This document shows, in pieces, positions 1 through 64,000 of a DNA stretch of 64,000 nt. How positions within the stretch are numbered: position 1 is the stretch's first letter; every line of letters starts with the position of its first letter. Location: assembly GCA_965204565.1 (NCBI GenBank), contig CBDBEU010000003.1, positions 591,305-655,304 on the forward strand, read 5' to 3'. Source of the DNA: Hyphomicrobiales bacterium. GTDB taxonomy: Bacteria > Pseudomonadota > Alphaproteobacteria > Rhizobiales > TMED25. A model generated the notes under the pieces. The model saw only the letters and a program-made list of their open reading frames with translations. It had not been told where the DNA came from and made no database searches. The position numbers were made by a program, and so were the translations under genes.

Positions 1-839
1 CTGGCAAGGGTTTCCGCCCCAATGTGCTGGACCTTGGCGGCTGGAAGTGGCTGGCGCTCGGCTACAACCTCACCTACCTCCTGGTGGCGGTAGTGATGCC
101 TATTATGTGTCTTGCGGTGGTCAGTCTGCATCCGGTGTGGACGGCGGAAATTCTGCCCGACCAGATGAGCTTCAACAATTATGAGAAGACGCTGTTCTTC
201 TGGCGGCCAGATTCGATCAAGGCCGCGACCAACGGCATCTTCAACTCATTCTTCCTTGCCTTTACCGGTGCGACCATCGCCATGATCCTGGCGCTGGTGG
301 TGAGTTACATGATCCATCGCACCAAGGGATTCGGCTCAAGGCTGCTTGATTTCCTGTGCGTTGTGCCGATCGGATTTCCCGGCATCGTGCTGGCTATGGG
401 TGTGCTCGTGACCTACATCCAAACACCGATCTACGCGACATTGTGGATCCTGCTTCTGGGCTATATCACCCGCTTCTTTCCCTATGGTCAGCGCAATATT
501 TCCTCCGTGATGCTGGCGATTTCCGAAGAGCTCGAGCAGTCCTCGCGCATGGCCGGCGCCTCGTGGTTCACCACGTTGCGGCGGATTACCATCCCGCTCC
601 TGAAACCCGGCATTTTCGCCGGCTGGGTGCTGCTGTTCATCATCTTCCTGCGTGAGCTGTCGATTTCGATCATTCTGTATACCACCGGCACCGAAACGCT
701 TTCGGTGGGCGTCTACTATCTCGCCAATTTCGAGAACGAGCCGCTGACTTCTGCGCTGTCGATGGCCCAGACACTGGTGCTATTGGTGTGCATCTATGTC
801 TTCCGCCGGTTGGCGGGCCGCGAGGCATTGACGGCATGA
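1..839 (+). CDS. ABC transporter permease, C-terminal portion (gene runs off the 5' edge of the window)
   Basis: The frame is open from the window edge (track ORF 24..839). The protein is polytopic and hydrophobic, with an EAA-type cytoplasmic loop (SSRMAGASWFTTLRRITIPLLKPG) as in iron/polyamine-type permeases. Its stop overlaps the next start (ATGA at 836-839). Confidence 0.8.
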   Translation, partial: GKGFRPNVLDLGGWKWLALGYNLTYLLVAVVMPIMCLAVVSLHPVWTAEILPDQMSFNNYEKTLFFWRPDSIKAATNGIFNSFFLAFTGATIAMILALVVSYMIHRTKGFGSRLLDFLCVVPIGFPGIVLAMGVLVTYIQTPIYATLWILLLGYITRFFPYGQRNISSVMLAISEELEQSSRMAGASWFTTLRRITIPLLKPGIFAGWVLLFIIFLRELSISIILYTTGTETLSVGVYYLANFENEPLTSALSMAQTLVLLVCIYVFRRLAGREALTA

Positions 840-1954
840 GTTCGGGCAGGGTGGCAGAGCCCTATCTGGAAGTCGAACATCTGATCAAGCTGTTCGGCGA
901 GGACCGGGCGGTGGATGATGTGTCATTTTCTATCCCCGAAGGCTCGTTCCTGACGCTGCTGGGGCCGTCCGGCTGCGGCAAGACCACAACCTTGATGAGC
1001 ATTGCGGGTTTGCATCATATCGATGGCGGCCGCATTTCAGTTGGCGGGCTGACTTATACCGCGCCGGTGGACGGCGTGTTCCTGGCGCCGGAAAAACGCG
1101 ACATCGGCATGGTGTTCCAGTCCTATGCCATTTGGCCACATATGACGGTGGCGCAAAATGTCGCCTATCCACTAGAAATCCGCAAAATCAACAGGGGTGA
1201 GATCGACGACCGGGTGGCTGAGGTTCTGGCATTGGTTGGCCTTGGCGATTTCGCCGACAAGCTCGCGACCCAGCTTTCTGGCGGCCAGCAGCAGCGCGCA
1301 TCGCTCGCGCGGGCCATTGTCGCGCATCCGCGCCTGCTCCTGTTCGACGAGCCTTTGTCCAATCTGGATCTCAAATTGCGCGAGCAGATGCGTGTCGAGC
1401 TCAAGCGCATACAAAACGAGGTCGGCATTACCTCGGTCTATGTCACCCATGACCAGGCTGAAGCATTGGTGATGAGTGACGAGATCATCGTGATGAGCAA
1501 AGGAACGATCGAGCAGCGCGGCAATCCGCTCGATATCTACACCAACCCGGTCAATCGCTATGTCTCCAATTTCATTGGCATCGCCAATCTGCTCGATTGC
1601 CGGGTGCTGGAGGCCAATGGCGTTGATGGCGTTCATCACGGAACCGTCGAGGTGGCGCAGGATGGCGAGGCCATCCAACTCAAATGCCGGCTTGGCCCGG
1701 GCGTTGAGGCAGGCGCGCCGGCGGTTTTGTCAGTGCGACCTGAAAATGTGCGCGTTGCGCGCTCCAAGGATAGCGGCGACGCGCTTCCGGGCGAGATATC
1801 CAGCGTGGTGTTTCTGGGCAATTGCGTCGATGCGCAGGTCGATTGGGGCGGCTTTGAATGGAAGGTGCTGGGCCATCCGCGCGACGGGTTGAAGGTGGGC
1901 GAGAAGGTCTATCTCAATCTTGATCCTGATCACACGCTGGCGGTGCGGCCATGA
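836..1954 (+). CDS. ABC transporter ATP-binding protein (PotA/FbpC-like with TOBE-type C-terminus)
   Basis: Walker A GPSGCGKTT, signature LSGGQQQR and Walker B LLLFDEPLS are present. ATG 836 is in the frame of track ORF 788..1954 and overlaps the permease stop. Confidence 0.9.
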   Translation: MSSGRVAEPYLEVEHLIKLFGEDRAVDDVSFSIPEGSFLTLLGPSGCGKTTTLMSIAGLHHIDGGRISVGGLTYTAPVDGVFLAPEKRDIGMVFQSYAIWPHMTVAQNVAYPLEIRKINRGEIDDRVAEVLALVGLGDFADKLATQLSGGQQQRASLARAIVAHPRLLLFDEPLSNLDLKLREQMRVELKRIQNEVGITSVYVTHDQAEALVMSDEIIVMSKGTIEQRGNPLDIYTNPVNRYVSNFIGIANLLDCRVLEANGVDGVHHGTVEVAQDGEAIQLKCRLGPGVEAGAPAVLSVRPENVRVARSKDSGDALPGEISSVVFLGNCVDAQVDWGGFEWKVLGHPRDGLKVGEKVYLNLDPDHTLAVRP

Positions 1955-3069
1955 GTGATACAAATAAGCCGATGGTCGAGATCGAGCATCTGAACAAGGT
2001 TTTCGGTCATGAGGTCGCTGTCGATGATTTCAATCTGGATGTTGCCGAGGGCGAGTTCGTCACGCTGCTGGGCCCGTCCGGCTGCGGCAAGACGACGACA
2101 CTGCGCTGCATTGCCGGGCTTGAGCGGCCTGATGGCGGCGAGATCCGCATTGGCGGCGACACAGTCACCGCGCCCGCACGCGGCATTCATCTGACGCCCG
2201 AGCAGCGCAATATCGGCATGGTGTTTCAAAGTTATGCGGTGTGGCCGCATATGACGGTGTTCGACAATGTCGCCTATGGGCTGAGGGTGCGGCGCACGCC
2301 GGCAGCCGAGCGTCAGACGCGCACCATGCGCGCGCTCGAGCTTGTCGGGCTGACCGATTTTGCTGATCGCTATGCGACCAAACTGTCGGGCGGCCAGCGC
2401 CAGCGTGTCGCCCTTGCGCGCGCCATCGTCTATGAGCCGCGCGTGATTTTGTTCGATGAGCCACTCTCCAATCTCGATGCCAAGCTGCGCGAGCAGATGC
2501 GCGATGAACTGGTGCGCCTGCAAAGGGAGGTTGGCATCACCTCGGTCTATGTCACTCATGACCAGGGCGAAGCGTTGGTGATGAGCGACCGGGTGGTGGT
2601 AATGGACAAGGCGGTGATCCAACAGATCGGCAGTCCACAGGAGATCTATGCCGAACCGGCCAACAGTTTCGTCGCCGGGTTTATCGGCGTTGCCAATCTG
2701 ATAAAGGGCACGCTCAAATCGCGCCGCGGCCAGGTCTGCGAGGTCGAGATTGCGGCCAAGGATGGTAGCGACGGCTTTGCGCTGAAGGCTCATGGCGGTG
2801 AAGGAGTTGCGGCTGGTGATGGGCTCTTTATCAACATTCGCCCTGAGGATTTCAGCCTGCATCTGGACGAGCCGAAATCGGCAAGCGGCGGCAATGTGTT
2901 GAAAGGCGCGGTGATCGATACGGTGTATCTGGGCAATTGCGCCGAGGCGCGTATCAGCGTCGGCGGCCATGAGGTCGGAATTCAGATCGATCATTATGAA
3001 AATCTGGTATCGGGTCAGCCGGTCTATCTGACATTCAAGCCGGATCACGCGCTTTGTCTGGCGAGCTGA
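1951..3069 (+). CDS. ABC transporter ATP-binding protein (second, paralogous ATPase of the same system)
   Basis: Walker A GPSGCGKTT, signature LSGGQRQR and Walker B ILFDEPLS are present. The start overlaps the upstream stop (ATGA at 1951). Confidence 0.9.
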   Translation: MSDTNKPMVEIEHLNKVFGHEVAVDDFNLDVAEGEFVTLLGPSGCGKTTTLRCIAGLERPDGGEIRIGGDTVTAPARGIHLTPEQRNIGMVFQSYAVWPHMTVFDNVAYGLRVRRTPAAERQTRTMRALELVGLTDFADRYATKLSGGQRQRVALARAIVYEPRVILFDEPLSNLDAKLREQMRDELVRLQREVGITSVYVTHDQGEALVMSDRVVVMDKAVIQQIGSPQEIYAEPANSFVAGFIGVANLIKGTLKSRRGQVCEVEIAAKDGSDGFALKAHGGEGVAAGDGLFINIRPEDFSLHLDEPKSASGGNVLKGAVIDTVYLGNCAEARISVGGHEVGIQIDHYENLVSGQPVYLTFKPDHALCLAS

Positions 3070-3285
3070 ATTCTCACGGTGATTGATACGGCCGGGTCGA
3101 CCTCGGCCATGAGCGGCGCGGCACAGTCAGGCTCTGTTGCGCCCCGATCAGTTCCATGTTGAGCAAGCGTGAGCGCACCGGCCATCTGACTCAAATCGCC
3201 TCGATGACGGCGTTCAGCATCGGTATCATGGTGCAAAAGGGACTGACCGCTTGGCGAATGGTCAACTATGAAAAGTGCCTGATAG

Positions 3286-3525
3286 ATGAACTATGAAAAC
3301 AAGGAGACGCCTATGCAGACTGCAAGGCTATTGGAAGGCGCTCGGAGCAAACTTGTTGAGGCAGTAACGCGCAACCGCCTAATCCACGTGAACCGGAATG
3401 CAAAACGTTCCAACACGCTAAATGTCATCAACGAGAGGTCTGACGATGTTTTCTCGATCTTGCGGGCTAACGTGCGACGAATGAAGTTTGCAGCCACGGC
3501 GAGCGAAGAGGATGAAGAAGACTAG
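3286..3525 (+). pseudogene. N-terminal stub (~70-79 codons) of a DUF4011-type SF1 (Upf1-like) helicase, cut off where an IS3 element begins
   Basis: SKLVEAVTRNRLIHVNRNAKRSNTLNVINERSDDVFSILRANVRRMKF resembles the conserved N-terminal DUF4011 motif (rNrLlnf...l.i.de.pd.vf..L). A good SD (aaggaga) precedes ATG 3313. Such proteins normally exceed 1000 aa, and here the frame ends at the IS3 junction. The assignment is from memory of the family, not a search. Confidence 0.45.
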
Positions 3526-4516
3526 GATGACGAAGAGAAAGAACCATTCGCTCGGGTTCAAGGCCCCCGGGTTCAAGGCCAGGGTCGCGCTTGAGGCGAT
3601 CCGCGAAGAGATGACGCCGGCGGAGTTGTCGAAGAAATACGGCGGGCATGCGACCCGGATCAGCACGTGGAAGCGGGCAGCGATCCGGAACACGGCGTCT
3701 GCGTTTGACCGGCGGGGGCCGATCCGGCCCCGGCCGGTACGGTCGAGATCGAGAAGTTGCATTCCAGGATCGGGCGGCTTGTTGTCGAGCGGGATTTTTT
3801 GGCCGATGCCCCGGTTCGGCGGCTCGGGACGCGAGGCAAAAAACGGTGAGCAAGGATCATAAGCCGGGCGTTCGGCGTCAGTGCGCATTGCTGACGCTGA
3901 CGCGGTCCAGGCTCTACGATCAGCCGAAGGGCGAGAGCGCAGAGAACCTGCGCTTCATGGCAATCATGGACAGGCAGTTCCCGGAAACGCCGTGGTACGG
4001 ATCGCGGTAAATGGCGTGGCATATGCAGCGGCGGAGCCGCATGTGCGGACGGCACCGTGTCCGCCGCCGCCGTCTGATGCGCCTCATGCGGCCGGTCCCG
4101 ATCTACCGGGAGCTCGACAGCAGCAAGAAACACCTGCATCCCGATGCGTGGGGGCTTCCTGTATCTGGTGGCAATCATGGACCGGTACAGTCGAAAGGTT
4201 CCGGCTTGGCGACTGTCGAACACGCTCGAGGCAGACTTCCGTGCGGATGCCTTGAAGGAAGCGCCGGCCGGGCACGGCAAGCCGGAAATCTTCACCACAC
4301 TCACCCGGGCGCAGATCCTGATCGAGCAGTGGTCGCGCTTCTACAACACCGAGAGGCCACACTCGTCGCCGGGCTCTCGCCCACCTGTACCTGAAACGGT
4401 ATTGCCGAGGAGGCCGACAATCCCATACGCTGCAACCCTGATCGGCCGAACCGTCGATTGGACCTTGGTCGGATTCCAACTCAAAGGCCGGGTCACCAAA
4501 AAGACCCCGCACAGGT
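3500..4516 (+). mobile_element. IS3-family element, degenerate (orfA-like start at 3527; orfB pieces in at least 3 frames)
   Basis: orfA-like MTKRKNHSLGFK...ELSKKYGGHATRISTWKR. orfB pieces are KDHKPGVRRQCALLTLTRSRLY, FLYLVAIMDRYSRKVPAWRLSNTLEADF and FYNTERPHSSPGSRPPVPE. The left boundary is approximate. The right boundary is set by where similarity to the second copy of the 3' end (56188..56310) stops. Confidence 0.8.
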
Positions 4517-4715
4517 GAAGCCGAAACACCTCCGACATGCGCATGACGGCTTCGCACGCCATCTCCGCTTTTACAGACATCGCATGGGCAATGAACTCTA
4601 TCCGCCCGCACCGGCAGCGCGGCAAGCAGCCGGCATTCACATCACCATTTGCCCTTGCCGCAATGATTGGTGAAATTCCGGGAGGCCCGTGTCATAATGC
4701 GACGGTCACCCTTGG

Positions 4716-4791
<76 letters not shown>

Positions 4792-4849
4792 GGTATTTCA
4801 AGGAGTTGGAGAAAAATGTTCGGCTGACCACCCTGGAACGCCCCGCTAA

Positions 4850-5132
4850 AGCAACCAGAAAGCAACAACCCGTCCGGTCCGCCGGCAGACGTGTAGCCGT
4901 CGACCACGAATTTGCCCATCGAGGTGAGCGCGCCGCCGGCATAGCCGAACAGGGGTTCCAGAATGGCGCCTTCGTTCGGCAGGGCGATGGCATAACCGCG
5001 CCAGTCGAACGTGCATTCGAGCGTATCGCTTTCCTGTCCGCTTTCGTCCCTGATTCCGCACGAAATGAGCCTGGAATAGAAAATGCCGTTGACCGGCGAA
5101 CCGCCTGCCAGCACCCTGATGACCGGACGCAT
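4850..5132 (-). pseudogene. Phage late control protein D (P2 gpD-like), N-terminal ~95 codons only
   Basis: MRPVIRVLAGG...IRDESGQESDTLECTFDWRG...GAILEPLFGYAGG...MGKFVVDGYTSAGGP matches the gpD N-terminal pattern. The rest of track ORF 4692..5132 is non-homologous read-through into the tRNA. Confidence 0.7.
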
Positions 5133-5135
5133 GGA

Positions 5136-5378
5136 TCAGCCCCATAGCCGGTTCGGGCCGATCGGTGTTTCCGTCTCGGCATCCGGCATGACAATTTCGG
5201 TCCCGACCGGCACGTTGTGACTCACTTCCGCCAGGCCCGGATTGAGATCGAAGATTTGCTCGACATAACCGGAGAGCCGGGCGGCGCGGTTCGGGTCGTC
5301 GGGATAGAGCTTCTGGCGAAACCTCCAGGCGATTTCCTCGATGCCCATTTCGGTGCCGGTGACCTTGACCGTCGCCAT
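5136..5378 (-). CDS. Phage tail protein X (P2 gpX-like)
   Basis: 80 aa. NPGLAEVSHNVPVGTEIVMPD...NRLW matches the gpX pattern, and the gene lies between gpD and gpU/T remnants as in P2-like tails. Confidence 0.75.
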   Translation of the reverse strand: MATVKVTGTEMGIEEIAWRFRQKLYPDDPNRAARLSGYVEQIFDLNPGLAEVSHNVPVGTEIVMPDAETETPIGPNRLWG

Positions 5379-6910
5379 CAGAACAGCCCTCCAAATGCAC
5401 CGCCCCCATAGGGGGAGACGGTGACCGGGAATTCCAACTGCTTTCCCGCGCCGCTCCGGTCGATGTGAAATTGCGTGTCGGAAACCATCTCAATGATGAC
5501 CAGACCGAAGACACGCCCCGGTGTCGCGCCCGAAAACCCGACCATCATCACAGGCGATCTGAGCTTGTTTCCGGCCCGCTCCGCTCCAGCCTCGAGTGCA
5601 TCGCCGACACGACCGGCATCGGATACGAAATCGGTGAACGCCTCGCCGATCTCGCGCACCGCTTTTTCTTCACCGATCGGTCGCGGCGTCGGCAATGCCG
5701 CACGCTCCCGGAAGGCGGCAAGGGCCGTTCCGAGTTCGCGACCGGCTGCGCTGAGCGACACGGACTGAACAGCCTGCGTCACTCGATCAAACCATTGCGG
5801 GTTCGGTTCGGTCATTCCGGACCCGTCCGATTTCGGCGCAGCGGGCTCTGGCGCAGGTGTCTCGGACGGTGCCGGTTGTTCCGGCTCATCGACAAAGCCG
5901 GCCTTTTCGGCGAGCCATTTCATCCAGCTCGGCTGCTCCGGCCAATCGATATCGAATGAGATCAGCTCGCCAAGGGCATCAAACCTTGTACTGAACCAGT
6001 CTGTCAGGTCAGACCAGGCTTCTTCCATGCCGTCAATAATGAGCTCGACGATCAAAGTGCCAAGAGTGAACCGATATGTGATTGCCGACCGGATCGCGTT
6101 CCCGAGCCACTTGCCGATGCGCCGGCCGGCCGCTTCGACCTCGCCCTTCTCGGCATCGCTGGGCTGCTCCTGCGTGAACAGGTCGGAAAAGAAATTGTCA
6201 ACGGCGTCCCTGGCCCTGGCAAGCCGGGCATCAACGCCGGAGAAGTCGAACCAGCGGTCGAACGCGGCCATCGCCGCCTCGGCGTCTATTCCGATTATCC
6301 CGGCGATCTCGTCCACCCAGCCACGAACATCCGAGACAAGGCTTTCCCACTTGCCTGAAATCCATTCGATATCGGGTGCAAAAGCATCGTAAAGGCCGTC
6401 TCCAAAACCCTTCATGAACGCTTTGAAACGCTCCCGGTATTTCCAGAGCAGGAAGACAGCCGCTGCGATCAGGACGATGGTGAGAACGACCGGCCATCCG
6501 GCAGCTGCGATCGCCGACAAGGCCGCAACGGCAGCGGTGCGCAGACCGGTAAACAGCGTCGCCAGAGCCGTTCCCCTGCTGAAGGTCGCAAGCATGTGCA
6601 ATCCCGCCAGTGCGCCCTTGATCCGCCCGGGTGCGATCGATGCCAGAAACCAGCCGGCAGAACGGGCCAGACGACCGAATATCCGGCCGGCGCCCGCAAG
6701 CATCCTGAGTGGCCCGGCCAATAGCGCCACATTGCGACCGGCGCGGCCAAAGCGCATGAACAGGCCAAGAAACCTGAACAGTCGCAGGCCGAACGCTGCC
6801 CAGAGGAAACCGGCCACGCGCGATGCAATGCCGAAGGCCAGCATTGCGGCTGCGCTCTGCACGAGCACGCTTGCCGGTTCCGGGTTGGCCTGTGCCCAGG
6901 CGGCAACAAC
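5378..6910 (-). pseudogene. Phage tail tape-measure protein, 5'-truncated and fused in frame to the last ~50 codons of a gpU-like tail protein
   Basis: The protein is Ala/Gly-rich with TM-like tape-measure features (…AAVAALSAIAAAGWPVVLTIVLIAAAVFLLW…). Its C-terminus, GRVFGLVIIEMVSDTQFHIDRSGAGKQLEFPVTV, looks like a gpU C-terminus. The frame is closed by a stop at ~6911, where unrelated sequence begins. Confidence 0.65.
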
Positions 6911-6911
6911 T

Positions 6912-7074
6912 CACACTGCTGATCGGCAAGCACTTCGGCAATATTCGGATGCCGGTTGAAAAATATCTGCCCAAACCGGTCATCGATCCGCTCACGATCC
7001 GCATGAGCGAACTTATGGAGCAGCGCGGCAAAACCAAAGGCAAAGAGCCGGGTGAAGATGGCGATGTGTTATGA
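6912..7074 (+). pseudogene. C-terminal ~53-codon remnant of the gene that originally preceded the HerA-like ATPase
   Basis: The frame reads ...TLLIGKHFGNIRMPVEKYLPKPVIDPLTIRMSELMEQRGKTKGKEPGEDGDVL and ends in an ATGA overlap with the ATPase start at 7071. Upstream it abuts the truncated tape-measure gene on the other strand. Family unknown. Confidence 0.35.
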
Positions 7075-9252
7075 CCACGACCGTCGAACGCATCGGCACG
7101 CTTTCAGTCGGCCGGGTTGATGCCGTCACCGCCGAAGAGTTGTGCATCGCGCTTTTCAATGAAACTCCACAGGCGACCGCGTTGAATACCGGCACGCCTA
7201 CCGGTTTTCCGCGCGTCAATGCCTATGTACTGATACAGAACGAGATCGGCGCGGTCGTCGCGGTAATCAAGGAAATCTGCATCGTTCGTGCTAAACCGGC
7301 TCCCGGAAAGCACGACGATGCCCTTGTGGACCTTCCATATCCTGCCCGGACTATTTTGGCCATTCCGTTCGGCACACTGCTGCTTGAGGGAAATGACGGC
7401 GACGGCCAGCCACGCTATGCACTGGAACGCGGCATTCCGGTGCTGCCTTCGGTTGGCGATCCGGTTCTCCTTCCAACGGCAATGCAACTTCGTTCCATCG
7501 TCGAAGCCAAAACCGACGACCGCTTGATCCGGATTGGCTCTGCTCCTTTTGCCGACAACGCTCATGTATGTGTACCCCCGGACAAGCTGTTTGGCCGGCA
7601 TCTTGCCGTCCTTGGCAATACCGGCAGCGGGAAGTCCTGCTCCGTTGCCGGTGTTGTCCGCTGGTCGCTTGAAGAAAGTGCGGCGGCGAAGGCCTCGCAA
7701 GCGACAACGCAGAAAGGTGAAAAAGCCCAGCCGACCAATGCCAGGTTCATCATTCTAGACCCCAACGGCGAGTATTCACAGGCCTTTGAGGATGGCGCGT
7801 TGCCGGTCAGGCGCTTTTCGGTTGGCGGTAGCGACGGCGCGATTCCACTCACAGTGCCGGGCTGGCTTTGGAATGGACAGGAGTGGCGGCTTTCACGTCC
7901 GCGCAACCCGGAGTTCAGCGCCCCGTATTGCTCGGAGCACTGCGGCGGTTGCGCAATGCAGATGCGACCGCCCTGACGAAAAAAGCACAGGCGATCAATC
8001 GCTATATCAATTATGTCCGGCGGATTGAGCAGAACTATGCGGACCTGCCTCAAAGCGTTACCGGCTTTCCGCAAAACAAAGACTTCGGGTCACTGCTAGA
8101 GAGCCTGATTGAAATGAGTAAATGCGACGAGAAAGAGCTTGCCACCTGCGGCAATGAGACAGCCGATCTCGTGACCGCGATTGCGGCAATACGCGATCCG
8201 ATCGAGCAGGTGCGTACCAAGCGCCATTGGGTCAAGGGGACCGGATACAACGATTTCCAGTCTGGATTGACCTTCAAGCTGTTCTAAAGGCACTCCGCAC
8301 GATCACCGAAGCCTTTCCAATCGCTGCAACTCACGGCGAGATCAGCGAAGATGCACCGGTGCGGTTTGATGTCGTGGCACTTCCTGACTGTATCCGTAAT
8401 GTTGCTATGGAAACGGGCGGGCGGGCGGTTAATAACGTCGAACCGCTTATCAACCGCGTCTAGGTCATGCTTGGTGATGCCGGGCTCCGTCCGGTCATCG
8501 ATACCGAAGGTGCAGCTTCGTTCAGCGAGTGGCTGGCAGGCCTGCTTGGTCCCGGTGAAGGCGCTCCCGAACCGCTTGCTATTCTTGATCTCTCACTCGT
8601 GCCATCGGATGTTGTACATATTGCCGTTGCCGTGATTTCGCGACTGATATTCGAGGCACTGCAACGCTATATCAAGGAAACAAACGAAGCCCTTCCGACT
8701 GTGCTCGTGCTGGAGGAAGCGCACAGCTTCGTGCGCAAGAATGCCGATATTGGTGCGAGCGAACAGGCCGCTGATCTATGCCGCCAGACCTTTGAGCGAA
8801 TAGCAAGGGAAGGGCGGAAATTCGGTCTTGGGCTGGTTCTGGCATCGCAACGCCCGTCCGAACTCTCGCCGACAGTCTTGGCGCAGTGTAACTCGTTCCT
8901 GCTCCACCGCATCGTCAACGATGTCGATCAGAATCTTGTCCGCCGTCTTGTTCCCGACGCTTTGGGCGGGCTTCTCGACGAGCTTCCCATGATTCCTTCG
9001 CAGCAGGAAATCCCTCTCGGCCGGGCAGCCACCATACCCGTTCCCGTTCGCATCCGCGACCTGCAAAAGCCGCAGCGCCCGCGTTCGGATGATCCGAGTT
9101 TCTGGCACACATGGCTTGGCTGCAAAGGCGCTCCGCCAAACTGGACGCAAGTGGTCAAGACATGGGAAAAACCAGACGAAGAGGTCCACCAAGCGCAGAC
9201 CACGGAAAGTATCGCAGGTGACGATATCGACCCAGAACCGAACGAGGCATAG
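7071..9252 (+). pseudogene. HerA-like (DUF87) ATPase, inactivated by two frameshifts and one in-frame stop
   Basis: An N-terminal barrel-like region is followed by Walker A VLGNTGSGKS (~7615-7645), ARFIILDPNGEY and Walker B-like VLVLEEAH (~8700), then REGRKFGLGLVLASQRPSEL and NSFLLHRIVN. The reading frame changes near 7886 and near 8260-8280, and there is an in-frame TAG at 8461-8463. Confidence 0.8.
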
Positions 9253-9797
9253 TTATCGAGAACGCGCAATTTGACTCTGCTCTTCCGACAAATCCGGCGA
9301 AACGAAAAGAGGCAGGGTGATCGGTCAACTGAGAACATCAGACTTCATTTGCGTGGTCTACCTCAAAATCGGTATTTCATCCGCGGCTTTGCTTTATCTG
9401 TATGTGTTCGTTTGTTTTTTCCGGTTGTCTTCCGAGGTCAACCAAAATGGTCCACCTCAAATTGGATTTTCCCGCAATATCACAACGCCGGTTCCGACGT
9501 TTTCACGACCGCCTTCAAATCCTCAAAGTCCTGGATTTCCGGCATTTTCGGGCCGCAATCAAAAACCCTTCACAGCCGGTTTGAAGGGTCGTTGAAGGTC
9601 GTTGCCGATTTTGCCTTCAACACCGATTTTTCCGTCAAATTCTCAAACCAGATGTCAAACTACAGCCGGCAATGGCGAACCTCGTCTAGACTGGGCGGCG
9701 CTGCGCGATATATCACGGCGCTAACGCAGCACAAATCATACAATCCCGAGGCATTCTGGCGCGGTGAGGGTACATTCAGCGCGGCGTTTTCGTTTGC
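9253..9797. other. Low-GC, T-rich spacer with recurrent short motifs and hairpins; contains a 176-codon open frame (9271..9801, TTG start) of doubtful coding status
   Basis: By eye this is ~45-48% GC against ~60% around it. All three plus-strand frames stay open for 60-176 codons, and the minus strand has no ORF of 60+ codons between ~9340 and 9775. Motifs YCTTCAA/CCTCAAA/GTCAAA recur ~8 times in 9465-9660. There is a tandem TTGAAGG(G)TCG at ~9580-9602, plus hairpins CCCTTCA-N8-TGAAGGG (9566-9587) and GTTGAAGG-N15-CCTTCAAC (9590-9620). Confidence 0.5.
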
Positions 9798-10691
9798 GTG
9801 AAGCTTGAGCCCATGCGATCAAGCAGTGGGAGTTCGGTGCACAGCAAAATGAATGAATTGCCTGAACGCACGAGGCGGGTGCAATTTCGCGACACCAGCT
9901 TCGTTGTTGAGCCGATGGATCGTGGCCAGCGCAAGTTTTGGGACCGGTTCGAAGCGGTTGCGTGGGAGCCGGAAACCCTTTCCATTCTCAAGGCCAGCCT
10001 CGACCAGCGGACCACATTCATCGATATTGGAAGTTGGATTGGCCCGACGGCATTGTTCGCCGCGGCGCATGCGCGCCGTGTGATCGCTCTGGAGCCAGAC
10101 CCCCTGGCGCTGCGTCAGCTCAGGCGCAACATTGCCCTCAATCCGGACCTTGCCTCGCGCATCCAGGTGCTGGGCCGTGCCCTTTACACAAAAACCGGGG
10201 TTGTGACGCTGGGCTCGACCAAGCGCGGAGGCGATTCAAAATCGAGCATCGTCCATGATGACATGCGCACCGCCTGGGAGGTGGAAACCATCACGCCGTC
10301 CGAGCTTGCAAGCGCCTTTGCCGAAGATGAGCGGGTGTTCATCAAGATCGACATTGAGGGGGGCGAATATGCGGTTGGACCTCAATTGCAGCCGCTTTTG
10401 CGCAGCCAGACGGTGGCGGTTCTGCTGTCGCTGCACCCCAAGCTGATTGTCGGGCAGGCGCGCGGTATTGAACGGCTAAAGCGGCTGGTGCAGGCCGCGC
10501 AGGAGACCAACGAGCTGCTTGCGGCCTTTGAAGGCTTTGCATTTCACGAGGCACGAAGCGTTTCTTCGCTGCGGCGGCCGGATATCGAGCGCCTGGTACG
10601 ATGGGGCATTTGCTACCGGCCGCTTGGCGGAACCTGGCTGTTGACACGTGGACACCCTGCAGCCCCCTGTCTTCTGCTTGGAATCGGGTGA
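9798..10691 (+). CDS. FkbM family methyltransferase
   Basis: SAM-binding-like FIDIGSWIGPTALFAA and the FkbM signature-like FIKIDIEGGEYAV are present. The start is uncertain (GTG 9798 or ATG 9849). The last codons may be derived from the adjacent IS end. Confidence 0.8.
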   Translation: MKLEPMRSSSGSSVHSKMNELPERTRRVQFRDTSFVVEPMDRGQRKFWDRFEAVAWEPETLSILKASLDQRTTFIDIGSWIGPTALFAAAHARRVIALEPDPLALRQLRRNIALNPDLASRIQVLGRALYTKTGVVTLGSTKRGGDSKSSIVHDDMRTAWEVETITPSELASAFAEDERVFIKIDIEGGEYAVGPQLQPLLRSQTVAVLLSLHPKLIVGQARGIERLKRLVQAAQETNELLAAFEGFAFHEARSVSSLRRPDIERLVRWGICYRPLGGTWLLTRGHPAAPCLLLGIG

Positions 10692-10694
10692 CGA

Positions 10695-11885
10695 GAGCGC
10701 CTTTACGGCCGCGATGCGTGTCGGCCCTTTGCCTGGGTTGTGGTTCGGGATCTGGTTTCCTGGGGCCGGGCTATGCCACGGCGCCTTTGCGCCCCCGGAA
10801 CAGGAGCCGTTTCATGTTGAATGCGATGTTGGCCATGCCGATCCTGGCCCTCGCCCGGTCGATGCCGATGGTGCGGACGAAGAGCCCCATTCGTGCCTTC
10901 ATACCGGCGAAGGGATGTTCGATCGCGGATCGGACCTTCGACCCTGCGGCATTGGCCCTCTCGTGATGCACGGGCATCGGTTTGCCGGGCAGCGTCGGTG
11001 ACGATCCATGTCCGGACGAAGCCGTGGCGCCGGTCAGCATTGATATGGGATTTGCAGCCGAACACCGGCGTGGCGATTGCGCCCATCGCCGTGCTGTCCG
11101 GGCGCGTCTTCCTGCGCCCTTGCTTGAGCGTCCAACGCGCGTCGCGATCCTTTTGCGCCGGTTTCCGGGGATTGGCCTGCCAATCAGTCGGGATGCCCCC
11201 GCCCTTGACGATCTCCTTCCCGGCATCGGTCATGCGCCGGCGCGGGGCCGCCACGATGGTGGCATCGACGATCTGCCCGCCCATGGCGAGATATCCGGGC
11301 GAGATATCCGGCGTCCTCAAGATGCGCGTCGAACCGGGCGAGGAGTTTCTTCACCGCGCCGGTCCGCACCAGGGCTTCCCGGAACCGCCGGATGGTCGTC
11401 TCGTCCGGCGCCCGCGCGCCGTCATCGAGGCTGAGGAAACGGCCAAAGCTGCGCCGGTCCATGATTTGGGACGCCGCCTGCGCATCCGACAGACCGTAGA
11501 GCACCTGGATCACCAGCACCTTGAACATGAGGACCGGGTCCATCGGCGGGCGCCCGCCCTGCCTGCCATCGGAACGATCAAGCGTCGCATCCAACTCTGG
11601 CCGGAAGAGCTAGCTCGAAGTCGATACCCCCCTGCAAGCCGCTCCAGCGGATCTCCCGCCTTCGATAACGCCGCGTAGCGCTCATCCGGATCGAACAACC
11701 CGCGCTGTGCAGCCATCGTTACCCTTCGTCGCCGATATCCCCACGGAATCACGCCAACACGCTCAAAGCCAGGGGGGTCAAGGCGTCCACGTGAGTAGGC
11801 TTTGCCGGGTGGAAAGGACGCAAGGTAGCGGGCATGAGGGCCTTGGTGCACAGGGGTTGGGCCGCCCGGGAAATTTGTCCGCCGC
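10695..11885 (-). mobile_element. IS5-family element (type 1), transposase split over at least 4 frames
   Basis: Pieces are MAAQRGLFDPDERYAALSKAGDPLERL (start ~11713), GGRPPMDPVLMFKVLVIQVLYGLSDAQ, GGQIVDATIVAAPRRR...KDRDARWT and SKVRSAIEHPFAGMKARMGLFVRTIGIDRARARIGMANIAFNMKRL. Boundaries are approximate. Confidence 0.8.
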
Positions 11886-11886
11886 T

Positions 11887-12246
11887 CTAGTGGATTGATT
11901 CCAACATTTGGAACCCTCGATTTCTGGCGGCGATGATTTGGTCGGGATCGGCGCGCAGGGTGAAGGGTTTTGCCTCGGTTTCGGTGTGCTGCTTGATGAA
12001 GCGGTTGATGGCGACCTGGAGGTCGACGACCGGGCAGAAGATGCCGTGTTTCAGGCGGCGCCCGGTCAGCTCGGCAAAGAAGCCTTCGACGGCGTTCGGC
12101 CATGACGCCGGTGTTGGGGTAAAATGGAATGTCCGGCGCGGGTGACGCTTGAGCCGGCACATGTTCCTGCCGAACACCTCTCCGGTCAGCATGTTCGGCG
12201 CGGCGAACATCGTGGTCGTGCCGTTGCGTTTGTCATCATGGGTCAT
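11887..12246 (-). pseudogene. IS630-family transposase (type 1), C-terminal 119 codons
   Basis: DDKRNGTTTMFAAPNMLTGEV...FHFTPTPASWPNAVEGFFAEL is typical of the IS630/Tc1 DDE region. It is cut at 12247 by the next IS. Confidence 0.75.
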
Positions 12247-12247
12247 G

Positions 12248-13416
12248 GTCCGGTGTTAATCCCCGCATTTTTGCGGGGTCCTTGGTCGTAGAATTTACGC
12301 GGCCATTCTCAGTTTCCGGGCAGAGGTCATCCCGCGGTTGCCCATGTTGGGGCGTTCGTTGTTGTTAGGTACCGGGTTGTAGGACCGGAGCCACTCGGTG
12401 GCAATCTGCTGCACCTCCTCGATGCTTTCGAAGATGTCGTATCCAGCCACTCATGCCTGATCGTTCGGTTGTATCGCTCGACGCAAGCGTTCTGCCGCGG
12501 CTTTCCCGGCTGGATACAGGCCGGCGCGATGCCCCCCTGTTCGGCCCGTTCGATCAACCTGCCACTGACGTATTCCAGGCCATTGTCGACCCTGATCGCC
12601 CTTGGCGCCCCGCCATTCGATGATCCGGTTCAAGGCCCGCACGACACGTTCGGCCGGCAGCGAAAAGTCCACCTCGATGCCCGGCCGATCCGCCATGAAA
12701 TCCATCGACCAGACCTCGTCTGGCGCGTCCGGCACGGCCAGTTCCCCGGGTTTCTCACGCTTCAGACGCCTGCGGGGCTTGATGCGCAGGTCTGGTTCCA
12801 GATCGCGATAGATCCGGTAAACGCGTTTGGGGTTCCAGACACGGCCCTGAACGTTGCCCAGATACAGGAAACACAGCCAGAAGCCCCAGGTTTTCCTGGC
12901 ATTGGTCAGTCCGACAAGCAGATCCGCGATCTGTTCGTTCCCTTCGTCCAGCTTCGGGCCGTATCCGTAGCACGTCTCGCCGATGGAGAACCCGCGGCAG
13001 GCCGGCGCAATACCGACGCCCTTCATCGCCACCGCTTTCAAGGCCAACTCTCGGCGCTGAGCCGGCCGTATCATTTTTTTCCGAGGGCCTCCTTGCGCAG
13101 GTCGTTCTGCATGCCGACGTCGGCGTACATGCGCTTCAGCCGCCGGTTCTCCTCGGCGATGGCCGTCATCTCGCTGATCAGGCGCGTGTCCATGCCGGCA
13201 TACCTGGCGCGCCACTTGTAGACCGTGGCGCTGCTCATGCCCTGTTCGCGGCACAACCCGGATACGGGCACGCCGTTCTCCATCTGCCGCAGAATGTCCA
13301 TGATCCGGGCCGCGTTGAAACGTGTTTTGTTTATCGGAATCTCCTCAGTCACCCTGCCGAGAAAATTCTACGACCAAGCCACCTTACTTTCGGGGGAGAT
13401 TACCATAACTCCGGAC
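12248..13416 (-). mobile_element. IS3-family element (IS407-like) with internal deletion/frameshift in orfB
   Basis: orfA is 13071..13352 (…SSATVYKWRARYAGM…RRLKRMYADV…) and orfB is in two frames (12451.., 12327..). There are ~50-bp imperfect terminal inverted repeats (GTCCGGTGTTAATCCCCGCA…TTGGTCGTAGAATTT at the left, its complement at 13360-13416). ATG is present on both flanks (12245-47 and 13417-19). Confidence 0.8.
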
Positions 13417-13925
13417 ATGGTTCTTCGCCGTCGAGCAAAGACGGATGCATGATCCATCCTTCAGCCACAGCCGGCGTCTCTCGGGTTGCTTGATGAACCT
13501 TCAGCCCTTCACGTCGCCGGATGCGCTTGACCCTGTTCAGGCCGACACACCGGCCATCCTGCCCAGGCAGCCGGTGGATGCGGCGATACCCGTAACTACC
13601 ATACCGGCAGGCAAGGCAGATGACGGCTTGTGTCGGCTTGTCCGGCGTCGGATCCGCAACCGCTTTCTTCACCCGCCCGCTCTCACGCTCCGGCTCCTTC
13701 AGCCGATGCGCCTGGTTCACCTCCATGCCGCCGTACATGCGACGCCATCAACAGCAACTCTGCTCCGACACACAAAGGCTGCGGCAAACCTCACCCACCG
13801 TCGCGCCCCGGCCAAGCCGCACCTCGGCTTCACGCAGCATTCCGATAATTCGCTCCGGGGAACAGTTCTTTCTCCGGCTCATCTTCGTCTCCCGTGACGT
13901 CCAAATGAAGCCGGATCCCCTCAAC
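13417..13925 (-). mobile_element. IS3-family fragment (5' part: orfA with internal stop, start of orfB)
   Basis: The reverse strand reads MSRRKNCSPERIIGMLREAEVRLGRGATVGEVCRSLCVSEQS (start 13882) and then ...YGYRRIHRLPGQDGRCVGLNRVKRIRRREGLKV. It is truncated by the IS at 13416. Confidence 0.7.
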
Positions 13926-14930
13926 CGACATTCCCCAATTAGAACGCCATTTCGATCATGCCGCCGCTGTTTGCGTACGGATCAATCCCCTTGGGCAGGC
14001 TGTGTCGTGGTTCGGGCATCCGGTTCGTGAACCGGGCGCGATTTATGGCTGCTGCAACGGGCTTGAACCGGAAGTCGGTCTGACCGGCACCCGTCGGGTC
14101 AGACCCGTCGAGCCGCTTCCCCCCGGGTTTGATCGTCGACACCGTCATGCAGGTACCGCTGGCCGGTACCGGGGGCGCACGGAGCCGTTGGATGGCCGCA
14201 AGGATGCGGGTGAACAGAGCGCCGCCGACAGCCGCCTCGGCCGGTTGGAACGTGATGGCTCGGGCGTGGCGGACGACCCGCGCTCCGATCCTGATGAGGC
14301 AGGTCCGCAGGCCGGTCGGCGACCGGTCGGCCGTCTCCTCCGGCAGGTCGATGCCCTGCAGGAAGACACCGGGATTGCAGGCCGATGCATGAAGTTGAAG
14401 CCGCACCTCGTTCCGTGCCATGCCCTTGCAGGAAAGACGCGTCCGATTGACCGCCTTCCTTCCTTCCTCGACATGCTGTTCGGCGGTGCCGCGTTGGTTG
14501 TAGAACCGAATGATCCGGTCCGGCTCCATCGGCGGGTTGGTGACGACAAAGCCGATCTTCGGGAACAAGTCACCCGGATGCCGTTCGACCCTGGCGACGA
14601 CCCGCCATGGTTTGTCCCGTGACGCGGCCTGATACGCGAAGTCGCCGCACATGGATCGGCGGGCGATCCGCGGGGCGCTTGAGCACAGGCGCAATCCTGC
14701 TTTCCGAAACAGCGGTCTTCCCAGGCCGGATGGCGTAGGAACAGCCTTCCGCCTCCGGCGTCTTGTAGAGCTCCGGGACGGCAAAAGCGGCATCGGCCCG
14801 GAAGAGAACCGCATCAGCTCACGATCCGCATATCGCGCCAACACCGACTTGAGCACATTTTCCCGGCCGTCGGCACTGTTGAACATTGCCGGGGCGCAAT
14901 GAACGGCGTTCGAGGCGACCAAACCGGTTA
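13926..14930 (-). mobile_element. IS1380-family element, 3' ~1 kb (copy 1), 5' part replaced by an IS427-like insertion
   Basis: The transposase C-terminus reads RFYNQRGTAEQHVEEGRKAVNRTRLSCKGMARNEVRLQLHA…IRIGARVVRHARAITFQPAEAAV. The terminal sequence CGACATTCCCC(A/G)ATTAGAACGCC is shared with the copies ending at 26224 and 29647. Confidence 0.85.
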
Positions 14931-15799
14931 GGGTCCGGCCTCATTATAGCCACGAGATGAGGGCTGCGGCGCGCGCGATAACTGCCATGACGTTTTTAAT
15001 GTTGCGCTCGAAGCGAGTTGCGATGCGCCGCCGGTCCTTGAGGCGGCAGAACATGCGTTCGATGATATTTCGCTCCCTGTAGACGGCCTGATCGTAGGGA
15101 TATCGGATCTTGCGGTTCTTTCGCGGCGGGATGACGGGCCCGGTCCCGCGCTCTTCAAGCCATTCGCGCAGTTCCCGGCTGTCACGGCCTTTGTCGCCGG
15201 CACGTTCGGCGCATGGCGGCATGGCCTCGATGCAGCGCTGTGCGACCTTGCAATCATACACGTTCCGGGCGTCGGGAGCAGGACGCAATTGACAAAAACA
15301 TGGGGCGGCCCTTGTGGTCGCGGACGGCGTGGATCCCGGTGTTGCGTCCGCCTTTGGTGCGGCCGATACCATGGGCCCAAGGCCCCCCCTTTTCCGCCGT
15401 CGGCGAAGCGATGAACCTTGATGCAGGAACTGTCGATGAACAGCCGGTCAGGCGTATCCTCAGCGCCTGCCGGAGCGCTGAAGATACCTTCCCGTATAAA
15501 ACCGCACCCGGCCCGGCGGACGAAGCGGTTGCAGAGCGCCTTCTTCGGCCCGTGTATAGCGGCTCAGCCGGCCCGTCGACCGCCACAGCGCAGCGCATGG
15601 ACGATCCCGTTCGGCACAGGACGATCGTCAACTGTTTCCGGGCGCTTCCTGCCGTGCACATCAGTCGGCAGAAGCGGCGCGATCCGGGCCTACTGAGAAT
15701 CGGAAAACCAGAAGGAATCATACATCTCGTTACCTCCTCATCGGAGGCAATGAACCATCCTCGGATCAAATCGGGAAGACGGTTATTGGGGCCGGACCC
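14931..15799 (-). mobile_element. IS5-family element of the IS427 group (type 2), transposase frameshifted
   Basis: Terminal inverted repeats are GGGTCCGGCC (14931) and GGCCGGACCC (15790-99). The C-terminal half reads DKGRDSRELREWLEERGTGPVIPPRKNRKIRYPYDQAVYRERNIIERMFCRLKDRRRIATRFE. The N-terminal half is in other frames (…KGGPWAHGIGRTKGGRNTGIHAV…). Confidence 0.8.
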
Positions 15800-15831
15800 T
15801 GATCAAACGAACACGCTTCAATGCCTCCGGC

Positions 15832-18111
15832 CTAGAGTTCGCTCTCCTGACGATCCTTGAGGGCCGCCAGAAGTTTTGGCGGTGAGATCGGCAGTGAACC
15901 CATCCGCCGGCCAACCGCGTCGGCAACCGCATTGGACACCGCTGCCATCGCCGGGCAGATGTTGACTTCGCCGACACCCTTGACACCAAAGGGGTGGTTC
16001 GGGTTTGGCACTTCGACAATTAGCGTCTTGATATAGGGAAGATCCGAGGCCACCGGAATCCGATAGTCGAGGAAACTTGGATTGGCGAGCCGGCCCTTGT
16101 CGTCATAGACATATTCTTCATTGAGCGCCCAGCCGATGCCCTGCGCCACGCCACCCTGCATCTGACCTTCGACATAGCCCTTGTGGATCGCCCGGCCCGC
16201 ATCCTGCGCCACAACAAAGCTCAGAATCTCGACATGGCCAGTGTCGGGATCAACTTCGACTTCGCACATTTCCGTGGCAAAGCCCGGTGCCTGACCGCCA
16301 GCGCTGACCGCGTTGGTTGATCCAATTGGACCTCCGGTAGCTCCCGCCTGAGCAGCAATCTGTTTCAATGACAGGGGCTCAAAATCGCCGACATTGCTAC
16401 TGGAAGGCTTTGCATGGCCGTCCTCCCAATCGACCCCTTCAACGTCAACGTCCCACATGATCGCGGCGCGTGCGCGCAACTCCTGGATCACGTTGTCGCA
16501 AGCGCCGATCACCGCAAGCCCAGTGGCATAGGTCACCCGTGAGCCACCAGTCTGGCGGGTAAACGGCACAGAAGTGGTATCGTTGACTGTCGAGCACACC
16601 TCATTGTAGTCAATGCCAAATTTCTCAGCTGCCATGATCGCCATCGATGCACGCGAGCCGCCGATATCCGGGCTGCCAGTGGCGACAGAGACGGTGCCAT
16701 CGGCGTTGACATAAACGGTCGCCCCCGACTCGCCGCCACCATTGAACCAATAGCCTGACGCAACACCGCGGCCCTGGTTTGGCCCCAGCGGCTTGTTGTA
16801 GTTGGGATGATCAAGCACAGCCTTGAGCGTGTCAGCATAGCCGTTATGTGAAAGCGGCGGGCCGGAAACCATCTGCGTGCCCTTCTTCGCCGCATTCTTG
16901 AGTCTCAGTTCGACCGGGTCCATGCTGATCTTCTTGGCAAGAATGTCGAGCGTGCTTTCAATGGCAAAGCTTGCGATCGGCGAGCCCGGGGCGCGGTATG
17001 CGGCGGCCTTCGGTCGGTTCGATACCACGTCATAGCCGATGGTTTTCTGGTTCGCGATGTCATAAGGTGCAAGACTACACAAACAGCCATTCATCACCGG
17101 TGAACCGGGGAAAGCACCAGCCTGATATTTGAACACACTCTCGGCCGCGGTCAGCGTCCCATCCTTCTTGACACCAATCTTGACCCGCATCGCTGAGCCT
17201 GATGTCGGTCCGGTTGCCTGGAACACCTCATCGCGGCCCATCGCCACACGCACCGGATGACCTGACTTCTTCGACAACACCAACGCCACCGGCTCGACAT
17301 AAACCACCGTCTTGCCACCGAAGCCGCCACCGATCTCCGAAGGATGTACCTTGAGATTGGCAAGCGGCATGCCAACCAGCTTGGCCGTCAGCGCACGCAC
17401 AATGAAATGGCCTTGACTGGAGCTCCAGATTTCACCCTGACCGTCAGGATCGTAGCGGGCAAGGCAGGCATGAGGCTCGATATAGCCCTGATGGACGGCG
17501 GCCGTACGATATTCTTGATCGACGATTTCATCGGCCTCGGCAAACCCTACCTTGATATCGCCCATCGAAAACTCAAGCCGCTTGGCAATATTCGATGGCT
17601 TGGTCGGCGCCGGATCGATATTGCGTGTGATCATGTCCTCGAACAGCAGCGGTGCATCATCTGCCATCGCCTCCTCGACGTCGATCACATGCGGCAGAAC
17701 CTCATATTCGACCTCGATGAGATCAGCCGCCTTAGCCGCTGTCGCCGCATCGGAAGCCGCCACTGCCGCCACTGCGTGACCTTCATAAAGCGCTTTTTCG
17801 CGCGCCATAATATTGCGGGTGATGTGCCAGAAGTTCTGCTGCACCCGCTCTGGGCCGATATAGACGAACTCCTGGTCGGGAAGATCGGCTCCCGTCATCA
17901 CCGCCTTAACACCCTTGAGCGCCTCAGCTTTTGAGGTGTCGATTGACTTGATGCCCGCATGCGCATGCGGGCTGCGCTTGATCTTGCCGAAAAGTCTTCC
18001 AGGCAGCGAATAATCATCACCAAACCTGGCGATCCCTGTCACTTTCGGCACTCCGTCCGGACGCACAGGATTGGTTCCAACCCATTTCGTAGGTTTAGCA
18101 AGTTCGTTCAT
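15832..18111 (-). CDS. Xanthine dehydrogenase/aldehyde oxidase-family molybdopterin-binding (large) subunit
   Basis: 759 aa from ATG 18111 (MNELAKPTKWVGTNPVRPDGVPKVTG…), full length with no disruptions. No 2Fe-2S or FAD subunit genes are adjacent. Confidence 0.85.
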   Translation of the reverse strand: MNELAKPTKWVGTNPVRPDGVPKVTGIARFGDDYSLPGRLFGKIKRSPHAHAGIKSIDTSKAEALKGVKAVMTGADLPDQEFVYIGPERVQQNFWHITRNIMAREKALYEGHAVAAVAASDAATAAKAADLIEVEYEVLPHVIDVEEAMADDAPLLFEDMITRNIDPAPTKPSNIAKRLEFSMGDIKVGFAEADEIVDQEYRTAAVHQGYIEPHACLARYDPDGQGEIWSSSQGHFIVRALTAKLVGMPLANLKVHPSEIGGGFGGKTVVYVEPVALVLSKKSGHPVRVAMGRDEVFQATGPTSGSAMRVKIGVKKDGTLTAAESVFKYQAGAFPGSPVMNGCLCSLAPYDIANQKTIGYDVVSNRPKAAAYRAPGSPIASFAIESTLDILAKKISMDPVELRLKNAAKKGTQMVSGPPLSHNGYADTLKAVLDHPNYNKPLGPNQGRGVASGYWFNGGGESGATVYVNADGTVSVATGSPDIGGSRASMAIMAAEKFGIDYNEVCSTVNDTTSVPFTRQTGGSRVTYATGLAVIGACDNVIQELRARAAIMWDVDVEGVDWEDGHAKPSSSNVGDFEPLSLKQIAAQAGATGGPIGSTNAVSAGGQAPGFATEMCEVEVDPDTGHVEILSFVVAQDAGRAIHKGYVEGQMQGGVAQGIGWALNEEYVYDDKGRLANPSFLDYRIPVASDLPYIKTLIVEVPNPNHPFGVKGVGEVNICPAMAAVSNAVADAVGRRMGSLPISPPKLLAALKDRQESEL

Positions 18112-18311
18112 TGCTGCCTCATGATCTGCAAAAACCGCATCCACCCGACGCGATTATGGACGATGGTGATAATGCTTATATCGCACGCGGCAGACAAGAC
18201 GAAGACTCAGCCGTTTCAGTTTCACCCGTCTTTGACCACCTTCGCCATCACAGCGGCCTTGCAATTGAACTGGCCGGTGGCCGTTCTGTCAGACCGGCAT
18301 TGGAATAAATC

Positions 18312-19706
18312 CCACTTTCCCAGGTAACGTGACGTTTTCGCGCCTCTGACAGCCGGTAACATGTTATATTTCGGCACGTTGTGTGGGCCGTAGGGGGCGG
18401 ATCACGAATCACCCGCAGGGTGCAGGAGAAACGGGTGATATCAGGCTCGGTTTCGACAGTCGGGTGCGGCTGGAATGCCATGGCTCGAAGATCGGTTCCG
18501 ACGGTGGCCCGTTGCCGTTCCGGGAGTTGGACGAGACCCCGGGATTGAACGATATTGCCGGCGGTCCTCTCGGAGATCCGCGAACCGTCCACAACTGTCT
18601 GCATTCCGTGGTCGGGCTTTTGCGGCAGCGGGTCTTCGGGCGATCGACCGGATATGATGATGTGAATGACGCGGACTGTCCGGCGCTCGATCCGTTGATG
18701 CGGCAGGTGGTCGGAGGGCGTGGCGTTGATGCCGAGGCTGCGTCTGCCGGCCGGATGGGTCGGTTCGAGACCGAGGTGTCGGCGGCCGCCGACAATCGCG
18801 GTGCGCCGGCGGACGTATCCGGTCAATAGATCGATCGGGCTCACGCCGCGATGGCGCCCGAATGGATCACACCGCGGACATGGGCTTCGGTCGGCCCGCG
18901 CCATGGCGCGCAGACCCACGGCGCGCAGGAAGGCACCGCCTGGAACGTGCATTTCGGCTGCATGTGCCGTCACCCCTTGTTCGTCCTTAACCGGTTTGGC
19001 CGCCTCGAACGCCGTTCATTGCGCCCCAGCAATGTTCACAGCGCTGATGGCCGAGAAAATGTGCTCAAGCCGGTGTTGGCGCGATATGCGGATCGTGAGC
19101 TGATGCGGTTCTTCCGCGCCGATGCCGCTTTTGCCGTCCCGGAGCTCTACAAGACGCCGGAGGCGGAAGGCTGTTCCTACGCCATCCGGCCCGGGAAGAC
19201 CGCTGTTCCGGAAAGCAGGATTGCGCCTGTGCTCAAGCGCCCCGCGGGTCGCCCGCCGACCCATGTGCGGCGCACCTGCGGCGACTTCGCGTATCAGGCC
19301 ACGTCACGGGACAAACCACGGCGGATCGTCGCCGAGGTCGAGCGGCATCGGGGTGACTTGTTCCCGAAGATCGGCTTCCCAAAGATAGGCTTCGTGGTCA
19401 CCAAGCTGCCGATAGAGCCGGACCGGATCATTCGGTTCTACAACCAGCGCGGCACCGCCGAACAGCATGTCGAGGAAGGAAGGAAGGCGGTCAATCGGAC
19501 GCGTCTTTCCTGCAAGGGCATGGCGCGGAACGAGGTGCGGCTTCAGCTTTATGCATCGGCCTGCAATCCCGGTGTCTTGCTGCAGGGCGCCGATCTGCCG
19601 GAGGAGATGGCCGACCGGTCGCCGACCGGCCTGCGGCCCCGCCTCATCAGGATCGGAGCACGGGTCGTCCGCCACGCCCGAGCCGTCACGTTCCAACCGG
19701 CCAAGG
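18312..19706 (+). mobile_element. IS1380-family element (copy 2): left end present, 3' end deleted, transposase frameshifted
   Basis: The left end CCCACTTTCCCAGGTAACGTGACG matches the ends at 31147 and 61496. Transposase pieces are 18383..18829 and 18851..19723. Similarity to the other copies stops at ~19706. Confidence 0.85.
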
Positions 19707-19719
19707 CGGTACCTGCCTC

Positions 19720-20333
19720 CTAGGCTGCACTTGTCACGCCCACGATATTCTCGGTCACTTCATTCGTGCCTGTTGCCGCTTCCTGCACACTGTGGGATAT
19801 CTCGCTGGTTGTCGCAGCCTGCTCTTCCATGGCCGCGGCAACGACAGCCGCAGTTTCATTGACCTGGCGAATGACCTTTCCAATATCAGCCATGGAAACC
19901 ACCGCTTCATTGGTCGCGGTCTGGATCTCCTCAATCTGCTGATTGATGCTTTCCGTCGCCTTGCCGTCTGGTTCGCCAGCTCCTTGACCTCGGCCGCGAC
20001 AACAGCAAAGCCCTCGCCGGCACGGGCAGATTCAATTGTTGCATTGAGGGCAAGCAAATTGGTCTGCTCGGCGATCTCGGAAATCATCTTGACCACTTCA
20101 CCGATCTTGGCTGCCGTCGCAGCCAGCACTTCAACCTGACCACTGGCCTGATCGACACCGGTTTCGGCCTTCTGGGCCGCCTGCGCGGTTTCCATCATCT
20201 GCGAATTGATCTCCGTTACCGAGGTGGCCATTTGTTCAGCTGCTGCCGCGACCGTCTGCACATTGGCGGCGGCCTGATGCGAAGCCGAAGCGACAGAAGA
20301 AGCCTTTGACTGGCTTGTTCGGGGTTGATTCAA
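19720..20333 (-). pseudogene. Methyl-accepting chemotaxis protein, C-terminal signalling domain only, frameshifted
   Basis: [35 protein letters not shown] is the conserved MCP hairpin. The sensor/HAMP part is missing, and the frame changes near 19900-19960. Confidence 0.8.
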
Positions 20334-20373
20334 ATGGTTGCCTCAACACTTCAGTTTTTGATGGAAAGATGGA

Positions 20374-20583
20374 GTGTTCACGATGGGCTGCCGTCGACGT
20401 CTCTATTTTACCGATAGCCGGAAGGCAGAGATTTGGGATCGCCGGCAGTCTGGGGAGTCGATGCGTTCGATTGGCTGCGGGTTCGATCGCAACTCATCGT
20501 CGATCTTTCCCTTGCAGTCCCGGACGGGTGGTATCCGGCCGCGTGGCAGTTATCAGGGCGACGTCGGCTTCATCGTCAAGTAG
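20374..20583 (+). pseudogene. IS30-family transposase, N-terminal HTH fragment
   Basis: RRRLYFTDSRKAEIWDRRQSGESMRSIGCGFDRNSSSIF resembles the IS30 N-terminal HTH region. Only ~70 codons are present. Confidence 0.5.
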
Positions 20584-20595
20584 GGGAGCGGCGAG

Positions 20596-21090
20596 GTGAT
20601 GTTCAATTCTGCATTTACGCGGTGGACCAGGAGTGACGGTCTGCGCTGCCTTGGCCTCACATTTGCTTGCACCTTGATATTGGCAGGCTGTCAGACCGCC
20701 CAATATCCGGAAATTCAGCAGACCGGCTCGCTGCGCGCCTTCCGCGCCGCCGACCACCACCCGACCGTGGTTGAGCCTAGCGAAGTCCAGCTTGAGATCG
20801 AACTGCCCGGTTACACCCGCGGCTTGTCACCGCGTCAGGTCAATCAGGTTCGCCAATTCCTTGCCAATTTCCGATCCCTGGGCGAGGGCGAGCTTGTGTT
20901 TACAGTCCCCAGCGGCACCGCAAACGAGGCATCGGCCCACGCCGGGGTGAGCAAGGTGCGAAACCTCATCACCCAGGCCAGAATCGCCAAGACCGCAGTA
21001 CGCTATGTGCCCTATCGCGGCACCGGTGCGGGAGCCGAGCCACCGATCATCCTGTCGTTTGAGCGCTATTGCGCCAAACCCAGCGAATGT
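20596..21090 (+). pseudogene. cpaD: CpaD-family Tad/Flp pilus assembly lipoprotein, C-terminus deleted
   Basis: A lipobox LILAGC is present. HHPTVVEPSEVQLEIELP…LVFTVPSGTANEASA…PPIILSFERYCAKPSECG follows the CpaD pattern up to the conserved CG, where the sequence switches to mid-cpaE. Confidence 0.7.
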
Positions 21091-22015
21091 GGTCCTCTAC
21101 CGTGAACTGATCCGGTGCGGCATCAGTGATTATGTAATTGCGCCGATTTCGGTCCTGCAGATCATCGATTCCATTGGCGCGATTTATGAAGACCCGGAAA
21201 AGGGTCTGTCCAGCAGTGCGATCGCGTTCATCGGCGCTAAGGGCGGCGTTGGATCGAGCACCATTGCACACAACATCTCATGAGCGATCGCCGAGCTCAT
21301 CGGCTAGGATGTGGTGATCGCCGATCTTGATCTCGCTTTCAACACCGTCGGTCTCGACTTCAATCAGAATGCGCCCCAGGGCATTGCCGATGCGCTCAAT
21401 TCGCCTGATCGGCTGGATGAAGTCCTGCTCGACCGGCTGTTGTCCCAATGCACCGAAAAACTGAATCGCTTCACCGCGCCGAGCACGCTTGACCGCGAAT
21501 ACGACGTTGACCAGGAATCTCTTCAGTCGATTTTCGATTTGCTGCGCACGACCGCTCCGGTGATTTCACTCGACCTGCCGCATATGTGGACCGGCTGGAC
21601 CCGGCGCACCCTGCTTGACGCCGACCAGGTGCTCATCACTGCGGCGCCCGACCTTGCCAATCTGCGCAATGCCAAGAACCTGTTCGACATCTTGCGTGCC
21701 CAGCGGCCCAATGATCGCCGCCCGCCCTATCTGGTGCTCAATCAGATAGCGATGCCAAAGCGTCCCGAGATCAGCCTGCGCGATTTTTCCGATGCGCTGT
21801 CGGCAGAACCTGTTCTGACCATCCAGTTCGACCCGCAACTATTCGGTACCGCAGCCAATAACGGCCAGATGATTGCCGAGCTGCCGAGCGGCGCCAAGGT
21901 CGCAGGTGGTTTTGCAGATCTTGCCAAGCTGATTACCGGACGGGGTGTGGCCAAGAAGGCGCGTAAGGCACGCTTCCCGGGCCTCAAGCTCGATCTGTTC
22001 CGCAAGAAGGGGTGA
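21091..22015 (+). pseudogene. cpaE: CpaE (Tad pilus ParA/MinD-like ATPase), N-terminal domain deleted and with internal stop/frameshift
   Basis: VVLYRELIRCGISDYVIAPIS…IAFIGAKGGVGSSTIAHNIS is followed by a stop at 21281-83. The C-terminal 234 codons resume at 21311..22015 in a different frame. Confidence 0.75.
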
Positions 22016-22018
22016 AAC

Positions 22019-22077
22019 ATGTTTGGCCAGCGTTCAAGCTTCAATGAACAGCCCGTAGCGCCGGCTGCCGCGCCGCC
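22019..22077 (+). pseudogene. cpaF: Possible first ~20 codons of cpaF, cut by an IS630 fragment
   Basis: An ATG lies 4 nt after the cpaE stop (MFGQRSSFNEQPVAPAAAPPPP), then similarity to the IS630 copy at 48.2 kb begins. The call rests on position and an MFGKR-like start only. Confidence 0.3.
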
Positions 22078-22647
22078 GCCGCCGGCGGATGTGGAAGGCC
22101 GCCCAGCCCTTCATCGATCCTGAGCGTCCGGTCTTGTTCGATGAGACCGGCGTCAACACCAGGATGGCCCGCCTCTACGGTTGGGCGCCGGTCGGCGAGC
22201 GCTGCCGGGACAGCGTACCCTTCGGCCACTGGAAGACGATGACTTTCATTGCCGGCCCTCTCCTCTCAGGCCTCACGGCCCCCGGGTCCTCGATGGTCCG
22301 ATGAATGACCAGGCTTTTCGCGTCTATATTGAGGAGGTACCGGCACCGACCCCGACACGCGGCGATGTTGTGGTGCTCGACAACCTGCCTGCCCATAAGG
22401 TCACCGGCATCCGTCAGATCATCGCCTCCCCACGCGCCCGGATCTTCTATCTGCCGCCCTACAGCCCCGACATGAACCCCATCGCAATGGCCTTTGCCAG
22501 GCTCAAGGCGCTGCTCGGGCAAGTTCCGGCCCGAACCGTCGACGCCCTCGTTGAACGCATCGGCTGCACTATCGACTGCTTCCTCCCGGCCGAATGCGAA
22601 AACGTCTTCCACGCCGCAGGATATCAACGCTCAATGTGAAAATGCCC
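22078..22647 (+). mobile_element. IS630-family element (type 2), 3' half only
   Basis: Closely similar, with scattered substitutions, to 48235..48828 (…FIDPERPVLFDETGVNTRMARLYGWAPVG…YLPPYSPDMNPIAMAFARLKALL…). The right end AAAATGCCC is followed by TA. Confidence 0.85.
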
Positions 22648-23078
22648 TAATTGAGGAATGCCGGACGTCCCAATTCGATCTGGCCTGCGGCCTCGATGCT
22701 ATCTAGCCAGTCGGTCGCCCGTTTGCTCGATAGATCCGCGCAGGGAGCGCCGGCAACCATCGCGGCAGCCCTGATCGATGCGGCAGCGGTGCGTTCGGCA
22801 GACAGCCATCCGAGCAGATGGCTGCGCGCAACTTTGAGCATGGCATCAAGTGTGACGACCACAACCACCGCCGAGATCAATACGATCAGCGTTTCAAGCG
22901 ACTGATTGGGGATGATTCGATCATAAATCTGCAGGACCACCAGAGGCAAAGCCAGGTTCAAGATATTCGATGCAAGGCTCGCAAGAATGGCCGAGCGCGG
23001 CAGAGCGGTCAGATCAAATATCGAATAATCTCGGCCTAACGACCCGCTTTTCCGATCCGCTGGGGCATCGTGGTTCAT
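22647..23078 (-). pseudogene. Type I secretion system permease/ATPase (PrtD/HlyB-like ABC exporter), N-terminal ~140 codons only
   Basis: SAILASLASNILNLALPLVVLQIYDRIIPNQSLETLIVL is the characteristic first TM segment of T1SS ABC exporters. The frame ends at the IS630 junction. Confidence 0.65.
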
Positions 23079-23299
23079 TGCGGTTCAAATCCGCCATTGC
23101 TCATGAAATGCCTAGCACGCAATCGCCACCGTGACCAAAGACAAGCGCGCCAGCTTCTACCAATATGACACTTTGGTTATGCGTTGATTAACCGTGAGCG
23201 CGGGCGCAACGGACCGGCACGCCCGGCTGCGGCCGATGTCCAATTCCCTGCCAACAGTCGGGCTGCACCCAGTGCAGTTGGTCTAAGACGACAAGACCT

Positions 23300-25146
23300 C
23301 TAGCGCGACACCATTTCGGCAACCACCTTGCGCTCCTTGCTCTTTTCAACCGGGCGCGGATGCAAGATGTGATCGGCGGAAATCGGCGGATGACTTGCCC
23401 GTTCGATCGGCTGGAACATCAGGCGGATACCCCAGCGCAGTGTACGGAAATAAGTGAAGGTCAGCCCGGCAATGCCAAAGGCTTGGAACATCGCATCGGT
23501 GAAGTGCCGCTTGAATTTGCGGGCAAGTCCGATCTGCGGATTGTCGCGCGCAATCGCGCGATCGAAGGTATTCAGCGGCGCCCAGGATTTGGGTGCGACC
23601 AGCGACCAGATAAGGTGCACGGGATTGTAAAAATAGGTAAGGCGGCGAGCAGATTGAACTGGCGCGTCCATGGGCGTTTGTGGTTTGAGGCAATTACATA
23701 ATTGCCATCGAGAATATGGGGCACGATCGGGGAGTCACCGACACGTAGGAACGCGGTGCCAAAGGTGTAGGTATTGACGAACCATTGTGAACCCGCCGGT
23801 GGCGTCAGCATGGTGATCTGCACCGACATGGAGCCGGCTTTGCGCAGCGCCCGCATCTGATTGATCAGGCCATAATTGCTCTTGAAAGTAACTAGCGGCT
23901 GCTTGTCGTGGTGCATCATCAGCAGCATTGGGTTGATGCCGTTTTCGCGCATCACCTTGAACGCCTCGAGTGTCTTGTCTTCGCTTTGCCCTTCTTAACT
24001 AGGGTCGCGGTGATGTCCTCGACCCCCAGCCACATATAGTTGACACCGGCCTTGCGGATCAGCGGCAAGTGGTCGCGCATGCGCAAAGTATCATGCACGG
24101 TGGCCTCGGTGCCGATCCTGATGCAGTCGAACTGATCGCCGCGCTCGGATGCCCGGCGCGCGAGATGCTCAACAATGTCCAGCGTGCGCTCGGTGCGATA
24201 AAAGATGCGAATGCCATAGGTGTCGAACACTTCGGCGATCTCGCCAGCAATGCGCTCACCACTCTTGGTTTGGTATTGTGACTGATTGTATGCTGGGATC
24301 GGGCAGTATTTGCATCGGAACTTGCAGCCGAATGTGAGCACCGTGGTCGATATCGTCGCCAGCGCACCGACCTTGTTGGCCGCAAGTGCGTGCGAGGTGA
24401 GCGTCGGCAATTTGCTTGGCGGCTCGATCAGCCGGTAGCCATGCACCATGTTCGGCAGTTCATCGAGATCGCCAAGAAGACGCTGAACGCCGGTATCCAC
24501 CAACCCTTCGGTCGGGCCGTCGAGTTTGCTCGAACGAGCATAGACGAGACCTGCAATGGCGTCGAGCGCGCAAGAAGACCTGTCGCATCGTTTCCTTTTC
24601 GACCTTCATCGAAAAAAGCACATCAAGCAGGCTCAATAGAACAAATTCTTCGCCGGTCACCGCGACATCGGCAGCCTAAAGATTGTCCGCATCAGCGCCA
24701 AACACACACCAGGGTTCGTAGATCACGCGCGAGCCGCCAGCGATGATCAGCGGGCGCTGATCGGGCGGAAACTGGCATGTTTCATGAATCAGCCGGTCGC
24801 ATTCCGATCCATGCAAATGCATGCTCGATCCCATGAAGATGTCCGGCACGCATCCATCAATACGCATCTGTAGCGGACTGAATTTCTTGTTCCACTGCTG
24901 GAGTACGATGCGGGTCTTTTCAAACCCCGCATCGGCAAGGGCAGAACCGATTGCCCGCACCCCTGACGGCGCCACCTTGAAGTCGTAAAAAACGAAGGGA
25001 AGCACGCGCGTGCGGTGGTCAAACGCATAGGCAATGACGATCGCCAGATCATGTTTTTGTGCATGGGCGTGCACGCGTCCGCGCATACGGATCATCTCGC
25101 CGGGAGGCAACAATTCGTCGCCCCGCGGACGCCTGGGAAGCTCCAT
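23300..25146 (-). pseudogene. B12-binding-domain radical SAM enzyme, broken into at least 5 frames
   Basis: An N-terminal B12-binding-like region (24676..25146) is followed by the radical SAM cluster motif GCKFRCKYCPIP (in 23952..24503). Further pieces are at 24560-24660, 23572..23955 and 23300..23671. Together they cover ~615 codons. Confidence 0.75.
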
Positions 25147-25394
25147 GCAGTGTACTCCTCAACAAGTGCCCGGCTTGGCGGCAACCCGAAATTGGAAGCC
25201 TAGGGCACTACAATCAGGCATGCGCAAGTCTCGCAGAGCCCTATTCGGACCGCAAGTCATTGCACCGCCGCTGGCAGCATTTCGCCGCGGCAAACACAGT
25301 GAACGCTGCGTCAAAAGCGCCGAGCCCCCCGCATCGCCGCTATACAGAGCACCAACAACCGCCGGAAATATGGCGGCGGCAATCGAGGCGCTGA

Positions 25395-25850
25395 TCAGGC
25401 CCGGGCACGCTGGCGGGCCAAGCGCTCGCGGTGAAACACATAAAGGCCGACCAGCGTAATCAGCACCATTCCGGCCAGCGACGTGATGCCCGGAACATCG
25501 CCCCAGACCAGATAGCCAACAATCAGCCCCCACAAAATCACCGAATAGCGGAAGGGCGCGGTCAGCGAAATCTCGCCAAGCCGGATCGCCACCACGGAAT
25601 AATGATAGGCGCCGAGGAGCGCGCAGGCGGCCGCCGCTATCATCACAAGGTCGGTGGTATCGGGTTGGGTCCAACTGCCAAAGACAACCGACACGACAGC
25701 CCCAGTCAGGCCGACAAAGATGGCCGATGCCAGGGTGACGATCAGCGAGGGGACTTCAGCGGCGATCTTGCGCGTCACAATATCGCGACCAGCGATGGTG
25801 AGCGTCGCGGCAAAGGCCAAAAGCCCGTATTCGTTCTGGTCGCTGACCAG
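25395..25850 (-). pseudogene. DMT (EamA-like) transporter, C-terminal half only
   Basis: TM-rich …LTGAVVSVVFGSWTQPD…APFRYSVILWGLIVGYLVWGDVP…LVGLYVFHRERL. The N-terminal half is replaced by an IS1380 fragment. Confidence 0.7.
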
Positions 25851-26224
25851 CCTGCGGACCCGCCTCATCAAGATCGGAGCGCGGGTCGTCCGCCACGCCC
25901 GAGCCATCACGTTCCAACCGGCCGAGGCGGCTGTCGGCGGCGCTCTGTTCACCCGCATCCTTGCGGCCATCCAACGGCTCCGTGCGCCGCCGGTACCGGC
26001 ATGACGGTGTCGGCGATCAAACCTTGGCGAAAGCGGCTCGACGGGCCTGACCCAACGGGTGCCGGTCAGACCGAATTCCAGTTCAAGCCCGTTGCAGCAG
26101 ACATAAATCGCGCCCGGTTCACGAACCGGATGCCCGAACCACGACACAGCCCGCCCAAGAGGCTTGATCCGTACGCAAAACAGCGGCAGCATGATCGAAA
26201 TGGCGTTCTAATCGGGGAATGTCC
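25850..26224 (+). mobile_element. IS1380-family element, terminal 3' ~375 bp (copy 3)
   Basis: Matches the 3' ends of the copies at 13926 and 29647, including the terminal GGCGTTCTAATCGGGGAATGTC. Confidence 0.85.
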
Positions 26225-26639
26225 GGTAAAGTTTTCCGGTTTCAGGTCCTGTTGAGCCATGGAAACGCGGTCTTTGTTGACCAAACCCCCCAGAAATTGA
26301 GTGAACAACCGTTAGGAATCCGGGGCCGCCATCGTATTCCCTCCATGCCTCGACGAGAATAGGCATCCATGAAGCTGCGAAGTGCTCCGCTTGGTTGAGG
26401 GTGGGGTAAGATTTCGTGCGGCTGGTCCACTATTGCCCGGCGTATGTTGCGGCACTTTGGCCAAAATGCGCTTTATCGACTCAATGCGAGGCCGGCATGA
26501 TCGGCATCTGAAGCAGTGACCATCGCCAGCTCATGAGGATCGCGCCATACCGTCAATCGGGTGACCACTCTTGCACCGACCGGCTCGCCGCGCTTTATCT
26601 GCCAGCCAGTGCGCCAGTTAAAAAGGGCAGACCAGAAAC

Positions 26640-27551
26640 ATGAACGACACAATCGATCCTGAACGCATTGTCGTTACCAAAACCGTCGATGGCCACCCAG
26701 TTGAGTTCATCTATGTGGAGACCTGGGATGGCCTTTATACGCCGATCGGCGTGCGCAAGCCCGAGGGCAAGGGGCCGTTTCCGATTGTGCTGCTGGCAAG
26801 CGGCAATGGCGGGGAGGGCATGGGCTGGATCCGCAATGCGGTGCACAATCGCGGCTACATCATGGATCGGCTGGCTGAGGCCGGATATGCCAGCGCCTGG
26901 ATCAGATATCGCACCGAAGTCGAGCTCGGCTACAACGACTGCGGTAATCTGGTGCGCGATGTGCGTCAGGGGCGCGAGCTGTTCAACCGCTCACCGCTCG
27001 AATATGAGGACGAGATCGCGATCATCGAGCATGTCAAGACGCTGGACTATGTTGCGCCCGATCGGATCGGATTGGTCGGCATGAGCCATGGCGGCGAGAT
27101 GGTGCTGAAGATCGCCTCTGAATATCACGGCGTGGCTGCGGCCGTGGCCAGCGAACCGGCATCGCACGAATATCTGGCGCTGACGCCCGATGACAGTGCC
27201 TTCGTCAACGATGAAACCCAGCTGCGCAACATCGAGAACATGCAGATGGCCGAGGTCGACAAAGTGCGCCGGCTGATCGATATGGAAGTTGCGATGGCCC
27301 GCATCAATGCCATCGACACGCCGATCCTAGTGATGGGCCGTGAAGACGACCATCTGCAGGGCATTTTTCGCACCACCTACGAGCTGCTGAATGAAGCGGG
27401 CAAGGACGTCGAATGGGTGTCATTCGAACATGACATCCACGGATATATCTATCCTGAACGTGGCACCGATGGTGGCTATGCGGTGGATGATGTTCAGCTG
27501 GAGGCGATCGGTAGCATCATTTCCTATCTGGGCCGGCACTTGAAAGCCTGA
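26640..27551 (+). CDS. Alpha/beta hydrolase (dienelactone hydrolase / S9 peptidase-like)
   Basis: 303 aa with the nucleophile elbow GMSHGG. Downstream acidic and His residues (…GREDDHL…, …EHDIHGY…) are placed as in a catalytic triad. Confidence 0.8.
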   Translation: MNDTIDPERIVVTKTVDGHPVEFIYVETWDGLYTPIGVRKPEGKGPFPIVLLASGNGGEGMGWIRNAVHNRGYIMDRLAEAGYASAWIRYRTEVELGYNDCGNLVRDVRQGRELFNRSPLEYEDEIAIIEHVKTLDYVAPDRIGLVGMSHGGEMVLKIASEYHGVAAAVASEPASHEYLALTPDDSAFVNDETQLRNIENMQMAEVDKVRRLIDMEVAMARINAIDTPILVMGREDDHLQGIFRTTYELLNEAGKDVEWVSFEHDIHGYIYPERGTDGGYAVDDVQLEAIGSIISYLGRHLKA

Positions 27552-27601
27552 TCGCAGGCTGCCGCGCGCATCGGTCAAACCGAATCTCATGAGTGTCCCG
27601 G

Positions 27602-28619
27602 CTATTCCTCCAGCCGGTAAAGGCGAACAGCGTTGTTGTGAAACAGCCTTGCCTTGTCATCGGTTGATGCACCTTGCGCGATGCGCTTGAAGCTGTTCCA
27701 GATGATGCCGTAACCGCAGCTCAGCTTGTCGACCGGGTAGTTCGATTCAAACATCGCTCGCTCCGGTCCGAAGGCATCGATAGCGTGCTCGATGAAGGGG
27801 CGGGTGGTTTCCGTCAACTCGCCTGAGCCCGGCAGTGTGGCACGGTCCTGCCAGCCAAAACCGTTGATATTCATGGAAATGCCGCCAAGCTTGATGGTGA
27901 CATTTTCGCAGCCGGCAAGATCGTTCAGCGCGTTTTGCCAGTGGCGGAAGGCCTCATTGCGGCGCTCGGCATAGGGCCCCAGGCCAAGCGGCCCGCCGGT
28001 GTGGTTCATGACGATGGCGGTTTGGGGAAAAGCGCGCGCAAGGCTTGTCACATCGCCCAACTAGGGGTGGTAGTACCAGGCCCTCGAAGGTCAGGCCGAG
28101 CGGTGCCAGATGAGAAAAACCTTCACGAAAGCTGCGGTCGAGATAAAGCCCCGGCGGCGGGTTGTTGAAGCCGTTGCAGATGGCATCGCTGGCATCCCAG
28201 CTGGCGGTGTGGCGGATGCCGCGAAAGCGGCTGCGGCCGAACTCGATATGGGCTTCAAATACGGCGCGGGCGCGCTTGCCGAGCCGCAGGTCGACATTGC
28301 CGATGATGCCGGCGGCCGCGCTCACCGCGCCGGTGGCGCTCTGTTCGGCCAGATCGGCAACGAATTCGGTCTCGCCCACAGGCTTCAACTCGGCTGGCTC
28401 GTCCTTGCGGTATTCGGACCGGCATTCGATGAACACCGTGGAGGTGATGTTGTGGCCGCAGGTGAGGTCGGCCATCAGATCGTCCAGCAGGTAGCGGTTG
28501 TTGCGGATGTGATTGCTGTTGCGGTGGACCCAGAAATGGTGGTGCGGATCGCAGATCGGTAGATCGGGCTTGAGCGCGTCCTCCACCACCTGCTCGATCC
28601 ATCTGTGATCCCTGATCAT
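27602..28619 (-). pseudogene. Amidohydrolase-2 family protein with a frameshift and an in-frame stop
   Basis: The N-terminal metal-binding motif is ICDPHHHFW and the C-terminal half reads …IVMNHTGGP…ESNYPVD…. There is an in-frame TAG (complement of 28061-63) immediately upstream of ORF 27602..28060, and a frame change at ~28070-28085. Confidence 0.8.
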
Positions 28620-28665
28620 GGCTCAAATCCGATCTCTTGGTTGCGCGCCGTATTGCGAGCCCGTC

Positions 28666-29504
28666 TCAACCTTCTAGGGTGGCGCGGAATTCATCCCAAT
28701 TGGCCATGCGCCGATTGCCGAACTGGGTTGGCGGCTGCGGCGACATCACTTCAAGCCAGCGGCATGGCATGCCGCGGTTCATGTAAAAGCCGTGCGGCGC
28801 GCCGACGCCCGACCAGGCGATGGTGCCGGGGGTGAGCACATATTCCTTGCCCGCGGCGGTAAACGTCACCTCGCCCTCGAGCACCAAATAGGCTTCCTCG
28901 AAATTGTGGTCGTGTGTACTGGTCTGGCCGCCTTCATCGAACTCGATGATGAACATGTCGAACTGGTGCGCGCCCAGCACCTTGTCGATCAGCAGCTTCT
29001 TCGACCAACCACACATATGCTTGTCGACCCGGTGTTCGGGGGCAGCTGGCTGGGGTCGAAATGGCCGACCATGCGCTTGAGCGGCACGGTGACGGGGTCG
29101 GCCTTGGCCCCTTCCGGGGCCATTCCAGCGCCGGGGCAAAGAAGCTGTCCTGCCACTTGTCAGCCTCCTTGGGGCGCGGCGCGCATTTTTCGATGAAGCG
29201 CACTGGATTGGCCGAGACATTGCGGAAAGAATGGGGGTGCCGATCGGAATCAGCGCGAAATCATGATGGCCGAGCGCGAACAACTCACCATTGCGGTTGA
29301 GCTCAACCTCGCCTTCGGTAATGAAAATGCCTTTTTCAAATGAGTGAATGTAGGCATCGATGGTGCCGCCGGGCGCTAGCTCGGCAATGCGGAAGCCCAT
29401 ATGAACCGATTGCTCGGCGCGGCGGAAACCTTGCGCATGGCCATCGTAAAATGCCGGGGGGAGGAACAGGCTGCCCACGATGTCACGAAAGATATGAGCC
29501 ATGG
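28666..29504 (-). pseudogene. Bicupin protein; ORF is open but the central segment is out of frame
   Basis: Cupin-like ends are …GGTIDAYIHSFEKGIFITEGEVEL… and …THDHNFEEAYLVLEGEVTF…APHGFY…. The middle (…SAMSRPIQCASSKNARRAPRRLTSGRTASL…) is compositionally aberrant, while an alternative frame (28934..29203: RFIEKCAPRPKEADKWQDSFFAP…) looks native. The likely start is MAHIFRD at 29504. Confidence 0.6.
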
Positions 29505-29646
29505 CGAAATCCCCCGAACGTTTGAAATGTGTTCTGGTCCGCTGAAGCACAAGGCACAGGCAATCGTGGGGGGAAGTTGGCTCCGCCCGCAACATGGCCG
29601 TCACAATAGAGTTGTGCGCGCACCGGGGCGGGTCACGTATTATAAT

Positions 29647-31147
29647 CGACATTCCCCGATTAGAACGCCATTTCGATCATGCTGCCGCTGTTTTGCGTAC
29701 GGATCAAGCCTCTTGGGCGGGCCGTGTCGTGGTTCGTGAACCGGGCGCGATTTATGGCTGCTGCAACGGGCTTGAACCGGAAGTCGGTCTGACCGGCACC
29801 CGTCGGGTCAGACCCGTCGAGCCGCTTGCGCCAGGGTTTGATCGCCGACACCGTCATGTCGGTAGCGCTGGCCGGTACCGCTGACGCACGGAGCCGTTGG
29901 ATGGCCGTAAGGATGCGGGTGAACAGAGCGCCGCCGACAGCCGCCTCGGCCGGTTGGAACGTGACGGCTCGGGCGTGGCGGACGACCCGCGCTCCGATCC
30001 TGATGAGGCGGGGCCGCAGGCCGGTCGGCCGTCTCCTCCGGCAGATCGGCGCCCTGCAGGAAGACACCGGGATTGCAGGCCAATGCATGAAGCTGAAGCC
30101 GCACCTCGTTCCGCGCATGCCCTTGCAGGAAAGACGCGTCCGATTGATCGCCTGCCTGCCTTCCTCGATATGCTGTTCGGCGGTGCCGCGCTGGTTGTAG
30201 AACCGAATGATCCGGTCCGGCTCCATCGGCGGCTTGGTGACCACGAAGCCGATCTTCGGGAACAAGTCACCCCGATGCCGCTCGACCTCGGCGACGACCC
30301 GCCATGGTTTGTCCCGTGACGCGGCCTGATACTCGAAGTCGCCGCAGATGCGCCGCACATGGGTCGGCGGGCGATCCGCGGGGCGCTTGAGCACAGGCGC
30401 AATCCTGCTTTCCGGAACAACGGTCTTCCCGGGCCGGATGGCGCAGGAACAGCCTTCCGCCTCCGGCGTCTTCATAGAGCTCCGGGACGGCAAAAGCGGC
30501 ATCGGCCCGGAAGAACCGCATCAGCTCACGATCCGCATATCGCGCCAACACCGGCTTGAGCACATTTTCTCGGCCATCGGCGCTGTGAACATTGCCGGGG
30601 CGCAATGAACGGCGTTCGAGGCGGCCAAACCGGTTAAGGACGAACAAAGGGTGACGGCACATGCAGCCGAAATGCCCGTTCCAGGCGGTGCCTTCCTGAG
30701 CGCCATGGGGCCGGCCGGCAGACGCAGCCTCGGCATCAACGCCACGCCCTCCGACCACCTGCCGCATCACCGGATCAAGCGCCGGACGGTCCGCGTCGTT
30801 CACATCATCATATCCGGCCAATCGCCCGAAGACCGGCTGCCGCAAAAGCCCGACCACGGAATGCAGACGGTTGTGGACGCTTCGCGGATCTCCGAGAGGA
30901 CCGCCGGCAATATCGTGCAATCCCGGGGTCTCGTCCAACTCCCGGAACGGCAACGGGCCACCGTCGGAACCGATCTTCGAGCCATGGCATTCCAGCTACA
31001 CCCGACTGTCGAAACCGAGCCTGATATCACCCGTTTCGCCTGCACCCTGCGGGTGATCCGCCCCCTGCAGCCCGCACAAAATGCTGAAATATGACATGAT
31101 TACCGGCTGTCGGAGGCGCAAACGTCACGTTACCTGGGGAATATGGG
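29647..31147 (-). mobile_element. IS1380-family element (copy 4), the only copy with both termini; transposase frameshifted
   Basis: The right terminus is CGACATTCCCCGATTAGAACGCC at 29647. The left terminus is CACGTTACCTGGGGAATATGGG, ending at 31147. Transposase pieces are in at least 3 frames (29660..30502, 30267..30953). Confidence 0.9.
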
Positions 31148-31880
31148 GTTGGCTCACAGGCTGTTCCTGCACCAGATCAAGTCGCGCCCGCGCCGCCAGA
31201 AACTTCACATATTCGACCACCAGCAGGCTCGCCGCATGCGGGTTTTGCCACCAATGTTCAAGATCGACCGAAGAGGTCGAGATCGCATGGCCAATCAGAT
31301 GCACATCAGGCAATGCACGGCCGAGTTCGGCCAGGCTTCGCGGCATGTGGTAGCTTGATGTAACGATAATCAGCGAAGAATAACCCTGCTTGCGCGCCCA
31401 GACGGCGGTTTGTTCGGCATTGCCAATCGTATCGCGGGCATTGCGATCCAGATCGATACAGCAGCCGAACAGATCATTGCGGCCGCCTGAAAGTGCCGAT
31501 AGCGCGGATTTGGTGGTTTCGGGATGAACGCCGGAAATCAACAGGCGCTTGGCGAAACCGTCATCCAGCAGCCTTATCGCAACCGCCACCCGGTCTTGCC
31601 CGCCGGTAAACACCACAATGCCTTCGGCCTTGGCCGGAAGGGTGGAATCATGCGCGTCGCTGACCTCACCGGCGAATTCGACGAAACCGACCGCCAGCAC
31701 AACAATACCGATCACCGCAAGGCCGACCAGCGCGCGCGTCAGCACGCGTGCGGCCCGGCGCCCGGCATCACCGCCCCTTGCCGCACGGGTCGGCGCCCGC
31801 TCTTGTGTCGGATCATCTTTCAACATGGCCGTCAGACTAGCATTGCGCGCGCCGTCTTCGCCATTGCCGGTGCATGGCAA
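31125..31880 (-). CDS. YdcF/DUF218 family protein (ElyC/SanA-like); last ~7 codons and stop supplied by the IS1380 terminus
   Basis: …EGIVVFTGGQDRV…LLISGVHP…DTIGNAEQTAVW…LIIVTSSYHMPRS is the DUF218 pattern. An N-terminal TM segment is present. The start is uncertain (31880 or MLKDD at ~31823). Confidence 0.75.
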   Translation of the reverse strand: MPCTGNGEDGARNASLTAMLKDDPTQERAPTRAARGGDAGRRAARVLTRALVGLAVIGIVVLAVGFVEFAGEVSDAHDSTLPAKAEGIVVFTGGQDRVAVAIRLLDDGFAKRLLISGVHPETTKSALSALSGGRNDLFGCCIDLDRNARDTIGNAEQTAVWARKQGYSSLIIVTSSYHMPRSLAELGRALPDVHLIGHAISTSSVDLEHWWQNPHAASLLVVEYVKFLAARARLDLVQEQPVSQPHIPQVT

Positions 31881-31898
31881 GATCCATCAGGCGGTGGT

Positions 31899-32888
31899 TC
31901 AGCCAAGTGAGCGCAATACGCTCATCACTACCATTCGCGACGTCATCACCCCGGTCAGCGCCGCGCCAATAGCCACAAGCGAGAATAACGCATAGCCCGA
32001 CAGCGGCAGCGACAGCGAGCCAAACATCAGGCTTGATGGCGCACCGGTAAAACTGCCCGCGGCCACCGCGCCCGATAGTGTGTTGAGCGCCAGGAATGTC
32101 AGCACCGCAAAGCCTGAGCCAATGAGGCCGCTGATCAGCCCTAGCATCAAGAACCGCTTCTGGATCTGAAACGCTATGAAACTCTCCGTCGCACCGGTCA
32201 GATGCAGGACCTCAATGATCTCCCTGTTGCTGGCAATCGCGGCGCGTGTCGCGAAAATGATGATCGCCATTGTGGTGGCACCCACCAGTATGATCACCGC
32301 GAACGCCACCATCTGCAGCGATGCTGCCATCCTCGTCAGGCCAGACTGCCAGCGCCGGTGGTCGTCGATCGTGGCGCCTTCGACCGTGCTCTCCAGCGTG
32401 GTCGCGAGCTGCGCCAGATCAGGTGGGTTCTGGCGGTCGATCTCAACTGCGATCAGCCGCGGTATAGGCAGCTCTTCGAGCACCTGCGCCGAGCCCAGCC
32501 AGGGCTCCAGCAGGGCCGATGATTCGCGCGCGCTCATCGGGTCGGCGCTCATCACCCCTTGCGTGCTCATCAGAACGGTAATCGCTTCGTTGACCTGCAA
32601 CTCCACATCGACACCGTCCACCGGGCGCACCTGAACGGTTGCCTGGTTGGAGATGTCGGACGTCCATTCATCGATTTGATTGCGCACCAGGAGACTGGCG
32701 CCAAGCGTAATGCTGGCGAGATAGCACATCGCCGTCACCACCAAAAACAACGCCCTTCCGGCGATGCCGGAGGCAGGGATGATCGGCGAGGGTTTGGGCG
32801 CCAACGGGCGGTGCACGCGCTCGACAATGGGTGCGCGGGGGCGAACCTCGACCTCTTCGGGAGCGGGAATGGCCTGAGTTTCAGCCAT
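31899..32888 (-). CDS. ftsX: Cell division ABC transporter permease FtsX
   Basis: 329 aa with four TM segments and a large periplasmic loop. It overlaps ftsE by 8 nt, the conserved ftsE-ftsX order. Confidence 0.85.
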   Translation of the reverse strand: MAETQAIPAPEEVEVRPRAPIVERVHRPLAPKPSPIIPASGIAGRALFLVVTAMCYLASITLGASLLVRNQIDEWTSDISNQATVQVRPVDGVDVELQVNEAITVLMSTQGVMSADPMSARESSALLEPWLGSAQVLEELPIPRLIAVEIDRQNPPDLAQLATTLESTVEGATIDDHRRWQSGLTRMAASLQMVAFAVIILVGATTMAIIIFATRAAIASNREIIEVLHLTGATESFIAFQIQKRFLMLGLISGLIGSGFAVLTFLALNTLSGAVAAGSFTGAPSSLMFGSLSLPLSGYALFSLVAIGAALTGVMTSRMVVMSVLRSLG

Positions 32889-33540
32889 AAAGCTCGATCC
32901 CGCCGTGATTGAGAAGCAGGCGCGGTGCGCCGATCTGGTCCATCAATGCGACATCATGGGTCGCGATCAGGACCGATGTTCCAAGCTTGTGCAACTCGAC
33001 GAACAGCCGCAGCAGCCGGCGTGCCAGTTGCGGATCAACGTTACCTGTTGGTTCATCCGCAAGCAGGATTTCCGGCGCCCCGATCACTGCGCGCGCGATC
33101 GCCGCGCGTTGCTTTTCCCCACCCGACAGCACCTGCGGGCGCACATGGATACGCTCCCCCAGACCCACCCAGCGCAGCAGCTCCACGACATCGGAGCGAT
33201 ATGTCGCCTCGCTCTGTCCGCGCACTTTCAGCGGCAGCGCGACATTCTCAAAGGTGGTCAAATGATCCAGCAGCCTGAAATCCTGAAACACCACGCCGAT
33301 CCGCCGCCGCAGAAACGGCAGCTTGGAGCGCTGCAATGTGGCGACATCCTCGCCGAACAGCGAAATCAGGCCGCGTGTCGGCTTGAGCGACAAGAACAGA
33401 AGCTTCAGGAGTGACGTTTTGCCCGCCCCCGAATGCCCGGTCAGAAAATGGAAACTGCCCGGCGCCAGATGGAAACTGATATCGCGCAGGATCTCAGGTC
33501 CCATTCCATATCGAAGTCCGACGTTTTCAAGTCGTATCAC
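32881..33540 (-). CDS. ftsE: Cell division ATP-binding protein FtsE
   Basis: 219 aa with Walker A GHSGAGKTS, signature LSGGEKQR and Walker B ILLADEPTG. Confidence 0.9.
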   Translation of the reverse strand: MIRLENVGLRYGMGPEILRDISFHLAPGSFHFLTGHSGAGKTSLLKLLFLSLKPTRGLISLFGEDVATLQRSKLPFLRRRIGVVFQDFRLLDHLTTFENVALPLKVRGQSEATYRSDVVELLRWVGLGERIHVRPQVLSGGEKQRAAIARAVIGAPEILLADEPTGNVDPQLARRLLRLFVELHKLGTSVLIATHDVALMDQIGAPRLLLNHGGIELYG

Positions 33541-33664
33541 TTAATTGCCCGATCCTAGATTACGATGCCGACATTCAGTGATTCGCGCAGCCAACCTTAA
33601 CGGGACATTAAGACTATCGCGCCGAGATCATTGCACGGGAACCCAAAGCTGACACTGGTCCGCG

Positions 33665-34444
33665 ATAATAATCACCTGCCCGGGCTGCGCAACACGATAT
33701 GAGGTCCCCGAGACCGCATTCAGCAATGATGGCCAGCATGTGCGTTGCAAGGCGTGCTCTTTCATCTGGCATGCGGTGCCCGACGATGCAATACCCGCGA
33801 TCGACATCGCCGAAAACACCGCCAATGCAGAGTTCGGTGCCGGCGAGTCCGTCGCGGAAGAAATTGATCCCAGAGAACCCAATCCCGAATTCGATCTTGC
33901 CGCTCATCTGGTCGAAGCCGAGAGGCTTGAGTGCAATATTGCAAATATCAACCGCATCGCTACACGGCGTTCTTCAGTGCGTGCGCTCAAGTCCCGTGTT
34001 GGCCTGCCCGCCGGTTTGGCAGCGCTTGCTGCAACATTCTCCTTGGTTGCTGGTGCCGCCTATGAGTACCGCCAGGCGCTGGTGTGGGCGGTTCCGCAAA
34101 CCGCGATGTTTTATGAACTGGTTGGCCTTGAGGTCAATATTCGCGGCATGGAATTCGCCAATGTCGTGGTCGAGCGCGAATTCAAGAATGGCCTGCCGGT
34201 GCTGGCTGTAAGCGGCGAGATCGTCAATATCGCCGAGCGGTCATTGAAAGTGCCGCGATTGCGCTATGGATTGCGCGACCATAGCCAGCAGGAGATCTAC
34301 CATTGGACCATGGCGGTCGCCATCGGCCAGCTGGCACCGGAAGAGCGTGCACGCTTTCTCACCAAGCTGGCGACACCGCCAGCCGCCGCCCAGGATGTCG
34401 AGGTGATGTTCCACAATGTAGGCAGTCGCCGGGCCGGAAATTAG
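33665..34444 (+). CDS. MJ0042-type zinc-ribbon domain protein (membrane anchored), no canonical start codon for the full-length form
   Basis: The in-frame sequence from 33665 reads IIITCPGCATRYEVPETAFSNDGQHVRCKACSFIWH (CPxC…CxxC zinc ribbon). A stop at 33650-52 is followed by no ATG/GTG/TTG before GTG 33740, which lies after the first CxxC. Confidence 0.6.
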   Translation: MIITCPGCATRYEVPETAFSNDGQHVRCKACSFIWHAVPDDAIPAIDIAENTANAEFGAGESVAEEIDPREPNPEFDLAAHLVEAERLECNIANINRIATRRSSVRALKSRVGLPAGLAALAATFSLVAGAAYEYRQALVWAVPQTAMFYELVGLEVNIRGMEFANVVVEREFKNGLPVLAVSGEIVNIAERSLKVPRLRYGLRDHSQQEIYHWTMAVAIGQLAPEERARFLTKLATPPAAAQDVEVMFHNVGSRRAGN

Positions 34445-34485
34445 CGCTGTTCCGGCGCTTGCGCGCCAGTCCCAGAAAAACCGCG

Positions 34486-37143
34486 CTAGAAAAGCTCCAG
34501 CAACCTTTCGATATAATCGCGCTCAAGACTGCGCCTGAACGTGTCGCCGAGGCGGCGCTGCAATTCCTCGCGCAATCGCCGCGCGGTTTCCGCATCAATC
34601 TCGTCGGGGACCTTGACGGTCAGACCGAATTCCGGTCCGGAAGAGCGCATTGGCCAGCCGAGCGGGTCGGTCAATCCATTCTGGCTCGACTGGCCGGGCT
34701 GGCCGGGGCCCGTGCCCGCGCCGGGCGTCAGTCCTTGCGCCAGTTGCTCTGCCATCGATAGCGCGCCCTGGCGCAGCTGATCAAGCGCCTCACGCTGGTC
34801 GCCGACCGCGCTGTTATTGTCATTGGCGCGTAAATCGTCTTCCGCCTCGCCCATTTCACGCCCCGCACGGTCGAGTTGCGAGGGCGGATTGACGCCGCCT
34901 TGCGTCAACAGGTCGGCCAATGCCTTGAGTTCCTCGCGCAGCGCCTTTTGTTCATCGGCGAGCATCCTGCCGCCTCTATTGCCGCGTCCTGAGCCAAGCT
35001 CGCCAACCTGGCCGCTGCGGCTTTGTCCATCAAGGCGCTCACTGCCCATATTTCCGCTTTCCGGCTCACGGGGAACGCCGCCGGGTCTTGATTGCATGCC
35101 GCCCCGGCGCTCGCTGCCAAGGCCGGTCTGCGGCTGGCCGGCGCCAGGCTCCTGGTCCAAGCGGTAGGTTTCATCCATCAACTTCTGCTGTTCCTGGATC
35201 ATGCGGCCGATTTCGCCTAGCATCTCCGACATCAGCGATTGTTCCGGAGACATTTGCACCATCGCCGCGCCGTTGAGGTTTTCCAGAAGGTTTTGCAATT
35301 GCGCCAGCAACTGCTGCGCCGCATCGCGCGCTCCGGATTTGGCGAGCTGCTCGATCATGTCCATCATCTGCGACAGATCGCGCGTCTCCAGCATCCACCT
35401 GTCGACTTCCGGCACCCGTCCCGATGCCGTGGCCTGATCGCGCAGGGCCTGCATGAAGCGTGACAGCACCTGGCGCAGCTCGCTCATCAGGCGCTCGATT
35501 TCCTCATCGCTCGCCCCTTCCGCGAGCGCCCGGGCAAGCGCTTCACGCGCTGCGCGCAGCTCTCGCTCAGCCAGCGACAGATCGCCGTCCTCGATTCGCA
35601 GCGCCACATCCCACATCAGATCGACGACATCGCGCAGCTCTTCGTTTGTGGCGATGATTTCAGTGTGCAAATAGGCGGTGCGCAGGCCGAGATAGACCGA
35701 CAGATCCTTGATGAAAATTTCCGGCGCAATGGTCAGCGCATAAAGCGCGCGTTTCACGTGTGCAACTTCATGCGGAAGGCGTACCAGATCGCGGCGCTGC
35801 TCGATCACCGCCTTGGCGAACGGATTGACGAAGCGCCGCTCCGGCAAAGTCAGTGTCACCGCCCGGGAAAAACCCTCCTGGCCGGCTTCATCACGCGCAA
35901 CCAGAGTCATGGTGACCTCAAGCCCTGCCCAGGGGTGCGCTGTCAGGTCGCGAAACACCTCGCCGGTGGCCTCGCGCACCCTGACGCCCGGCAGCACCAG
36001 CGCGAAATCAGGCGGTGCGATTTCAAGCCGCAGGGATGTGGAAGGTGCGCCGGCAGTTTCAGGGGCGCTGCCCGCCGCATGCCTGAATCGCGCTTCGGCG
36101 GCCACGGCGCCGTAGTCATCGCTCACCGAGTAGACGATCTTGAGCGCCTGGTCGTCGGTGGTGCTGATATCTTCTGCAAGCTTGATCTCAGGCGCGAGGT
36201 CGGGTTTGGACACGAACGCCCATCTCAAATCCTCTGCTCCCGGCCTCGTCACCGTCAAAATCGTGTTCTGGTCGACCTTGGTCTTGAACTCTCCCGCATC
36301 GGCATCGCCTTCATAGGCGAATATTTGCGGTTCACTTTCGCTCGTCGGGGCAAACACCGCCTCACTTGCATTGTTGCCGTGAAAGCGCAGCACCAGCTCA
36401 CTACCCTCCGGAACTTCGACCGGCTCGTCCGGCACCCGCACCGAAGTCAGGGGATCTGAGCCATCGGCGAGGAACACCGGCGCCTTGCCGGTATAGACCG
36501 GCGGTGCGATCCAGGCATCGAGCCGCAATGGATCGCCTGCCAGTCCGCTTGGTGGCACCAGCGTGTCGGCAACCCGGCCCTGCCAGGTCGGACCGGCATA
36601 GGCGCCAGCAACCACCAGCGCCAAAACCAGCGCCACCCGCAACGCCCAAGGGTCGCGGTCGAGCAGCCGCGGCGATGGTGCGCGTACCCGCAAATTTTGG
36701 GCTTCCAGCGCCATGCGCTGCTTGTGCGCCTGCCAGACTGTTTGGGTGGCGGCATCGGGCGTGCCGGCAACCTGGTCTTCAAGCGCCGTTGCCGGATGGT
36801 GGCGGCTGATGCTTGCCAGATCGAGCCGGGCGCGTGCTTGCGCCCGGCTCGGCCATCCCAGCCGTGCCAGCGGCGCCAGCGAAATCCCCAATGCAATGAG
36901 AGCGAGCGCAAGGCCTCCATAATGCGCCCATGCCGGCAGCGCATTCCAAAGCCCGAACAGGGATGTGGCAATCATCAGCCCGGCTAGCCCAAGCGGCGGC
37001 CAAAGCGCCGGCCAGATCCGCTCCCAGGCGAGCGCCAGCCGCGACAAAGCGATTTTGCGGTCAAGCATGACGACAACCCGATCGCGCGTCGGGCGCGGCC
37101 GGGCAGTTCTGGCGGCTTTGCTGAGTACGAGCCTCAACTTCAA
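34486..37143 (-). CDS. TIGR02302/DUF4175 family large membrane protein
   Basis: 885 aa and uninterrupted, with N-terminal TM segments and a long Ala/Glu/Arg/Leu-rich C-terminal half. It occupies the conserved position between ftsE and lysA seen in Rhizobiales (from memory). Confidence 0.8.
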   Translation of the reverse strand: MKLRLVLSKAARTARPRPTRDRVVVMLDRKIALSRLALAWERIWPALWPPLGLAGLMIATSLFGLWNALPAWAHYGGLALALIALGISLAPLARLGWPSRAQARARLDLASISRHHPATALEDQVAGTPDAATQTVWQAHKQRMALEAQNLRVRAPSPRLLDRDPWALRVALVLALVVAGAYAGPTWQGRVADTLVPPSGLAGDPLRLDAWIAPPVYTGKAPVFLADGSDPLTSVRVPDEPVEVPEGSELVLRFHGNNASEAVFAPTSESEPQIFAYEGDADAGEFKTKVDQNTILTVTRPGAEDLRWAFVSKPDLAPEIKLAEDISTTDDQALKIVYSVSDDYGAVAAEARFRHAAGSAPETAGAPSTSLRLEIAPPDFALVLPGVRVREATGEVFRDLTAHPWAGLEVTMTLVARDEAGQEGFSRAVTLTLPERRFVNPFAKAVIEQRRDLVRLPHEVAHVKRALYALTIAPEIFIKDLSVYLGLRTAYLHTEIIATNEELRDVVDLMWDVALRIEDGDLSLAERELRAAREALARALAEGASDEEIERLMSELRQVLSRFMQALRDQATASGRVPEVDRWMLETRDLSQMMDMIEQLAKSGARDAAQQLLAQLQNLLENLNGAAMVQMSPEQSLMSEMLGEIGRMIQEQQKLMDETYRLDQEPGAGQPQTGLGSERRGGMQSRPGGVPREPESGNMGSERLDGQSRSGQVGELGSGRGNRGGRMLADEQKALREELKALADLLTQGGVNPPSQLDRAGREMGEAEDDLRANDNNSAVGDQREALDQLRQGALSMAEQLAQGLTPGAGTGPGQPGQSSQNGLTDPLGWPMRSSGPEFGLTVKVPDEIDAETARRLREELQRRLGDTFRRSLERDYIERLLELF

Positions 37144-37194
37144 CGATCAACTCCAAGTTGCCCGAAGTCTATCACATCTGATTTGGGGTGCCGC

Positions 37195-38493
37195 TCACAT
37201 TGTCGCCAGTCGGGAATCCCTTCCGGCCGGCTTTTCCAGCCATGGCGCCACCCGGTCGAGAGCGATCAGCTCCTCGATTGTCTGGCGCGGTCGCACCACC
37301 GCATATTCGCTCCCATGCACCAGCACCTCTGCGATCAGGGGCCGTGTATTGTAGGTGCCAGACTGTACCGCGCCGTAAGCCCCGGCGGTTGTAAATGCGA
37401 TCAGATCTCCTGGTTCAAGCTCCGGCAATTCGCGATCACGCGCCAGATAGTCGCCAGTTTCACATACCGGCCCGACAACATCATGGCGCTGCGTTGGTCC
37501 GCCAGGCGCCTCACGCACGGTCAGGATGTCGTGATGGGCCTCGTAGAGCGTCGGCCGGATCATGTCATTCATCGCCGCATCGACAATGAGGAAGGATTTT
37601 GCCTCCCCGTGCTTCACATTGACCACGCGGGTGACCAGAAGCCCGGCATTTCCCGCGATCATGCGTCCAGGCTCGAGCATCAGGCGTGCACCGATGCCGC
37701 CAAGTACCGAAAGCACCATCTTGGCGTAGTCCTGCGGATGCGGCGGGGTGTCGCCATCGCGATAGGGAATACCGAGACCGCCGCCAAGATCGAGGTGATC
37801 GATGCTGTGCCCCTCGCCGCGCAGCCGTCCAACCAGATCGGCCATCAAAGTGAAGGCGGCGCGGAACGGCTCAAGATCGGTGATCTGACTGCCGATATGC
37901 AACGCAACACCGGTGACTTTGAGACCTTCCAGCTCGCGCGCCTGTCGGTAGAGTCGCGGCGCATCGTCATAGGCGATGCCGAACTTGTTTTCTGCCCGCC
38001 CGGTGGTGATCTTGTGATGGGTGCCGGCATCGACATCCGGATTGACCCTCAGCGAGATCGGCGCGGTCAGGCCCTTTTCGCGCGCAATCGCCGAAATCAG
38101 TCCGAGCTCCAGTTCAGATTCGACATTGATCGAAAATACCCCGTCATCAAGCGCGGCAGCAATCTCGGCGGCCGTCTTGCCGACGCCAGAATAGACAATG
38201 CGGTCACCGTCGACGCCGGCGGCAAGCGCGCGCGCCAGCTCGCCACCCGAAACCACGTCCATGCCCGCGCCAAGCCGCGCCAGTGTCATCAGCACCGACT
38301 GGTTGGAATTGGCCTTCATGGCGTAGCATATGCGTGCATCCGCGCCCGCAAATGCATCCGCGAACACGCCATAGTGCCGCTCCAGCGTCGCCGTCGAATA
38401 ACAATAGAACGGTGTGCCGATGGCATCGGCGATCTTGGCGACAGCGACCGCCTCGGCGTGAAGCATCCTGCCGCGATAATCAAAATGATGCAT
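37195..38493 (-). CDS. lysA: Diaminopimelate decarboxylase
   Basis: 432 aa with PLP fold-III decarboxylase motifs (…YAMKANSN…, …HIGSQ…, …GGGLGIPY…, …CETGD…). Confidence 0.95.
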   Translation of the reverse strand: MHHFDYRGRMLHAEAVAVAKIADAIGTPFYCYSTATLERHYGVFADAFAGADARICYAMKANSNQSVLMTLARLGAGMDVVSGGELARALAAGVDGDRIVYSGVGKTAAEIAAALDDGVFSINVESELELGLISAIAREKGLTAPISLRVNPDVDAGTHHKITTGRAENKFGIAYDDAPRLYRQARELEGLKVTGVALHIGSQITDLEPFRAAFTLMADLVGRLRGEGHSIDHLDLGGGLGIPYRDGDTPPHPQDYAKMVLSVLGGIGARLMLEPGRMIAGNAGLLVTRVVNVKHGEAKSFLIVDAAMNDMIRPTLYEAHHDILTVREAPGGPTQRHDVVGPVCETGDYLARDRELPELEPGDLIAFTTAGAYGAVQSGTYNTRPLIAEVLVHGSEYAVVRPRQTIEELIALDRVAPWLEKPAGRDSRLATM

Positions 38494-38502
38494 GGGTTCC
38501 GC

Positions 38503-38640
38503 TCAGATCAGCGGATCGAGCACAAACGGATCGTCACTTGGCGGTGGCGCGTTGGCGGGCGCCTCAAGTGAATCTTTAACGCCGCACGCGCCGAGCGTGA
38601 GCATGATAACAATGATCAGGACTGCTGGAATCCGTGCCAT
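38503..38640 (-). CDS. Small lipoprotein
   Basis: MARIPAVLIIVIMLTLGACG carries the lipobox LGAC. 45 aa, lying between argH and lysA. Confidence 0.6.
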   Translation of the reverse strand: MARIPAVLIIVIMLTLGACGVKDSLEAPANAPPPSDDPFVLDPLI

Positions 38641-38684
38641 TCGGGTCTCGCCTACCGGTTCAGGAAACGCCGGGTCCGTTCTTA

Positions 38685-40082
38685 TTATCTCTTGTCGGCT
38701 TCGGTTTCCAGTCTTGCGATCCATTCTTGTGCCCGCATGCGCACTTCTTCCGGTGCCGTGCCGCCGTGCGAGGTGCGGCTGGCAACCGCATTTTCCACCG
38801 AGAGCACCGACTGAACCTGTTTGGTGATCTTGGGTTCGATCTGTTGCAGCGCCTCGATCGGAAGTTGATCAAGGCGGACGCCGCGCTCATCGGCAAGCGC
38901 AACAATGCGCCCGGTAATGTGATGGGCCTGGCGAAACGGCAGGCCAAGCGCCCGCACCAGCCAGTCGGCAAGATCGGTCGCTGTCGAAAAGCCCTGTGCG
39001 GCAGCGTCAAGCAACCTTGCTTTCTGCGGCTCCATGTCCGCGACCATGCCGGTCATCGCAGTGATCGACAGATCAAGAGTGTCCAGCGCATCGAACATCG
39101 CCTCCTTGTCCTCCTGCATGTCTTTGCCATAGGCCATGGGCAGGCCCTTGAGCACGGTCAGCAGAGTCACCAGCGAGCCGACGACGCGTCCGGACTTGGC
39201 GCGAACCAGTTCTGCCGCGTCTGGATTGCGTTTTTGCGGCATGATTGACGAGCCGGTGGTGAACCGGTCAGACAGGGCCACAAAGCCGAACTCCGCCGAC
39301 GACCAGATGACGGTTTCCTCGGCCAGCCGCGATAGATGTATGGACGTGATCGCCGCTACAGCCAGCACTTCGAGTGCAAAATCACGCGCCGAAACCGCAT
39401 CCAGCGCATTGCCCATCGGTTTTGAAAACCCGAGCGTTTCCGACGTCATCCCGCGATCAATCGGAAACGAGGTGCCAGCAAGCGCCGCCGCGCCCAGCGG
39501 ACATTCGTTGAGCCGCGCGCGTACATCACCTAGCCGGCCGCGGTCGCGCGCCGCCATTTCGACATAGGCAAGCAGATGATGGCCGAACGTAATCGGCTGC
39601 GCCGTCTGCAAGTGCGTAAAGCCGGGCATGATGGTGCCCGCGTGCTCGAGCGCCTTGCTCGCGAGCGCGTTCTGATAGCGCTTGAGCGCCGCATCGATGC
39701 CATCGACCGCCTCGCGCACGAACAATCTGAGATCGGTTGCCACCTGATCGTTGCGTGAGCGTGCCGTGTGCAGCCGTTCTGCCGCCTCACCGATGATTTC
39801 GCTGAGCCGTGCCTCGACATTCATGTGAATGTCTTCCAACTCCGCCGAGGTTTCAAACGTGCCAACCTCGACCTCTCGCAGGATTGTGTCTAGACCTTGT
39901 GCGATCAGCCGGGCATCTTCAGCGCTGATGATGCCGGTTGCGGCAAGCATCGCTGCATGCGCCTTGGAGCCTTGAATGTCCTGGGGCGCGAGGCGCTTGT
40001 CGAAATTGATCGAGGCGTTGATGACCTGCATGATCGCGTCGGGTCCGGCTGAGAACCTGCCGCCCCACATTTCATTGCTCAT
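38685..40082 (-). CDS. argH: Argininosuccinate lyase
   Basis: 465 aa: [15 protein letters not shown]…, the fumarate-lyase signature region [12 protein letters not shown]. Confidence 0.95.
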
Positions 40083-40111
40083 AGGTTCCTGTCGCTCTCC
40101 CGTGGGGACTG

Positions 40112-40753
40112 TTGTTAGTCGGGAGTTTGTCCTTGCCTAGATTGCCTGTCATCGTGGCGGTACTGATCGCCATAACCGCCATCTCGGCGCTAGCAGTAAG
40201 CGACGTATATGTGAATCAGGGGGGCAAACGCAATGTTTCTGGCCCGTCTGACCGCGTGGGCCAATCCTCCAAGCCGGTTGGTGACGGACCCCGGCTTGCC
40301 GCCTTTGTGCTGCATGAAAGCCCCAAACAGATCGCCGAAGCGCCCTTTCAAGCTGAAGACAGCAGCACCAGAATCCTTGCCGACTGGCAGGGCAAATGGG
40401 TGCTGGTCAATCTGTGGGCGACATGGTGCGCGCCCTGCCGCCACGAGATGCCGGCGCTCGACCGCCTTCAGGCGCGCCTCGGCGGTGATGATTTCGAGGT
40501 TGTGACGATCAACGTCGACCGCGGCGGCTTCGACAAGCCGAAGACATTCTTTGAAGAAATCGGCATCAAGCATCTGACGCTCTATAATGAGAAAACCTCT
40601 AGGATTTCAGCCAAATTCGGCGTTATCGGCATGCCGACAACTCTGCTGATTGATGCCGATGGCCGTGAAGTCGGCCGTTTGGCCGGACCGGCGGAGTGGG
40701 ATTCCACTGCCGCAATCGACATGTTGACGCGCGTTGCCGGACTGGGCTCGTGA
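40112..40753 (+). CDS. tlpA: TlpA-family thiol:disulfide interchange protein
   Basis: An N-terminal TM anchor is followed by a thioredoxin fold with WATWCAPC. It is divergent from argH. The start is TTG as given by the track. Confidence 0.85.
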
Positions 40754-40856
40754 GATTGTTGCCGATTCACTTAGATCAAATAACTTATGCCCTGATGTCC
40801 ACATGACCGCCCGCGCCGGCAACTTCGGCATTGGCCTGTTTTGCAGACTCGGCTGC

Positions 40857-40985
40857 CTATTCCAAAAGCCTGACCATCACTTGGTCCTGCTGATGCGCCT
40901 GCTTGGCCATTTCGGTAGTAATTGCCGCAGCTGTCTGCGCGCGCTGGGCCGCAACTGCGCTTGCGGTAAGACTGGCGATTTTCAT
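40857..40985 (-). CDS. 42-aa microprotein resembling YjfB-type 'putative motility protein'
   Basis: Hand translation gives MKIASLTASAVAAQRAQTAAAITTEMAKQAHQQDQVMVRLLE, with ATG at the complement of 40983-85 and TAG at the complement of 40857-59. It is below the track's size cut-off. The similarity is from memory and weak. Confidence 0.35.
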   Translation of the reverse strand: MKIASLTASAVAAQRAQTAAAITTEMAKQAHQQDQVMVRLLE

Positions 40986-41070
40986 GGTGACGTGGCTCCC
41001 CCCGCTCCGCGCTCACTGTGGACCCGTCATGCTCAATGAAAGGTCAAGCAGGAGCCCGAAGCCTCCAGCC

Positions 41071-41385
41071 TCAGAAGAGCCGCGTATAGGCGTGCGCTAC
41101 CACCTGCTGTGTCGGTTGCTGGCTGATATCGAGGGGCAGGATTTCCTGTAGCTGGAGAATTGATTTCTCCAGCTTCGCCACCCTGATCGTTTCTTTGGAA
41201 TTGAGTTGCAGTTTCACGCTCGTATGATTGTTGATCAGCTCGGTCAGATCGTCATAGAGTTCTCGCTCGGAGTTTGACGGCGCTGAGACCGGGCGCGGCG
41301 GCGTTAGGCCGTCAATCAGAGCACTGACGCTTTGAAACGGAGAGCAGCGTCGGGCTTTCCGGATTAGCGTTGAGATTTCCCTCAA
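41071..41385 (-). CDS. Hypothetical protein (possibly the displaced C-terminal part of the upstream ORF)
   Basis: It has a TTG start. The distal part, ERELYDDLTELINNHTSVKLQLNSKETIRVAKLEKSILQLQEIL, looks protein-like and coiled-coil. It overlaps the stop of 41382..41924. Confidence 0.35.
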   Translation of the reverse strand: MREISTLIRKARRCSPFQSVSALIDGLTPPRPVSAPSNSERELYDDLTELINNHTSVKLQLNSKETIRVAKLEKSILQLQEILPLDISQQPTQQVVAHAYTRLF

Positions 41386-41924
41386 TCGTCGCCTTGACCC
41401 TCTCGAGCCGCTCCACCTGTGGCGAGCTTGCGTGGGTCGAGTTTTGGCTCCAGCAGGCTTTCCACCGCCTGTGCGAATTCGGCCAGCGTGTCATCGGCCG
41501 CAACATCGACCGCCGGCTTGCCGATGATCTCGTCGGCTTCGGCCAAAAGTTCGATGCGGTCATCAAGCTCATCGGTGCGCACCGTGCCGCCCGATGCCTT
41601 GCGCTCGATGTCGATCACGTCGGCCTGAATTTCCGAAAGTCGCTTGCTCTCGGCTGGGGTCAATTGCAGCTTGTAGCCGTGAATACGGTTGATTTCGCGC
41701 TTTTGCGCGATGATCGAAACCCAGGCGGTTTCCTGTTGCGGTGACGGGGGGGAGGGGGCGGATTGACCGTTGAAAAACACCGAGTCGACCCGTGCTGATC
41801 CGAAAACATCCGTCGCCTTGGCGTCGATTTCCATACCTGCGGTTCCTGCAAGATCGCTGTTGACGGACGTGGCAAAGCCGGTCCGGACCCCAATTTGGTC
41901 CCCGGTTGGGATAGCGCCAAGCAT
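41382..41924 (-). CDS. Hypothetical protein
   Basis: 180 aa, acidic, helical-looking. A third frame (41312..41572) carries a more natural-looking continuation (SPQVERLERVKATIEGNLNANPESP), so the region may be a single gene with two frameshifts. It contains a G7AG5 tract (41746-41758). Confidence 0.45.
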   Translation of the reverse strand: MLGAIPTGDQIGVRTGFATSVNSDLAGTAGMEIDAKATDVFGSARVDSVFFNGQSAPSPPSPQQETAWVSIIAQKREINRIHGYKLQLTPAESKRLSEIQADVIDIERKASGGTVRTDELDDRIELLAEADEIIGKPAVDVAADDTLAEFAQAVESLLEPKLDPRKLATGGAAREGQGDD

Positions 41925-41999
41925 GGCGTGGACGTCTTTAAGGAATTGTTAAGCCAACCGCCGCGACAGGAGACCCGCGCAGCGGTTGCGCAAATCTCC

Positions 42000-42875
42000 T
42001 TAGCGGGTGGGCACCGGCTCATCGCCGCGATAATCGTAAAATCCGCGGCCGGTCTTGCGCCCCAGCCAGCCCGCCTCGACATATTTCACCAAAAGCGGGC
42101 AGGGCCGGTACTTGGAATCGGCAAGTCCCTCATAGAGCACCTGCATGATCGACAGGCAGGTATCCAGACCGATGAAGTCGGCCAGCTGCAGCGGGCCCAT
42201 GGGATGGCGCGCGCCCAGCCGCATTGCTGCATCGATCGCCTCGACATTGCCGACGCCCTCATAGAGCGTATAGACCGCCTCGTTGATCATCGGCAGCAAG
42301 ATGCGGTTGACCATGAAGGCCGGGAAATCCTCCGAAACCGCGACCGTCTTGTCGAGCGTTCCGACAAAGGTGCGCACCTGTTCGAAGGTTTCATCCTCGG
42401 TGGCGATGCCGCGCACCAGCTCGGCCAGCTCCATCACCGGCACCGGGTTCATGAAATGAATGCCCATGAAGCGCTCTGGCCGGTCGGTGGTCGCCGCCAG
42501 CCGGGTAATCGAGATCGAGGAGGTGTTGGTGCCAAGGATCGTGTCCGGTCCGAGCACCGGGCACAGATCTGCATATATCTGACGTTTGACAGTCTCGTCC
42601 TCGACCACCGACTCGATGATCAGATCGCTCGTTGCCAGGCCCTCAAAATCCGGCTCGGCGGTGATCAACCCGAGGGTGCGCTCGTGTTCAGCCTCGGTGA
42701 TCTTTTTTGACGATACCTGGCGCGAAAGATTGCCGTTGATCGTTGCCAATGCCGCCTCAATGCGCTCGCGGCTGGTATCGTTGAGTTTGACCGCATAGCC
42801 CGCCAATGCGCAGACATGGGCGATACCGTTGCCCATCTGTCCGGCACCAATAACTCCGATATTTTTGATTTCCAT
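42000..42875 (-). CDS. hbd: 3-hydroxybutyryl-CoA dehydrogenase
   Basis: 291 aa with the Rossmann motif IGVIGAGQMGNGIA and a C-terminus …GRKTGRGFYDY typical of the 3HCDH family. Confidence 0.9.
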   Translation of the reverse strand: MEIKNIGVIGAGQMGNGIAHVCALAGYAVKLNDTSRERIEAALATINGNLSRQVSSKKITEAEHERTLGLITAEPDFEGLATSDLIIESVVEDETVKRQIYADLCPVLGPDTILGTNTSSISITRLAATTDRPERFMGIHFMNPVPVMELAELVRGIATEDETFEQVRTFVGTLDKTVAVSEDFPAFMVNRILLPMINEAVYTLYEGVGNVEAIDAAMRLGARHPMGPLQLADFIGLDTCLSIMQVLYEGLADSKYRPCPLLVKYVEAGWLGRKTGRGFYDYRGDEPVPTR

Positions 42876-43015
42876 GACCAGCTATCCCGGAAACATCCAT
42901 CTGGCGCGCCAGATGTCAGCATTTTCGATCCAATTCAGGCCATCGCCCAAGGCAACTTCGCTGCCAGCATAACGCTCATTGCCATGTCTGCGCGAGAAAT
43001 TACCGATGCGTGTGC

Positions 43016-43957
43016 TCACGAGGCGGTCTTCGCGAGCTCTGCATCAAGCTCCGGCACCGCCTCGAACAGATTCGCCACCAGACCATAATCGGCGATTTCA
43101 AAGATCGGCGCTTCCTCGTCCTTGTTTATAGCGACGATCACCTTGGAGTCCTTCATTCCGGCGAGATGCTGGATCGCACCGGAAATCCCGACCGCGATAT
43201 AAAGATCCGGCGCCACAACCTTTCCGGTCTGGCCAACCTGCAGCTCATTGGGCACAAAGCCCGCATCGACCGCCGCGCGGCTGGCGCCAACCGCGGCGCC
43301 GAGCTTGTCGGCGATTTTTTCCAGCATCTCGAAATTGTCGCCCGACTGCATACCGCGCCCGCCGGAAATGATGATTTTGGCAGATGTCAGATCCGGTCGC
43401 GCCGAATCGGAAAGGCGTTCTTCGACGAATGATGAGACACCCGGATCGTCGGCCTGATCGATCTCCTCGACTGCCGCACTTCCGCCTTTAACGGCGGCAC
43501 TAAAGGTGGTTGTGCGCACGGTGATGACTTTCTTTGCCATATCGGCTTCGACCGTCTGGATCGCATTGCCGGCATAGACCGGCCGCTCGAAGATCTTGGC
43601 ATCGACAACGGTGATGATTTCGGAAATCTGCGGTACGTCGAGAAGCGCCGCCACCCGCGGCATGACGTTCTTGCCCGTCGTCGTCGCCGGCGCCAGAACC
43701 GCGTCGTAATTGTCCATCAGCTTGACCACAAGCGCCGCCAGTGGCTCGGCCAGGCGATGCTCGTAGTGATCGGCTTCAGTCACCAGCACCTTCTCGACAC
43801 CGGCTATCTTGGCAGCCTCAGCGGCTACACCATCGCAGCCCTTGCCGGCGACCAGCACATGCACCGGCGATCCGACCTCGCCAGCCGCGGTCACCACCTT
43901 GGCGGTGGCGTCCTTGAGCTCGGCATTGTCATGTTCTGCAACAACCAGCACCGCCAT
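43016..43957 (-). CDS. etfA: Electron transfer flavoprotein subunit alpha
   Basis: 313 aa: [11 protein letters not shown]…, with the FAD-binding C-terminal region …[17 protein letters not shown]…. Confidence 0.95.
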
Positions 43958-44706
43958 CAGATCACTCCCGCTTCATTCTTGAGCTTGTCGACCAGCTCTT
44001 CAATCGATTCAACCTTGCGACCGCCCTGTCGTGCCGGCGGCTCGGTGGTCTTCAGCACCTTCAGCCTCGGCGTCATGTCGACACCGAAATCTTCCGGTGT
44101 TTTCTGATCGATTGGCTTTTTCTTGGCCTTCATGATGTTGGGCAGCGAGGCGTAGCGCGGCTCATTGAGCCTCAGATCGGTGGTCACGATCGCCGGCAGC
44201 TTGAGCACCACCGTCTGCAGTCCACCATCGATCTCGCGCGTCACCGTGAGATTGCCGCCATCGCGTACAATTTCCGAAGCGAAAGTGCCTTGTGGCCAGT
44301 CCAGTAGCGCCGCCAGCATCTGCCCGGTCTGGCTGCAATCGTCATCGATCGCCTGTTTGCCGAGAATGACCAGTTCGGGCGATTCTTCACTTGCGATCGC
44401 TTTGAGGATCTTGGCCACCGCCAACGGCTCGGGTGAGTGCTCCGACACCACCAAAATCCCGCGATCGGCGCCCATCGCCAAGGCATGGCGCACCGTCTCC
44501 TGCGATTGCTGAGGCCCGATTGAAACCACAATGATTTCCTCGGCAATGCCGGTTTCCTTGAGCTGGATTGCTTCTTCAACCGCGATTTCGTCGAAAGGGT
44601 TCATCGACATTTTGACATTGGTGAGTTCCACGCCGCTGCCGTCGCCACGAACTCTGATCTTGACGTTGTAATCGACCACCCGCTTGACGGGAACGAGCAC
44701 CTTCAT
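43957..44706 (-). CDS. etfB: Electron transfer flavoprotein subunit beta
   Basis: 249 aa from ATG 44706 ([19 protein letters not shown]…). The track ORF extends upstream, but the MKVLV start fits the family. Its stop overlaps the etfA start. Confidence 0.95.
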
Positions 44707-44918
44707 TGGCGTGCCACCTCCGGAATTGCTTCGGCTGGCACTGTTGCACCATTTGATGCGTCTGGCTGGCACTGGCGGCCGGCACTGGGGATTTTGCGCA
44801 CAGCTTCAGCTTTTTCTTAATCGTGCTGACAATGGCGCGGACGGTAATCGGGCTGGCGCGCCAGTGTCAATCTATCAATGTGCGGTGCAACAACAAGCGC
44901 CGGCAAAACCGGGTGACG

Positions 44919-45614
44919 CTAGTGTGCGACGCCACGGTCGAACAGCGGCACGCCGCGCCGTTTCATGAAAGGAGTTAACGCAAAACCGGCAATCAGGCCG
45001 CCAATATGCGCCCACCATGCAACCTCGTCGTCCGGTGTGGACAGTGCCACCGAGACAAGCTGCAGTGCGATCCAGAAGCCGATGGCGAAATAGGCCGGGA
45101 TGTAGAGCGGCAGCCGCCACAACACCAGAACCCACAGATTGACCCTCGGGTGCAGCAGCAAATAGGCCGCAACCACGCCGGCGATTGCGCCCGATGCGCC
45201 GACCAGCGGCACCTGCGAGCCAGGCTCCATATGGGCATGCAGCGCGCCAGCCGTGGCACCGCACAACAGGAAGAAGGCAAGATAGGACAAATGCCCCATC
45301 GCATCTTCAATATTGTCGCCGAACACCCACAAAAACAGCATGTTGGACAAAAGATGCAGCCACCCGCCATGCATGAACACATAAGTGATCAGCGTCAGAT
45401 CATCGGGAACCGCGATGAATTCATCGGGCAGCGCCATGATGTCGAAATAGGCTGCCGGGATCAGCGCGAAGGCGAATTGCTCTTGTTCTGCCGGTAGCAC
45501 CAGCCCGCTCTGATAGATGACAAAAACGATCACCGCGATGGCGATCAGCGAAACATTGACGAATTCGAACGGGATGATATTGAGCGGGTTTGCATCTCTG
45601 AGCGGAACGAACAT
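44919..45614 (-). CDS. Rhomboid family intramembrane serine protease
   Basis: 231 aa, polytopic, with the motifs HGGWLHLLSNMLFLW and GASGAIAG. Confidence 0.85.
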   Translation of the reverse strand: MFVPLRDANPLNIIPFEFVNVSLIAIAVIVFVIYQSGLVLPAEQEQFAFALIPAAYFDIMALPDEFIAVPDDLTLITYVFMHGGWLHLLSNMLFLWVFGDNIEDAMGHLSYLAFFLLCGATAGALHAHMEPGSQVPLVGASGAIAGVVAAYLLLHPRVNLWVLVLWRLPLYIPAYFAIGFWIALQLVSVALSTPDDEVAWWAHIGGLIAGFALTPFMKRRGVPLFDRGVAH

Positions 45615-45741
45615 GCGGCCTGTCTTTCGCGCTGAGCAAGGGAGCGAGAGTGGAAATCAATAGCACGGTTCTGTTTGCCTGGCTGGTGCCGTTTGCGGCC
45701 TTCTGGCCGCCCGGGAATAACCCGCTGGCGCCCCGAAAACC

Positions 45742-46347
45742 TCAGCGATTGTCGCCCGGCACCCACAGTACATCGCCGGCGCCACTGCGAGCATTTACGT
45801 AACGGCTGGCAACGAACAGCAAATCCGACAGACGGTTGATATAACGTATTGCTTCTGCTCCAACCGGTTCGCCATCAAGCGCCGCCAGACTCACCATCCG
45901 CCGTTCGGCGCGCCGCGCGATGGTGCGCGCCATATGCAATGCAGCTGCCGCTGGTGCGCCGCCCGGTAGTACGAAGGATTTGAGCGGTTCGAGGTCGGCA
46001 TTGAGCCGGTCGATTTCGGTCTCCAACCGCGCCACCTGGTCGGCCGAAATCCTGAACGGCTCGAATTCCGGCTTTTCGCCACGGTCGGGCACGCACAGAT
46101 CGGCACCAAGATCGAACAAATCGTTCTGGATGCGCGCCAGAACCGCATCGAGGTCGACGAAATCGGGGCCGCCGGCGAATTCCGGCAAGCCGATGTGGTA
46201 GCGCACCACGCCGATGGCGGCATTGGCTTCATCGACCGTGCCATAGGCTTCCACGCGGGGCACATCCTTGGGCGCCCGCTCGCCTGATCCCAGTGCCGTC
46301 GTGCCGTCGTCACCGGTGCGGGTGTAGATCTTGTTCAACACGACCAT
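45742..46347 (-). CDS. ATP:cob(I)alamin adenosyltransferase, PduO/MMAB type
   Basis: 201 aa: IYTRTGDDGTTAL…RVEAYGTVDEANAAIG… is the family N-terminal signature. Confidence 0.9.
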   Translation of the reverse strand: MVVLNKIYTRTGDDGTTALGSGERAPKDVPRVEAYGTVDEANAAIGVVRYHIGLPEFAGGPDFVDLDAVLARIQNDLFDLGADLCVPDRGEKPEFEPFRISADQVARLETEIDRLNADLEPLKSFVLPGGAPAAAALHMARTIARRAERRMVSLAALDGEPVGAEAIRYINRLSDLLFVASRYVNARSGAGDVLWVPGDNR

Positions 46348-46390
46348 GACAAAGCCTCAATATTTGGCCGCCGCGCGCATCGCGGCCTGC

Positions 46391-46582
46391 TCATCCCCCG
46401 GAAAAATACACCGCCGCCATGATCACGATGATGGCGAGAAACTGCAAACTGACCCTCCAGCGCATCAGAAGCTGCGAGAGGTTGGGGTCTCCGCCGCGCA
46501 TCATGTTGACCAGTCCAAGCACAAGCACGATGGCCACCACGCCGATGGCAATGGGAACCAGATTTTCAACAACAGAGCTCAT
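46391..46582 (-). CDS. Twin-transmembrane-helix small protein (HIG1-like)
   Basis: 63 aa from ATG 46582 (MSSVVENLVPIAIGVVAIVLVLGLVNMMRGG…RWRVSLQFLAIIVIMAAVYF), giving two TM helices. Confidence 0.65.
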   Translation of the reverse strand: MSSVVENLVPIAIGVVAIVLVLGLVNMMRGGDPNLSQLLMRWRVSLQFLAIIVIMAAVYFSGG

Positions 46583-46718
46583 GCCTTCTAGATAGTCTCC
46601 CGCGCATGCAATTGCCACGGGAGTTTTACGCGCATCGGTCTTGCGATTGTCGCGCCGGTGCGGTCAAATTCGTGCGGACAGCAGCGGCCGCAAGGCCAGT
46701 AAGCAGGGAGCTTATTCA

Positions 46719-47828
46719 ATGGAAACACGTGCTGCGGTGGCAGTGAAGGCAGGCCAGACGCTGGAGATCACGACGGTCAATCTCGATGGGCCGCAGGCGG
46801 GCGAGGTCTTGGTCGAGATCAAGGCGACGGGGATTTGTCACACCGACGAATTCACCTTGTCAGGCGCCGATCCTGAAGGGCTGTTCCCGGCGATTCTGGG
46901 CCATGAGGGCGTTGGTGTAGTGGTTGAGGTCGGCGATGGCGTGACATCCGTGGCACCAGGCGATCACGTCATCCCGCTCTACACGCCCGAATGCCGCCAA
47001 TGCGAATACTGCACCTCCGGCAAGACCAATCTCTGCCAGGCGATCCGCGTCACCCAGGGCCAGGGCTTGATGCCCGACGGCACCTCGCGCTTTTCCGCCG
47101 GCGGTGAGAAGCTGTTCCACTATATGGGCACGTCCACCTTCTCCAATTTCACCGTGCTGCCCGAAATCGCCGTTGCCAAGGTGCGCAAGGACGCACCATT
47201 CGAGAAGATCTGCTACATCGGCTGCGGCGTCACCACCGGTCTTGGCGCGGTGATCAACACCGCCAAAGTCGAGCCCGGTGCCAATGTCGTGGTTTTCGGC
47301 CTTGGCGGTATCGGCCTTAATGTCATTCAAGGCGCCAAGCTCGTGGGGGCCGACATGATTGTCGGTGTCGATCTCAATCCCGAGCGTGAAGCCATTGCGC
47401 GCAAGTTCGGCATGACCCACTTCGTCAATCCCAAGATGATAGACGGCGATCTTGTCGGCCACCTGGTCGAGTTGACCAAGGGCGGCGCCGATTATTCCTT
47501 CGAATGCATCGGCAATGTCGAGGTCATGCGCGCCGCATTGGAATGCTGCCACAAGGGCTGGGGCGAAAGTGTCATCATCGGCGTCGCGCCGTCCGGCGCG
47601 GAAATTTCAACCCGTCCTTTCCAGCTTGTCACCGGCCGGGTCTGGCGCGGGACCGCCTTTGGCGGCGCCAAGGGGCGCACCGACGTGCCGCGTATTGTCG
47701 ATTGGTACATGGACGGCAAGATCAACATTGACGATCTGATCACCCATGTGATGCCGCTCGAAAATATCAACGATGCGTTCGATCTGATGCATGCCGGCAA
47801 GTCGATCCGCTCGGTAGTGACATTCTAG
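46719..47828 (+). CDS. adhC: S-(hydroxymethyl)glutathione dehydrogenase / class III alcohol dehydrogenase
   Basis: 369 aa from ATG 46719 (SD agggag at 46705-10). …[12 protein letters not shown]…GHEG…[15 protein letters not shown]…VFGLGGIGL… match zinc-ADH class III motifs. The stop TAG at 47826-28 straddles the IS630 junction. Confidence 0.95.
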
Positions 47829-48828
47829 AGCATCTTCGCGATGAGCGGAATCGTTTGGGGATTCCCAATCGCGCACTGATGTGATTCACGGGATGCGGCA
47901 AGATGGAGGCGCATCATGGGTTGGAGATCCGGACAGCGCTGTTCGCAGGACTTGCGGGATCGGGTTCTTTCGGCGGTAGATGGCGGTGAGGCAGGCGGCA
48001 GCGGTGTCCCAACCCGAACCGGGGCCATGCGCCGTGCAAGCCAACGGCGGCTCAGGAAATGGCGCTGGCCGGACATATGAGATCTCACCCCGGCATAACA
48101 CCGGCGAGCGTGCAAACCCGGCTCGAGGCCGATCATGGCGTGTTCATCTCCACCGGCGCGGTGTGGAATGCGGTCCGCCGGCGCGGTCCGTCGTTCAAAA
48201 AAAGCCCTGAGGGCCGCCGGGCAGGACCGGCCGGACGTGGCAGCCCGCCGGCGGATGTAGGGAAGGTCGCCCAGCCCTTCATTGATCCCGAGCGTCCGAT
48301 CTTGCTCGACGAGACCGGCGTCAACACCAGGATGGCCCGCCTCTACGGTTGGGCGCCGGTCGGCAAGCGCTACCGGGACAGCGTATCCTTCGGCCACTGG
48401 AAGACGATGACTTTCATTGCCGGTCTTCGCCTCTCAGGCCTCACGGCCCCCGGGTCCTCGATGGTCCGATGGATGACCAGGCTTTTCGTGTCTATATTGA
48501 GGAGGTGCCGGCACCGACCTCGACACGCGGTGATGTCGTGGTGCTCGACAACCTGCCTGCCCATCTACCTGCCCATAAGGTCACCGGCATCCGTCATGAT
48601 CATCGTCTCCCCACGCGCCCGGATCTTCTATCTGCCGCCCTACAGCCCCGACATGAATCCCATCGAGATGGCCTTTGCCAGGCTCAAGGCGCTGCTCGGG
48701 CAAGATCCGGCCCGAACCGTCGACGCCCTCGTTGAACGCATCGGCTGCACTATCGACTGCTTCCTCCCGGCCGAATGCGAAAACGTCTTCCACGCAGCAG
48801 GATATCAACGCTCAATGTGAAAATGCTC
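47828..48828 (+). mobile_element. IS630-family element (type 2), both ends present, flanked by TA; transposase in several frames
   Basis: Inverted repeats are GAGCATCTTCGCGATGAG (47828) and the complement of CTCAATGTGAAAATGCTC (48811-28). TA lies at 47826-27 and 48829-30. Transposase pieces are …YSQDLRDRVLSAVDGG-like (~47905-48070) and 48059..48820. There is a 12-bp tandem duplication at ~48555-48578. Confidence 0.9.
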
Positions 48829-48861
48829 TAGAGCACGAACCCAGCAGCGGCGTATGGCCGC

Positions 48862-49692
48862 CTAATACAGGCTCATCGGGAAATAGCGCAGCAGCAATTC
48901 TTCATAATCGCCACTCTTTCTCGCCAGCGTAATGCCCTCACTGAGTATGGCCGCCAGCTTGCTGCGCTCCTTGGCAACGGCAATACCGACACCTTCGCCG
49001 AAATAGTGGGTTTCGGTGAAAACACCACCGCGGAACTGGCAGCAACGCCGTGAGGATGCGCCGTTCAGCCAATACATCAGCCCCAGCCCATCGCCAAAAA
49101 GCGCATCGATCTTGCCAAAACGCAGCGCGATTCGTGCGTCGGAATCGGATTCAAAGGTCACAATCACGGCGTTGGCAAAGAAGTCACGCAGATACGCTTC
49201 ATGCGCTGTCCCCTTCAGAACACCCACACGTTTTTCTGCCATCCCCTCCGGCGTCACCAGGTCGAGTTCGACATCCGATCGCACTACAAAACGCGCTGGC
49301 GTGTAGTAGTAGGGATCGGTGAACGTGACCTGCTGGCGATTTGCCACCGTGATCGCGTGAGAAGCGATGATCGCATCGACCTCCGCGTCCGCCAGTGATG
49401 GGATGAGCGCATCCCACGGCTTTGCCTTTATCGTGCAGACAATGTTGAGCGCGCTGCAGATTGCGCGCGCCATATCAATGTTGAAACCGGTGAGATCACC
49501 ATTTTCATCGATGTAGTTGAACGGCGGGAAGTCACTGTCGGTCAGGAATCTGACTTCCTCCGGCAGGGCAGCTTCCAGATGGCGCCCGCCCCAGGTCTTC
49601 GGCAAGGTTTCCAGCGGTTGGGCAATGCTGGAAACGCCGAAACCAAACCAAAAAGTCAGGTTAAGTACAGCGACAATCCGCAGCTTTGCCAT
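48862..49692 (-). CDS. Family-3 (amino-acid type) ABC transporter substrate-binding protein, orphan
   Basis: The likely start is ATG 49692 (MAKLRIVAVLNLTFWFGFGVSSIAQP signal peptide). …LTDSDFPPFNYIDENGDLTGFNIDMARAIC… is typical of SBP_bac_3. No cognate permease or ATPase gene is adjacent. Confidence 0.8.
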   Translation of the reverse strand: MAKLRIVAVLNLTFWFGFGVSSIAQPLETLPKTWGGRHLEAALPEEVRFLTDSDFPPFNYIDENGDLTGFNIDMARAICSALNIVCTIKAKPWDALIPSLADAEVDAIIASHAITVANRQQVTFTDPYYYTPARFVVRSDVELDLVTPEGMAEKRVGVLKGTAHEAYLRDFFANAVIVTFESDSDARIALRFGKIDALFGDGLGLMYWLNGASSRRCCQFRGGVFTETHYFGEGVGIAVAKERSKLAAILSEGITLARKSGDYEELLLRYFPMSLY

Positions 49693-49989
49693 GCCGGCCT
49701 GAACGCTGACGGTTAAAGGCTGTCTGCCGCGCGCTCCTTGCCGTATCATGTCACCACTTCCGCCGATCGAATCAGACCGCATCTGCCAGATGCGATGGCG
49801 TACAACCATTCCACTGGCCAAATGCAAGCCTTTGCGCAAGACTACATCTATATGCGCGGCGTTGACACGCCAGTCAATCACTGGGGAACGGCGTCTGGCG
49901 AATGAATGAATTCGGCGTAATCAAACCCCGCTCCACGGCCCTCGGCAGGTCGCGCGCGCGCCGTGGCGCAATTCGCACCGTGCCGGGAA

Positions 49990-51900
49990 GCGGCATCGCA
50001 CGATTCCTTCGAACGCCTCCTGATGAATCTGTCCATCGTCCTACTTGACAGAATGGGTGAGTTGATCCGCACCGCCCGTCACCAGGGCGTGTCGATGCTT
50101 CAATTGTTGGCGAAAACCAGCCTGGCCAGCAAGACGCACTTTATGGAGCTCTTGCCACCTACCATAACTGCCGTTTCTGAGCGGTGCCACCCGCGACTTC
50201 AGACCCAGTATCAAACCCTCGGAAATCGCAAGCTGCCTTGCCGAAGGCTGAATCAGACTGAAAGACCGGGACGGCAGGCACATCATCGCCGCAGCGTCTA
50301 CCAATGCCACCCTCACCACCATGTGCCATCTTGGCGGCAGCCATGGCCGCACCGAACCATTCGATGCGGTGACCACGCCATCTGCGATCCGTCATTGGAT
50401 TGAGCGGCACCACGGAGAACTTCTGCTCGGGCACGCGATCAGGTGGCTCGCGGACAGCTCGCCCGAAATGTCAACCGAACGCAAGCTTTCACGTGGCCAG
50501 CAGATTTTCGCGCTGGTTGTTGTTTTGTGTTCGCTCACCGCAGCTTCGGCATTGCCGAGCCTCGTGCTGTTCTCGATTGCATTCGCACTGACGTCAGTAT
50601 TGTTTTTCGGCGTCGCACTGCAACGGCTGATCACGTTTGCCTGCGAAGTTGGTGTAGGCCGCACCAGACCCCCCGCCACACAAGACCCTCGATCGCGATT
50701 TGCAGGTCTACACCGTGCTGGTGTCGCTCCACCGCGAAGCGCACATGGTCGGCGAGATCGTTTCAAATGTTCTGAAGCTCGACTACCCGCGCGCCAAACT
50801 GGACATCAAGCTGATCCTCGAAGCCGACGATCGCAAAACATGTGAGGCAGCTGCCGCGCTGGATTTTCCGGGCTGTGTCGACATGGTTGTTGTTCCTGCC
50901 GCATTGCCGCGCACCAAGCCCAAGGCCCCCAATTATGCCCTCACTTTCTCGCAAGGTGAGTACGTCACTATCTATGATGCAGAAGATAGTCCCGAACCCA
51001 ATCAGCTGCGCCGTGCACTTGTGCTGCCTTTGCGTCGGGTGGAACCGATCTCGCCTGTGTCCAGGCCCGGCTCAGCATTCGCAATGGGCGCGGCCGCTGG
51101 CTCAGCCGGCAATTTGCGATCGAATATGCCGGCCTGTTCAATGTCATTATTCCCGGGCTTGATCGCCTCGGTCAGCCGCTGATGCTTGGCGGCACATCAA
51201 ACCATTTCCGTGCCGATGTGCTGCGCCAGATCAGTGACTGAGGATGCCGATATCGGCGTGCGGCTGGCACGTCATGGTTTTCGCGCCGGCTGGATCGACA
51301 GCGAAACCCTTGAAGAATCACTTGACACACTCGGCAATTGGACGCGGCAGCGCACACGCTGGCTGCGCGGCTGGATGCAGACATATCTGGTGCACATGCG
51401 CCAACCTGCGCTGTTGGCACGCCAGTTGGGCGTCGGAAAGTTCATTTCGCTGCAGATGCTGCTCATTGGCATTATCGTATCGGCGCTGATCCATCCGTTT
51501 TTTGTCGGTTACATATTGTTGGAACTCGCCTAGGGCACCGCATTCACGCTGGCCAATGCGCCTGTTCACAAAGCATTATTGCTGATCAGTGCGATGAATC
51601 TGCTGGTCGGCTACGGCATTGCCATGGAAATCGGCGTGCTCGGCCTCTACCGCGCCAACCGGCCGCATTTGCTCGCCGGCATCCTGGCAGCACTGCTGTA
51701 CTGGATGCTCATCTCATGCGCCGCTTACGCAGCGCTCGTGTGTTTTGCGATCTCTCCATTCAAATTGGAAAAGACCCTCCACCGCGGCACCAGCGCTGTT
51801 TCCGGAACGGACAGTGGCAAGCCAGCGGCACGACGCGCGATTGGAAACGGGCAAGCGCAAATGCAGGCAGGCGGTTATCCACCCCAGCCTGACCGGCGCC
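49990..51900 (+). pseudogene. Family-2 glycosyltransferase (cellulose-synthase-like, with long N-terminal regulatory region), multiply disrupted
   Basis: Pieces are …AIRWLADSSPEMSTERKLSRGQQIFALVVVL (frame of 50321), VYTVLVSLHREAHMV…LILEADDRKT…YVTIYDAEDSPEPNQL (50700..), VQARLSIRNGRGRWLSRQFAIEYAGLF…LGGTSNHFR (third frame, ~51050-51240) and TEDADIGVRLARHG…WTRQRTRWLRGWMQT (51186..). There is an in-frame TAG at 51531-33. End coordinates are approximate. Confidence 0.7.
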
Positions 51901-51948
51901 CCTCCCCCGGCAAAGCCAGATCCGAGATTTTCCTTGTCCGCGGACACT

Positions 51949-52421
51949 TCAATAAGGACGGTCTCTCAATCCGATTTGGAACGCCACCCGCGACAAAACC
52001 ACGGCTCCGAGCCAGAACCCGGCCACAATTGCCACCACCTCACCCGCTGAAAGATCGAGAACAGTGCTCAGAGCCAAGGCGGGCAACAGTGATTCCGGGA
52101 TGCGATCAAGCCCGGGCGCCCTGCTGCTTGGTGCATGGCCCAGTCTTCGCTTGACGAAACTGGAAGCAAGATCGCCCAGCAGCGCTCCGTAGCGCCAGTC
52201 AATGCCGATTGCCGAGGCTGCCAGGCTCGTAGCGGCCACCGCAACAATCAGCCCTCGATAGGTTTTCGACCTACCGAACACCGCATGCCCATCTTGCGGT
52301 TTGGCGCCAAAATCGACGGGCCATGCGTATCGTGGTCCCCAAGATCTTCTTGGCCACCACCGGTGCGCCATTTGATACACCCAGCAATATCAGCACCTGG
52401 ATGATGGGGGGAGAAGCTCAT
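51949..52421 (-). pseudogene. CDP-archaeol synthase-like (CarS/DUF46 family) membrane protein, two frameshifts
   Basis: The main ORF reads …YAWPVDFGAKPQDGHAVFGRSKTYRGLIVAV…SFVKRRLG…. Its N-terminus is in two other frames (MSFSP at 52421, then IIQVLILLGVSNGAPVVAKKILG). The first shift coincides with a 6-nt G run at 52406-52411 (C6 on the coding strand). Confidence 0.6.
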
Positions 52422-52534
52422 CAACTCTGCCTCCGAAACCCCACTCGGCTATCTCTTCGACCACGGACATGACCGCCTAACCGGCTCGTCTTGTCCCATT
52501 GATCCACCGCTGACAAGCATCGTCAAAAATGCTC

Positions 52535-52938
52535 CTAGGAGCCAGGGCCTTCGCTTTCCTCGTATCCGAGGACCAGATCGCGCAACGTGACCAGCCCGAC
52601 CACTTGTTCCTCCCGCAATACCAGTGAACGGCGAAGCGCCAACAGCCTGATGGCATATTTCACATGCATCTCCGCGCTGATGGTCAATGCCAGCTTGGTC
52701 ATGATCTCATAAACGCTGGTGCGTTCAGCCGATTGATTGGCACTGACAACCGGGCCGCAATATCGTGCACCGTCACCCCACCATACTCATCGCCTTCATG
52801 ACGGCGCTCAATAACCAGCGAACTCACCTGCAGCCGGCCCATTCCCGCAATCGCGCTGGCCACACTTGCCACTCCATCGACCATATGCAGCGAAAATTGC
52901 ATAACGTCGGCAACCTTGACGATTTTGGTCTCCATCAA
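52535..52938 (-). pseudogene. CBS-domain pair protein, one frameshift (~52745)
   Basis: The N-terminal half is ORF 52699..52938 (…VADVMQFSLHMVDG…LVIERRHEGDEYGGVTVHDIAA). The C-terminal half is in another frame (ANQSAERTSVYEIMTKLALTISAEMHVKYAIRLL…VVGLVTLRDLVLG), ending at TAG, the complement of 52535-37. Confidence 0.7.
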
Positions 52939-53279
52939 AGTTCCTCCTTGCTGATTTCTTCCTCAATGTTGTCAATTTGCCCGCGAAGACCGATCGTATC
53001 TTCGATATCGATCTGAAATGCCACCCCGGATCCCGGTTTGACGTCAAACCCGCACACCACGCCAATCGCCTCCAGGATCTGTCTGGCGCGGTGCTCTTCC
53101 ACCAGAAACAGGATCATGTTGCGTTGCCCGCGATATTCAGCCCCATGAAAGTGTGTGCCGGGTGCAGGCCTTTGCCACGCGCACTGGTGATCACGGTGCA
53201 CCCGGTTGCACCGTGCGGTTTCGATCGCCCTGTCCGTCAACGCGTCCTCGGCCAAAACCACGATCAGCTTGAATTTCAT
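52935..53279 (-). pseudogene. P-II-like signal transduction protein; ORF is open but ~35 central codons are out of frame (paired frameshifts)
   Basis: The ends MKFKLIVVLAEDALTDRAIETAR and MILFLVEEHRARQILEAIG…PGSGVAFQIDIEDTIG fit the P-II-like family found with DUF1538. An alternative frame across ~53115-53205 gives the expected GATGCTVITSARGKGLHPAHTFMGLNIAGNAT. Confidence 0.7.
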
Positions 53280-53281
53280 GG

Positions 53282-53695
53282 TTACGCCTCTCCTTTACCT
53301 GCAACTTTTTCTGGCTGTTCTGTGCTGTTCCGGCACGCCATCCAGTTTCCTATCTGCGCATATCCCATGACGGTGATCATCGGGAACAGGCTGTCAAGTG
53401 CGATCAGGACGAATCCGTCGATCAGAGCGTCACGCCCTGGAACGCTCGCGGCAAGTCCAAGACCGAGTGCAGCAACCAGAGGGGCCGTGACCGTTGATGT
53501 TGTCACGCCGTCGGAATCGTACGCCAGTGGTACGATCATGCGCGGCGCGTAGAGCGTCAGCACCACCACAATCGCATAGCCGGCAATCATGTAGACCGAC
53601 ATTCACGGGATGACGGCCATCGTCGTGGGGATCGATGGACATCAAGAACGGTGACGCCGGCGTATATCGCGCCGGGAGTGCCGATTTCGTCGTCA
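53282..53695 (-). pseudogene. DUF1538 membrane protein, C-terminal fragment
   Basis: …PLAYDSDGVTTSTVTAPLVAALGLGLA…IDGFVLIALDSLFPMITVMGYAQI is the DUF1538 C-terminal pattern. Upstream sequence is in other frames and then replaced by IS material. Confidence 0.6.
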
Positions 53696-53699
53696 TCAG

Positions 53700-54278
53700 G
53701 ACACACCTCGCCTGTAGTTCTTGCCGGACTGCATGACAACCGGACGCGTCACGCCGGCGCCGGCTGCGGCCGAAGTTCGGCGATCAGCCGCAGGATCTCG
53801 GCGAACAGGCCCCTTGGCACCGTGCCCTCGGCCAACCGGGCCAACTGGACTGGAACGTGACGTACCGACCGTGTGTGACGATCCCGGCGACGATCCTGAT
53901 CGGCTTCTCCTTCAGGCCGGTCGGCGACCATCGCCTGACCGCCTCCGGCAGACCCGGCGTCCGTATGAAGTTACCGGAATTGCAGGCGAGCGCATGAAGC
54001 TGGAGCCGCACGGCATGTTCCGGAACCTCCGGCATGACAGCCGGGTCCGCACAATCGCGTTCCTGCCTTCCTCGATATGCTGCCCGGCCGTGCCGCGCCT
54101 GTGCTCAAGCGCCCCGCGGATCGCCCGCCGACCCATGTGCGGCGCATCTGCGGCGACTTCGCGTATCAGGCCGCGTCACGGGACAAACCGTCATGGGACA
54201 AATCATGGCGGGTCGTCGCCAGGGTTGAACGGCATCCGGGTGACTTGTTCCTGAAGATCGGCTTCGTCGTCACCAACC
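53700..54278. mobile_element. Two juxtaposed IS1380-family fragments (one from a more divergent member on the minus strand, one mid-gene piece of the common type on the plus strand)
   Basis: The minus strand reads AVRLQLHALACNSGNFIRTPGLPEAVRRWSPTGLKEKPIRIVAGIVTHGRYVTFQ and …GLFAEILRLIAELRPQPAPA. The plus strand (54077-54278) reads PVLKRPADRPPTHVRRICGDFAYQAASRDKP…VARVERHPGDLF.KIGFVVTN and carries a 15-bp tandem duplication at ~54181-54210. Confidence 0.7.
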
Positions 54279-55606
54279 TGAGGGCCTCGATTTACCTCGT
54301 AACCTTGGCTGATCATGATTCACTCGCGCTATGAAGTGAGGGGGGATGGATGGTTCAGCAGGCCGGATTTTTCGACGTTGATGAACGGCTCAAGCGTTTG
54401 AGCGATTTGGGCGATCAGTTCGAAGCCTGCGTTGCGGCGGTGGACGTCGAGATTTTCCGTGCCGATCCGGACACGGCACCGGCGTAGGCGGATGGCAGGA
54501 AGGGCGCACGCCCGCCTCATGACCCTGTGCTTATGTTCAGGATCCCGATCATTCAGGCGCAGAACACTCTCTCGGACGACCGTGCGGAGTTCCTGATCAG
54601 CGACCGGCTGTCGTTCATGCGTTTCCCGGGGACGGGCCTGCAAGACAAGGTGCCCGACGCGAAGACGATCCGGGCGTTTCCCGAGCGCCTGACCCGGGCC
54701 AGGGCGATCGACGCTTTGTTCGCCCGGTTCGAGACCGCCCTGCGGGACGCAGGCTATATCGCCATGTCAGGGCCGTTGGTGGACAGCACGCCGGTCGCCG
54801 CCCCCAGGCAACGCAATACGGACGAGGAAAAGAAAGACATCGAGGCAGGCAGGACCGCCGCCGGGATCTGGCCCTCGGATCCCGCCAAAGCACGCCGGAA
54901 AGACATTGATGCGCGCTGGACCGTCCGGTTCGGCAAGGCGAAGACGCCCGTGGATGGTGGTCCCGCGCCGCCCGACATCGCAATTCCGTCTTTCGGGGAC
55001 AGGAACCACGCAGGCATCGACAAAGCGTTCCGCTTCATCCGCCGTTGGGATGTCACAGATGCCGCCCGCCATGACGGGCGAATGCCGCGCCAAGGATTGC
55101 CGGACAAAACCAGCACCGGCTCTGGCGTCCGGGCCGATAGCGCGTACCGTTCGAAGCAGAACGAAGCGTTCCCGGCACGCCACGGTTTTGTCAGCCATGT
55201 CCACCATCGCAAACCCGGGGGCAGGCTCATGCCGAAGCATATCCGCCGTGGGAACAGGACAAAGTCAAAACACCGCGCGCCGGTCGAGCACGTCTTTGCC
55301 GTCCGGAAGCACATGATGGGCCGGAAGCACGTGATGGGTATGGCAGTCCGCACCATCGGTCCGGCCCGCGCAAAAACCGGGATCGGCATGACAGACATCG
55401 CCTGCAACATCCGCCGCCTGGTCCAACTCGGAGGCAGCGTCACCCCCTGATCTGATCACAGGACGTGTCCGTTCAATAGCAACCAGGAACGCTCTGAAAG
55501 CGGGGCACGTCGCTGCATCCGAAACACAAGACCGGTTCAGATGACCACGCCGCGCCGAAATCACAGAAAATCGGACGAACAAGCAAGATTGATAGAGAGG
55601 CTCTCA
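54279..55606 (+). mobile_element. IS5-family element (type 3), copy A: both termini, transposase interrupted by one TAG
   Basis: The termini are TGAGGGCCTCGATTTACC (54279) and the complement of TGAGAGCCTCTCTATCAATC (ending at 55606). The transposase frame runs 54350..55450 with an in-frame TAG at 54485-87 and an 18-bp tandem duplication at 55303-55338 (KHMMGRKHVMG). The left flank is an IS1380 fragment and the right flank is IS3 orfB. Confidence 0.85.
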
Positions 55607-56160
55607 CCTTCTTGTGATTTGCTGGCCAACCTTCAACCCGCAACGTCTCGCCGATTTTGCGGTATCCGTATCGCCCGTACTGCTCGGCTGGCCGGATCAA
55701 TGCCGGCGGCAGGTCATCATCGTGTTGAGGTTTGGATTTGTACTGTTGCGTTGAGCGTGCGACGCCGACCTCACGACATGTGCGCCGCTTCGACGTTCCG
55801 AGCTTCCGGCGCACATGCACAACCGCCTGACGAAGGTCGTTCGTCGTCAGGCGTTCGGCTTTAAAAAATCCAGGCTCTCCTTGAGGATCAGCTTGTCGAG
55901 TTCGAGATCGACGACGATCTTCCTGAGGCGCCGGTTCTCTTTCTCAAGCGCTTTCAACTTGGACAATTGAGACCGCCCCATGCCACCAAACGTCTTGCGC
56001 CGGTTGTCGTACGTCGCATCACCGATGCCAGCAGAATGACACGCTGTCGCAACATCAACCCCACCCGCCGGATGAAGTTCGATCTCACGCAAAAGCTTCA
56101 GGATATCCTCATCGGAATGCCGTTTCCGAGCCAAGACAACTTCCCCAACTCCTGACCAAA
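55607..56160 (-). mobile_element. IS3-family fragment (orfA intact, orfB truncated by IS5 copy A)
   Basis: orfA is 55847..56134 (MARKRHSDEDILKLLREIEL…LKALEKENRRLRKIVVDLELDKLILKESL). The orfB start reads …YGRYGYRKIGETLRVEGWPANHKKV and ends at the IS5 terminus. Confidence 0.75.
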
Positions 56161-56187
56161 AACCGTCACAGTTCTAGGGGGCTAAGA

Positions 56188-56310
56188 CAAAACCGTATTG
56201 CCGAGGAGGCCAACAATCCCATACGCTGCAACCCTGATCGGCCAAACCGCCGATTGGACCGTGGTCAGGTTCCAACTCAAAGGCTGGATCACCAAAAAGA
56301 CCCGCACAAA
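56188..56310 (+). repeat. Second copy of the 3' end of the IS3 element at 3500..4516 (matches 4393..4515)
   Basis: ~120 bp align with few mismatches (…GTATTGCCGAGGAGGCC(A/G)ACAATCCCATACGCTGCAACCCTGATCGGCC…CCAACTCAAAGGC…CACCAAAAAGACC…). Confidence 0.7.
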
Positions 56311-56492
56311 CTCCATAATCCCCTGACTCCAAAGCCAGGGAAGAGGTCAGAACATGGGTCGCTTCTCAGTGGAAATTTATCACCCTCCCGGGTCAACTCT
56401 CAGTGAAAATCAACATTGGCTCGTCTTCGACAATCAGGACGAGAGGTTCGGGGACAATGGACATTGGTTATCCTGTATCCGCGGCTGATTGA

Positions 56493-57215
56493 CTATTCGG
56501 CGGCATCGGGTCCGATATAGGTGGTGCTGGTGGTATCGCTCTTCGGGCGCTCTTCATCGAAGATCTCGCCGCTGATCATATAGTGCACCTGTTCGGCCAC
56601 ACTCGTCGTGTGGTCTCCCATCCGTTCAACATTCTTGGCAATGAACAGAAGGTGCATGCAGAGCGTAATGGCGCGCGGGTCTTCCATCATGTAGGTGAGC
56701 AATTCGCGGAACAGCGTGTTGTGCAACTGGTCGACTTCGGCATCACGCAATCGCACATCTTCTGCCATATCGACATTGCGGTTCACATAGGCATCCAGCA
56801 CATCCTTGACCATGCTTTGCACCATGGCACCCATGCGTTTGATGGTCGCAGCGGACGAACCGATCGGCTGTGCTTTGGCCAGAACGCTGCTGCGCTTGGC
56901 AATATTCTTCGCGTAATCGCCGATACGCTCCATGTTCAGCGCAATTTTCGGTGCCACAACGACAGCGCGCAAATCCTGGGCCATGGGCTGGCGCTGCGCC
57001 AGAATGCCGACCACTGCCAAATCAATCTCGGCCTCCAGTACATCGATACGATTGTCGTTGGCGATGACCGCTTCAGCCAGTGTAACGTCGCGTCGGTTCA
57101 AGGCAGTGGCGGCATCGGCAATCTGTTTTTCGACCAATCCACCCATCTCGATAACAAGGGCTTCGATGCGGTTGAGATCTTCGTCGAATGCCGTGACGAT
57201 ATGCTGCTTGTCCAT
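56493..57215 (-). CDS. phoU: Phosphate signalling complex protein PhoU
   Basis: 240 aa from ATG 57215 (SD aggaga upstream): MDKQHIVTAFDEDLNRIEALV…, with two PhoU repeats. It lies directly downstream of pstB. Confidence 0.9.
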   Translation of the reverse strand: MDKQHIVTAFDEDLNRIEALVIEMGGLVEKQIADAATALNRRDVTLAEAVIANDNRIDVLEAEIDLAVVGILAQRQPMAQDLRAVVVAPKIALNMERIGDYAKNIAKRSSVLAKAQPIGSSAATIKRMGAMVQSMVKDVLDAYVNRNVDMAEDVRLRDAEVDQLHNTLFRELLTYMMEDPRAITLCMHLLFIAKNVERMGDHTTSVAEQVHYMISGEIFDEERPKSDTTSTTYIGPDAAE

Positions 57216-57225
57216 TTTCCGTCTC

Positions 57226-58083
57226 CTAGCCAAACCGGCCGGTGATGTAATCCTGGGTGCGTTCGTCATCCGGGTTGGTGAAGATATGCTTGGTCTCCCC
57301 TTCCTCGACCAACACGCCCAGATGGAAGAACGCGGTGCGCTGGGAGACCCTGGCGGCCTGCTGCATTGAGTGGGTGATGATGATGATCGTGAAGTTTGTC
57401 CTCAACTCGTCGATCAACTCTTCGATGCGTGCGGTTGCGATCGGATCGAGTGCCGAGCAGGGCTCATCCATGAGGATCACTTCCGGGCTGACGGCGATGG
57501 CGCGCGCTATGCACAAGCGCTGTTGCTGCCCCCCGGAAAGCCCGGTTCCGGGCTCGTTCAGCCGGTCCTTGACCTCGTTCAAAAGGCCGGCCCTGGAAAG
57601 GCTGTTGATCACGATCAACTCAAGCTCTGCCTTGTTCCTGGCCAGCCCGTGGATACGCGGCCCATAGGCAACATTCTCGAAGATCGATTTGGGAAATGGA
57701 TTGGGTTTTTGAAACACCATGCCCACTCGGGCACGCAACTCGACCACATCGAGCGAGGGGTCGTATATATCGCGGCCGCCAAGCAGGAAACTGCCGCTCA
57801 CGCGCGTGCCTTCAATCGTATCGTTCATGCGGTTGAAGCAACGCAATATGGTCGATTTACCGCATCCCGACGGACCGATAAACGATGTCACCGCGCAGGC
57901 GTCGATATCGATCGCGATATCGAACAGCGCCTGTTTTTCACCGTAGAAAACACACGCGTCCCTGACCTTGATCATCGCTGTGTGTCTACCGGGCTGATCT
58001 CTCGCCTGATCCGGGGCCTGATCGTGTGACCCGGCCTGGACGAGCGGTACGGCGGCGCTGCCGGCAGCCGAATTGTCCTTCAT
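57226..58083 (-). CDS. pstB: Phosphate ABC transporter ATP-binding protein PstB
   Basis: Walker [10 protein letters not shown], signature LSGGQQQR and Walker [12 protein letters not shown] are present, with the C-terminus …ITGRFG. The likely start is ATG 58083 (MKDNSAAG…), which leaves an unusually long N-terminal extension before the conserved core. Confidence 0.95.
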
Positions 58084-58102
58084 ATTAGCGACTCCCAACG
58101 CA

Positions 58103-59392
58103 TCACCATTTTCGCTCAAACCGGCGGCGCAAAATGATCGCAATCAAATTCATCAGCACCAAAAATCCGAGCAGGACGAGGATACCAGCCGAGGTGCGTG
58201 AGACGAAGCCACGCTCGGGGCTGTCGGCCCAGATGAAGATCTGTGTCGGCAGCGCCGTTGAAGCGTCGAGTAGCCCCCCCGGAGGACTGGTTACGAATGC
58301 ATTCATACCTATCAGCAACAGCGGCGCTGATTCTCCGAGCGCCTGCGCAAGCCCGATGATGGTGCCGGTCAGAATTCCCGGAAGCGCCAGCGGCAGCACA
58401 TGATGCAGGATCATCTGGTGTCTGGAAGCGCCCATGCCAAGCGCCGCCTCTCGGATCGACAGCGGCACCGCCTTCAGTGACGCCCTGGTGACGATGATGA
58501 TCGTCGGCAGCGTCATCAGCGACAGCACCATGCCGCCTACCAGGGGCGCGGAGCGCGGCAGGCCGAAGAAATTGAGAAACACCGCAAGGCCCAACAGGCC
58601 GAACACAATCGAGGGCACCGCCGCCAGATTGTTGATATTGACCTCAAGAATATCGCTGGCGCGGCTTTTAGGCGCGAATTCCTCAAAATAGACCGCCGCC
58701 GCAATGCCGACCGGGAAGCTGATCAGAAAACACACCAGGAGCGCATAGAACGAGCCGACAATCGCGCCCGACAGCCCGGCAAGTTCTGGAAACCGGCTGT
58801 CGGCATTGAACAACAGCCCCCAATTGAACGGCTTTGATATCCGGCCTCGTTCGGCAAGGGTTTGGAACCAGACGATTTCCTGATCGGAGATGCGCCGCTG
58901 GTCTTCCGGCAAATTGGCATCGATAGTGCCCTTATTGAGCTGATCGAACGGATCGGACACCGGCACCGACAAGGTGAGCGTGCCGCCAATGACACCTGGA
59001 TCAGCGAGCACCGCATCACGCAGCATGAACTGGGCATTATTGGTCGCGATCTTTGTCAGCGCGCGCAGCTCGCGTTTCGATTGAACGTCGGGAAACTCAA
59101 CCTGAAACGCCTCTGAAATGATCGCCCGGTAATTGCCGCGTGTGGGTTCATCGGCATTGACATGCTCGGCGGAAATCAAGAAATTGAGATTCACTTCGGT
59201 TTGCACGAAGGCCGAGTAGCCGGTGATGACCAGCGAGGTCATCAGAACTGCAAGCAGACCGATCGCGGTCGAGATCGCGGCAAGTCCGTAAAACTGCAAG
59301 CGCTTGTCGGCCAAATGGCGGCGTTTGCGGCGCGTGGCCGCCCCCGGCGTTGACCAGTCGATCCGGGATGTCGGCATGATCTCAGTCATCAC
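58103..59392 (-). CDS. pstA: Phosphate ABC transporter permease PstA
   Basis: 429 aa with a long periplasmic loop after TM1 and the EAA loop …[27 protein letters not shown]…. Confidence 0.9.
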
Positions 59393-59402
59393 TGCTTACC
59401 CC

Positions 59403-60779
59403 CTACTCATACTGTTCACGGTATTTGTGCACCGTGCGAAGCGCGATCACGTTCAAGATCAGCGTTACCAGGAACAGCACCAGACCAAGCGCAAAAGCAG
59501 CCAGCGTCTTGGGGCTGTCGAATTCGGTATCGCCGATCAGTAGCGTCACGATCTGCACCGTCACCGTGGTCACGCCGTCCAGCGGATTGATGGTCAGTGT
59601 GGCAATCAGTCCGGCGGCCATCACCACGATCATGGTCTCGCCAATAGCGCGGCTCACCGCCAACAAAATGCCGCCGACAATACCCGGAAGTGCGGACGGC
59701 AGCATCACCTTGACCATGGTCTCGCCCCTGGTCGCGCCCAGTGCCAGGGAGCCATCGCGCATCGCCTGAGGCACCGCATTCAACGCATCGTCGGAAAGTG
59801 ATGAGATGAATGGAATGATCATGATGCCCATCACCGCACCAGCGGCGAAGGCACTGTTGGGCGATGTGGCAAGGCCCATGGTCAGGCCGAATTCACGCAC
59901 CGCCGGCGCCACCGTCAGCACAGCAAAGAAGCCGTAAACCACCGTCGGGATGCCGGCCAGGATCTCCAGCACCGGCTTGACGATGTTGCGAAACCGGTCA
60001 TTGGAATATTCTACCAGATAGATTGCGGTGAAGATGCCAATCGGCGTGGCGCAAACCATCGCAATGAACGCGATCAGTACCGTGCCGGCAAACACCGGAA
60101 AGGCGCCGAATGCGCCCTGCCCCGCCACCTGATCGGGCCTTAACGCAATCTGCGGCTCCCAGTTGAGGCCGAACAGGAACTCGGTGATCGGCACCATTTC
60201 GAAGAACCGCCAAGCCTCGAATACCAGCGAGGCAATGATGCCCAATGTGGTGAGTACCGCGACCACCGAGCAGAACACCATCAGCCAGGTGATCACCCTC
60301 TCGAAGCGATTGCGCGCGCGAAAGACGGCCGTGAGTCTGGCGCGGGTCACTGCAAGGGTGACGATCATCAGTCCCATCACCATGACCAGCATCGCAAAGC
60401 GCGCGATCGCCGACCAGTTCTGATAGCGCTCGGCCGCTTGCAGCACTTCCGTGCTCGGTTCGGAAAATACGCGTCCGGCAGCTACGTTCTTGATCTCAGA
60501 CACGATCAGCGTGATGCGCGATGCATCGGTGCCGTCAATCAGCGCCGCGGGCAGCGAGGACACCAGCAGCCGGTCGATCACCGCGCCCTGCAAGAACAGC
60601 CACAACAGCACCAGAATGAAGGAGGGGATGCCGACCCAGACCGCGACAAACAGCCCGTGATGGGCTGGCAGGGAATGCGGCTTGACCGGGCCGCCAGCAT
60701 ATTTGCGCCCTGCCGACCGGCCGACATGGAAGGCCAGCAGCGACATCGCGATGATTGCTAGGAACGCATATCCAGCCAA
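59403..60779 (-). CDS. pstC: Phosphate ABC transporter permease PstC
   Basis: 458 aa with the EAA loop …MRDGSLALGATRGETMVKVMLPSALPG…. The order pstC-pstA-pstB-phoU is conserved. Confidence 0.9.
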   Translation of the reverse strand: MAGYAFLAIIAMSLLAFHVGRSAGRKYAGGPVKPHSLPAHHGLFVAVWVGIPSFILVLLWLFLQGAVIDRLLVSSLPAALIDGTDASRITLIVSEIKNVAAGRVFSEPSTEVLQAAERYQNWSAIARFAMLVMVMGLMIVTLAVTRARLTAVFRARNRFERVITWLMVFCSVVAVLTTLGIIASLVFEAWRFFEMVPITEFLFGLNWEPQIALRPDQVAGQGAFGAFPVFAGTVLIAFIAMVCATPIGIFTAIYLVEYSNDRFRNIVKPVLEILAGIPTVVYGFFAVLTVAPAVREFGLTMGLATSPNSAFAAGAVMGIMIIPFISSLSDDALNAVPQAMRDGSLALGATRGETMVKVMLPSALPGIVGGILLAVSRAIGETMIVVMAAGLIATLTINPLDGVTTVTVQIVTLLIGDTEFDSPKTLAAFALGLVLFLVTLILNVIALRTVHKYREQYE

Positions 60780-60887
60780 TGTACGGCCCGCCGAGGGTTA
60801 AGGTGTTTAAGTCCGTGAATAACGGCCGCTACGCAAATCAATGCAATGGCTGCCAACGCAATAACGCCATGACTCTCACAAAGCAGC

Positions 60888-61095
60888 TCAAGACGGTTGG
60901 CTCATCGCCTGGCAGCCGGTTGCCGCCTTGCGTGTGCTCTCGCGCTTGTCGCCTGAAAGAGGAATGAGGCCGCGCTCGGACAGATAGCCGCCATCACCAA
61001 AGGAATCCTCGGAGACATACTCGCCGATGAACTCATCGAGCCCCGGAATGACGCCGATATGGGCGCATTTGATGTAGAAGAACAGCGGCCGCGAC
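60888..61095 (-). pseudogene. pstS: Phosphate-binding protein PstS, C-terminal ~69 codons only
   Basis: …RPLFFYIKCAHIGVIPGLDEFIGEYVSEDSFGDGGYLSERGLIPL… matches the PstS-family C-terminus. Upstream sequence is replaced by an IS1380 fragment from ~61096. Confidence 0.7.
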
Positions 61096-61496
61096 ACCGG
61101 ATCGAGCGCCGGACGGTCCGCGTCATTCACATCATCATATCCGTCCGATCGCCCGAAGACCGACCGCCGCAAAAGCCCGACCACGGAATGCAGACGGTTG
61201 TGGACGGTTCGCGTATCTCCGAGAGGACCGCCGGCAATATCGTGCAATCCCGGGGTCTCGTCCAACTCCCGTAACGGCAACGGGCCACCGTCGGAACCGA
61301 TCTTCGAGCCATGGGATTCCAGCCGCACCCGCCAACCGCCCCCGACTGTCGAAACCGAGCCTGATATCACCCGTTTCGCCTGCACCCTGCGGGTGATCCG
61401 TGATCCGCACCCTACAGCCCGTACAACATGCTGAAATATAACATATTACTGGCTGTCGGAGGCGCGAAAATGTCACGTTACCTAGGGAATGTGGGA
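61096..61496 (-). mobile_element. IS1380-family element, 5' ~400 bp (copy 6)
   Basis: Matches the 5' parts of copies 2 and 4, including the terminus CACGTTACCTAGGGAATGTGGG ending at 61496. Confidence 0.85.
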
Positions 61497-61585
61497 TGAA
61501 GCAGCAGAACGGTCGGACCGCTGCCTGCCTCCAGATATGCGGTCCGCATACCGTTGTGCTCAATGAACTGCTCCGATAGGTTCAT
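61497..61585 (-). pseudogene. Alpha/beta hydrolase, N-terminal ~30 codons only
   Basis: MNLSEQFIEHNGMRTAYLEAGSGPTVLLLH is the typical start of AB-hydrolase-1 proteins (…G.G..lvLlHG). It is cut at the IS1380 terminus. Confidence 0.4.
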
Positions 61586-61796
61586 GGGTCTGCAACCTGT
61601 GTCCGCGACAACCACATGTGTCTCGGGAGCGGGAAATGCACGTGCGGTTTGGGCCGTACAAGAGGCACTTGCCTTTGCTGACCATGCCAGCGGCTCATCA
61701 AACTTTGCGCTATCGTGCAATTGATGCGGCCGGGCAGATTGGATCGAGCACCATGACAGGCAACACCTCGGCGCCAATCAACCATGGGAGGGAGCA

Positions 61797-62141
61797 ATGA
61801 GCCGAGAACGCGTCAATGCGATCTGCCAATCGTTCCCCGGAGCGGAAATCTCCGACCCGTGGGGCGGTGGGTATGGTGCCTGGAAGGTTGGTGGCAAGAT
61901 GTTCGCGTGCATCGATGCGCAAACTCCAAGCGTTTCCGTTAAGACCGACAGCATTGAGACGGCCCAGATGCTGATCGGCGCTGGCGTTGGCAGGAAGGCG
62001 GCCTATTTTCATCGTTCTTGGGTAAACCTGCACTGGGGCACTGCCGAGGATGAATTGCGCTACCGGTTGGCGGCGTCGTACCGATTGGTGCGCTCACGCC
62101 TGCCCGGGAAGCTTAAATCCCAGCTTGATCCATTCGAGTAA
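61797..62141 (+). CDS. MmcQ/YjbR family DNA-binding protein
   Basis: 114 aa. …ICQSFPGAEISDPWGGGYGAWKVGGKMFACI…SVKTD… is the YjbR pattern. Confidence 0.8.
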   Translation: MSRERVNAICQSFPGAEISDPWGGGYGAWKVGGKMFACIDAQTPSVSVKTDSIETAQMLIGAGVGRKAAYFHRSWVNLHWGTAEDELRYRLAASYRLVRSRLPGKLKSQLDPFE

Positions 62142-62181
62142 CAAGCATCCACCAACGCTCGGCAATGATCGGGAGACAACG

Positions 62182-63225
62182 ATGAGATTTGGCTTATTCG
62201 GCAGTGCGCAGACCGGCGACAGTAATCTTGGAGATGGAACCGCCCAAGGGTTTCATGACTACATAGACTTCAATGTCGAGGCAGAGCGGCTCGGCTATTT
62301 CAGCACGTTCCTCGTGGAACACCACTTCACCGGCTGGTCGCAGGTCTCTGCCACGTTGAACCTGCTCACCTTTCTTGCTGCGCGGACCAGCAAGCTCCGT
62401 CTCGGCACGGCGGTCATGGTTTTGCCCTGGCACAATCCGGTACTGTTGGCAGAGCAAGCCGCAACACTTGATGCCCTATCCGGCGGAAGGCTCGATTTCG
62501 GTATCGGCAAGGGCTACCGGCATAGCGAGTTCAAAGGCTTTGCCATTCCGGCAGCACAAGCAGAAGACCGGTTCGAAGAAGCGCTTGATATCATTCTGAG
62601 GTCGTGGATAACGGCGGAGCGCTTTTCGGTTCGAGGCAAGTTCTGGAGCTTTGAAGACATCATTGTCGAACCTGCCCCGGCGCAGAAGCCTTATCCTGCG
62701 ATCTGGATGGCGGCCGGCAGTGAGACATCGATCCGCAAGGTTGCCGCCCGCAGCTTCAATCTGCTGCTCGATCAGTTCGCCGAGGCCGAGCTGACGGGCA
62801 AGCGGATCGAAACGTTCAAAGCAGCATGCAAGGAACAGGGACGCGCGTTCCATCCCCTGAATGTCGCTGTCGCGCGCGACCTTTATATCGCCGATGATGA
62901 AGCGGAAAAATCTGCTGCCATCGGCCGCCTCAATGCCGTTCGCCAGCGCATGGTCGAAGTCGCGCGCGCGCCCGATCAATCAAGCGGCTCGCACATTCTG
63001 TCCTACGCCACCTCGGGAGCTCCCAGCGCCGCGAACGCGCTGATTGGAACGACCGGTGAGGTGCATGAAATGCTCCAGGCACTTCAGGCGGCCGGCGCGG
63101 AGTATGTGATAGTCAACATCATCGGCGGATCGCGCCCGACGCTGCGGCGATTTGCTGATGAGATTGCGCCCGGATTTGGCCACAACCAAACGCCCGCTGC
63201 GGACGATGGCCGGCTGCACGCCTGA
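62182..63225 (+). CDS. LLM-class (luciferase-like) flavin-dependent oxidoreductase
   Basis: 347 aa from ATG 62182 (SD gggag at 62171-75): MRFGLFGS…FLVEHHF…LRLGTAVMVLPWHNPVLLAEQAATLDALSGGRLDFGIGKGY…. Confidence 0.9.
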   Translation: MRFGLFGSAQTGDSNLGDGTAQGFHDYIDFNVEAERLGYFSTFLVEHHFTGWSQVSATLNLLTFLAARTSKLRLGTAVMVLPWHNPVLLAEQAATLDALSGGRLDFGIGKGYRHSEFKGFAIPAAQAEDRFEEALDIILRSWITAERFSVRGKFWSFEDIIVEPAPAQKPYPAIWMAAGSETSIRKVAARSFNLLLDQFAEAELTGKRIETFKAACKEQGRAFHPLNVAVARDLYIADDEAEKSAAIGRLNAVRQRMVEVARAPDQSSGSHILSYATSGAPSAANALIGTTGEVHEMLQALQAAGAEYVIVNIIGGSRPTLRRFADEIAPGFGHNQTPAADDGRLHA

Positions 63226-63261
63226 TTTCGCGACGTCAATCGCCCGCATTGGGTTGCCGAT

Positions 63262-63819
63262 TCAACTGATCGCCGCCACACACTCGGCGAACTTCTCATC
63301 AGGTGAGTGGTCGTTCAACGTCTTTCTCTGCCGCTCATTGAGTTCCCGCGCCACAGCACAGGTCAGTGCCTTTGGGGAAGTACTGTCGCAGCAGCCGGTT
63401 GGTGTTCTCGTTGGTGCCGCGCTGCCGGGGGCTGTGGGGATCGCAGAAGCAAACCTCGAGGTCGGTCGCAAGCGTGAGACGCTTGTGGTCGGCAAGTTCC
63501 TTGCCCCGGTCCCGGGTGAGCGACCCGCGCAGTTCGCGCGGCAGGTGCTGAACCTGTCTGACGAGCGCGGTTACGACGCCGTCGGTTTTCTTGTCGGGGA
63601 CCTTGGCGAGGAGCACGTAACGGGACTGACGCTCGACCGGCGTTGCGATGTAACTGTTGCGAGAGCCGGCAGCCCCTCCCGGTGGCCGGACGTTCGCGGA
63701 TCGGGACCGCATCTTTGATCCAGCCGAGCCCGTCGCGCTTGAGACCGGCGTGCCGGGAGCGGCGGATCGCGCGTGTTGCCCGCAGACGGGCCGGCAATAT
63801 GCCTGTAGACATTTCACCT
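63262..63819 (-). pseudogene. IS30-family transposase, C-terminal half, frameshifted, cut by IS5 copy B
   Basis: …VERQSRYVLLAKVPDKKTDGVV…SLTRDRGKELADHKRL…VCFCDPHSPRQRGTNENTNRLLRQYFPKGTDL and …ELNERQRKTLN… form the IS30 DDE region in 3 frames. Confidence 0.8.
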
Positions 63820-64000
63820 GAGGGCCTCTATCAATCCCGCTTGTTCGTCCGATTTTCTGTGATTTTGGCGCGGCGTGGTCATCTGAACTGGTTTTGTGTT
63901 TCGGATGCAGCGACGTGACCCGCTTTCAGAGCGTTCCTGGTTGCTATTGAACGGACACGTCCCGTGATCAGGCGGTGACGCTGCCTCCGAGTTGGACCAG
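63820..64000 (-). mobile_element. IS5-family element (type 3), copy B, inverted relative to copy A; continues beyond the window
   Basis: 63820-64000 is the reverse complement, with a few mismatches, of ~55420-55606, covering the last ~30 nt of the transposase gene plus the 155-bp tail. The terminus TGAGGGCCTCTATCAATC begins around 63819-63820. Confidence 0.85.

Follow-up and report, generated by a model that had tools for sequence, protein, structure and literature searches.

Insertion sequence remnants and broken accessory genes around an intact core block in a chromosomal window of an uncultured Hyphomicrobiales bacterium

The stretch of DNA analysed here (64 kb, hereafter the window) holds debris of five insertion sequence (IS) families and a series of broken accessory genes on both sides of an intact, syntenic core block. 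It is a clear new case of a well-known type of genome decay and does not represent a novel kind of system. With moderate confidence we read it as the product of IS-driven genome erosion in this Hyphomicrobiales lineage.

Materials and methods

The analysis covered the 64-kb window only, which is chromosomal DNA of an uncultured soil-type alphaproteobacterium of the order Hyphomicrobiales. Coordinates are followed by the strand. IS pieces were counted from self-BLAST, from Pfam and NCBIfam searches and from tblastn, for which an intact IS1380 served as reference. The window was compared with a sister MAG (GCA_013001785.1, Illumina, about 95-96% nucleotide identity) at three loci of the latter (L081, L086 and L088). 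A closely related strain was represented by a 23-kb ENA contig from an independent assembly (L082 and L087), which is collinear with window positions 9665-28852. Intact coding sequence makes up about 49% of the window according to our own tally from the annotated parts.

Results and discussion

IS remnants and their age

The initial annotation had estimated about 15 kb of IS-derived DNA in at least 18 pieces from five families, without an intact transposase. Our count is 19 pieces with a combined length of about 14.3 kb, or 22% of the window, and all five families (IS1380, IS5, IS3, IS630 and IS30) are confirmed by NCBIfam models (transpos_IS1380, transpos_IS5_4, IS5_3, transpos_IS3, transpos_IS630, transpos_IS30). 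None of the 19 pieces in the window contains a full-length uninterrupted transposase ORF.

The least damaged copy is IS1380 A (18309-19709, +), which has an in-frame stop and has lost its 3' end; tblastn aligns residues 2-425 of 448 with 1 stop, and transpos_IS1380 matches only across that stop. Copy B (29644-31147, -) is near full length and carries a frameshift and 2 stops in tblastn; no target-site duplication is visible. Of copy C (13906-14933, -) only the frameshifted 3' part is left (residues 191-448 of 448 in two frames, tblastn and self-BLAST), and of copy D (25838-26244, +) only the final ~400 bp (residues 395-448, tblastn and self-BLAST), the latter common to the ENA strain. Copy E (61080-61497, -) consists of the frameshifted 5' 418 bp (residues 1-102 in two frames, tblastn and self-BLAST). 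Piece F (53851-54278, both strands) belongs to an older subfamily, is internally inverted with tblastn pieces on both strands, and diverges 17-21% from copies A-C.

The remaining families are represented by similar wreckage. IS5 remnant #1 (10700-11660, -), also found in the ENA strain, is spread over at least three frames (transpos_IS5_4, 133 bits in 3 stretches; Pfam DUF772), and IS5 copy #2 (54335-55597, +) reaches 143 bits with the same model only if joined across an in-frame TAG at 54485. The end of copy #2 recurs at 63826-64000 (-) as an inverted repeat of 55418-55597 with 93-95% identity; this is the terminal part of another IS5 copy, which extends past the window edge. An IS5_3 (IS427-type) remnant lies at 14947-15700 (-) in multiple frames (transpos_IS5_3, 108 bits in 2 stretches, below cut-off; weak Pfam DUF4096). 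Among the IS3 pieces, remnant #1 (3480-4515, +) has orfA/orfB across several frames, an internal deletion and 79 transpos_IS3 bits in 2 stretches (under the 160-bit cut-off), and a repeat of its 3' end lies at 56190-56308; remnant #2 (12298-13367, -) has orfB in three frames (151 bits in 4 stretches, below cut-off); stub #3 (13403-13747, -) is an HTH_21 piece only (Pfam, NCBIfam); and remnant #4 (55598-56416, -), covering transpos_IS3 positions 9-173 of 369, has had its inner part cut by IS5 copy #2. IS630 is present as a C-terminal stub (11890-12255, -; transpos_IS630 positions 244-299 of 299), as a copy with a truncated 5' end (22079-22649, +) and as a frameshifted copy (47824-48830, +; Pfam DDE_3, transpos_IS630 in 4 stretches, 5' extent taken from the L082 alignment). 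For IS30 there is a C-terminal fragment (63338-63825, -; transpos_IS30 positions 146-246 of 267, E = 1.2e-35), which is the source of the NCBIfam match, and a possible N-terminal stub at 20362-20580 (+), suggested by its translation read by eye; the NCBIfam match does not derive from the latter.

The suggestion of a recent IS expansion holds with regard to lineage and fails with regard to near-identical active copies. The IS1380 copies differ by about 4-8% (4.3-7.9%; Jukes-Cantor 0.043-0.079), have many private indels, and every one of them is dead. Three IS1380 sites, an IS630 site and the entire IS graveyard at 10.7-15.7 kb are older than the split of the two strains (about 1.2% neutral divergence). 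The burst and its breakpoints are specific to the lineage of the window, because the sister MAG has no IS at the two junctions tested, its pstS is uninterrupted at the breakpoint, and it retains the ancestral neighbours beyond DUF218.

Core block and its borders

The core block (31125-47828; 16.7 kb; Pfam, NCBIfam) comprises 15-16 intact genes: DUF218/YdcF, FtsX, FtsE, DUF3426, DUF4175 (885 aa), LysA, ArgH, TlpA, Hbd, EtfA, EtfB, rhomboid, PduO-type ATR, HIG1 and class III ADH. This agrees with the 16 consecutive uninterrupted genes, including an 885-codon ORF, that had been noted at 31.1-47.8 kb. The exception is a lineage-specific hypothetical gene (41071-41924, -) with frameshifts of +1 at 41421 and -2 at 41338, which is a single intact 252-aa gene in L081 of the sister MAG and is absent from the hbd-tlpA interval of other families. 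The block shows the same gene order and full-length alignments in Hyphomicrobiales and Aestuariivirgaceae loci, no indel was found within six core genes compared with L081, and pooled dN/dS against the sister MAG is 0.11, which is not clearly elevated. Broken and intact non-IS genes are distributed differently between block and flanks (Fisher p = 0.0007; p = 0.007 with strongly supported lesions only).

Both borders are formed by IS elements. The left border, IS1380 B, is also a rearrangement breakpoint: L088 of the sister MAG aligns up to 31150, the end of IS1380 B, and continues with plsC-like and RNR genes that are missing from the window, with no IS at the 3' end of DUF218. The right border is the IS630 copy at 47824, which begins at the ADH stop codon.

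Broken genes in the flanks

Breakage is demonstrable for about 12 non-IS genes in the window and probable for another 6-8; the initial count was about 20 genes that are stubs or carry frameshifts or nonsense codons. The well-supported set consists of HerA/DUF87, MCP, CpaD, CpaE, a T1SS ABC stub, radical SAM, an EamA half, amidohydrolase, GT2, a DUF1538 stub, a PstS stub and the hypothetical gene at 41.07-41.92 kb. The cupin, CBS pair, P-II-like, CarS-like, DUF4011 stub, alpha/beta-hydrolase stub and prophage tail remnants appear, less firmly, to be broken as well.

The HerA-like (DUF87) ATPase pseudogene (7071-9249, +) is frameshifted twice, near 7880 and near 8265, and has a CAG>TAG change at 8461; in tblastn, full-length homologs and the intact 724-aa paralog P0158 align in frames 3, 2 and 1, and P0158 has Q (CAG) where the window has TAG at 8461. 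The MCP fragment (19723-20342, -) is a frameshifted signalling domain only (Pfam MCPsignal 6-89 of 172, then a second frame), and gene calling gives this fragment in the ENA strain as well. In the Tad pilus remnants (20584-22012, +), CpaD is C-terminally truncated (Pilus_CpaD 4-144 of 200) and CpaE/TadZ lies in two frames whose join is spanned by a Pfam AAA_31 match. The type I secretion ABC permease/ATPase stub (22650-23084, -) retains ~100 of ~700 residues (type_I_sec_LssB 152-218 of 696, E = 4.6e-18). The radical SAM pseudogene (23575-25158, -) occupies three frames, with Pfam Radical_SAM 2-119 of 166 in the middle fragment, and is fragmented in the ENA strain too. An EamA-type transporter (25398-25837, -) is reduced to its C-terminal half (one EamA domain, weak E = 0.009), cut by IS1380 D with the junction at 25838.

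The Amidohydrolase_2 pseudogene (27605-28622, -) has a frameshift near 28090 and a CAG>TAG change at the complement of 28061-63; Pfam Amidohydro_2 is covered (1-289 of 289) only with both frames joined. The neighbouring bicupin ORF (28666-29652, -; Cupin_2 x2) is still open, and its middle has probably been scrambled by three frameshifts, as judged from the reading frames; PDB matches are limited to residues 95-142 and 219-308, and sensible sequence lies in other frames. The family-2 glycosyltransferase pseudogene (50252-52151, +) carries frameshifts and two in-frame stops (51180; TAG 51531), and Pfam matches its fragments separately (Glyco_tranf_2_3 3-108 of 230, Glyco_trans_2_3 94-153 of 198). 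Remnants of a DUF1538, P-II-like and CBS-pair cluster (52538-53602, -) include the last ~83 positions of DUF1538 (129-210 of 211) and CBS in two frames. Prophage tail-gene remnants (4792-6910, -) comprise a partial Phage_tail_X (Pfam 21-57 of 60) and an ORF of 496-510 aa for which the profile search gave no other family match.

All four TAGs originally cited as substitution-type stops are present at 8461, the complement of 28061-63, 51531 and 54485. Two are proven CAG>TAG changes, at 8461 (see above) and at 28061-63, where L082 has CAG on the coding strand (CTG). The TAG at 54485 breaks a continuous IS5 reading frame, and that at 51531, a putative substitution stop, is flanked on either side by GT2-like sequence in the same frame. 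TAG is also a normal terminator in the window, ending 9 of 27 intact genes.

Phosphate locus

Four genes, pstC, pstA, pstB and phoU, are intact (56496-60779, -; Pfam; exact proteins in the protein collection). Only the last ~65 codons of pstS are left (60891-61102, -), which align with the 330-aa phosphate-binding protein 9jwy_A over its residues 258-322 (E = 6.5e-14), and IS1380 E sits at the breakpoint. In L086 of the sister MAG, pstS extends at least 61 codons beyond the window breakpoint 61102, without an IS. On the other side, phoB is cut after ~10 codons by the outer end of IS3 remnant #4; Logan contigs show 100% identity as far as 56417, beyond which they run on into phoB. A second, 2.18-Mb contig carries identical PstA, PstB, PstC and PhoU proteins, and the pst genes may thus have an identical second copy adjoining an uninterrupted phoB stretch.

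Origin of the decay

A general assembly indel artefact is rejected, and the lesions are real as originally argued, because two independent assemblies share the IS pieces and broken genes and no conserved gene has an indel compared with the Illumina sister MAG. The IS graveyard, IS1380 copies A, C and D, the IS630 copy and the broken genes all recur in the ENA contig, with 1.0-1.4% divergence in unique pseudogene DNA. Decay is ongoing: the close strains differ in strain-specific stop codons, in short indels and in a deletion of 2.75 kb. The latter is private to the window, removed cpaF and tadB fragments and has its end point at the truncated IS630 copy (22079-22649); L082 retains T2SSE/T2SSF fragments and a longer IS630, and has a private 46-bp deletion of its own.

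That the losses concern accessory, surface and defence functions is supported, yet some of the lost genes may be redundant copies. HerA has its intact paralog P0158 on the same contig and the pst genes are possibly duplicated on the 2.18-Mb contig; the decay may thus in part have removed spare copies rather than functions. Evidence against an advanced reductive genome state comes from a genome size of 3.06 Mb or more (three contigs of 826,527, 2,182,813 and 53,645 bp, if they form one assembly), from a GC content of 60% with no AT drift, and from the core dN/dS of 0.11.

In the IS-driven erosion that we favour, IS elements spread, after the split from the ~95-96% identical sister, through accessory regions flanking the ancestral syntenic core block, with IS1380 as the main spreader and IS5, IS3, IS630 and IS30 taking part. 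IS copies served as breakpoints for deletion or rearrangement, which cut pstS and phoB and parted DUF218 from the plsC-like gene and RNR; later they were inactivated and drifted 4-8% apart. Unselected accessory genes (Tad pilus, chemoreceptor, T1SS, catabolic enzymes, defence ATPase, glycosyltransferase) were damaged by deletions, by frameshifts and by C>T changes to stop codons, a process that continues in closely related strains. Selected genes (the core block, pstCAB-phoU, the Mo-hydroxylase subunit, the hydrolase and the ABC transporters) remained undamaged, their dN/dS being about 0.1. The cause may be that selection on accessory functions was relaxed, or that effective population size fell after niche narrowing, and the remaining genome would be expected to be in the same state.

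Intact genes outside the core block

A molybdopterin hydroxylase large subunit of 759 aa is intact (15832-18111, -; Pfam Ald_Xan_dh_C, MoCoBD_1, MoCoBD_2) and has zero indels compared with the ENA strain. IS1380 A adjoins the upstream side of its gene, and no small or medium subunit gene was found nearby. A dienelactone-hydrolase-type alpha/beta hydrolase (26640-27551, +; Pfam DLH) is likewise intact, with 99.45% identity, no indels and dS 0.014 against the ENA strain. The window starts with ABC transporter genes (1-3069, +; Pfam BPD_transp_1, ABC_tran, TOBE_2), namely a permease truncated at the window start and two TOBE-containing ATPases, of which the 372-aa one has its exact sequence in the protein collection. 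A tRNA-Lys(CTT) (4716-4791, +; ARAGORN, Rfam) is flanked by IS3 debris and the prophage tail remnants. Apparently intact are also an FkbM-family methyltransferase (9798-10691, +; NCBIfam fkbM_fam 1-143 of 143, sequence in the protein collection), a solute-binding protein (48862-49692, -; Pfam SBP_bac_3, 276-aa form in the collection), and a YjbR-family gene with a luciferase-like monooxygenase (61797-63225, +; Pfam YjbR, Bac_luciferase 1-313 of 314), both with exact sequences in the collection.

Results

The window carries IS debris and gene wreckage around an intact core block, as the initial annotation had proposed. IS pieces were identified by self-BLAST, repeat finding, Pfam scans of chosen reading-frame segments, NCBIfam models and tblastn, the last with an intact IS1380 transposase from a Phaeobacter plasmid as query. 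A codon-usage log-odds score discriminated poorly between frames in DNA of 60% GC and served only to pre-select segments for Pfam. The 19 pieces found add up to ~14.3 kb (22% of the window) and belong to five families: IS1380 (six pieces, copies A-F), IS5 (four pieces of two subtypes, one copy extending past the right end of the window), IS3 (four), IS630 (three) and IS30 (two, one with weak support). They are clustered, six of them lying within 10.7-15.7 kb, and the edges of the core block (31.1-47.8 kb) coincide exactly with IS1380 copy B on one side and an IS630 copy on the other. The earlier statement that intact transposases are missing was borne out: an uninterrupted full-length transposase gene was found in 0 of the 19 pieces in the window.

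Membership in IS1380 is evident from a match to the NCBIfam model transpos_IS1380 (231 bits, positions 2-414 of 419, across one stop), from 68% aa identity between copy A and an annotated IS1380 transposase, and from ends reading CCCA(C/T)ATTCCC... and ...GGGGAATGTCG. Copies A-E differ pairwise by 4.3-7.9%, with 2-8 indels per pair in addition, and the IS630 pair is ~4% apart. A burst that is recent or still going on is typically marked by IS copies that are nearly identical; such copies were not found in the window, and all copies are defective. Piece F (53851-54278) is 17-21% diverged from the other IS1380 copies and encodes residues 263-325 on the + strand and residues 337-421 on the - strand; judged by its sequence, it appears to represent an older subfamily with an internal inversion. 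In the transposase of IS5 copy #2, six codons of the conserved C-terminal motif (55300-55400) are repeated in tandem and in frame (RKHMMG / RKHVMG), besides a TAG at 54485.

About 12 non-IS genes are broken with good support and a further 6-8 with weaker support; multiple independent lesions go together with a low coding density, intact coding sequence making up ~49% of the window by a tally of the annotated parts. The HerA-like DUF87 gene (7071-9249) runs through three successive frames when compared with full-length homologs and has a TAG at 8461 where an intact 724-aa paralog has Gln. The amidohydrolase covers its full Pfam model only with two frames joined, and a related strain has CAG in place of its TAG (complement of 28061-63). 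The MCP gene is a fragment in two frames, CpaD is truncated at its C-terminus, CpaE is split over two frames and a radical SAM enzyme over three. Stubs remain of a type I secretion ABC protein (positions 152-218 of 696), of a DUF1538 gene and of pstS (residues 258-322 of a 330-aa phosphate-binding protein). Half of an EamA transporter gene has been cut away by IS1380 D, and a GT2 glycosyltransferase gene contains frameshifts plus two in-frame stops. The weaker candidates are a cupin, a CBS pair, a P-II-like and a CarS-like gene, stubs of DUF4011 and of an alpha/beta-hydrolase, and prophage tail remnants. Both nonsense codons that could be polarised (8461; complement of 28061-63) are CAG>TAG changes, i.e. 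C>T transitions.

An 826,527-bp contig (NCBI and ENA) encodes a protein with 100% identity to the ArgH of the window, and exact window proteins are also present on contigs of 2,182,813 bp and 53,645 bp; provided that these three contigs share one assembly, the genome comprises at least 3.06 Mb. The second-closest ArgH in the protein database (98% identity) belongs to the MAG ‘Rhizobiales/Hyphomicrobiales bacterium’ GCA_013001785.1, hereafter the sister MAG, beyond which matches lie at ~80% identity. Against genome-contig loci, used for synteny, the best ArgH identity among the matches listed was 71%. Since the gene order of the core block is that of Aestuariivirgaceae and other Hyphomicrobiales, the window is chromosomal DNA of an uncultured Hyphomicrobiales lineage. 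Its GC content is ~60% throughout without AT drift, the lowest bin being 8-10 kb (0.547). The 64-kb window holds one tRNA-Lys, and no other Rfam family was found in it. The sister MAG is a short-read assembly and is strongly fragmented (contigs of 2-7 kb), which fits many repeats or could be due to low coverage. A literature search for JABDLG / GCA_013001785 or SRR23871864/5 retrieved nothing on them, and a topical search gave general background only.

In the core block, DUF218, FtsX, FtsE, DUF3426, DUF4175 (885 aa), LysA, ArgH, TlpA, Hbd, EtfA, EtfB, rhomboid, ATR, HIG1 and class III ADH are full length compared with their homologs. The single interruption previously described within the block, a pair of hypothetical genes at 41.1-41.9 kb, is an interruption but not a pair: the stretch 41.07-41.92 kb is one 252-aa gene in the sister MAG and is frameshifted in the window. 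Broken and intact non-IS genes are distributed very unevenly between block and flanks (Fisher p = 0.0007). Nucleotide identity to the sister MAG is 95.6% over 7 kb with 0 indels in six core genes, and these six genes, a small sample, give a pooled dS of 0.113 and a dN/dS of 0.11.

At both junctions that could be tested, the end of DUF218 and pstS, the sister MAG is without IS. The alignment of its locus L088 ends at window position 31150, five codons short of the DUF218 stop, and L088 then continues with genes for a plsC-like acyltransferase and ribonucleotide reductase (RNR). The window continues with the inverted repeat of IS1380 B, and a plsC-like or RNR gene is absent from its 64 kb. In locus L086 of the sister MAG, pstS extends at least 61 codons past the window breakpoint at 61102, which adjoins IS1380 E. 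Because neither missing flank was found anywhere in the window, both junctions are breakpoints of a deletion or rearrangement, as opposed to simple insertions. No target-site duplications were found flanking IS1380 B; a rearrangement would account for this, though taken alone it is weak evidence. Compared with the less degraded sister MAG, the window thus shows rearrangements or deletions associated with IS at DUF218 and pstS, and compared with locus L082 of a related strain it shows a deletion of 2.75 kb. The IS load of 22%, measured in the window only, stands against no IS at the two sister junctions. The comparison with relatives called for earlier has been possible at three loci, on three small sister contigs, and at all three the sister is undamaged. 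Both the burst of IS elements and the inactivation of genes are real and specific to this lineage, which supports the initial interpretation in part. The word “recent” in the original claim of a recent IS expansion does not hold if it means active and identical copies, the IS1380 copies of the window being diverged and defective.

A 23,241-bp contig of a related strain in ENA (ERZ25068762, loci L082 and L087) aligns collinearly to window positions 9665-28852. It has in common with the window the IS graveyard, IS1380 A, C and D and the IS630 piece, as well as the wrecks of MCP, CpaD, CpaE, the type I secretion gene, radical SAM, EamA and amidohydrolase. Between the two strains unique pseudogene DNA diverges by 1.0-1.4%, the intact hydrolase gene by 0.55% and the molybdopterin hydroxylase gene by 0.96%, with 0 indels in both intact genes. 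Two Logan contigs (L084 and L085, assembled from short reads SRR23871864/5) are 99.9-100% identical to the window across pstB-phoU, i.e. over 1.0-1.2 kb.

These comparisons uphold the earlier view that the lesions are not a general assembly artefact. Assembly or consensus errors, such as homopolymer indels where only long reads were assembled or contigs wrongly joined at repeats, are contradicted by an independent assembly that contains the same broken genes and IS junctions over 10.7-28.9 kb. Many of the lesions are also truncations, multi-base indels or substitutions (CAG>TAG twice), homopolymer runs of six or more bases number only 30 in 64 kb, and indels are absent from the six core genes against the Illumina MAG and from the hydrolase (DLH) and the 2.3-kb molybdopterin hydroxylase genes against the ENA contig. 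The source contigs are admittedly long (826 kb and 2.18 Mb) and probably come from a long-read assembly, four 1-bp differences to the ENA contig of 3x coverage all fall in C runs, and the IS regions diverge more between the assemblies than unique DNA does. We consider the artefact explanation largely refuted already, and very improbable as an account of the lesions.

The IS pieces themselves (10.7-19.7 kb; 22.1-22.6 kb) are 3.4-6.6% apart between the strains, compared with 1.0-1.4% in the adjoining unique pseudogene DNA; the IS copies may have undergone ectopic gene conversion with one another, or the ENA assembly, at 3x coverage, may have mixed them in its consensus. The left end of the ENA contig (L087 1-852) has no alignment to the window upstream of 9665 and codes for another HerA-like fragment with no more than 41% identity to the intact paralog P0158, so that the strains differ structurally to the left of the FkbM gene. 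In the window, the stretch of ~0.5 kb (9250-9770) that separates the FkbM gene from the HerA wreck is relatively AT-rich and without convincing ORF or family match.

Decay has continued since the two strains separated. Specific to the window are the TAG at 28061-63 and a 2.75-kb deletion (22012-22079 versus L082 2660-5411), by which fragments of cpaF (T2SSE) and tadB (T2SSF) and the 5' part of an IS630 piece were removed; this deletion is a recent loss of already dead DNA. The ENA strain has a 46-bp deletion of its own, and about ten more small indels separate the two, 0 of them in intact genes. The course of events therefore began with divergence from the sister lineage (dS 0.11), after which came the IS burst and the breakpoints; the IS copies then died, the ENA strain diverged (~1.2%), and decay went on. 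The large subunit of a molybdopterin hydroxylase (15832-18111, - strand) is intact and conserved between the strains, with IS1380 A beginning ~200 bp upstream. No gene for a 2Fe-2S or FAD subunit adjoins it, which leaves it an orphan; the other genes of its operon may have been deleted.

The initial annotation listed functions lost with the broken genes. The genes are indeed broken, but for two of them, HerA and pst, the function is possibly redundant. Of the HerA-like gene there are several copies: an apparently intact 724-aa paralog, likewise on the 826-kb contig, shares 92-97% aa identity with the window copy, and the 53.6-kb contig has a form of 397 aa. The gene is probably part of a mobile or defence element that is itself repeated. 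Exact PstA, PstB, PstC and PhoU sequences are also found on the 2.18-Mb contig. Both Logan contigs are identical to the window through phoU and then encode the phoB receiver domain, where the window (56416-56496) has only ~10 phoB codons followed by an IS3 terminal repeat (end of the remnant at 56416/7). The pst cluster of the window may therefore be a decaying duplicate, or else the Logan reads derive from a co-occurring strain without the IS3 element.

Discussion

Our analysis adds a new example to a known mode of genome evolution; genome erosion with IS proliferation is a textbook phenomenon and not new in itself. Before its extent is considered, the broken genes could be thought of as functional and expressed, through recoding of TAG or through programmed frameshifting. 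All four stop codons cited in the initial annotation are TAG, and transposases of IS3 and of some IS5 and IS630 elements normally use one programmed -1 frameshift. Such a scenario nonetheless has a practically negligible probability, as the broken genes have several lesions each together with truncation, and the IS3 and IS5 pieces are truncated and show more frame changes than the single programmed one. Recoding of TAG as such is ruled out by stop-codon usage: TAG is a normal terminator, ending 9 of 27 intact genes including those for DUF4175, pstB, pstC and ADH.

It is quite possible, although we would not call it probable, that the window represents local plasticity zones (degenerate islands and IS graveyards) in the genome of a free-living bacterium that is ordinary elsewhere, with IS nesting preferentially in dispensable or redundant, duplicated DNA that decays without any change of niche or of genome-wide selection. 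A genome of at least 3 Mb, a GC content of 60% and the core dN/dS would suit this reading, as would the clustering of IS pieces, the intact HerA-like paralog, the identical Pst and PhoU proteins on a second contig and the phoB that follows phoU in the Logan contigs. The region 3.5-10.7 kb adjoins the tRNA-Lys and has phage tail remnants and lowered GC at 8-10 kb, i.e. the features of an integrated element or island. These features are not found at 10.7-31 kb and 47.8-64 kb, where remnants of chromosomal operons lie. Several points speak against purely local plasticity. Within 64 kb the degraded DNA forms three separate zones, which lie to either side of a conserved block, and all five IS families are dead. 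Breakpoints have parted the core block from neighbouring essential genes (plsC-like, RNR) and have truncated the tad and pst operons of the chromosome. The sister lineage is undamaged at 3 of 3 testable loci; the fragmentation of the sister MAG points the same way if repeats and not low coverage caused it. The restricted niche and relaxed selection suggested initially are possible causes. A more far-reaching reading, possible but still rather doubtful, is that of an undescribed Hyphomicrobiales lineage in mid-transition: about half of its DNA of at least 3 Mb would be non-functional throughout, its IS load from several families would be extinct, a sister at ~95% ANI with less degradation would still exist in nature, and there may be a tie to an unrecognised host association.

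Several known systems resemble the window in part. Sodalis glossinidius and Candidatus Sodalis pierantonius (SOPE) are described as having almost 50% pseudogenes (PMC7067036). Like the window, they combine a genome of still several Mb with about half of the DNA non-functional, they have lost accessory, surface and motility genes, and their IS mark breakpoints; unlike it, they are Gammaproteobacteria with known insect hosts, recently restricted to them as symbionts. SOPE has very numerous near-identical IS copies from a truly recent burst, whereas those of our 64-kb sample are 4-8% diverged and all dead. For Candidatus Amoebophilus asiaticus, a study by Schmitz-Esser and colleagues from 2011 (BMC Evol Biol) is reported to have found IS in about a quarter of the genome and no sign of recent transposition. 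This very high, burnt-out load is comparable, but the organism is an obligate amoeba symbiont of the Bacteroidota in which many IS copies keep intact, transcribed transposases, as opposed to 0 intact copies in the 64 kb studied here. Mycobacterium leprae shares the coding density of ~50% and the multiply-hit pseudogenes but has few recognisable IS elements. In Burkholderia mallei versus B. pseudomallei and in Shigella versus E. coli, IS-mediated deletions and rearrangements stand out against a close, less degraded relative, which parallels the window versus GCA_013001785.1, represented here by three small contigs; B. mallei, Shigella and Bordetella pertussis are, like M. leprae, classic niche-restriction genomes of known ecology, and their IS copies are essentially identical. 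Free-living rhizobia (for instance Bradyrhizobium and Mesorhizobium) belong to the same order and have nested IS fragments and many pseudogenes in dispensable regions of large genomes. Their symbiosis and genomic islands are discrete, often bounded by tRNA genes and of atypical GC, whereas the degraded DNA of the window flanks an ancestral core block on both sides and breaks chromosomal operons and ancestral synteny.

If the mid-transition reading is true, the window and the sister form a natural before/after pair for the onset of genome erosion in Alphaproteobacteria. The useful setting is a trio: the eroded lineage, a strain at ~1.2% with most lesions in common plus fresh ones, and a sister at ~95-96% identity that is undamaged at the three testable loci. 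Should the pattern be genome-wide, the three together would make it possible to date the IS burst and to measure pseudogene decay rate, deletion bias and the order of function loss, in a high-GC alphaproteobacterium neither shrunken nor AT-rich yet. Our results also contain a warning for annotation, as several ‘ORFs’ of the window are shadow or scrambled frames. An example is the bicupin ORF (28666-29652, - strand), which is open over 328 codons, has PDB matches only at residues 95-142 and 219-308, and reads as Arg/Pro-rich nonsense in its middle ~70 residues, where the other two frames are sensible; its sequence makes it a probable pseudogene, although annotation based on ORFs would count it as intact.

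Follow-up and report, generated by a model that had tools for sequence, protein, structure and literature searches.

The window, a stretch of 64,000 nucleotides from a Hyphomicrobiales bacterium, contains between 3.3 and 10.7 kb the stub of a DUF4011-type helicase gene, an IS3 remnant, a tRNA-Lys gene, the debris of a P2-like phage tail module, the remains of a SIR2-HerA defence operon, a low-GC spacer and an FkbM-family methyltransferase gene, followed by a zone of stacked insertion sequences (ISs). Every feature listed in an earlier note on this DNA, from the helicase stub through to the IS graveyard, was recovered where that note had placed it or close by (Pfam, PADLOC, PHROGs, Rfam, ARAGORN and tblastn), and the origin it proposed for the pieces, from mobile elements and defence systems, is borne out by profile and homologue matches. 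Its view that the cargo has been inactivated also holds: all pieces except gpX and FkbM are disrupted. Function is likely for nothing in the 3.3–10.7-kb interval but the tRNA and possibly FkbM, and unexplained DNA between 3.07 and 10.7 kb amounts to <1 kb in total. Three related contigs (L081, L082 and L085) with 97–99% identity to the window were compared. They are metagenome contigs, some labelled with 2–4x coverage, and single-base differences (such as a −1 at 7884 within a G run) may reflect faulty assembly.

The leftmost feature (3286–3525, + strand) is an N-terminal stub of 79 codons from a large helicase of the DUF4011/PDC-S37/Hhe type. It scores 22.7 bits against Pfam DUF4011 (cutoff 22.2), aligns to positions 6–68 of 1550 in PADLOC PDC-S37 (E 1e-11) and matches NCBIfam Hhe weakly (E 0.002); its homologues P0129 and P0130 (53–63% identity) bear PF13195. 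The match is limited to the first ~75 residues, the extreme N terminus of these helicases (1,500–1,900 amino acids), and at least 1,500 codons are absent. Whereas Hhe and PDC-S37 have the full protein, <5% is left here, and the helicase and nuclease domains are therefore missing; no helicase domain follows downstream of the ORF, which stops at 3525. A stub of identical type is also present in L081. It is followed by a degenerate IS3-family remnant of ~1 kb (about 3520–4520, + strand) with broken orfA and orfB, in which an orfA-like peptide (MTKRKNHS...STWKR, identified by eye) runs from 3527 on and an rve/rve_3 fragment lies at 4144–4518. The stub and orfA lie too close together to accommodate a left terminal repeat, and further partial copies of the IS occur at 56190–56303 of the window and in L081. 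The reduction of the helicase gene upstream of the tRNA to 79 codons beside this remnant would have been a separate event from those considered below.

The tRNA-Lys gene (4716–4791, + strand; anticodon CTT, CCA end encoded; ARAGORN; Rfam RF00005, 70 bits) is followed by a 3′ flank of 77 bp (4792–4868) common to L081. That contig is collinear with window positions 1–4868 at 98.6% identity and carries unrelated DNA beyond, whereas L082 and L085 match the window from 4861 on, and their gpD genes are longer. Three-way comparison places the joint between the tRNA flank and a site internal to gpD (junction 1) at an 8-bp microhomology, AGCAACAA (4861–4868), which occurs in both parental contexts, that is, in L081 and in L085/L082. 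The tRNA-side boundary hence falls 70–77 bp past the end of the tRNA gene, where it interrupts gpD at its codon 90. On this comparison, junction 1 is evidently a deletion or illegitimate-recombination scar and not an att site. The alignment to close relatives thus revealed a differently filled 3′ side of the tRNA in L081, as expected in the earlier note, although an empty site in a complete genome was not obtained: searched against genome contigs, the flanking ABC ATPase gave, among the matches listed, only distant relatives (≤73% identity) without tRNA-Lys synteny, and an exact 35-mer of the tRNA flank is absent from JGI metagenomes.

Beyond the scar, the remains of the tail module lie on the − strand. 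The first 90 of ~331 codons of gpD, the P2 late control/tail protein D, are left (4861–5132; phrog_52 match over residues 1–90 of the stub), 98.9% identical to residues 1–92 of the intact 331-aa gpD of L085 and 41% identical to gpD of Ochrobactrum phage POA1180. The gene for tail protein X (gpX; 5136–5378, 80 aa) has an uninterrupted frame, and an 80-aa gpX gene is called in L082 and L085 too; the frame is still open, yet a lone tail protein has no plausible role. The tape measure and gpU genes are fused in frame (5378–6886), giving a 496-aa ORF (5378–6868; PHROGs and tblastn). Tape-measure PHROGs cover its residues ~57–310, and residues 403–516 of the POA1180 tape measure align to window positions 6886–6539 (tblastn), which places the start of the homology at about residue 403 of a protein of ~700–760 aa. 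The gpU end is 86% identical to residues 70–132 of the intact gpU of L082, and residues 70–132 of the POA1180 and L082 proteins align to 5584–5396 (tblastn). The fusion point (junction 2) coincides with a 5-bp microhomology, CGATC, at 5555–5559, where the window lacks 437 bp that L082 retains; in that contig, gpU (137 aa) is intact and the tape-measure fragment measures 534 aa. Among the domain assignments proposed earlier, DUF4011, Phage_tail_X (E 8e-10) and Methyltransf_21 were matched by Pfam, gpU was matched weakly (E 0.049), and Phage_GPD gave no match to the gpD stub.

The four genes T, U, X and D stand in canonical order, as in POA1180 and in L104, an intact related prophage with sheath, tube, chaperone, tape measure (698 aa), U (139), X (81) and D (337). 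The module is of the P2 type (Peduoviridae-like), and its nearest characterised phage is POA1180, with 36–56% amino-acid identity and an identical order of these genes. Unlike complete phages of this type, the locus has these four genes left and is without sheath, tube, baseplate, head and integrase genes; compared with intact counterparts, the tape measure is without its N-terminal ~400 residues, gpU without its N-terminal half and gpD without its C-terminal 240 residues. When 30 POA1180 proteins were searched by tblastn against the window, L081, L082 and L085, only T, U, X and D were found.

Tape-measure homology stops at 6886, and at 6892, on the + strand, homology to a SIR2 NADase effector gene begins (junction 3). 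The remnant comprises the last 60 codons of that gene (6892–7074): it aligns to positions 371–419 of 430 in PADLOC PDLC04079 (E 5.8e-11), its peptide is 77% identical to the C terminus of the SIR2 of a homologous locus (L102), and its stop codon overlaps the HerA ATG. The ~370 N-terminal codons (~86%), catalytic domain included, are gone. This gene end had been overlooked in the earlier note; the SIR2 remnant upstream of HerA is, by homology, a new element in the description of the locus. Because a full-length SIR2 adjoins HerA directly upstream in 13 of 13 homologous loci with readable upstream DNA (HerA 65–83% identical), as well as in L083 and L084, the loss of SIR2 here is real. Since the 60 codons upstream of HerA are a SIR2 C terminus, the pair can be described as a decapitated SIR2-HerA defence operon.

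The HerA ATPase gene itself (7071–9252, + strand) is a pseudogene in three frames, whose fragments cover positions 1–264, 262–381 and 450–685 of 686 in PADLOC PDLC04098. Alignment to the intact 721-aa orthologue of L085 (P0123) locates a −1 frameshift at 7884 (in the G run), a 12-bp in-frame insertion at 8152–8163, a +2 (AT) frameshift at 8266–8267, not in a homopolymer, and, at 8461–8463, a TAG nonsense codon created by a two-base substitution. The orthologue scores 842 bits against the PADLOC HerA model (positions 1–684). It falls far below the cutoff of the NCBIfam equivalog (205 bits against 850), and the family here is therefore a divergent subfamily. A weak PADLOC match of HerA to mad8 was judged to be generic ATPase-motif similarity.

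SIR2-HerA was reportedly described as an anti-phage system by Gao and colleagues in 2020, and its structures and mechanism have since been reported (PMC11472057, PMC11514289). The remnant resembles that system in the operon-typical stop/start overlap and in matching the paired HerA and SIR2 models. By contrast, working SIR2-HerA has a whole SIR2; here, the catalytic domain is deleted, and the HerA frame is interrupted by two frameshifts plus a nonsense codon. With only the last 60 codons of SIR2 left, this is a remnant rather than a working member of the family, and the system, as predicted from its remaining coding capacity, cannot deplete NAD+. The SIR2 remnant nevertheless allows the HerA pseudogene to be annotated as a former SIR2-HerA rather than as a generic HerA/DUF87 ATPase.

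The junctions, the lesions and the differences between strains can be seen directly. A 5-kb block comprising D, X, U/T, the SIR2 tail and HerA is present at 97–98% identity in at least three genomes with differing flanks; in L085, it is flanked by COX1 fragments on one side and by cytochrome c and superoxide dismutase genes on the other, and the tRNA 3′ end was not found on its 17-kb contig. The joint between tape measure and SIR2 is common to the window, L082 and L085, and its undeleted form was not found in the relatives. HerA is intact in L085 and broken in the window and L082. By the 437-bp deletion the window pairs with L085, but by the −1 frameshift and its right flank with L082; the three contigs thus yield no single tree, and one has to assume either recombination between strains or a homopolymer indel that is erroneous or arose more than once.

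Taken together, the locus most probably consists of dead remnants patched by illegitimate deletions, frameshifts and IS activity in an alphaproteobacterial genome laden with ISs, and not of serial integrations at the tRNA. From these junctions we infer the following order of events and original spacing of the joined segments. An ancestor would have possessed the T-U-X-D genes, the distal part of the tail region of a P2-like prophage, with a divergent SIR2-HerA operon nearby. A single deletion would then have taken the 5′ parts of both, linking tape-measure codon ~403 with SIR2 codon ~370 and destroying the NADase effector; the case for it is that two 5′-truncated genes adjoin within 5 bp, although the undeleted version was not found, and the scar is common to three genomes. 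HerA, now partnerless, would have drifted, remaining intact in one strain and acquiring different lesions in two, including the window. A 437-bp deletion at the 5-bp microhomology would have fused the tape measure with gpU. Finally, in the lineage of the window only, recombination at the 8-bp microhomology would have joined the tRNA-Lys flank to gpD codon 90, either as a simple cis deletion or as a rearrangement between distant sites, and this step would account for the adjacency of the tail block to the tRNA. As random deletions, and not successive insertions into the tRNA gene, probably brought the remnants together, the locus would represent ordinary genome decay. It would then illustrate in well-resolved form the decay of a defence system and a prophage, with the effector lost first, the orphan ATPase drifting towards separate sets of lesions in sister strains and short microhomologies mediating deletions.

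An alternative, which we regard as unlikely, is that the P2-like prophage carried SIR2-HerA as accessory cargo, for example in a variable locus preceding the sheath operon, such that 4.9–9.3 kb is a single decayed prophage. The two remnants are divergent and only 5 bp apart, in POA1180 a moron encoding a methyltransferase sits between the genes for tail-fibre assembly and those for the sheath, and defence genes are on record as persisting in defective P2- and P4-type elements and in cryptic islands (PMC13586616). The likeness to those elements lies in a degraded phage element, stripped of mobility and structural functions, beside a defence system; however, their defence genes are nearly identical to functional ones, whereas the system here is dead and at most a putative part of the prophage. 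P2-type tail genes lie within 10 kb in none of 14 loci with a HerA 65–83% identical, in L104 only 235 bp separate the fibre from the sheath genes and the 21-kb prophage locus lacks SIR2-HerA, and tblastn of HerA against 50,697 phage records returned terminase-type matches only. SIR2-HerA as typical cargo of this type of phage is thus unsupported by any of the three comparisons; HerA and gpD gave no useful match against viral contigs.

The interpretation in the earlier note, that the tRNA-Lys was an integrase target used several times, with prophage, defence system and methyltransferase as successive cargos whose att sites and integrases were later deleted, fares slightly worse and appears improbable. 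tRNA genes are common integration sites, and P2-type prophages have gpD close to one end, going by the gene order of POA1180. Two strains with 98.6% identity up to the point of divergence indeed differ in the DNA 3′ of the tRNA, which is filled with IS and gene fragments in both. In having variable DNA rich in mobile elements 3′ of a tRNA gene, the locus resembles tRNA-linked genomic islands; those, however, have an integrase and an att repeat, and neither was found here. A 25-nt repeat of the tRNA 3′ end, allowing ≤3 mismatches, has no second copy in the 64-kb window, L081, L082 or L085, and a 15-nt version, allowing ≤2 mismatches, has none in the window; the direct repeat proposed as a boundary mark was thus not detected. 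No Phage_integrase is among the Pfam matches of the genes called on L081, L082 and L085, contigs that together cover the equivalents of window positions 1–4868 and 4861–20979. The boundary on the tRNA side is the microhomology scar within gpD described above, and the block in L085 has other flanks. Both the DUF4011 stub and the IS3 element are found on the 5′ side of the tRNA, where integration targeted to it puts no cargo, and the joint between tape measure and SIR2 truncates both genes and is hence no element boundary. An ancient integration at tRNA-Lys may have occurred, but nothing here is positive evidence for it. For the calling of islands, the locus suggests caution, in that debris next to a tRNA can mimic a hotspot although one strain-specific deletion would have made the adjacency.

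Far less probable is that the pseudogenes are assembly artefacts, the frameshifts being sequencing errors and HerA, perhaps with other genes, being whole in the organism itself. The window apparently derives from an unannotated MAG contig, its exact proteins occurring solely in such contigs at NCBI and ENA, and the G run at 7884 and the low coverage of related contigs leave room for such errors. The truncation of gpD to 90 codons, the 437-bp deletion and the truncation of SIR2, however, are too large for errors in base calling; HerA also has the two-base substitution, the non-homopolymer +2 and the 12-bp insertion; long genes nearby (770 aa and 885 aa) are uninterrupted in this assembly; and SIR2 is missing from three independent assemblies.

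Values of dN/dS are 0.59–0.66 for HerA and 1.1–1.5 for the tape measure (few changes), against 0–0.16 for the flanking ABC and xanthine-dehydrogenase-type genes (few changes) and 0.13 for gpD between L085 and L082 (10 changes). Selection on HerA and the tape measure is, as far as these small counts indicate, relaxed. Least credible of all is that the block, or the orphan HerA alone, is kept for a new function, as might be argued from its persistence in at least three genomes with differing flanks and from a full HerA frame without SIR2; HerA might then, for instance, pair with another effector, or the block might be a domesticated tail-derived module rather than neutral debris.

The spacer (9253–9797) has a GC content of 0.50 against 0.60 for the window; its 176-codon ORF has no detectable homology (Pfam, PADLOC), and comparison with the SIR2-HerA loci of relatives (tblastx, blastn) gave no match. 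The FkbM-family SAM-dependent methyltransferase gene (9798–10691, + strand; TIGR01444, Pfam Methyltransf_21) has an apparently intact frame. Its product scores 80.9 bits against TIGR01444 (cutoff 37.7) over model positions 1–143 of 143 and is a predicted methyltransferase with a complete family domain. FkbM is present in L082. Because neither it nor the spacer was matched in the 14 homologous SIR2-HerA loci, and both are absent from L085, they lie outside the SIR2-HerA system, of which they had been considered as candidate components. A weak PADLOC match of FkbM to mad2 (24 bits) was judged to be generic SAM-binding similarity.

Downstream, stacked truncated ISs of the IS5 (DUF772), IS3 (HTH_21) and IS1380 (DDE_Tnp_1_4) types, together with DDE_Tnp_1, occupy 10649–15831 (Pfam on ORFs and in L082, repeat map); none of the fragments scanned there matched a transposase profile over its full length. 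They would have accumulated downstream of FkbM as a separate process. Megablast of window positions 1–20000 against plasmids returned IS fragments only, including annotated IS3 and IS1380 transposases. Degraded IS copies are found throughout the 64-kb window, with copies of 90–97% identity scattered from 14 to 64 kb, and the erosion is therefore not particular to the tRNA-Lys locus.

The HerA-type ATPase gene (7071-9252, forward strand) is split across three frames and covers positions 1-685 of the 686 in PADLOC model PDLC04098. Directly upstream lie 60 codons (6892-7074), overlooked in the earlier note, whose stop codon overlaps the HerA ATG and which match the C-terminus of the PADLOC SIR2 model PDLC04079 (positions 371-419 of 430, E = 5.8e-11); the SIR2 C-terminus of L102, the closest full system found, shares 77% identity with them. 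Comparison with 14 metagenome loci encoding HerA proteins 65-83% identical to that of the window placed a full-length SIR2 gene upstream of HerA in all 13 with readable upstream DNA; at L083 and L084, two loci with HerA homologues, a SIR2_2 gene lies directly upstream. Since a SIR2 C-terminus abuts HerA in the window and the homologues carry the whole gene, the locus is a decapitated SIR2-HerA operon, stripped of SIR2, the NADase effector of this system (PMC11514289, PMC11472057).

The DNA to the left of this remnant derives from a P2-like tail module. A gpD stub of 90 codons (5132 down to ~4861, reverse strand; phrog_52 match) shares 98.9% identity with the beginning of a relative's intact 331-aa gpD and is followed by an open 80-codon gpX frame (5136-5378, Phage_tail_X) and a single ORF of 496 codons (5378-6868) that joins the middle part of a tape-measure protein to the C-terminal half of gpU. 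With 30 proteins of Ochrobactrum phage POA1180, the nearest characterised phage, as tblastn queries, the tape measure, gpU, gpX and gpD gave matches in the window, L081, L082 and L085 taken together, and the others none.

The history of the locus was read from three metagenome contigs of close relatives, some of low coverage, retrieved by exact-protein look-up and sharing 97-99% identity with the window. L081 runs collinear with window positions 1-4868, comprising an ABC-transporter operon, a DUF4011 stub, an IS3 remnant, tRNA-Lys and 77 bp of flank, beyond which it continues into unrelated DNA with a Sel1-like ORF, insertion sequence (IS) fragments and other gene fragments. L082 matches 4861-20979; its gpD is longer (called as two pieces of 280 and 90 aa), its gpU is intact at 137 aa and its tape-measure fragment is 534 aa long. 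This fragment holds 114 bp extra, a 38-codon tandem duplication (L082 2744-2971 versus window 5792-5905) that the window and L085 lack. L085 matches 4861-9190, with the intact 331-aa gpD, the same tape-measure/gpU fusion and SIR2 remnant as the window and an intact 721-aa HerA; its block of tail genes, SIR2 remnant and HerA is flanked differently, by COX1 fragments on one side and by HerA_C fragments, cytochrome c and SOD genes on the other. Beside gpD, gene calling broke the COX1 gene of L085 (1592-3198) into fragments of 113, 185 and 190 aa, reflecting either a pseudogenised paralogue or errors in a contig of 4x coverage.

Three joints can be placed in the window. At the first, between tRNA and gpD, the octamer AGCAACAA (4861-4868) is shared by the L081-type tRNA flank and the interior of gpD in L082 and L085, and the window equals L081 to its left and L082/L085 to its right. 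At the second, the tape-measure/gpU fusion, L082 has a 437-bp segment, bordered by the pentamer CGATC (window 5555-5559), that the window and L085 lack; since the two genes overlap in different frames, loss of the segment leaves a single open frame. At the third, tape-measure homology, which begins at POA1180 residue ~403, stops at 6886 and SIR2 homology starts at 6892; this scar is identical in the window, L082 and L085, the three contigs with the block, and is therefore the oldest event. All three truncate genes at arbitrary internal sites and none is att-like, and two show short microhomology, which is typical of illegitimate recombination. We consider it likely, with good confidence, that the locus decayed through successive deletions in an uncultured alphaproteobacterium rich in IS elements; the tape-measure/SIR2 joint would have formed first, by deletional fusion of two neighbouring elements, and the adjacency to the tRNA would be a late event confined to the lineage of the window. 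Every component is from a known family.

Against the intact HerA of L085, the window gene carries a -1 frameshift in a G run at 7884 (common to L082), a 12-bp in-frame insertion (8152-8163), a +2 (AT) insertion at 8266-8267, where L082 has +1, and a GTA-CAG to GTC-TAG change creating a stop codon at 8461-8463 in the window only; L082 has two more private frameshifts. The dN/dS ratio is 0-0.16 for the flanking ABC and xanthine-dehydrogenase-type genes, 0.59-0.66 for HerA and 1.1-1.5 for the tape-measure fragment, a pattern consistent, allowing for small substitution counts and possible errors from low-coverage contigs, with selection on the relics being relaxed or absent. The indels of the window, L082 and L085 fit no single tree: over 4861-9183, the 437-bp deletion and 12 left-half SNPs group the window with L085, whereas the frameshift at 7884, the right flank and most right-half SNPs group it with L082. 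This conflict stems either from recombination among strains or from a homopolymer indel that recurred or is an error, and it hints at recombination between co-occurring strains.

The features described in the earlier note were all confirmed, and its picture of dead mobile and defence DNA holds; a tRNA-targeted integration hotspot, which it also proposed, is not shown. From 77 bp past tRNA-Lys(CTT) (4716-4791, forward strand), the sole tRNA of the window, two very close strains carry different DNA, rich in IS in each case, which shows the region to be plastic, and an ancient integration there is conceivable. However, the expected direct repeat of the tRNA 3' end was not found: the last 25 nt of the tRNA (≤3 mismatches) recurred nowhere in the window, L081, L082 or L085, nor the last 15 nt (≤2 mismatches) in the window, and no integrase was recorded among the called genes of the three contigs. 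The helicase stub and IS3 remnant moreover sit 5' of the tRNA, and L085 carries the block with other flanks on a 17-kb contig in which the tRNA 3' end was not found. It is also possible, if less likely than two neighbouring elements joined by deletion, that SIR2-HerA was accessory cargo of the P2-like prophage, given that defective elements keeping defence genes are known (PMC13586616); yet no P2-type tail gene lies within 10 kb at any of the 14 homologous SIR2-HerA loci, no real HerA match was found among 50,697 phage records, and the 21-kb locus of L104, an intact related prophage (sheath, tube, chaperone, 698-aa tape measure, gpU of 139 aa, gpX of 81 aa, gpD of 337 aa), has no SIR2-HerA. 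That the conserved block, or an orphan HerA still intact in one strain, is retained for a function would be the less ordinary reading, and we regard it as very improbable. Downstream of gpD, L104 has a small gene (14476-14709) with an Acb2/Tad1-hairpin (anti-defence sponge) Pfam match and a Dam-type methyltransferase (14857-15657).

To the right of HerA, a 545-bp spacer (50% GC, against a window mean of 60%) with no recognisable coding content leads to an FkbM methyltransferase gene (9798-10691; TIGR01444, 80.9 bits) with an apparently intact reading frame. Neither had a match among the homologous SIR2-HerA loci and, save for an 85-bp piece of spacer, both are absent from L085; we find no grounds for counting FkbM as defence cargo. 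Its PADLOC match to mad2 (24 bits) covers the SAM-binding motif only and was discounted; DNA methylation is not known among FkbM-family enzymes.

A 5-kb zone of truncated IS5, IS3, IS1380 and DDE_Tnp_1 fragments follows. An IS5 fragment just past the gpD 3' end of L082 (52-480, versus window 11157-11567), beside which that contig ends, is inverted relative to the IS5 copy after FkbM, so that the gpD-FkbM block of L082 is bracketed by inverted IS5 remnants. Two inverted IS1380-type copies (14232-14933 and 18985-19709; 93-97% complementary) flank a 770-aa xanthine-dehydrogenase-type gene (15832-18144) and resemble a composite transposon or inversion substrate; the right-hand element (~18473-19827) is missing from the otherwise 99.5% identical L082 and is thus a recent insertion or strain polymorphism. 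Degraded IS copies, 90-97% identical to each other, are spread over 14-64 kb (for example 22093-22649/48261-48830, 25838-26230, 29647-31150, 53913-54278, 55452-55597/63826-63971, 56190-56303 and 61080-61495), and erosion is therefore a property of the genome. Together with ORF-poor stretches at ~22-25 and 50-54.5 kb, they suggest genome-wide IS expansion and pseudogenisation, a pattern that may be likened to that of recently host-restricted or otherwise decaying genomes. Past the tRNA flank of L081, 8100-8990 holds a short Sel1-repeat-like ORF (8415-8675), then an inverted 64-bp IS3 fragment and an IS5 copy; its non-IS DNA was not found in the 64-kb window.

Upstream of the tRNA, the 79-codon ORF at 3286-3525 represents the extreme N-terminus of a DUF4011-type helicase, scoring 22.7 bits with Pfam DUF4011 (cutoff 22.2) and E = 1e-11 with PADLOC candidate PDC-S37 (model positions 6-68 of 1550); the Hhe match is weak, and its database relatives are short fragments only, two of them with PF13195. 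Helicase homology reaches ~3517 and an IS3-type orfA starts at 3527, leaving no space for an IS terminal repeat; this IS3 is itself badly degraded (~1 kb) and retains an rve/rve_3 fragment at 4144-4518. The intact ABC-transporter operon, which has Pfam matches, ends at 3069 with two tandem paralogous ATPase genes (788-1954 and 1951-3069) that are ~72-79% identical block by block at the DNA level; opposite the second lies a 372-codon antisense ORF (1930-3048) that is most likely a high-GC artefact.

What the first reader, a model, noticed from the sequence alone, without database searches (positions are those of the whole stretch)
6912..9252. HerA-type defence-like ATPase is a pseudogene, and only the last ~53 codons of its upstream partner survive
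The ATPase (Walker A GNTGSGKS, Walker B-like VLVLEEAH, ASQRPSEL) is broken by frame changes near 7886 and 8260-8280 and by an in-frame TAG at 8461-63. Its start overlaps (ATGA) the stop of an upstream frame. That frame is readable for only ~53 codons (…LLIGKHFGNIRMPVEKYLPKPVIDPLTIRMSELMEQRGKTKGKEPGEDGDVL) before it collides with the truncated prophage tape-measure gene. Bacterial HerA-like ATPases of this type usually work with an upstream effector, such as the SIR2 or DUF4297 partners in known two-gene defence systems. I cannot assign the surviving tail to any of those families. Intact homologues of this pair in other genomes might therefore reveal a partner that is not one of the described ones.
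Basis: partly seen in the sequence, partly recalled or inferred. Interest (0 to 1): 0.6.

Follow-up and report, generated by a model that had tools for sequence, protein, structure and literature searches.

The report
Decayed SIR2-HerA phage-defence locus
This is the dead remnant of an already described two-gene anti-phage system (SIR2-HerA): the ATPase gene is broken in three places, and the short upstream tail is the end of the ordinary SIR2 partner, not of a new one.

Summary
Window 7071-9252 (+) is a HerA-type ATPase gene readable only in three frames. It carries a 1-bp deletion at 7884/7885, a 2-bp insertion at 8266-8267 and a CAG->TAG change at 8461-8463. Repaired, it matches the PADLOC HerA model PDLC04098 end to end (E 2e-244) and intact 705-727-aa proteins at up to 81% identity.

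The upstream tail (6892-7074) is not a chance ORF, and it is not a new partner. It is the last ~57-60 codons of a SIR2_2 protein. It matches PADLOC SIR2 model PDLC04079 at positions 376-419 of 430 (E 1.6e-9). It is 79% identical to the C-terminus of the 427-aa SIR2 gene directly upstream of the closest intact HerA (tblastn E 2e-21).

In 84 related loci from many phyla, 81 have an ORF abutting HerA. All 81 are SIR2_2 and all are hit by the tail. The tail is fused directly to an N-terminally truncated tape-measure gene of a prophage remnant, next to tRNA-Lys, in an IS-rich region.

The locus is a non-functional relic of the known SIR2-HerA (Nezha) system. The hope of an undescribed partner is refuted. 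Interest is low.

The parts
6892..7074 (+). Surviving 3' end of the SIR2 (SIR2_2) effector gene: about 57-60 codons plus the TGA stop at 7072-7074. The first ~367 codons, including the whole catalytic domain, are deleted.
   Evidence: PADLOC SIR2 PDLC04079, profile positions 376-419 of 430, E 1.6e-9. tblastn with SIR2 of L004: residues 368-424 of 427, 79% identity, E 2e-21. DNA homology to five SIR2 3' ends begins at about 6893. phmmer with the tail hits all 81 upstream SIR2 ORFs. No other SIR2 piece lies in the 64-kb window.
7071..9252 (+). HerA-type ATPase pseudogene. The repaired product is about 726 aa.
   Evidence: PADLOC HerA PDLC04098, residues 1-701 against profile 1-685 of 686, E 2.1e-244. 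Pfam DUF87 (HerA central domain), E 1.5e-15. Intact homologues of 705-727 aa at up to 81% identity. The gene reads in three frames.
7884..7885 (+). Lesion 1: 1-bp deletion in a G run (TGGGCGG -> TGGCGG), giving a -1 frameshift after ...WNGQEW.
   Evidence: MAFFT DNA alignment with L001 and L003-L006; frame change in tblastn.
8266..8267 (+). Lesion 2: 2-bp insertion (GG--TGACC -> GGATTGACC), giving a second frameshift.
8461..8463 (+). Lesion 3: TAG nonsense codon where all five aligned homologues have CAG (Gln).
7614..7637 (+). Walker A / P-loop GNTGSGKS. It is still intact in sequence and lies in the first frame segment.
   Evidence: These columns are invariant among 40 homologues (G182-S189).
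8701..8724 (+). Walker B-like VLVLEEAH. It lies in the third frame segment, so it is separated from Walker A by both frameshifts and the stop.
   Evidence: V546, L547, E549, A550 and H551 are invariant and E548 is nearly invariant among the 40 homologues.
5378..6890 (-). N-terminally truncated phage tail tape-measure gene. Its 5' end is fused directly to the SIR2 tail, with the junction at about 6885-6895.
   Evidence: PHROG tape-measure families (phrog_58, 8462, 1272 and others) match only internal or C-terminal profile positions. The minus-strand frame is open from 6910. In the distant 908-aa viral homologues L088 and L089, the match starts about 458 aa in.
5136..5378 (-). Phage tail protein X gene, part of the prophage remnant.
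   Evidence: Pfam Phage_tail_X, E 8e-10; phrog_46.
4862..5132 (-). N-terminal ~90 codons of a gpD-like phage tail protein gene, truncated. This is the end of the prophage remnant.
   Evidence: phrog_52 (tail protein) matches residues 1-90 only, E 7e-16. Homology of the backbone to the related contig L085 stops at 4868.
4716..4791 (+). tRNA-Lys (CTT). It is the likely integration hotspot next to which the prophage and defence remnants lie.
   Evidence: ARAGORN; Rfam tRNA, 70 bits. The content downstream differs in the related contig L085.

Best explanation
The locus is a degraded copy of the known two-gene SIR2-HerA (Nezha) abortive-infection defence system.

The ancestor had a ~430-aa SIR2_2 NADase gene whose stop overlapped (ATGA) the start of a ~725-aa HerA ATPase gene. 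In characterised systems the two proteins form a large complex. HerA (a hexamer) activates SIR2 (a 12-14-mer), and on infection the complex depletes NAD+; ATPase and DNA-directed activities take part in the gating.

In this genome a deletion or illegitimate recombination fused the middle of a prophage tape-measure gene to codon ~368 of SIR2. This removed the promoter side, the start codon and the whole catalytic domain of the effector. Either with the effector gone or independently, HerA picked up a 1-bp deletion, a 2-bp insertion, a nonsense codon and several radical substitutions at otherwise invariant residues.

The locus therefore has no defence function now.

Shown: the identities of both genes, the lesions, the junction, and the universal SIR2 partnership in relatives. 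Inferred: the order of events, and the biochemical mechanism of the ancestor, which is taken from characterised homologues.
For: HerA identity: PADLOC PDLC04098 end to end, E 2e-244. Intact relatives reach 81% identity and 100% coverage.

Tail identity: PADLOC SIR2 PDLC04079, positions 376-419 of 430, E 1.6e-9, with no other family at E<=1. Against the L004 SIR2 C-terminus it is 79% identical, E 2e-21. By eye, QQLTLLIGKHFG.IR..VE.YLPKP.IDPLTIRMSEL is shared with four SIR2 proteins.

Partner survey:
- The closest contexts (L001-L004) all show a SIR2_2 gene of 427-436 aa with a 4-bp overlap.
- Of 84 loci, 81 have an abutting upstream ORF.
- All 81 hit Pfam SIR2_2 and PADLOC SIR2 PDLC04079.
- All 81 are hit by the tail.

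Lesions at base resolution.

Relaxed constraint: the window copy deviates at 7 of 208 near-invariant columns (P56Q, V122I, L641I, A646E, L648P, W651R, L658P). Relatives of similar distance deviate at 0-1.

Solved relatives: the SIR2 profile's best PDB match is 8j4u_A, a chain in the same entry as a HerA-type ATPase chain (E 6e-35). The HerA profile hits HerA chains of defence complexes at E 5e-68 to 8e-41.

Mechanism of characterised systems: PMC11472057, PMC11514289, PMC13434337.

Context of decay: prophage remnant, IS fragments, and a region downstream of tRNA-Lys that varies between strains.
Against: No tool result contradicts it.

Caveats:
- The two frameshifts could in principle be sequencing errors; the first lies in a short G run.
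- The order of events (SIR2 loss before HerA decay) cannot be determined.
- No member of this particular long-HerA clade (PDLC04098/PDLC04079) appears among the solved structures, so the ancestral mechanism is extrapolated from relatives. The SIR2 profile aligns to PDB SIR2 only up to about residue 379, so the retained tail has no solved counterpart.
Confidence: 0.93

Rival explanations
1. The upstream tail is the remnant of an undescribed (non-SIR2, non-DUF4297) effector partner of HerA.
For: Pfam and NCBIfam give no hit for the 54-aa tail on its own. This is probably why it could not be recognised by eye.
Against: The tail matches the C-terminal positions of PADLOC SIR2 model PDLC04079. It is 79% identical to the C-terminus of proteins whose bodies hit Pfam SIR2_2. 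All 81 of 81 partners of related HerA genes are SIR2_2.
Confidence: 0.01
2. The HerA gene is actually intact, and the frameshifts are assembly or sequencing errors.
For: Lesion 1 is a 1-bp loss in a GGG run, a typical long-read error type. A related metagenome contig in the collection is labelled as low coverage.
Against: Lesion 3 is a base substitution (CAG->TAG), and lesion 2 is a 2-bp insertion outside any homopolymer. The partner gene has lost about 85% of its length, which no read error produces. Seven radical or rare substitutions sit at near-invariant positions. Other ORFs of the window match database proteins exactly, which argues for a polished assembly.
Confidence: 0.03
3. A fragment is still used. 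For example, the 261-aa C-terminal ORF (ATG 8467 to 9252), which begins one codon after the TAG, might be expressed as a stand-alone protein, or the gene might be decoded by programmed frameshifting or readthrough.
For: An ATG directly follows the stop, and the C-terminal third is the best-conserved part (84% identity to L004).
Against: That fragment lacks the Walker A P-loop, which lies in the first frame segment. All 120 listed homologues are single proteins, most of them ~700-727 aa. The C-terminal part carries the cluster of radical changes at invariant positions: A646E, L648P, W651R, L658P. No gene with this product is on record. Two uncompensated frameshifts plus a stop are not a known recoding arrangement.
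Confidence: 0.03

Closest known systems
SIR2-HerA (Nezha) anti-phage system: PADLOC SIR2/HerA models, Pfam SIR2_2 + DUF87; characterised in E. coli, Paenibacillus sp. 453MF and Staphylococcus aureus (PMC13434337, PMC11472057, PMC11514289)
   Same: The gene pair and order are the same: SIR2_2 upstream, HerA downstream, with overlapping stop and start. HerA has an intact-looking Walker A/B sequence and matches a PADLOC HerA model end to end. The tail matches a PADLOC SIR2 model. The SIR2 profile of the intact relatives hits the SIR2 chain of PDB entry 8j4u, which also contains a HerA-type ATPase chain (E 6e-35).
   Different: The window copy is dead: SIR2 is reduced to its last ~60 codons, and HerA has two frameshifts and a stop. 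The clade's HerA is longer (705-727 aa) than the solved HerA proteins (571-696 aa). The SIR2 C-terminal tail retained here is not covered by the alignment to solved SIR2 structures. No member of this sub-clade was found among the solved structures.
DUF4297-HerA anti-phage system
   Same: It uses a closely related HerA ATPase. The HerA profile hits several defence HerA chains in the PDB with similar E-values. It is also a two-gene operon with the effector upstream.
   Different: The partner remnant here hits only a SIR2 model in PADLOC, even at E<=1. All 81 partners of related HerA genes are SIR2_2, and none is DUF4297.
NurA-HerA DNA end-resection machinery (archaeal and bacterial housekeeping)
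   Same: It shares the HerA/FtsK-type ATPase fold. There are weak NCBIfam hits to helicase_HerA, far below cut-off (88.8 bits against 970).
   Different: No NurA gene is adjacent in any of the loci. The best NCBIfam hits are the anti-phage HerA models. The genomic setting is mobile or variable DNA (and the window context).

Membership tests
SIR2-HerA (Nezha) defence system | A HerA/DUF87-type ATPase gene with Walker A and Walker B motifs | tested here: met
   PADLOC HerA PDLC04098, E 2e-244, full length. Pfam DUF87, E 1.5e-15. GNTGSGKS and VLVLEEAH are present. The reading frame is broken, so the gene is present but the protein is not.
SIR2-HerA (Nezha) defence system | A SIR2-family (SIR2_2) gene immediately adjacent, in the same orientation | tested here: met
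   It is present as a remnant only. Window 6892-7074 matches SIR2 PDLC04079 positions 376-419 of 430 and the C-terminus of SIR2_2 proteins. The ATGA overlap with HerA is retained. In relatives, 81 of 81 abutting upstream ORFs are SIR2_2.
SIR2-HerA (Nezha) defence system | An intact SIR2 catalytic domain. The NAD+-binding Rossmann fold with the TTNYD and KLHGS motifs is conserved in the intact relatives. | tested here: not met
   The motifs are invariant or nearly invariant in the 81 relatives (N190, D192, H251 in L001 numbering). The corresponding ~367 codons are absent from the window, and tblastn finds only the tail. The locus is therefore a relic of the system, not a working member.
SIR2-HerA (Nezha) defence system | An uninterrupted HerA open reading frame | tested here: not met
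   A 1-bp deletion at 7884/7885, a 2-bp insertion at 8266-8267 and a TAG at 8461-8463.
SIR2-HerA (Nezha) defence system | SIR2-HerA supramolecular complex, NAD+ depletion and protection from phage | not testable with these tools
   Known for characterised homologues (PMC11472057, PMC11514289, PMC13434337). This needs biochemistry and plaque assays on an intact relative.
DUF4297-HerA defence system | A DUF4297 effector gene next to HerA | tested here: not met
   The tail gives no DUF4297 hit in PADLOC or Pfam at E<=1. None of the 81 partner ORFs hits anything in Pfam other than SIR2_2.
NurA-HerA repair complex | A NurA nuclease gene adjacent, and HerA reaching the NCBIfam helicase_HerA cut-off | tested here: not met
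   helicase_HerA scores 88.8 bits against a cut-off of 970. No NurA appears in any context.

The most novel reading that the evidence does not exclude
The intact relatives form a sequence-distinct SIR2-HerA sub-clade: HerA of 705-727 aa with extra sequence at about residues 270-450, and SIR2 of ~430 aa with a conserved C-terminal tail, QQxTLLIGxHFGDxxTLVxxYLPKPAID. The clade spans many bacterial phyla and at least one archaeal MAG. It has no solved or, as far as I found, experimentally characterised member. It could differ in trigger or gating from the E. coli types I-III. Disruption of the SIR2 partner also recurs in this clade (this window, L008, L038, L043), which could reflect selection against a costly NADase effector. 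The window itself would contribute only a dead example.
Probability: 0.25. Interest if true: 0.3.

Novelty: already known. Interest (0 to 1): 0.1.

Why it matters
It matters little beyond correct annotation. The locus should be labelled as a SIR2-HerA pseudogene pair (SIR2 3' fragment plus a frameshifted HerA) next to a prophage remnant, and not counted as a functional or novel defence system.

It is one small example of defence-system decay in an IS-rich, strain-variable region downstream of a tRNA gene. The survey done here also confirms that this HerA clade is strictly partnered with SIR2.

Tried and rejected
- DNA search of window 6000-9600 against plasmids gave only distant (66-75%) partial hits to DUF87 genes and no informative context.
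- Exact-product look-ups of window ORFs 8467-9252, 9798-10691 and 38685-40082 were not on record. I therefore could not retrieve the source contig, or other strains carrying the same pseudogene.
- The exact-sequence cluster look-up showed only that the window comes from an 826,527-bp NCBI/ENA contig, with 90% cluster neighbours named Rhizobiales/Hyphomicrobiales MAG.
- The genome-contig scan did not return the source genome.
- tblastn of the tape-measure fragment against phage and plasmid records found nothing. Only distant (~31%) IMG/VR relatives were found.
- A search for att-like direct repeats of the tRNA-Lys 3' end, or repeats flanking the junction, found nothing convincing. The deletion mechanism (microhomology, IS-mediated or other) remains undetermined.
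- The Rfam scan of the window found only the tRNA.
- I considered and rejected a third system gene. A HATPase_c gene follows HerA in L001 and L002 but not in L003 or L004.
- I did not run structure prediction. The sequence evidence was decisive, and a model of a pseudogene product would add nothing.

Full report
**1. Observation**

The region was read directly and translated in three frames. An ATG at 7071 opens a frame that encodes a HerA-like N-terminal region with the P-loop GNTGSGKS (7614-7637). That frame loses homology after ...PGWLWNGQEW.

tblastn with an intact 725-aa homologue (HerA of locus L004) places the gene in three frames:
- Residues 1-271 lie in frame +3 (7071-7885).
- Residues 268-398 lie in frame +2 (7871-8266).
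- Residues 399-725 lie in frame +1 (8269-9249), with a stop where the homologue has Gln.

A MAFFT DNA alignment with five intact homologues resolves the lesions:
- A 1-bp deletion in a G run at 7884/7885.
- A 2-bp insertion at 8266-8267.
- CAG->TAG at 8461-8463.

Two other indels, a 6-bp insertion at 7676-7681 and a 6-bp deletion at 8240, are in frame and look like ordinary variation.

**2. Identity of the ATPase**

The repaired 727-aa product gave these matches:
- Pfam DUF87 (HerA central domain), E 1.5e-15.
- The NCBIfam anti-phage HerA models, though below their equivalog cut-offs.
- PADLOC HerA model PDLC04098 from end to end: residues 1-701 against profile 1-685 of 686, E 2.1e-244.

A search of the 5.8-billion-protein collection returned thousands of relatives. 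The best are intact proteins of 705-727 aa at 75-81% identity and 96-100% coverage, from Alphaproteobacteria such as Thalassobaculum, Roseitalea, Roseovarius, Novosphingobium and Sphingopyxis.

**3. Identity of the upstream tail**

Pfam and NCBIfam say nothing about the 54-aa peptide. PADLOC matches it to SIR2 model PDLC04079 at profile positions 376-419 of 430, E 1.6e-9, with no other family even at E<=1.

The genomic contexts of the three closest HerA proteins all show a 427-436-aa gene with Pfam SIR2_2 directly upstream. Its stop overlaps the HerA start by 4 bp. The C-termini of these proteins read ...GRPQQLTLLIGKHFGDIRTLVEHYLPKPAIDPLTIRMSELVERRGK..GKE.GEDGG.P. The window reads ...PRRQQLTLLIGKHFGNIRMPVEKYLPKPVIDPLTIRMSELMEQRGKTKGKEPGEDGDVL.

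tblastn gives 79% identity over SIR2 residues 368-424 of 427, E 2e-21. This is the only SIR2-like segment in the whole window. At the DNA level the homology begins at about 6893. The tail is therefore real coding sequence, not read-through, and it is the end of a SIR2 gene.

**4. Systematic partner survey**

A profile of 40 HerA relatives (A1) retrieved 80 loci from species-representative genomes. They span Proteobacteria, Bacteroidota, Planctomycetota, Acidobacteriota, Actinomycetota, Bacillota and even a Methanothrix MAG, at 40-78% identity. Together with L001-L004 this makes 84 loci.

The loci broke down as follows:
- 81 have an ORF of at least 100 aa ending within a few bases of the HerA start, usually with the 4-bp overlap.
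- All 81 of those hit Pfam SIR2_2 and nothing else.
- All 81 hit PADLOC SIR2 PDLC04079, best E 5e-209.
- All 81 are hit by the window tail in phmmer, E 4e-26 to 2e-5.

The three exceptions are two contig-end cases (L009, L014) and one further decayed copy: L008, Methylocystis parvus, where HerA starts at residue 68 and no SIR2 is present. In L038 and L043 the SIR2 gene is itself split.

The tail has homologues upstream of related ATPases, and the homologues are neither solitary nor NurA-paired. However, the partner is the described SIR2, so the hoped-for new partner does not exist.

**5. Junction and context**

On the minus strand, a frame open from 6910 down to 5378 encodes a protein that hits PHROG tail tape-measure families only in the internal and C-terminal parts of their profiles. 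Distant IMG/VR relatives are 908-aa ORFs in which the match to the window's second residue begins about 458 residues in. About 450 N-terminal codons are therefore missing.

Downstream on that strand lie:
- A tail-X gene (5136-5378; Pfam Phage_tail_X).
- The first ~90 codons of a gpD-like tail gene (to about 4862; phrog_52).
- Then tRNA-Lys(CTT) at 4716-4791.

There is no spacer or IS end between the tape-measure fragment and the SIR2 tail; the junction is at about 6885-6895. The simplest reading is that one deletion or illegitimate recombination removed the 5' half of the tape-measure gene, the rest of the prophage on that side, whatever lay between, and the first ~367 codons of SIR2. This is an inference.

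The surroundings are rich in IS fragments:
- An rve fragment at 4144-4518.
- An IS5/DUF772 fragment at 10649-11794.
- Several ~90%-identical DDE_Tnp_1_4 copies further on.

A related metagenome contig (L085) is 98.6% identical over window 1-4868. It diverges exactly at the end of the gpD fragment and lacks 4869-10648 altogether. The DNA downstream of this tRNA therefore varies between close relatives.

**6. State of the HerA gene**

Besides the three disabling lesions, the window copy departs from its relatives at 7 of 208 near-invariant columns: P56Q, V122I, L641I, A646E, L648P, W651R and L658P. Relatives at comparable distance show 0-1 such departures. This is what relaxed constraint after inactivation would produce.

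It also argues against explaining the lesions as sequencing error, as do two other points:
- One lesion is a substitution to a stop codon.
- 85% of the partner gene is missing.

**7. How it works, or worked**

What follows rests on established work on characterised homologues, not on tests done here. SIR2 and HerA assemble into a megadalton complex. HerA binding allosterically activates the SIR2 NADase. ATPase, helicase/nickase and nuclease activities take part in the gating. Infection leads to NAD+ collapse and abortive infection (PMC11472057, PMC11514289, PMC13434337).

The SIR2 profile of the intact relatives hits PDB chain 8j4u_A at E 6e-35. That chain is a SIR2-like protein in an entry that also contains a HerA-type ATPase chain (8j4u_M). 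The HerA profile hits several defence HerA chains at E 5e-68 to 8e-41. The SIR2_2 motifs TTNYD and KLHGS are invariant or nearly so in the 81 partners.

The ancestor of the window locus most likely worked in this way. The present locus cannot. It has no effector catalytic domain and no translatable ATPase containing both Walker motifs.

**8. Comparison, novelty and verdict**

The locus is a relic of a known system. PADLOC already holds HMMs that cover both genes of this sub-clade.

The only mildly open points concern the intact relatives rather than this window:
- Their HerA is longer than the solved ones.
- The conserved SIR2 C-terminal tail has no solved counterpart.
- SIR2 disruption recurs in a few genomes.

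Its interpretation is partly supported: the pseudogene, the defence-type HerA and the effector remnant all stand, but the idea of a novel partner is refuted. Novelty: already known. Interest: about 0.1.

Noticed in passing
window 13923-14933, 18309-19709, 25838-26230, 29644-31150, 61088-61497; also 10649-11794 and 4144-4518: The window is dense in diverged (~88-93% identical) copies and fragments of a DDE_Tnp_1_4-type IS. It also holds an IS5/DUF772 fragment and an rve (IS3-like) fragment. This suggests a genome or region undergoing IS-driven decay and rearrangement.
   Followed up: partly
window 4716-4868 versus L085 7948-8100 and beyond: A related metagenome contig (ENA ERZ25068762) is 98.6% identical over window 1-4868. 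It diverges 77 bp past tRNA-Lys(CTT), exactly where the gpD fragment ends. It then carries ~890 bp of other DNA (a Sel1-like small ORF at L085 8415-8675) before an IS5 copy. It lacks the prophage remnant, the SIR2-HerA relic and the FkbM methyltransferase gene (window 4869-10648).
   Followed up: partly
L008 (Methylocystis parvus NZ_CP187161.1), L038, L043: Other genomes also hold damaged copies of this system. In L008 HerA starts at residue 68 and no SIR2 lies upstream. In L038 SIR2 is split into two frames. In L043 SIR2 is interrupted by about 1.1 kb. Loss of the SIR2 effector may be recurrent.
   Followed up: partly
L001 1334-10300 and L002 208-9174: In the second-closest relative, the intact SIR2-HerA pair sits in an island: tyrosine integrase, HTH_17, RES-domain gene, SIR2, HerA, then a 656-aa HATPase_c gene. 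The HATPase_c gene is not found next to the pair in L003 or L004, so it is probably a separate cargo gene.
   Followed up: no
HerA alignment A1, roughly residues 270-450 of the repaired window protein (window ~7880-8420): HerA proteins of this clade are 705-727 aa, longer than the solved defence HerA chains (571-696 aa). Profile matches to PDB chains cover mainly the N-terminal barrel/P-loop region and residues ~440-700. The middle segment may therefore be a clade-specific insertion.
   Followed up: no
window 22079-22649 and 48245-48830: A ~570-bp direct duplication at 93% identity, unrelated to the IS families above. The second copy overlaps the ORF at 48059-48820. That ORF's 90% cluster contains two 193-aa proteins from the same 826-kb contig.
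   Followed up: no
window 9798-10691 (+): An FkbM-family methyltransferase ORF (Pfam Methyltransf_21, E 3e-8) lies between the HerA pseudogene and the IS5 fragment. It is preceded by ~545 bp without a convincing ORF (9253-9797). No gene with exactly this product is on record.
   Followed up: no
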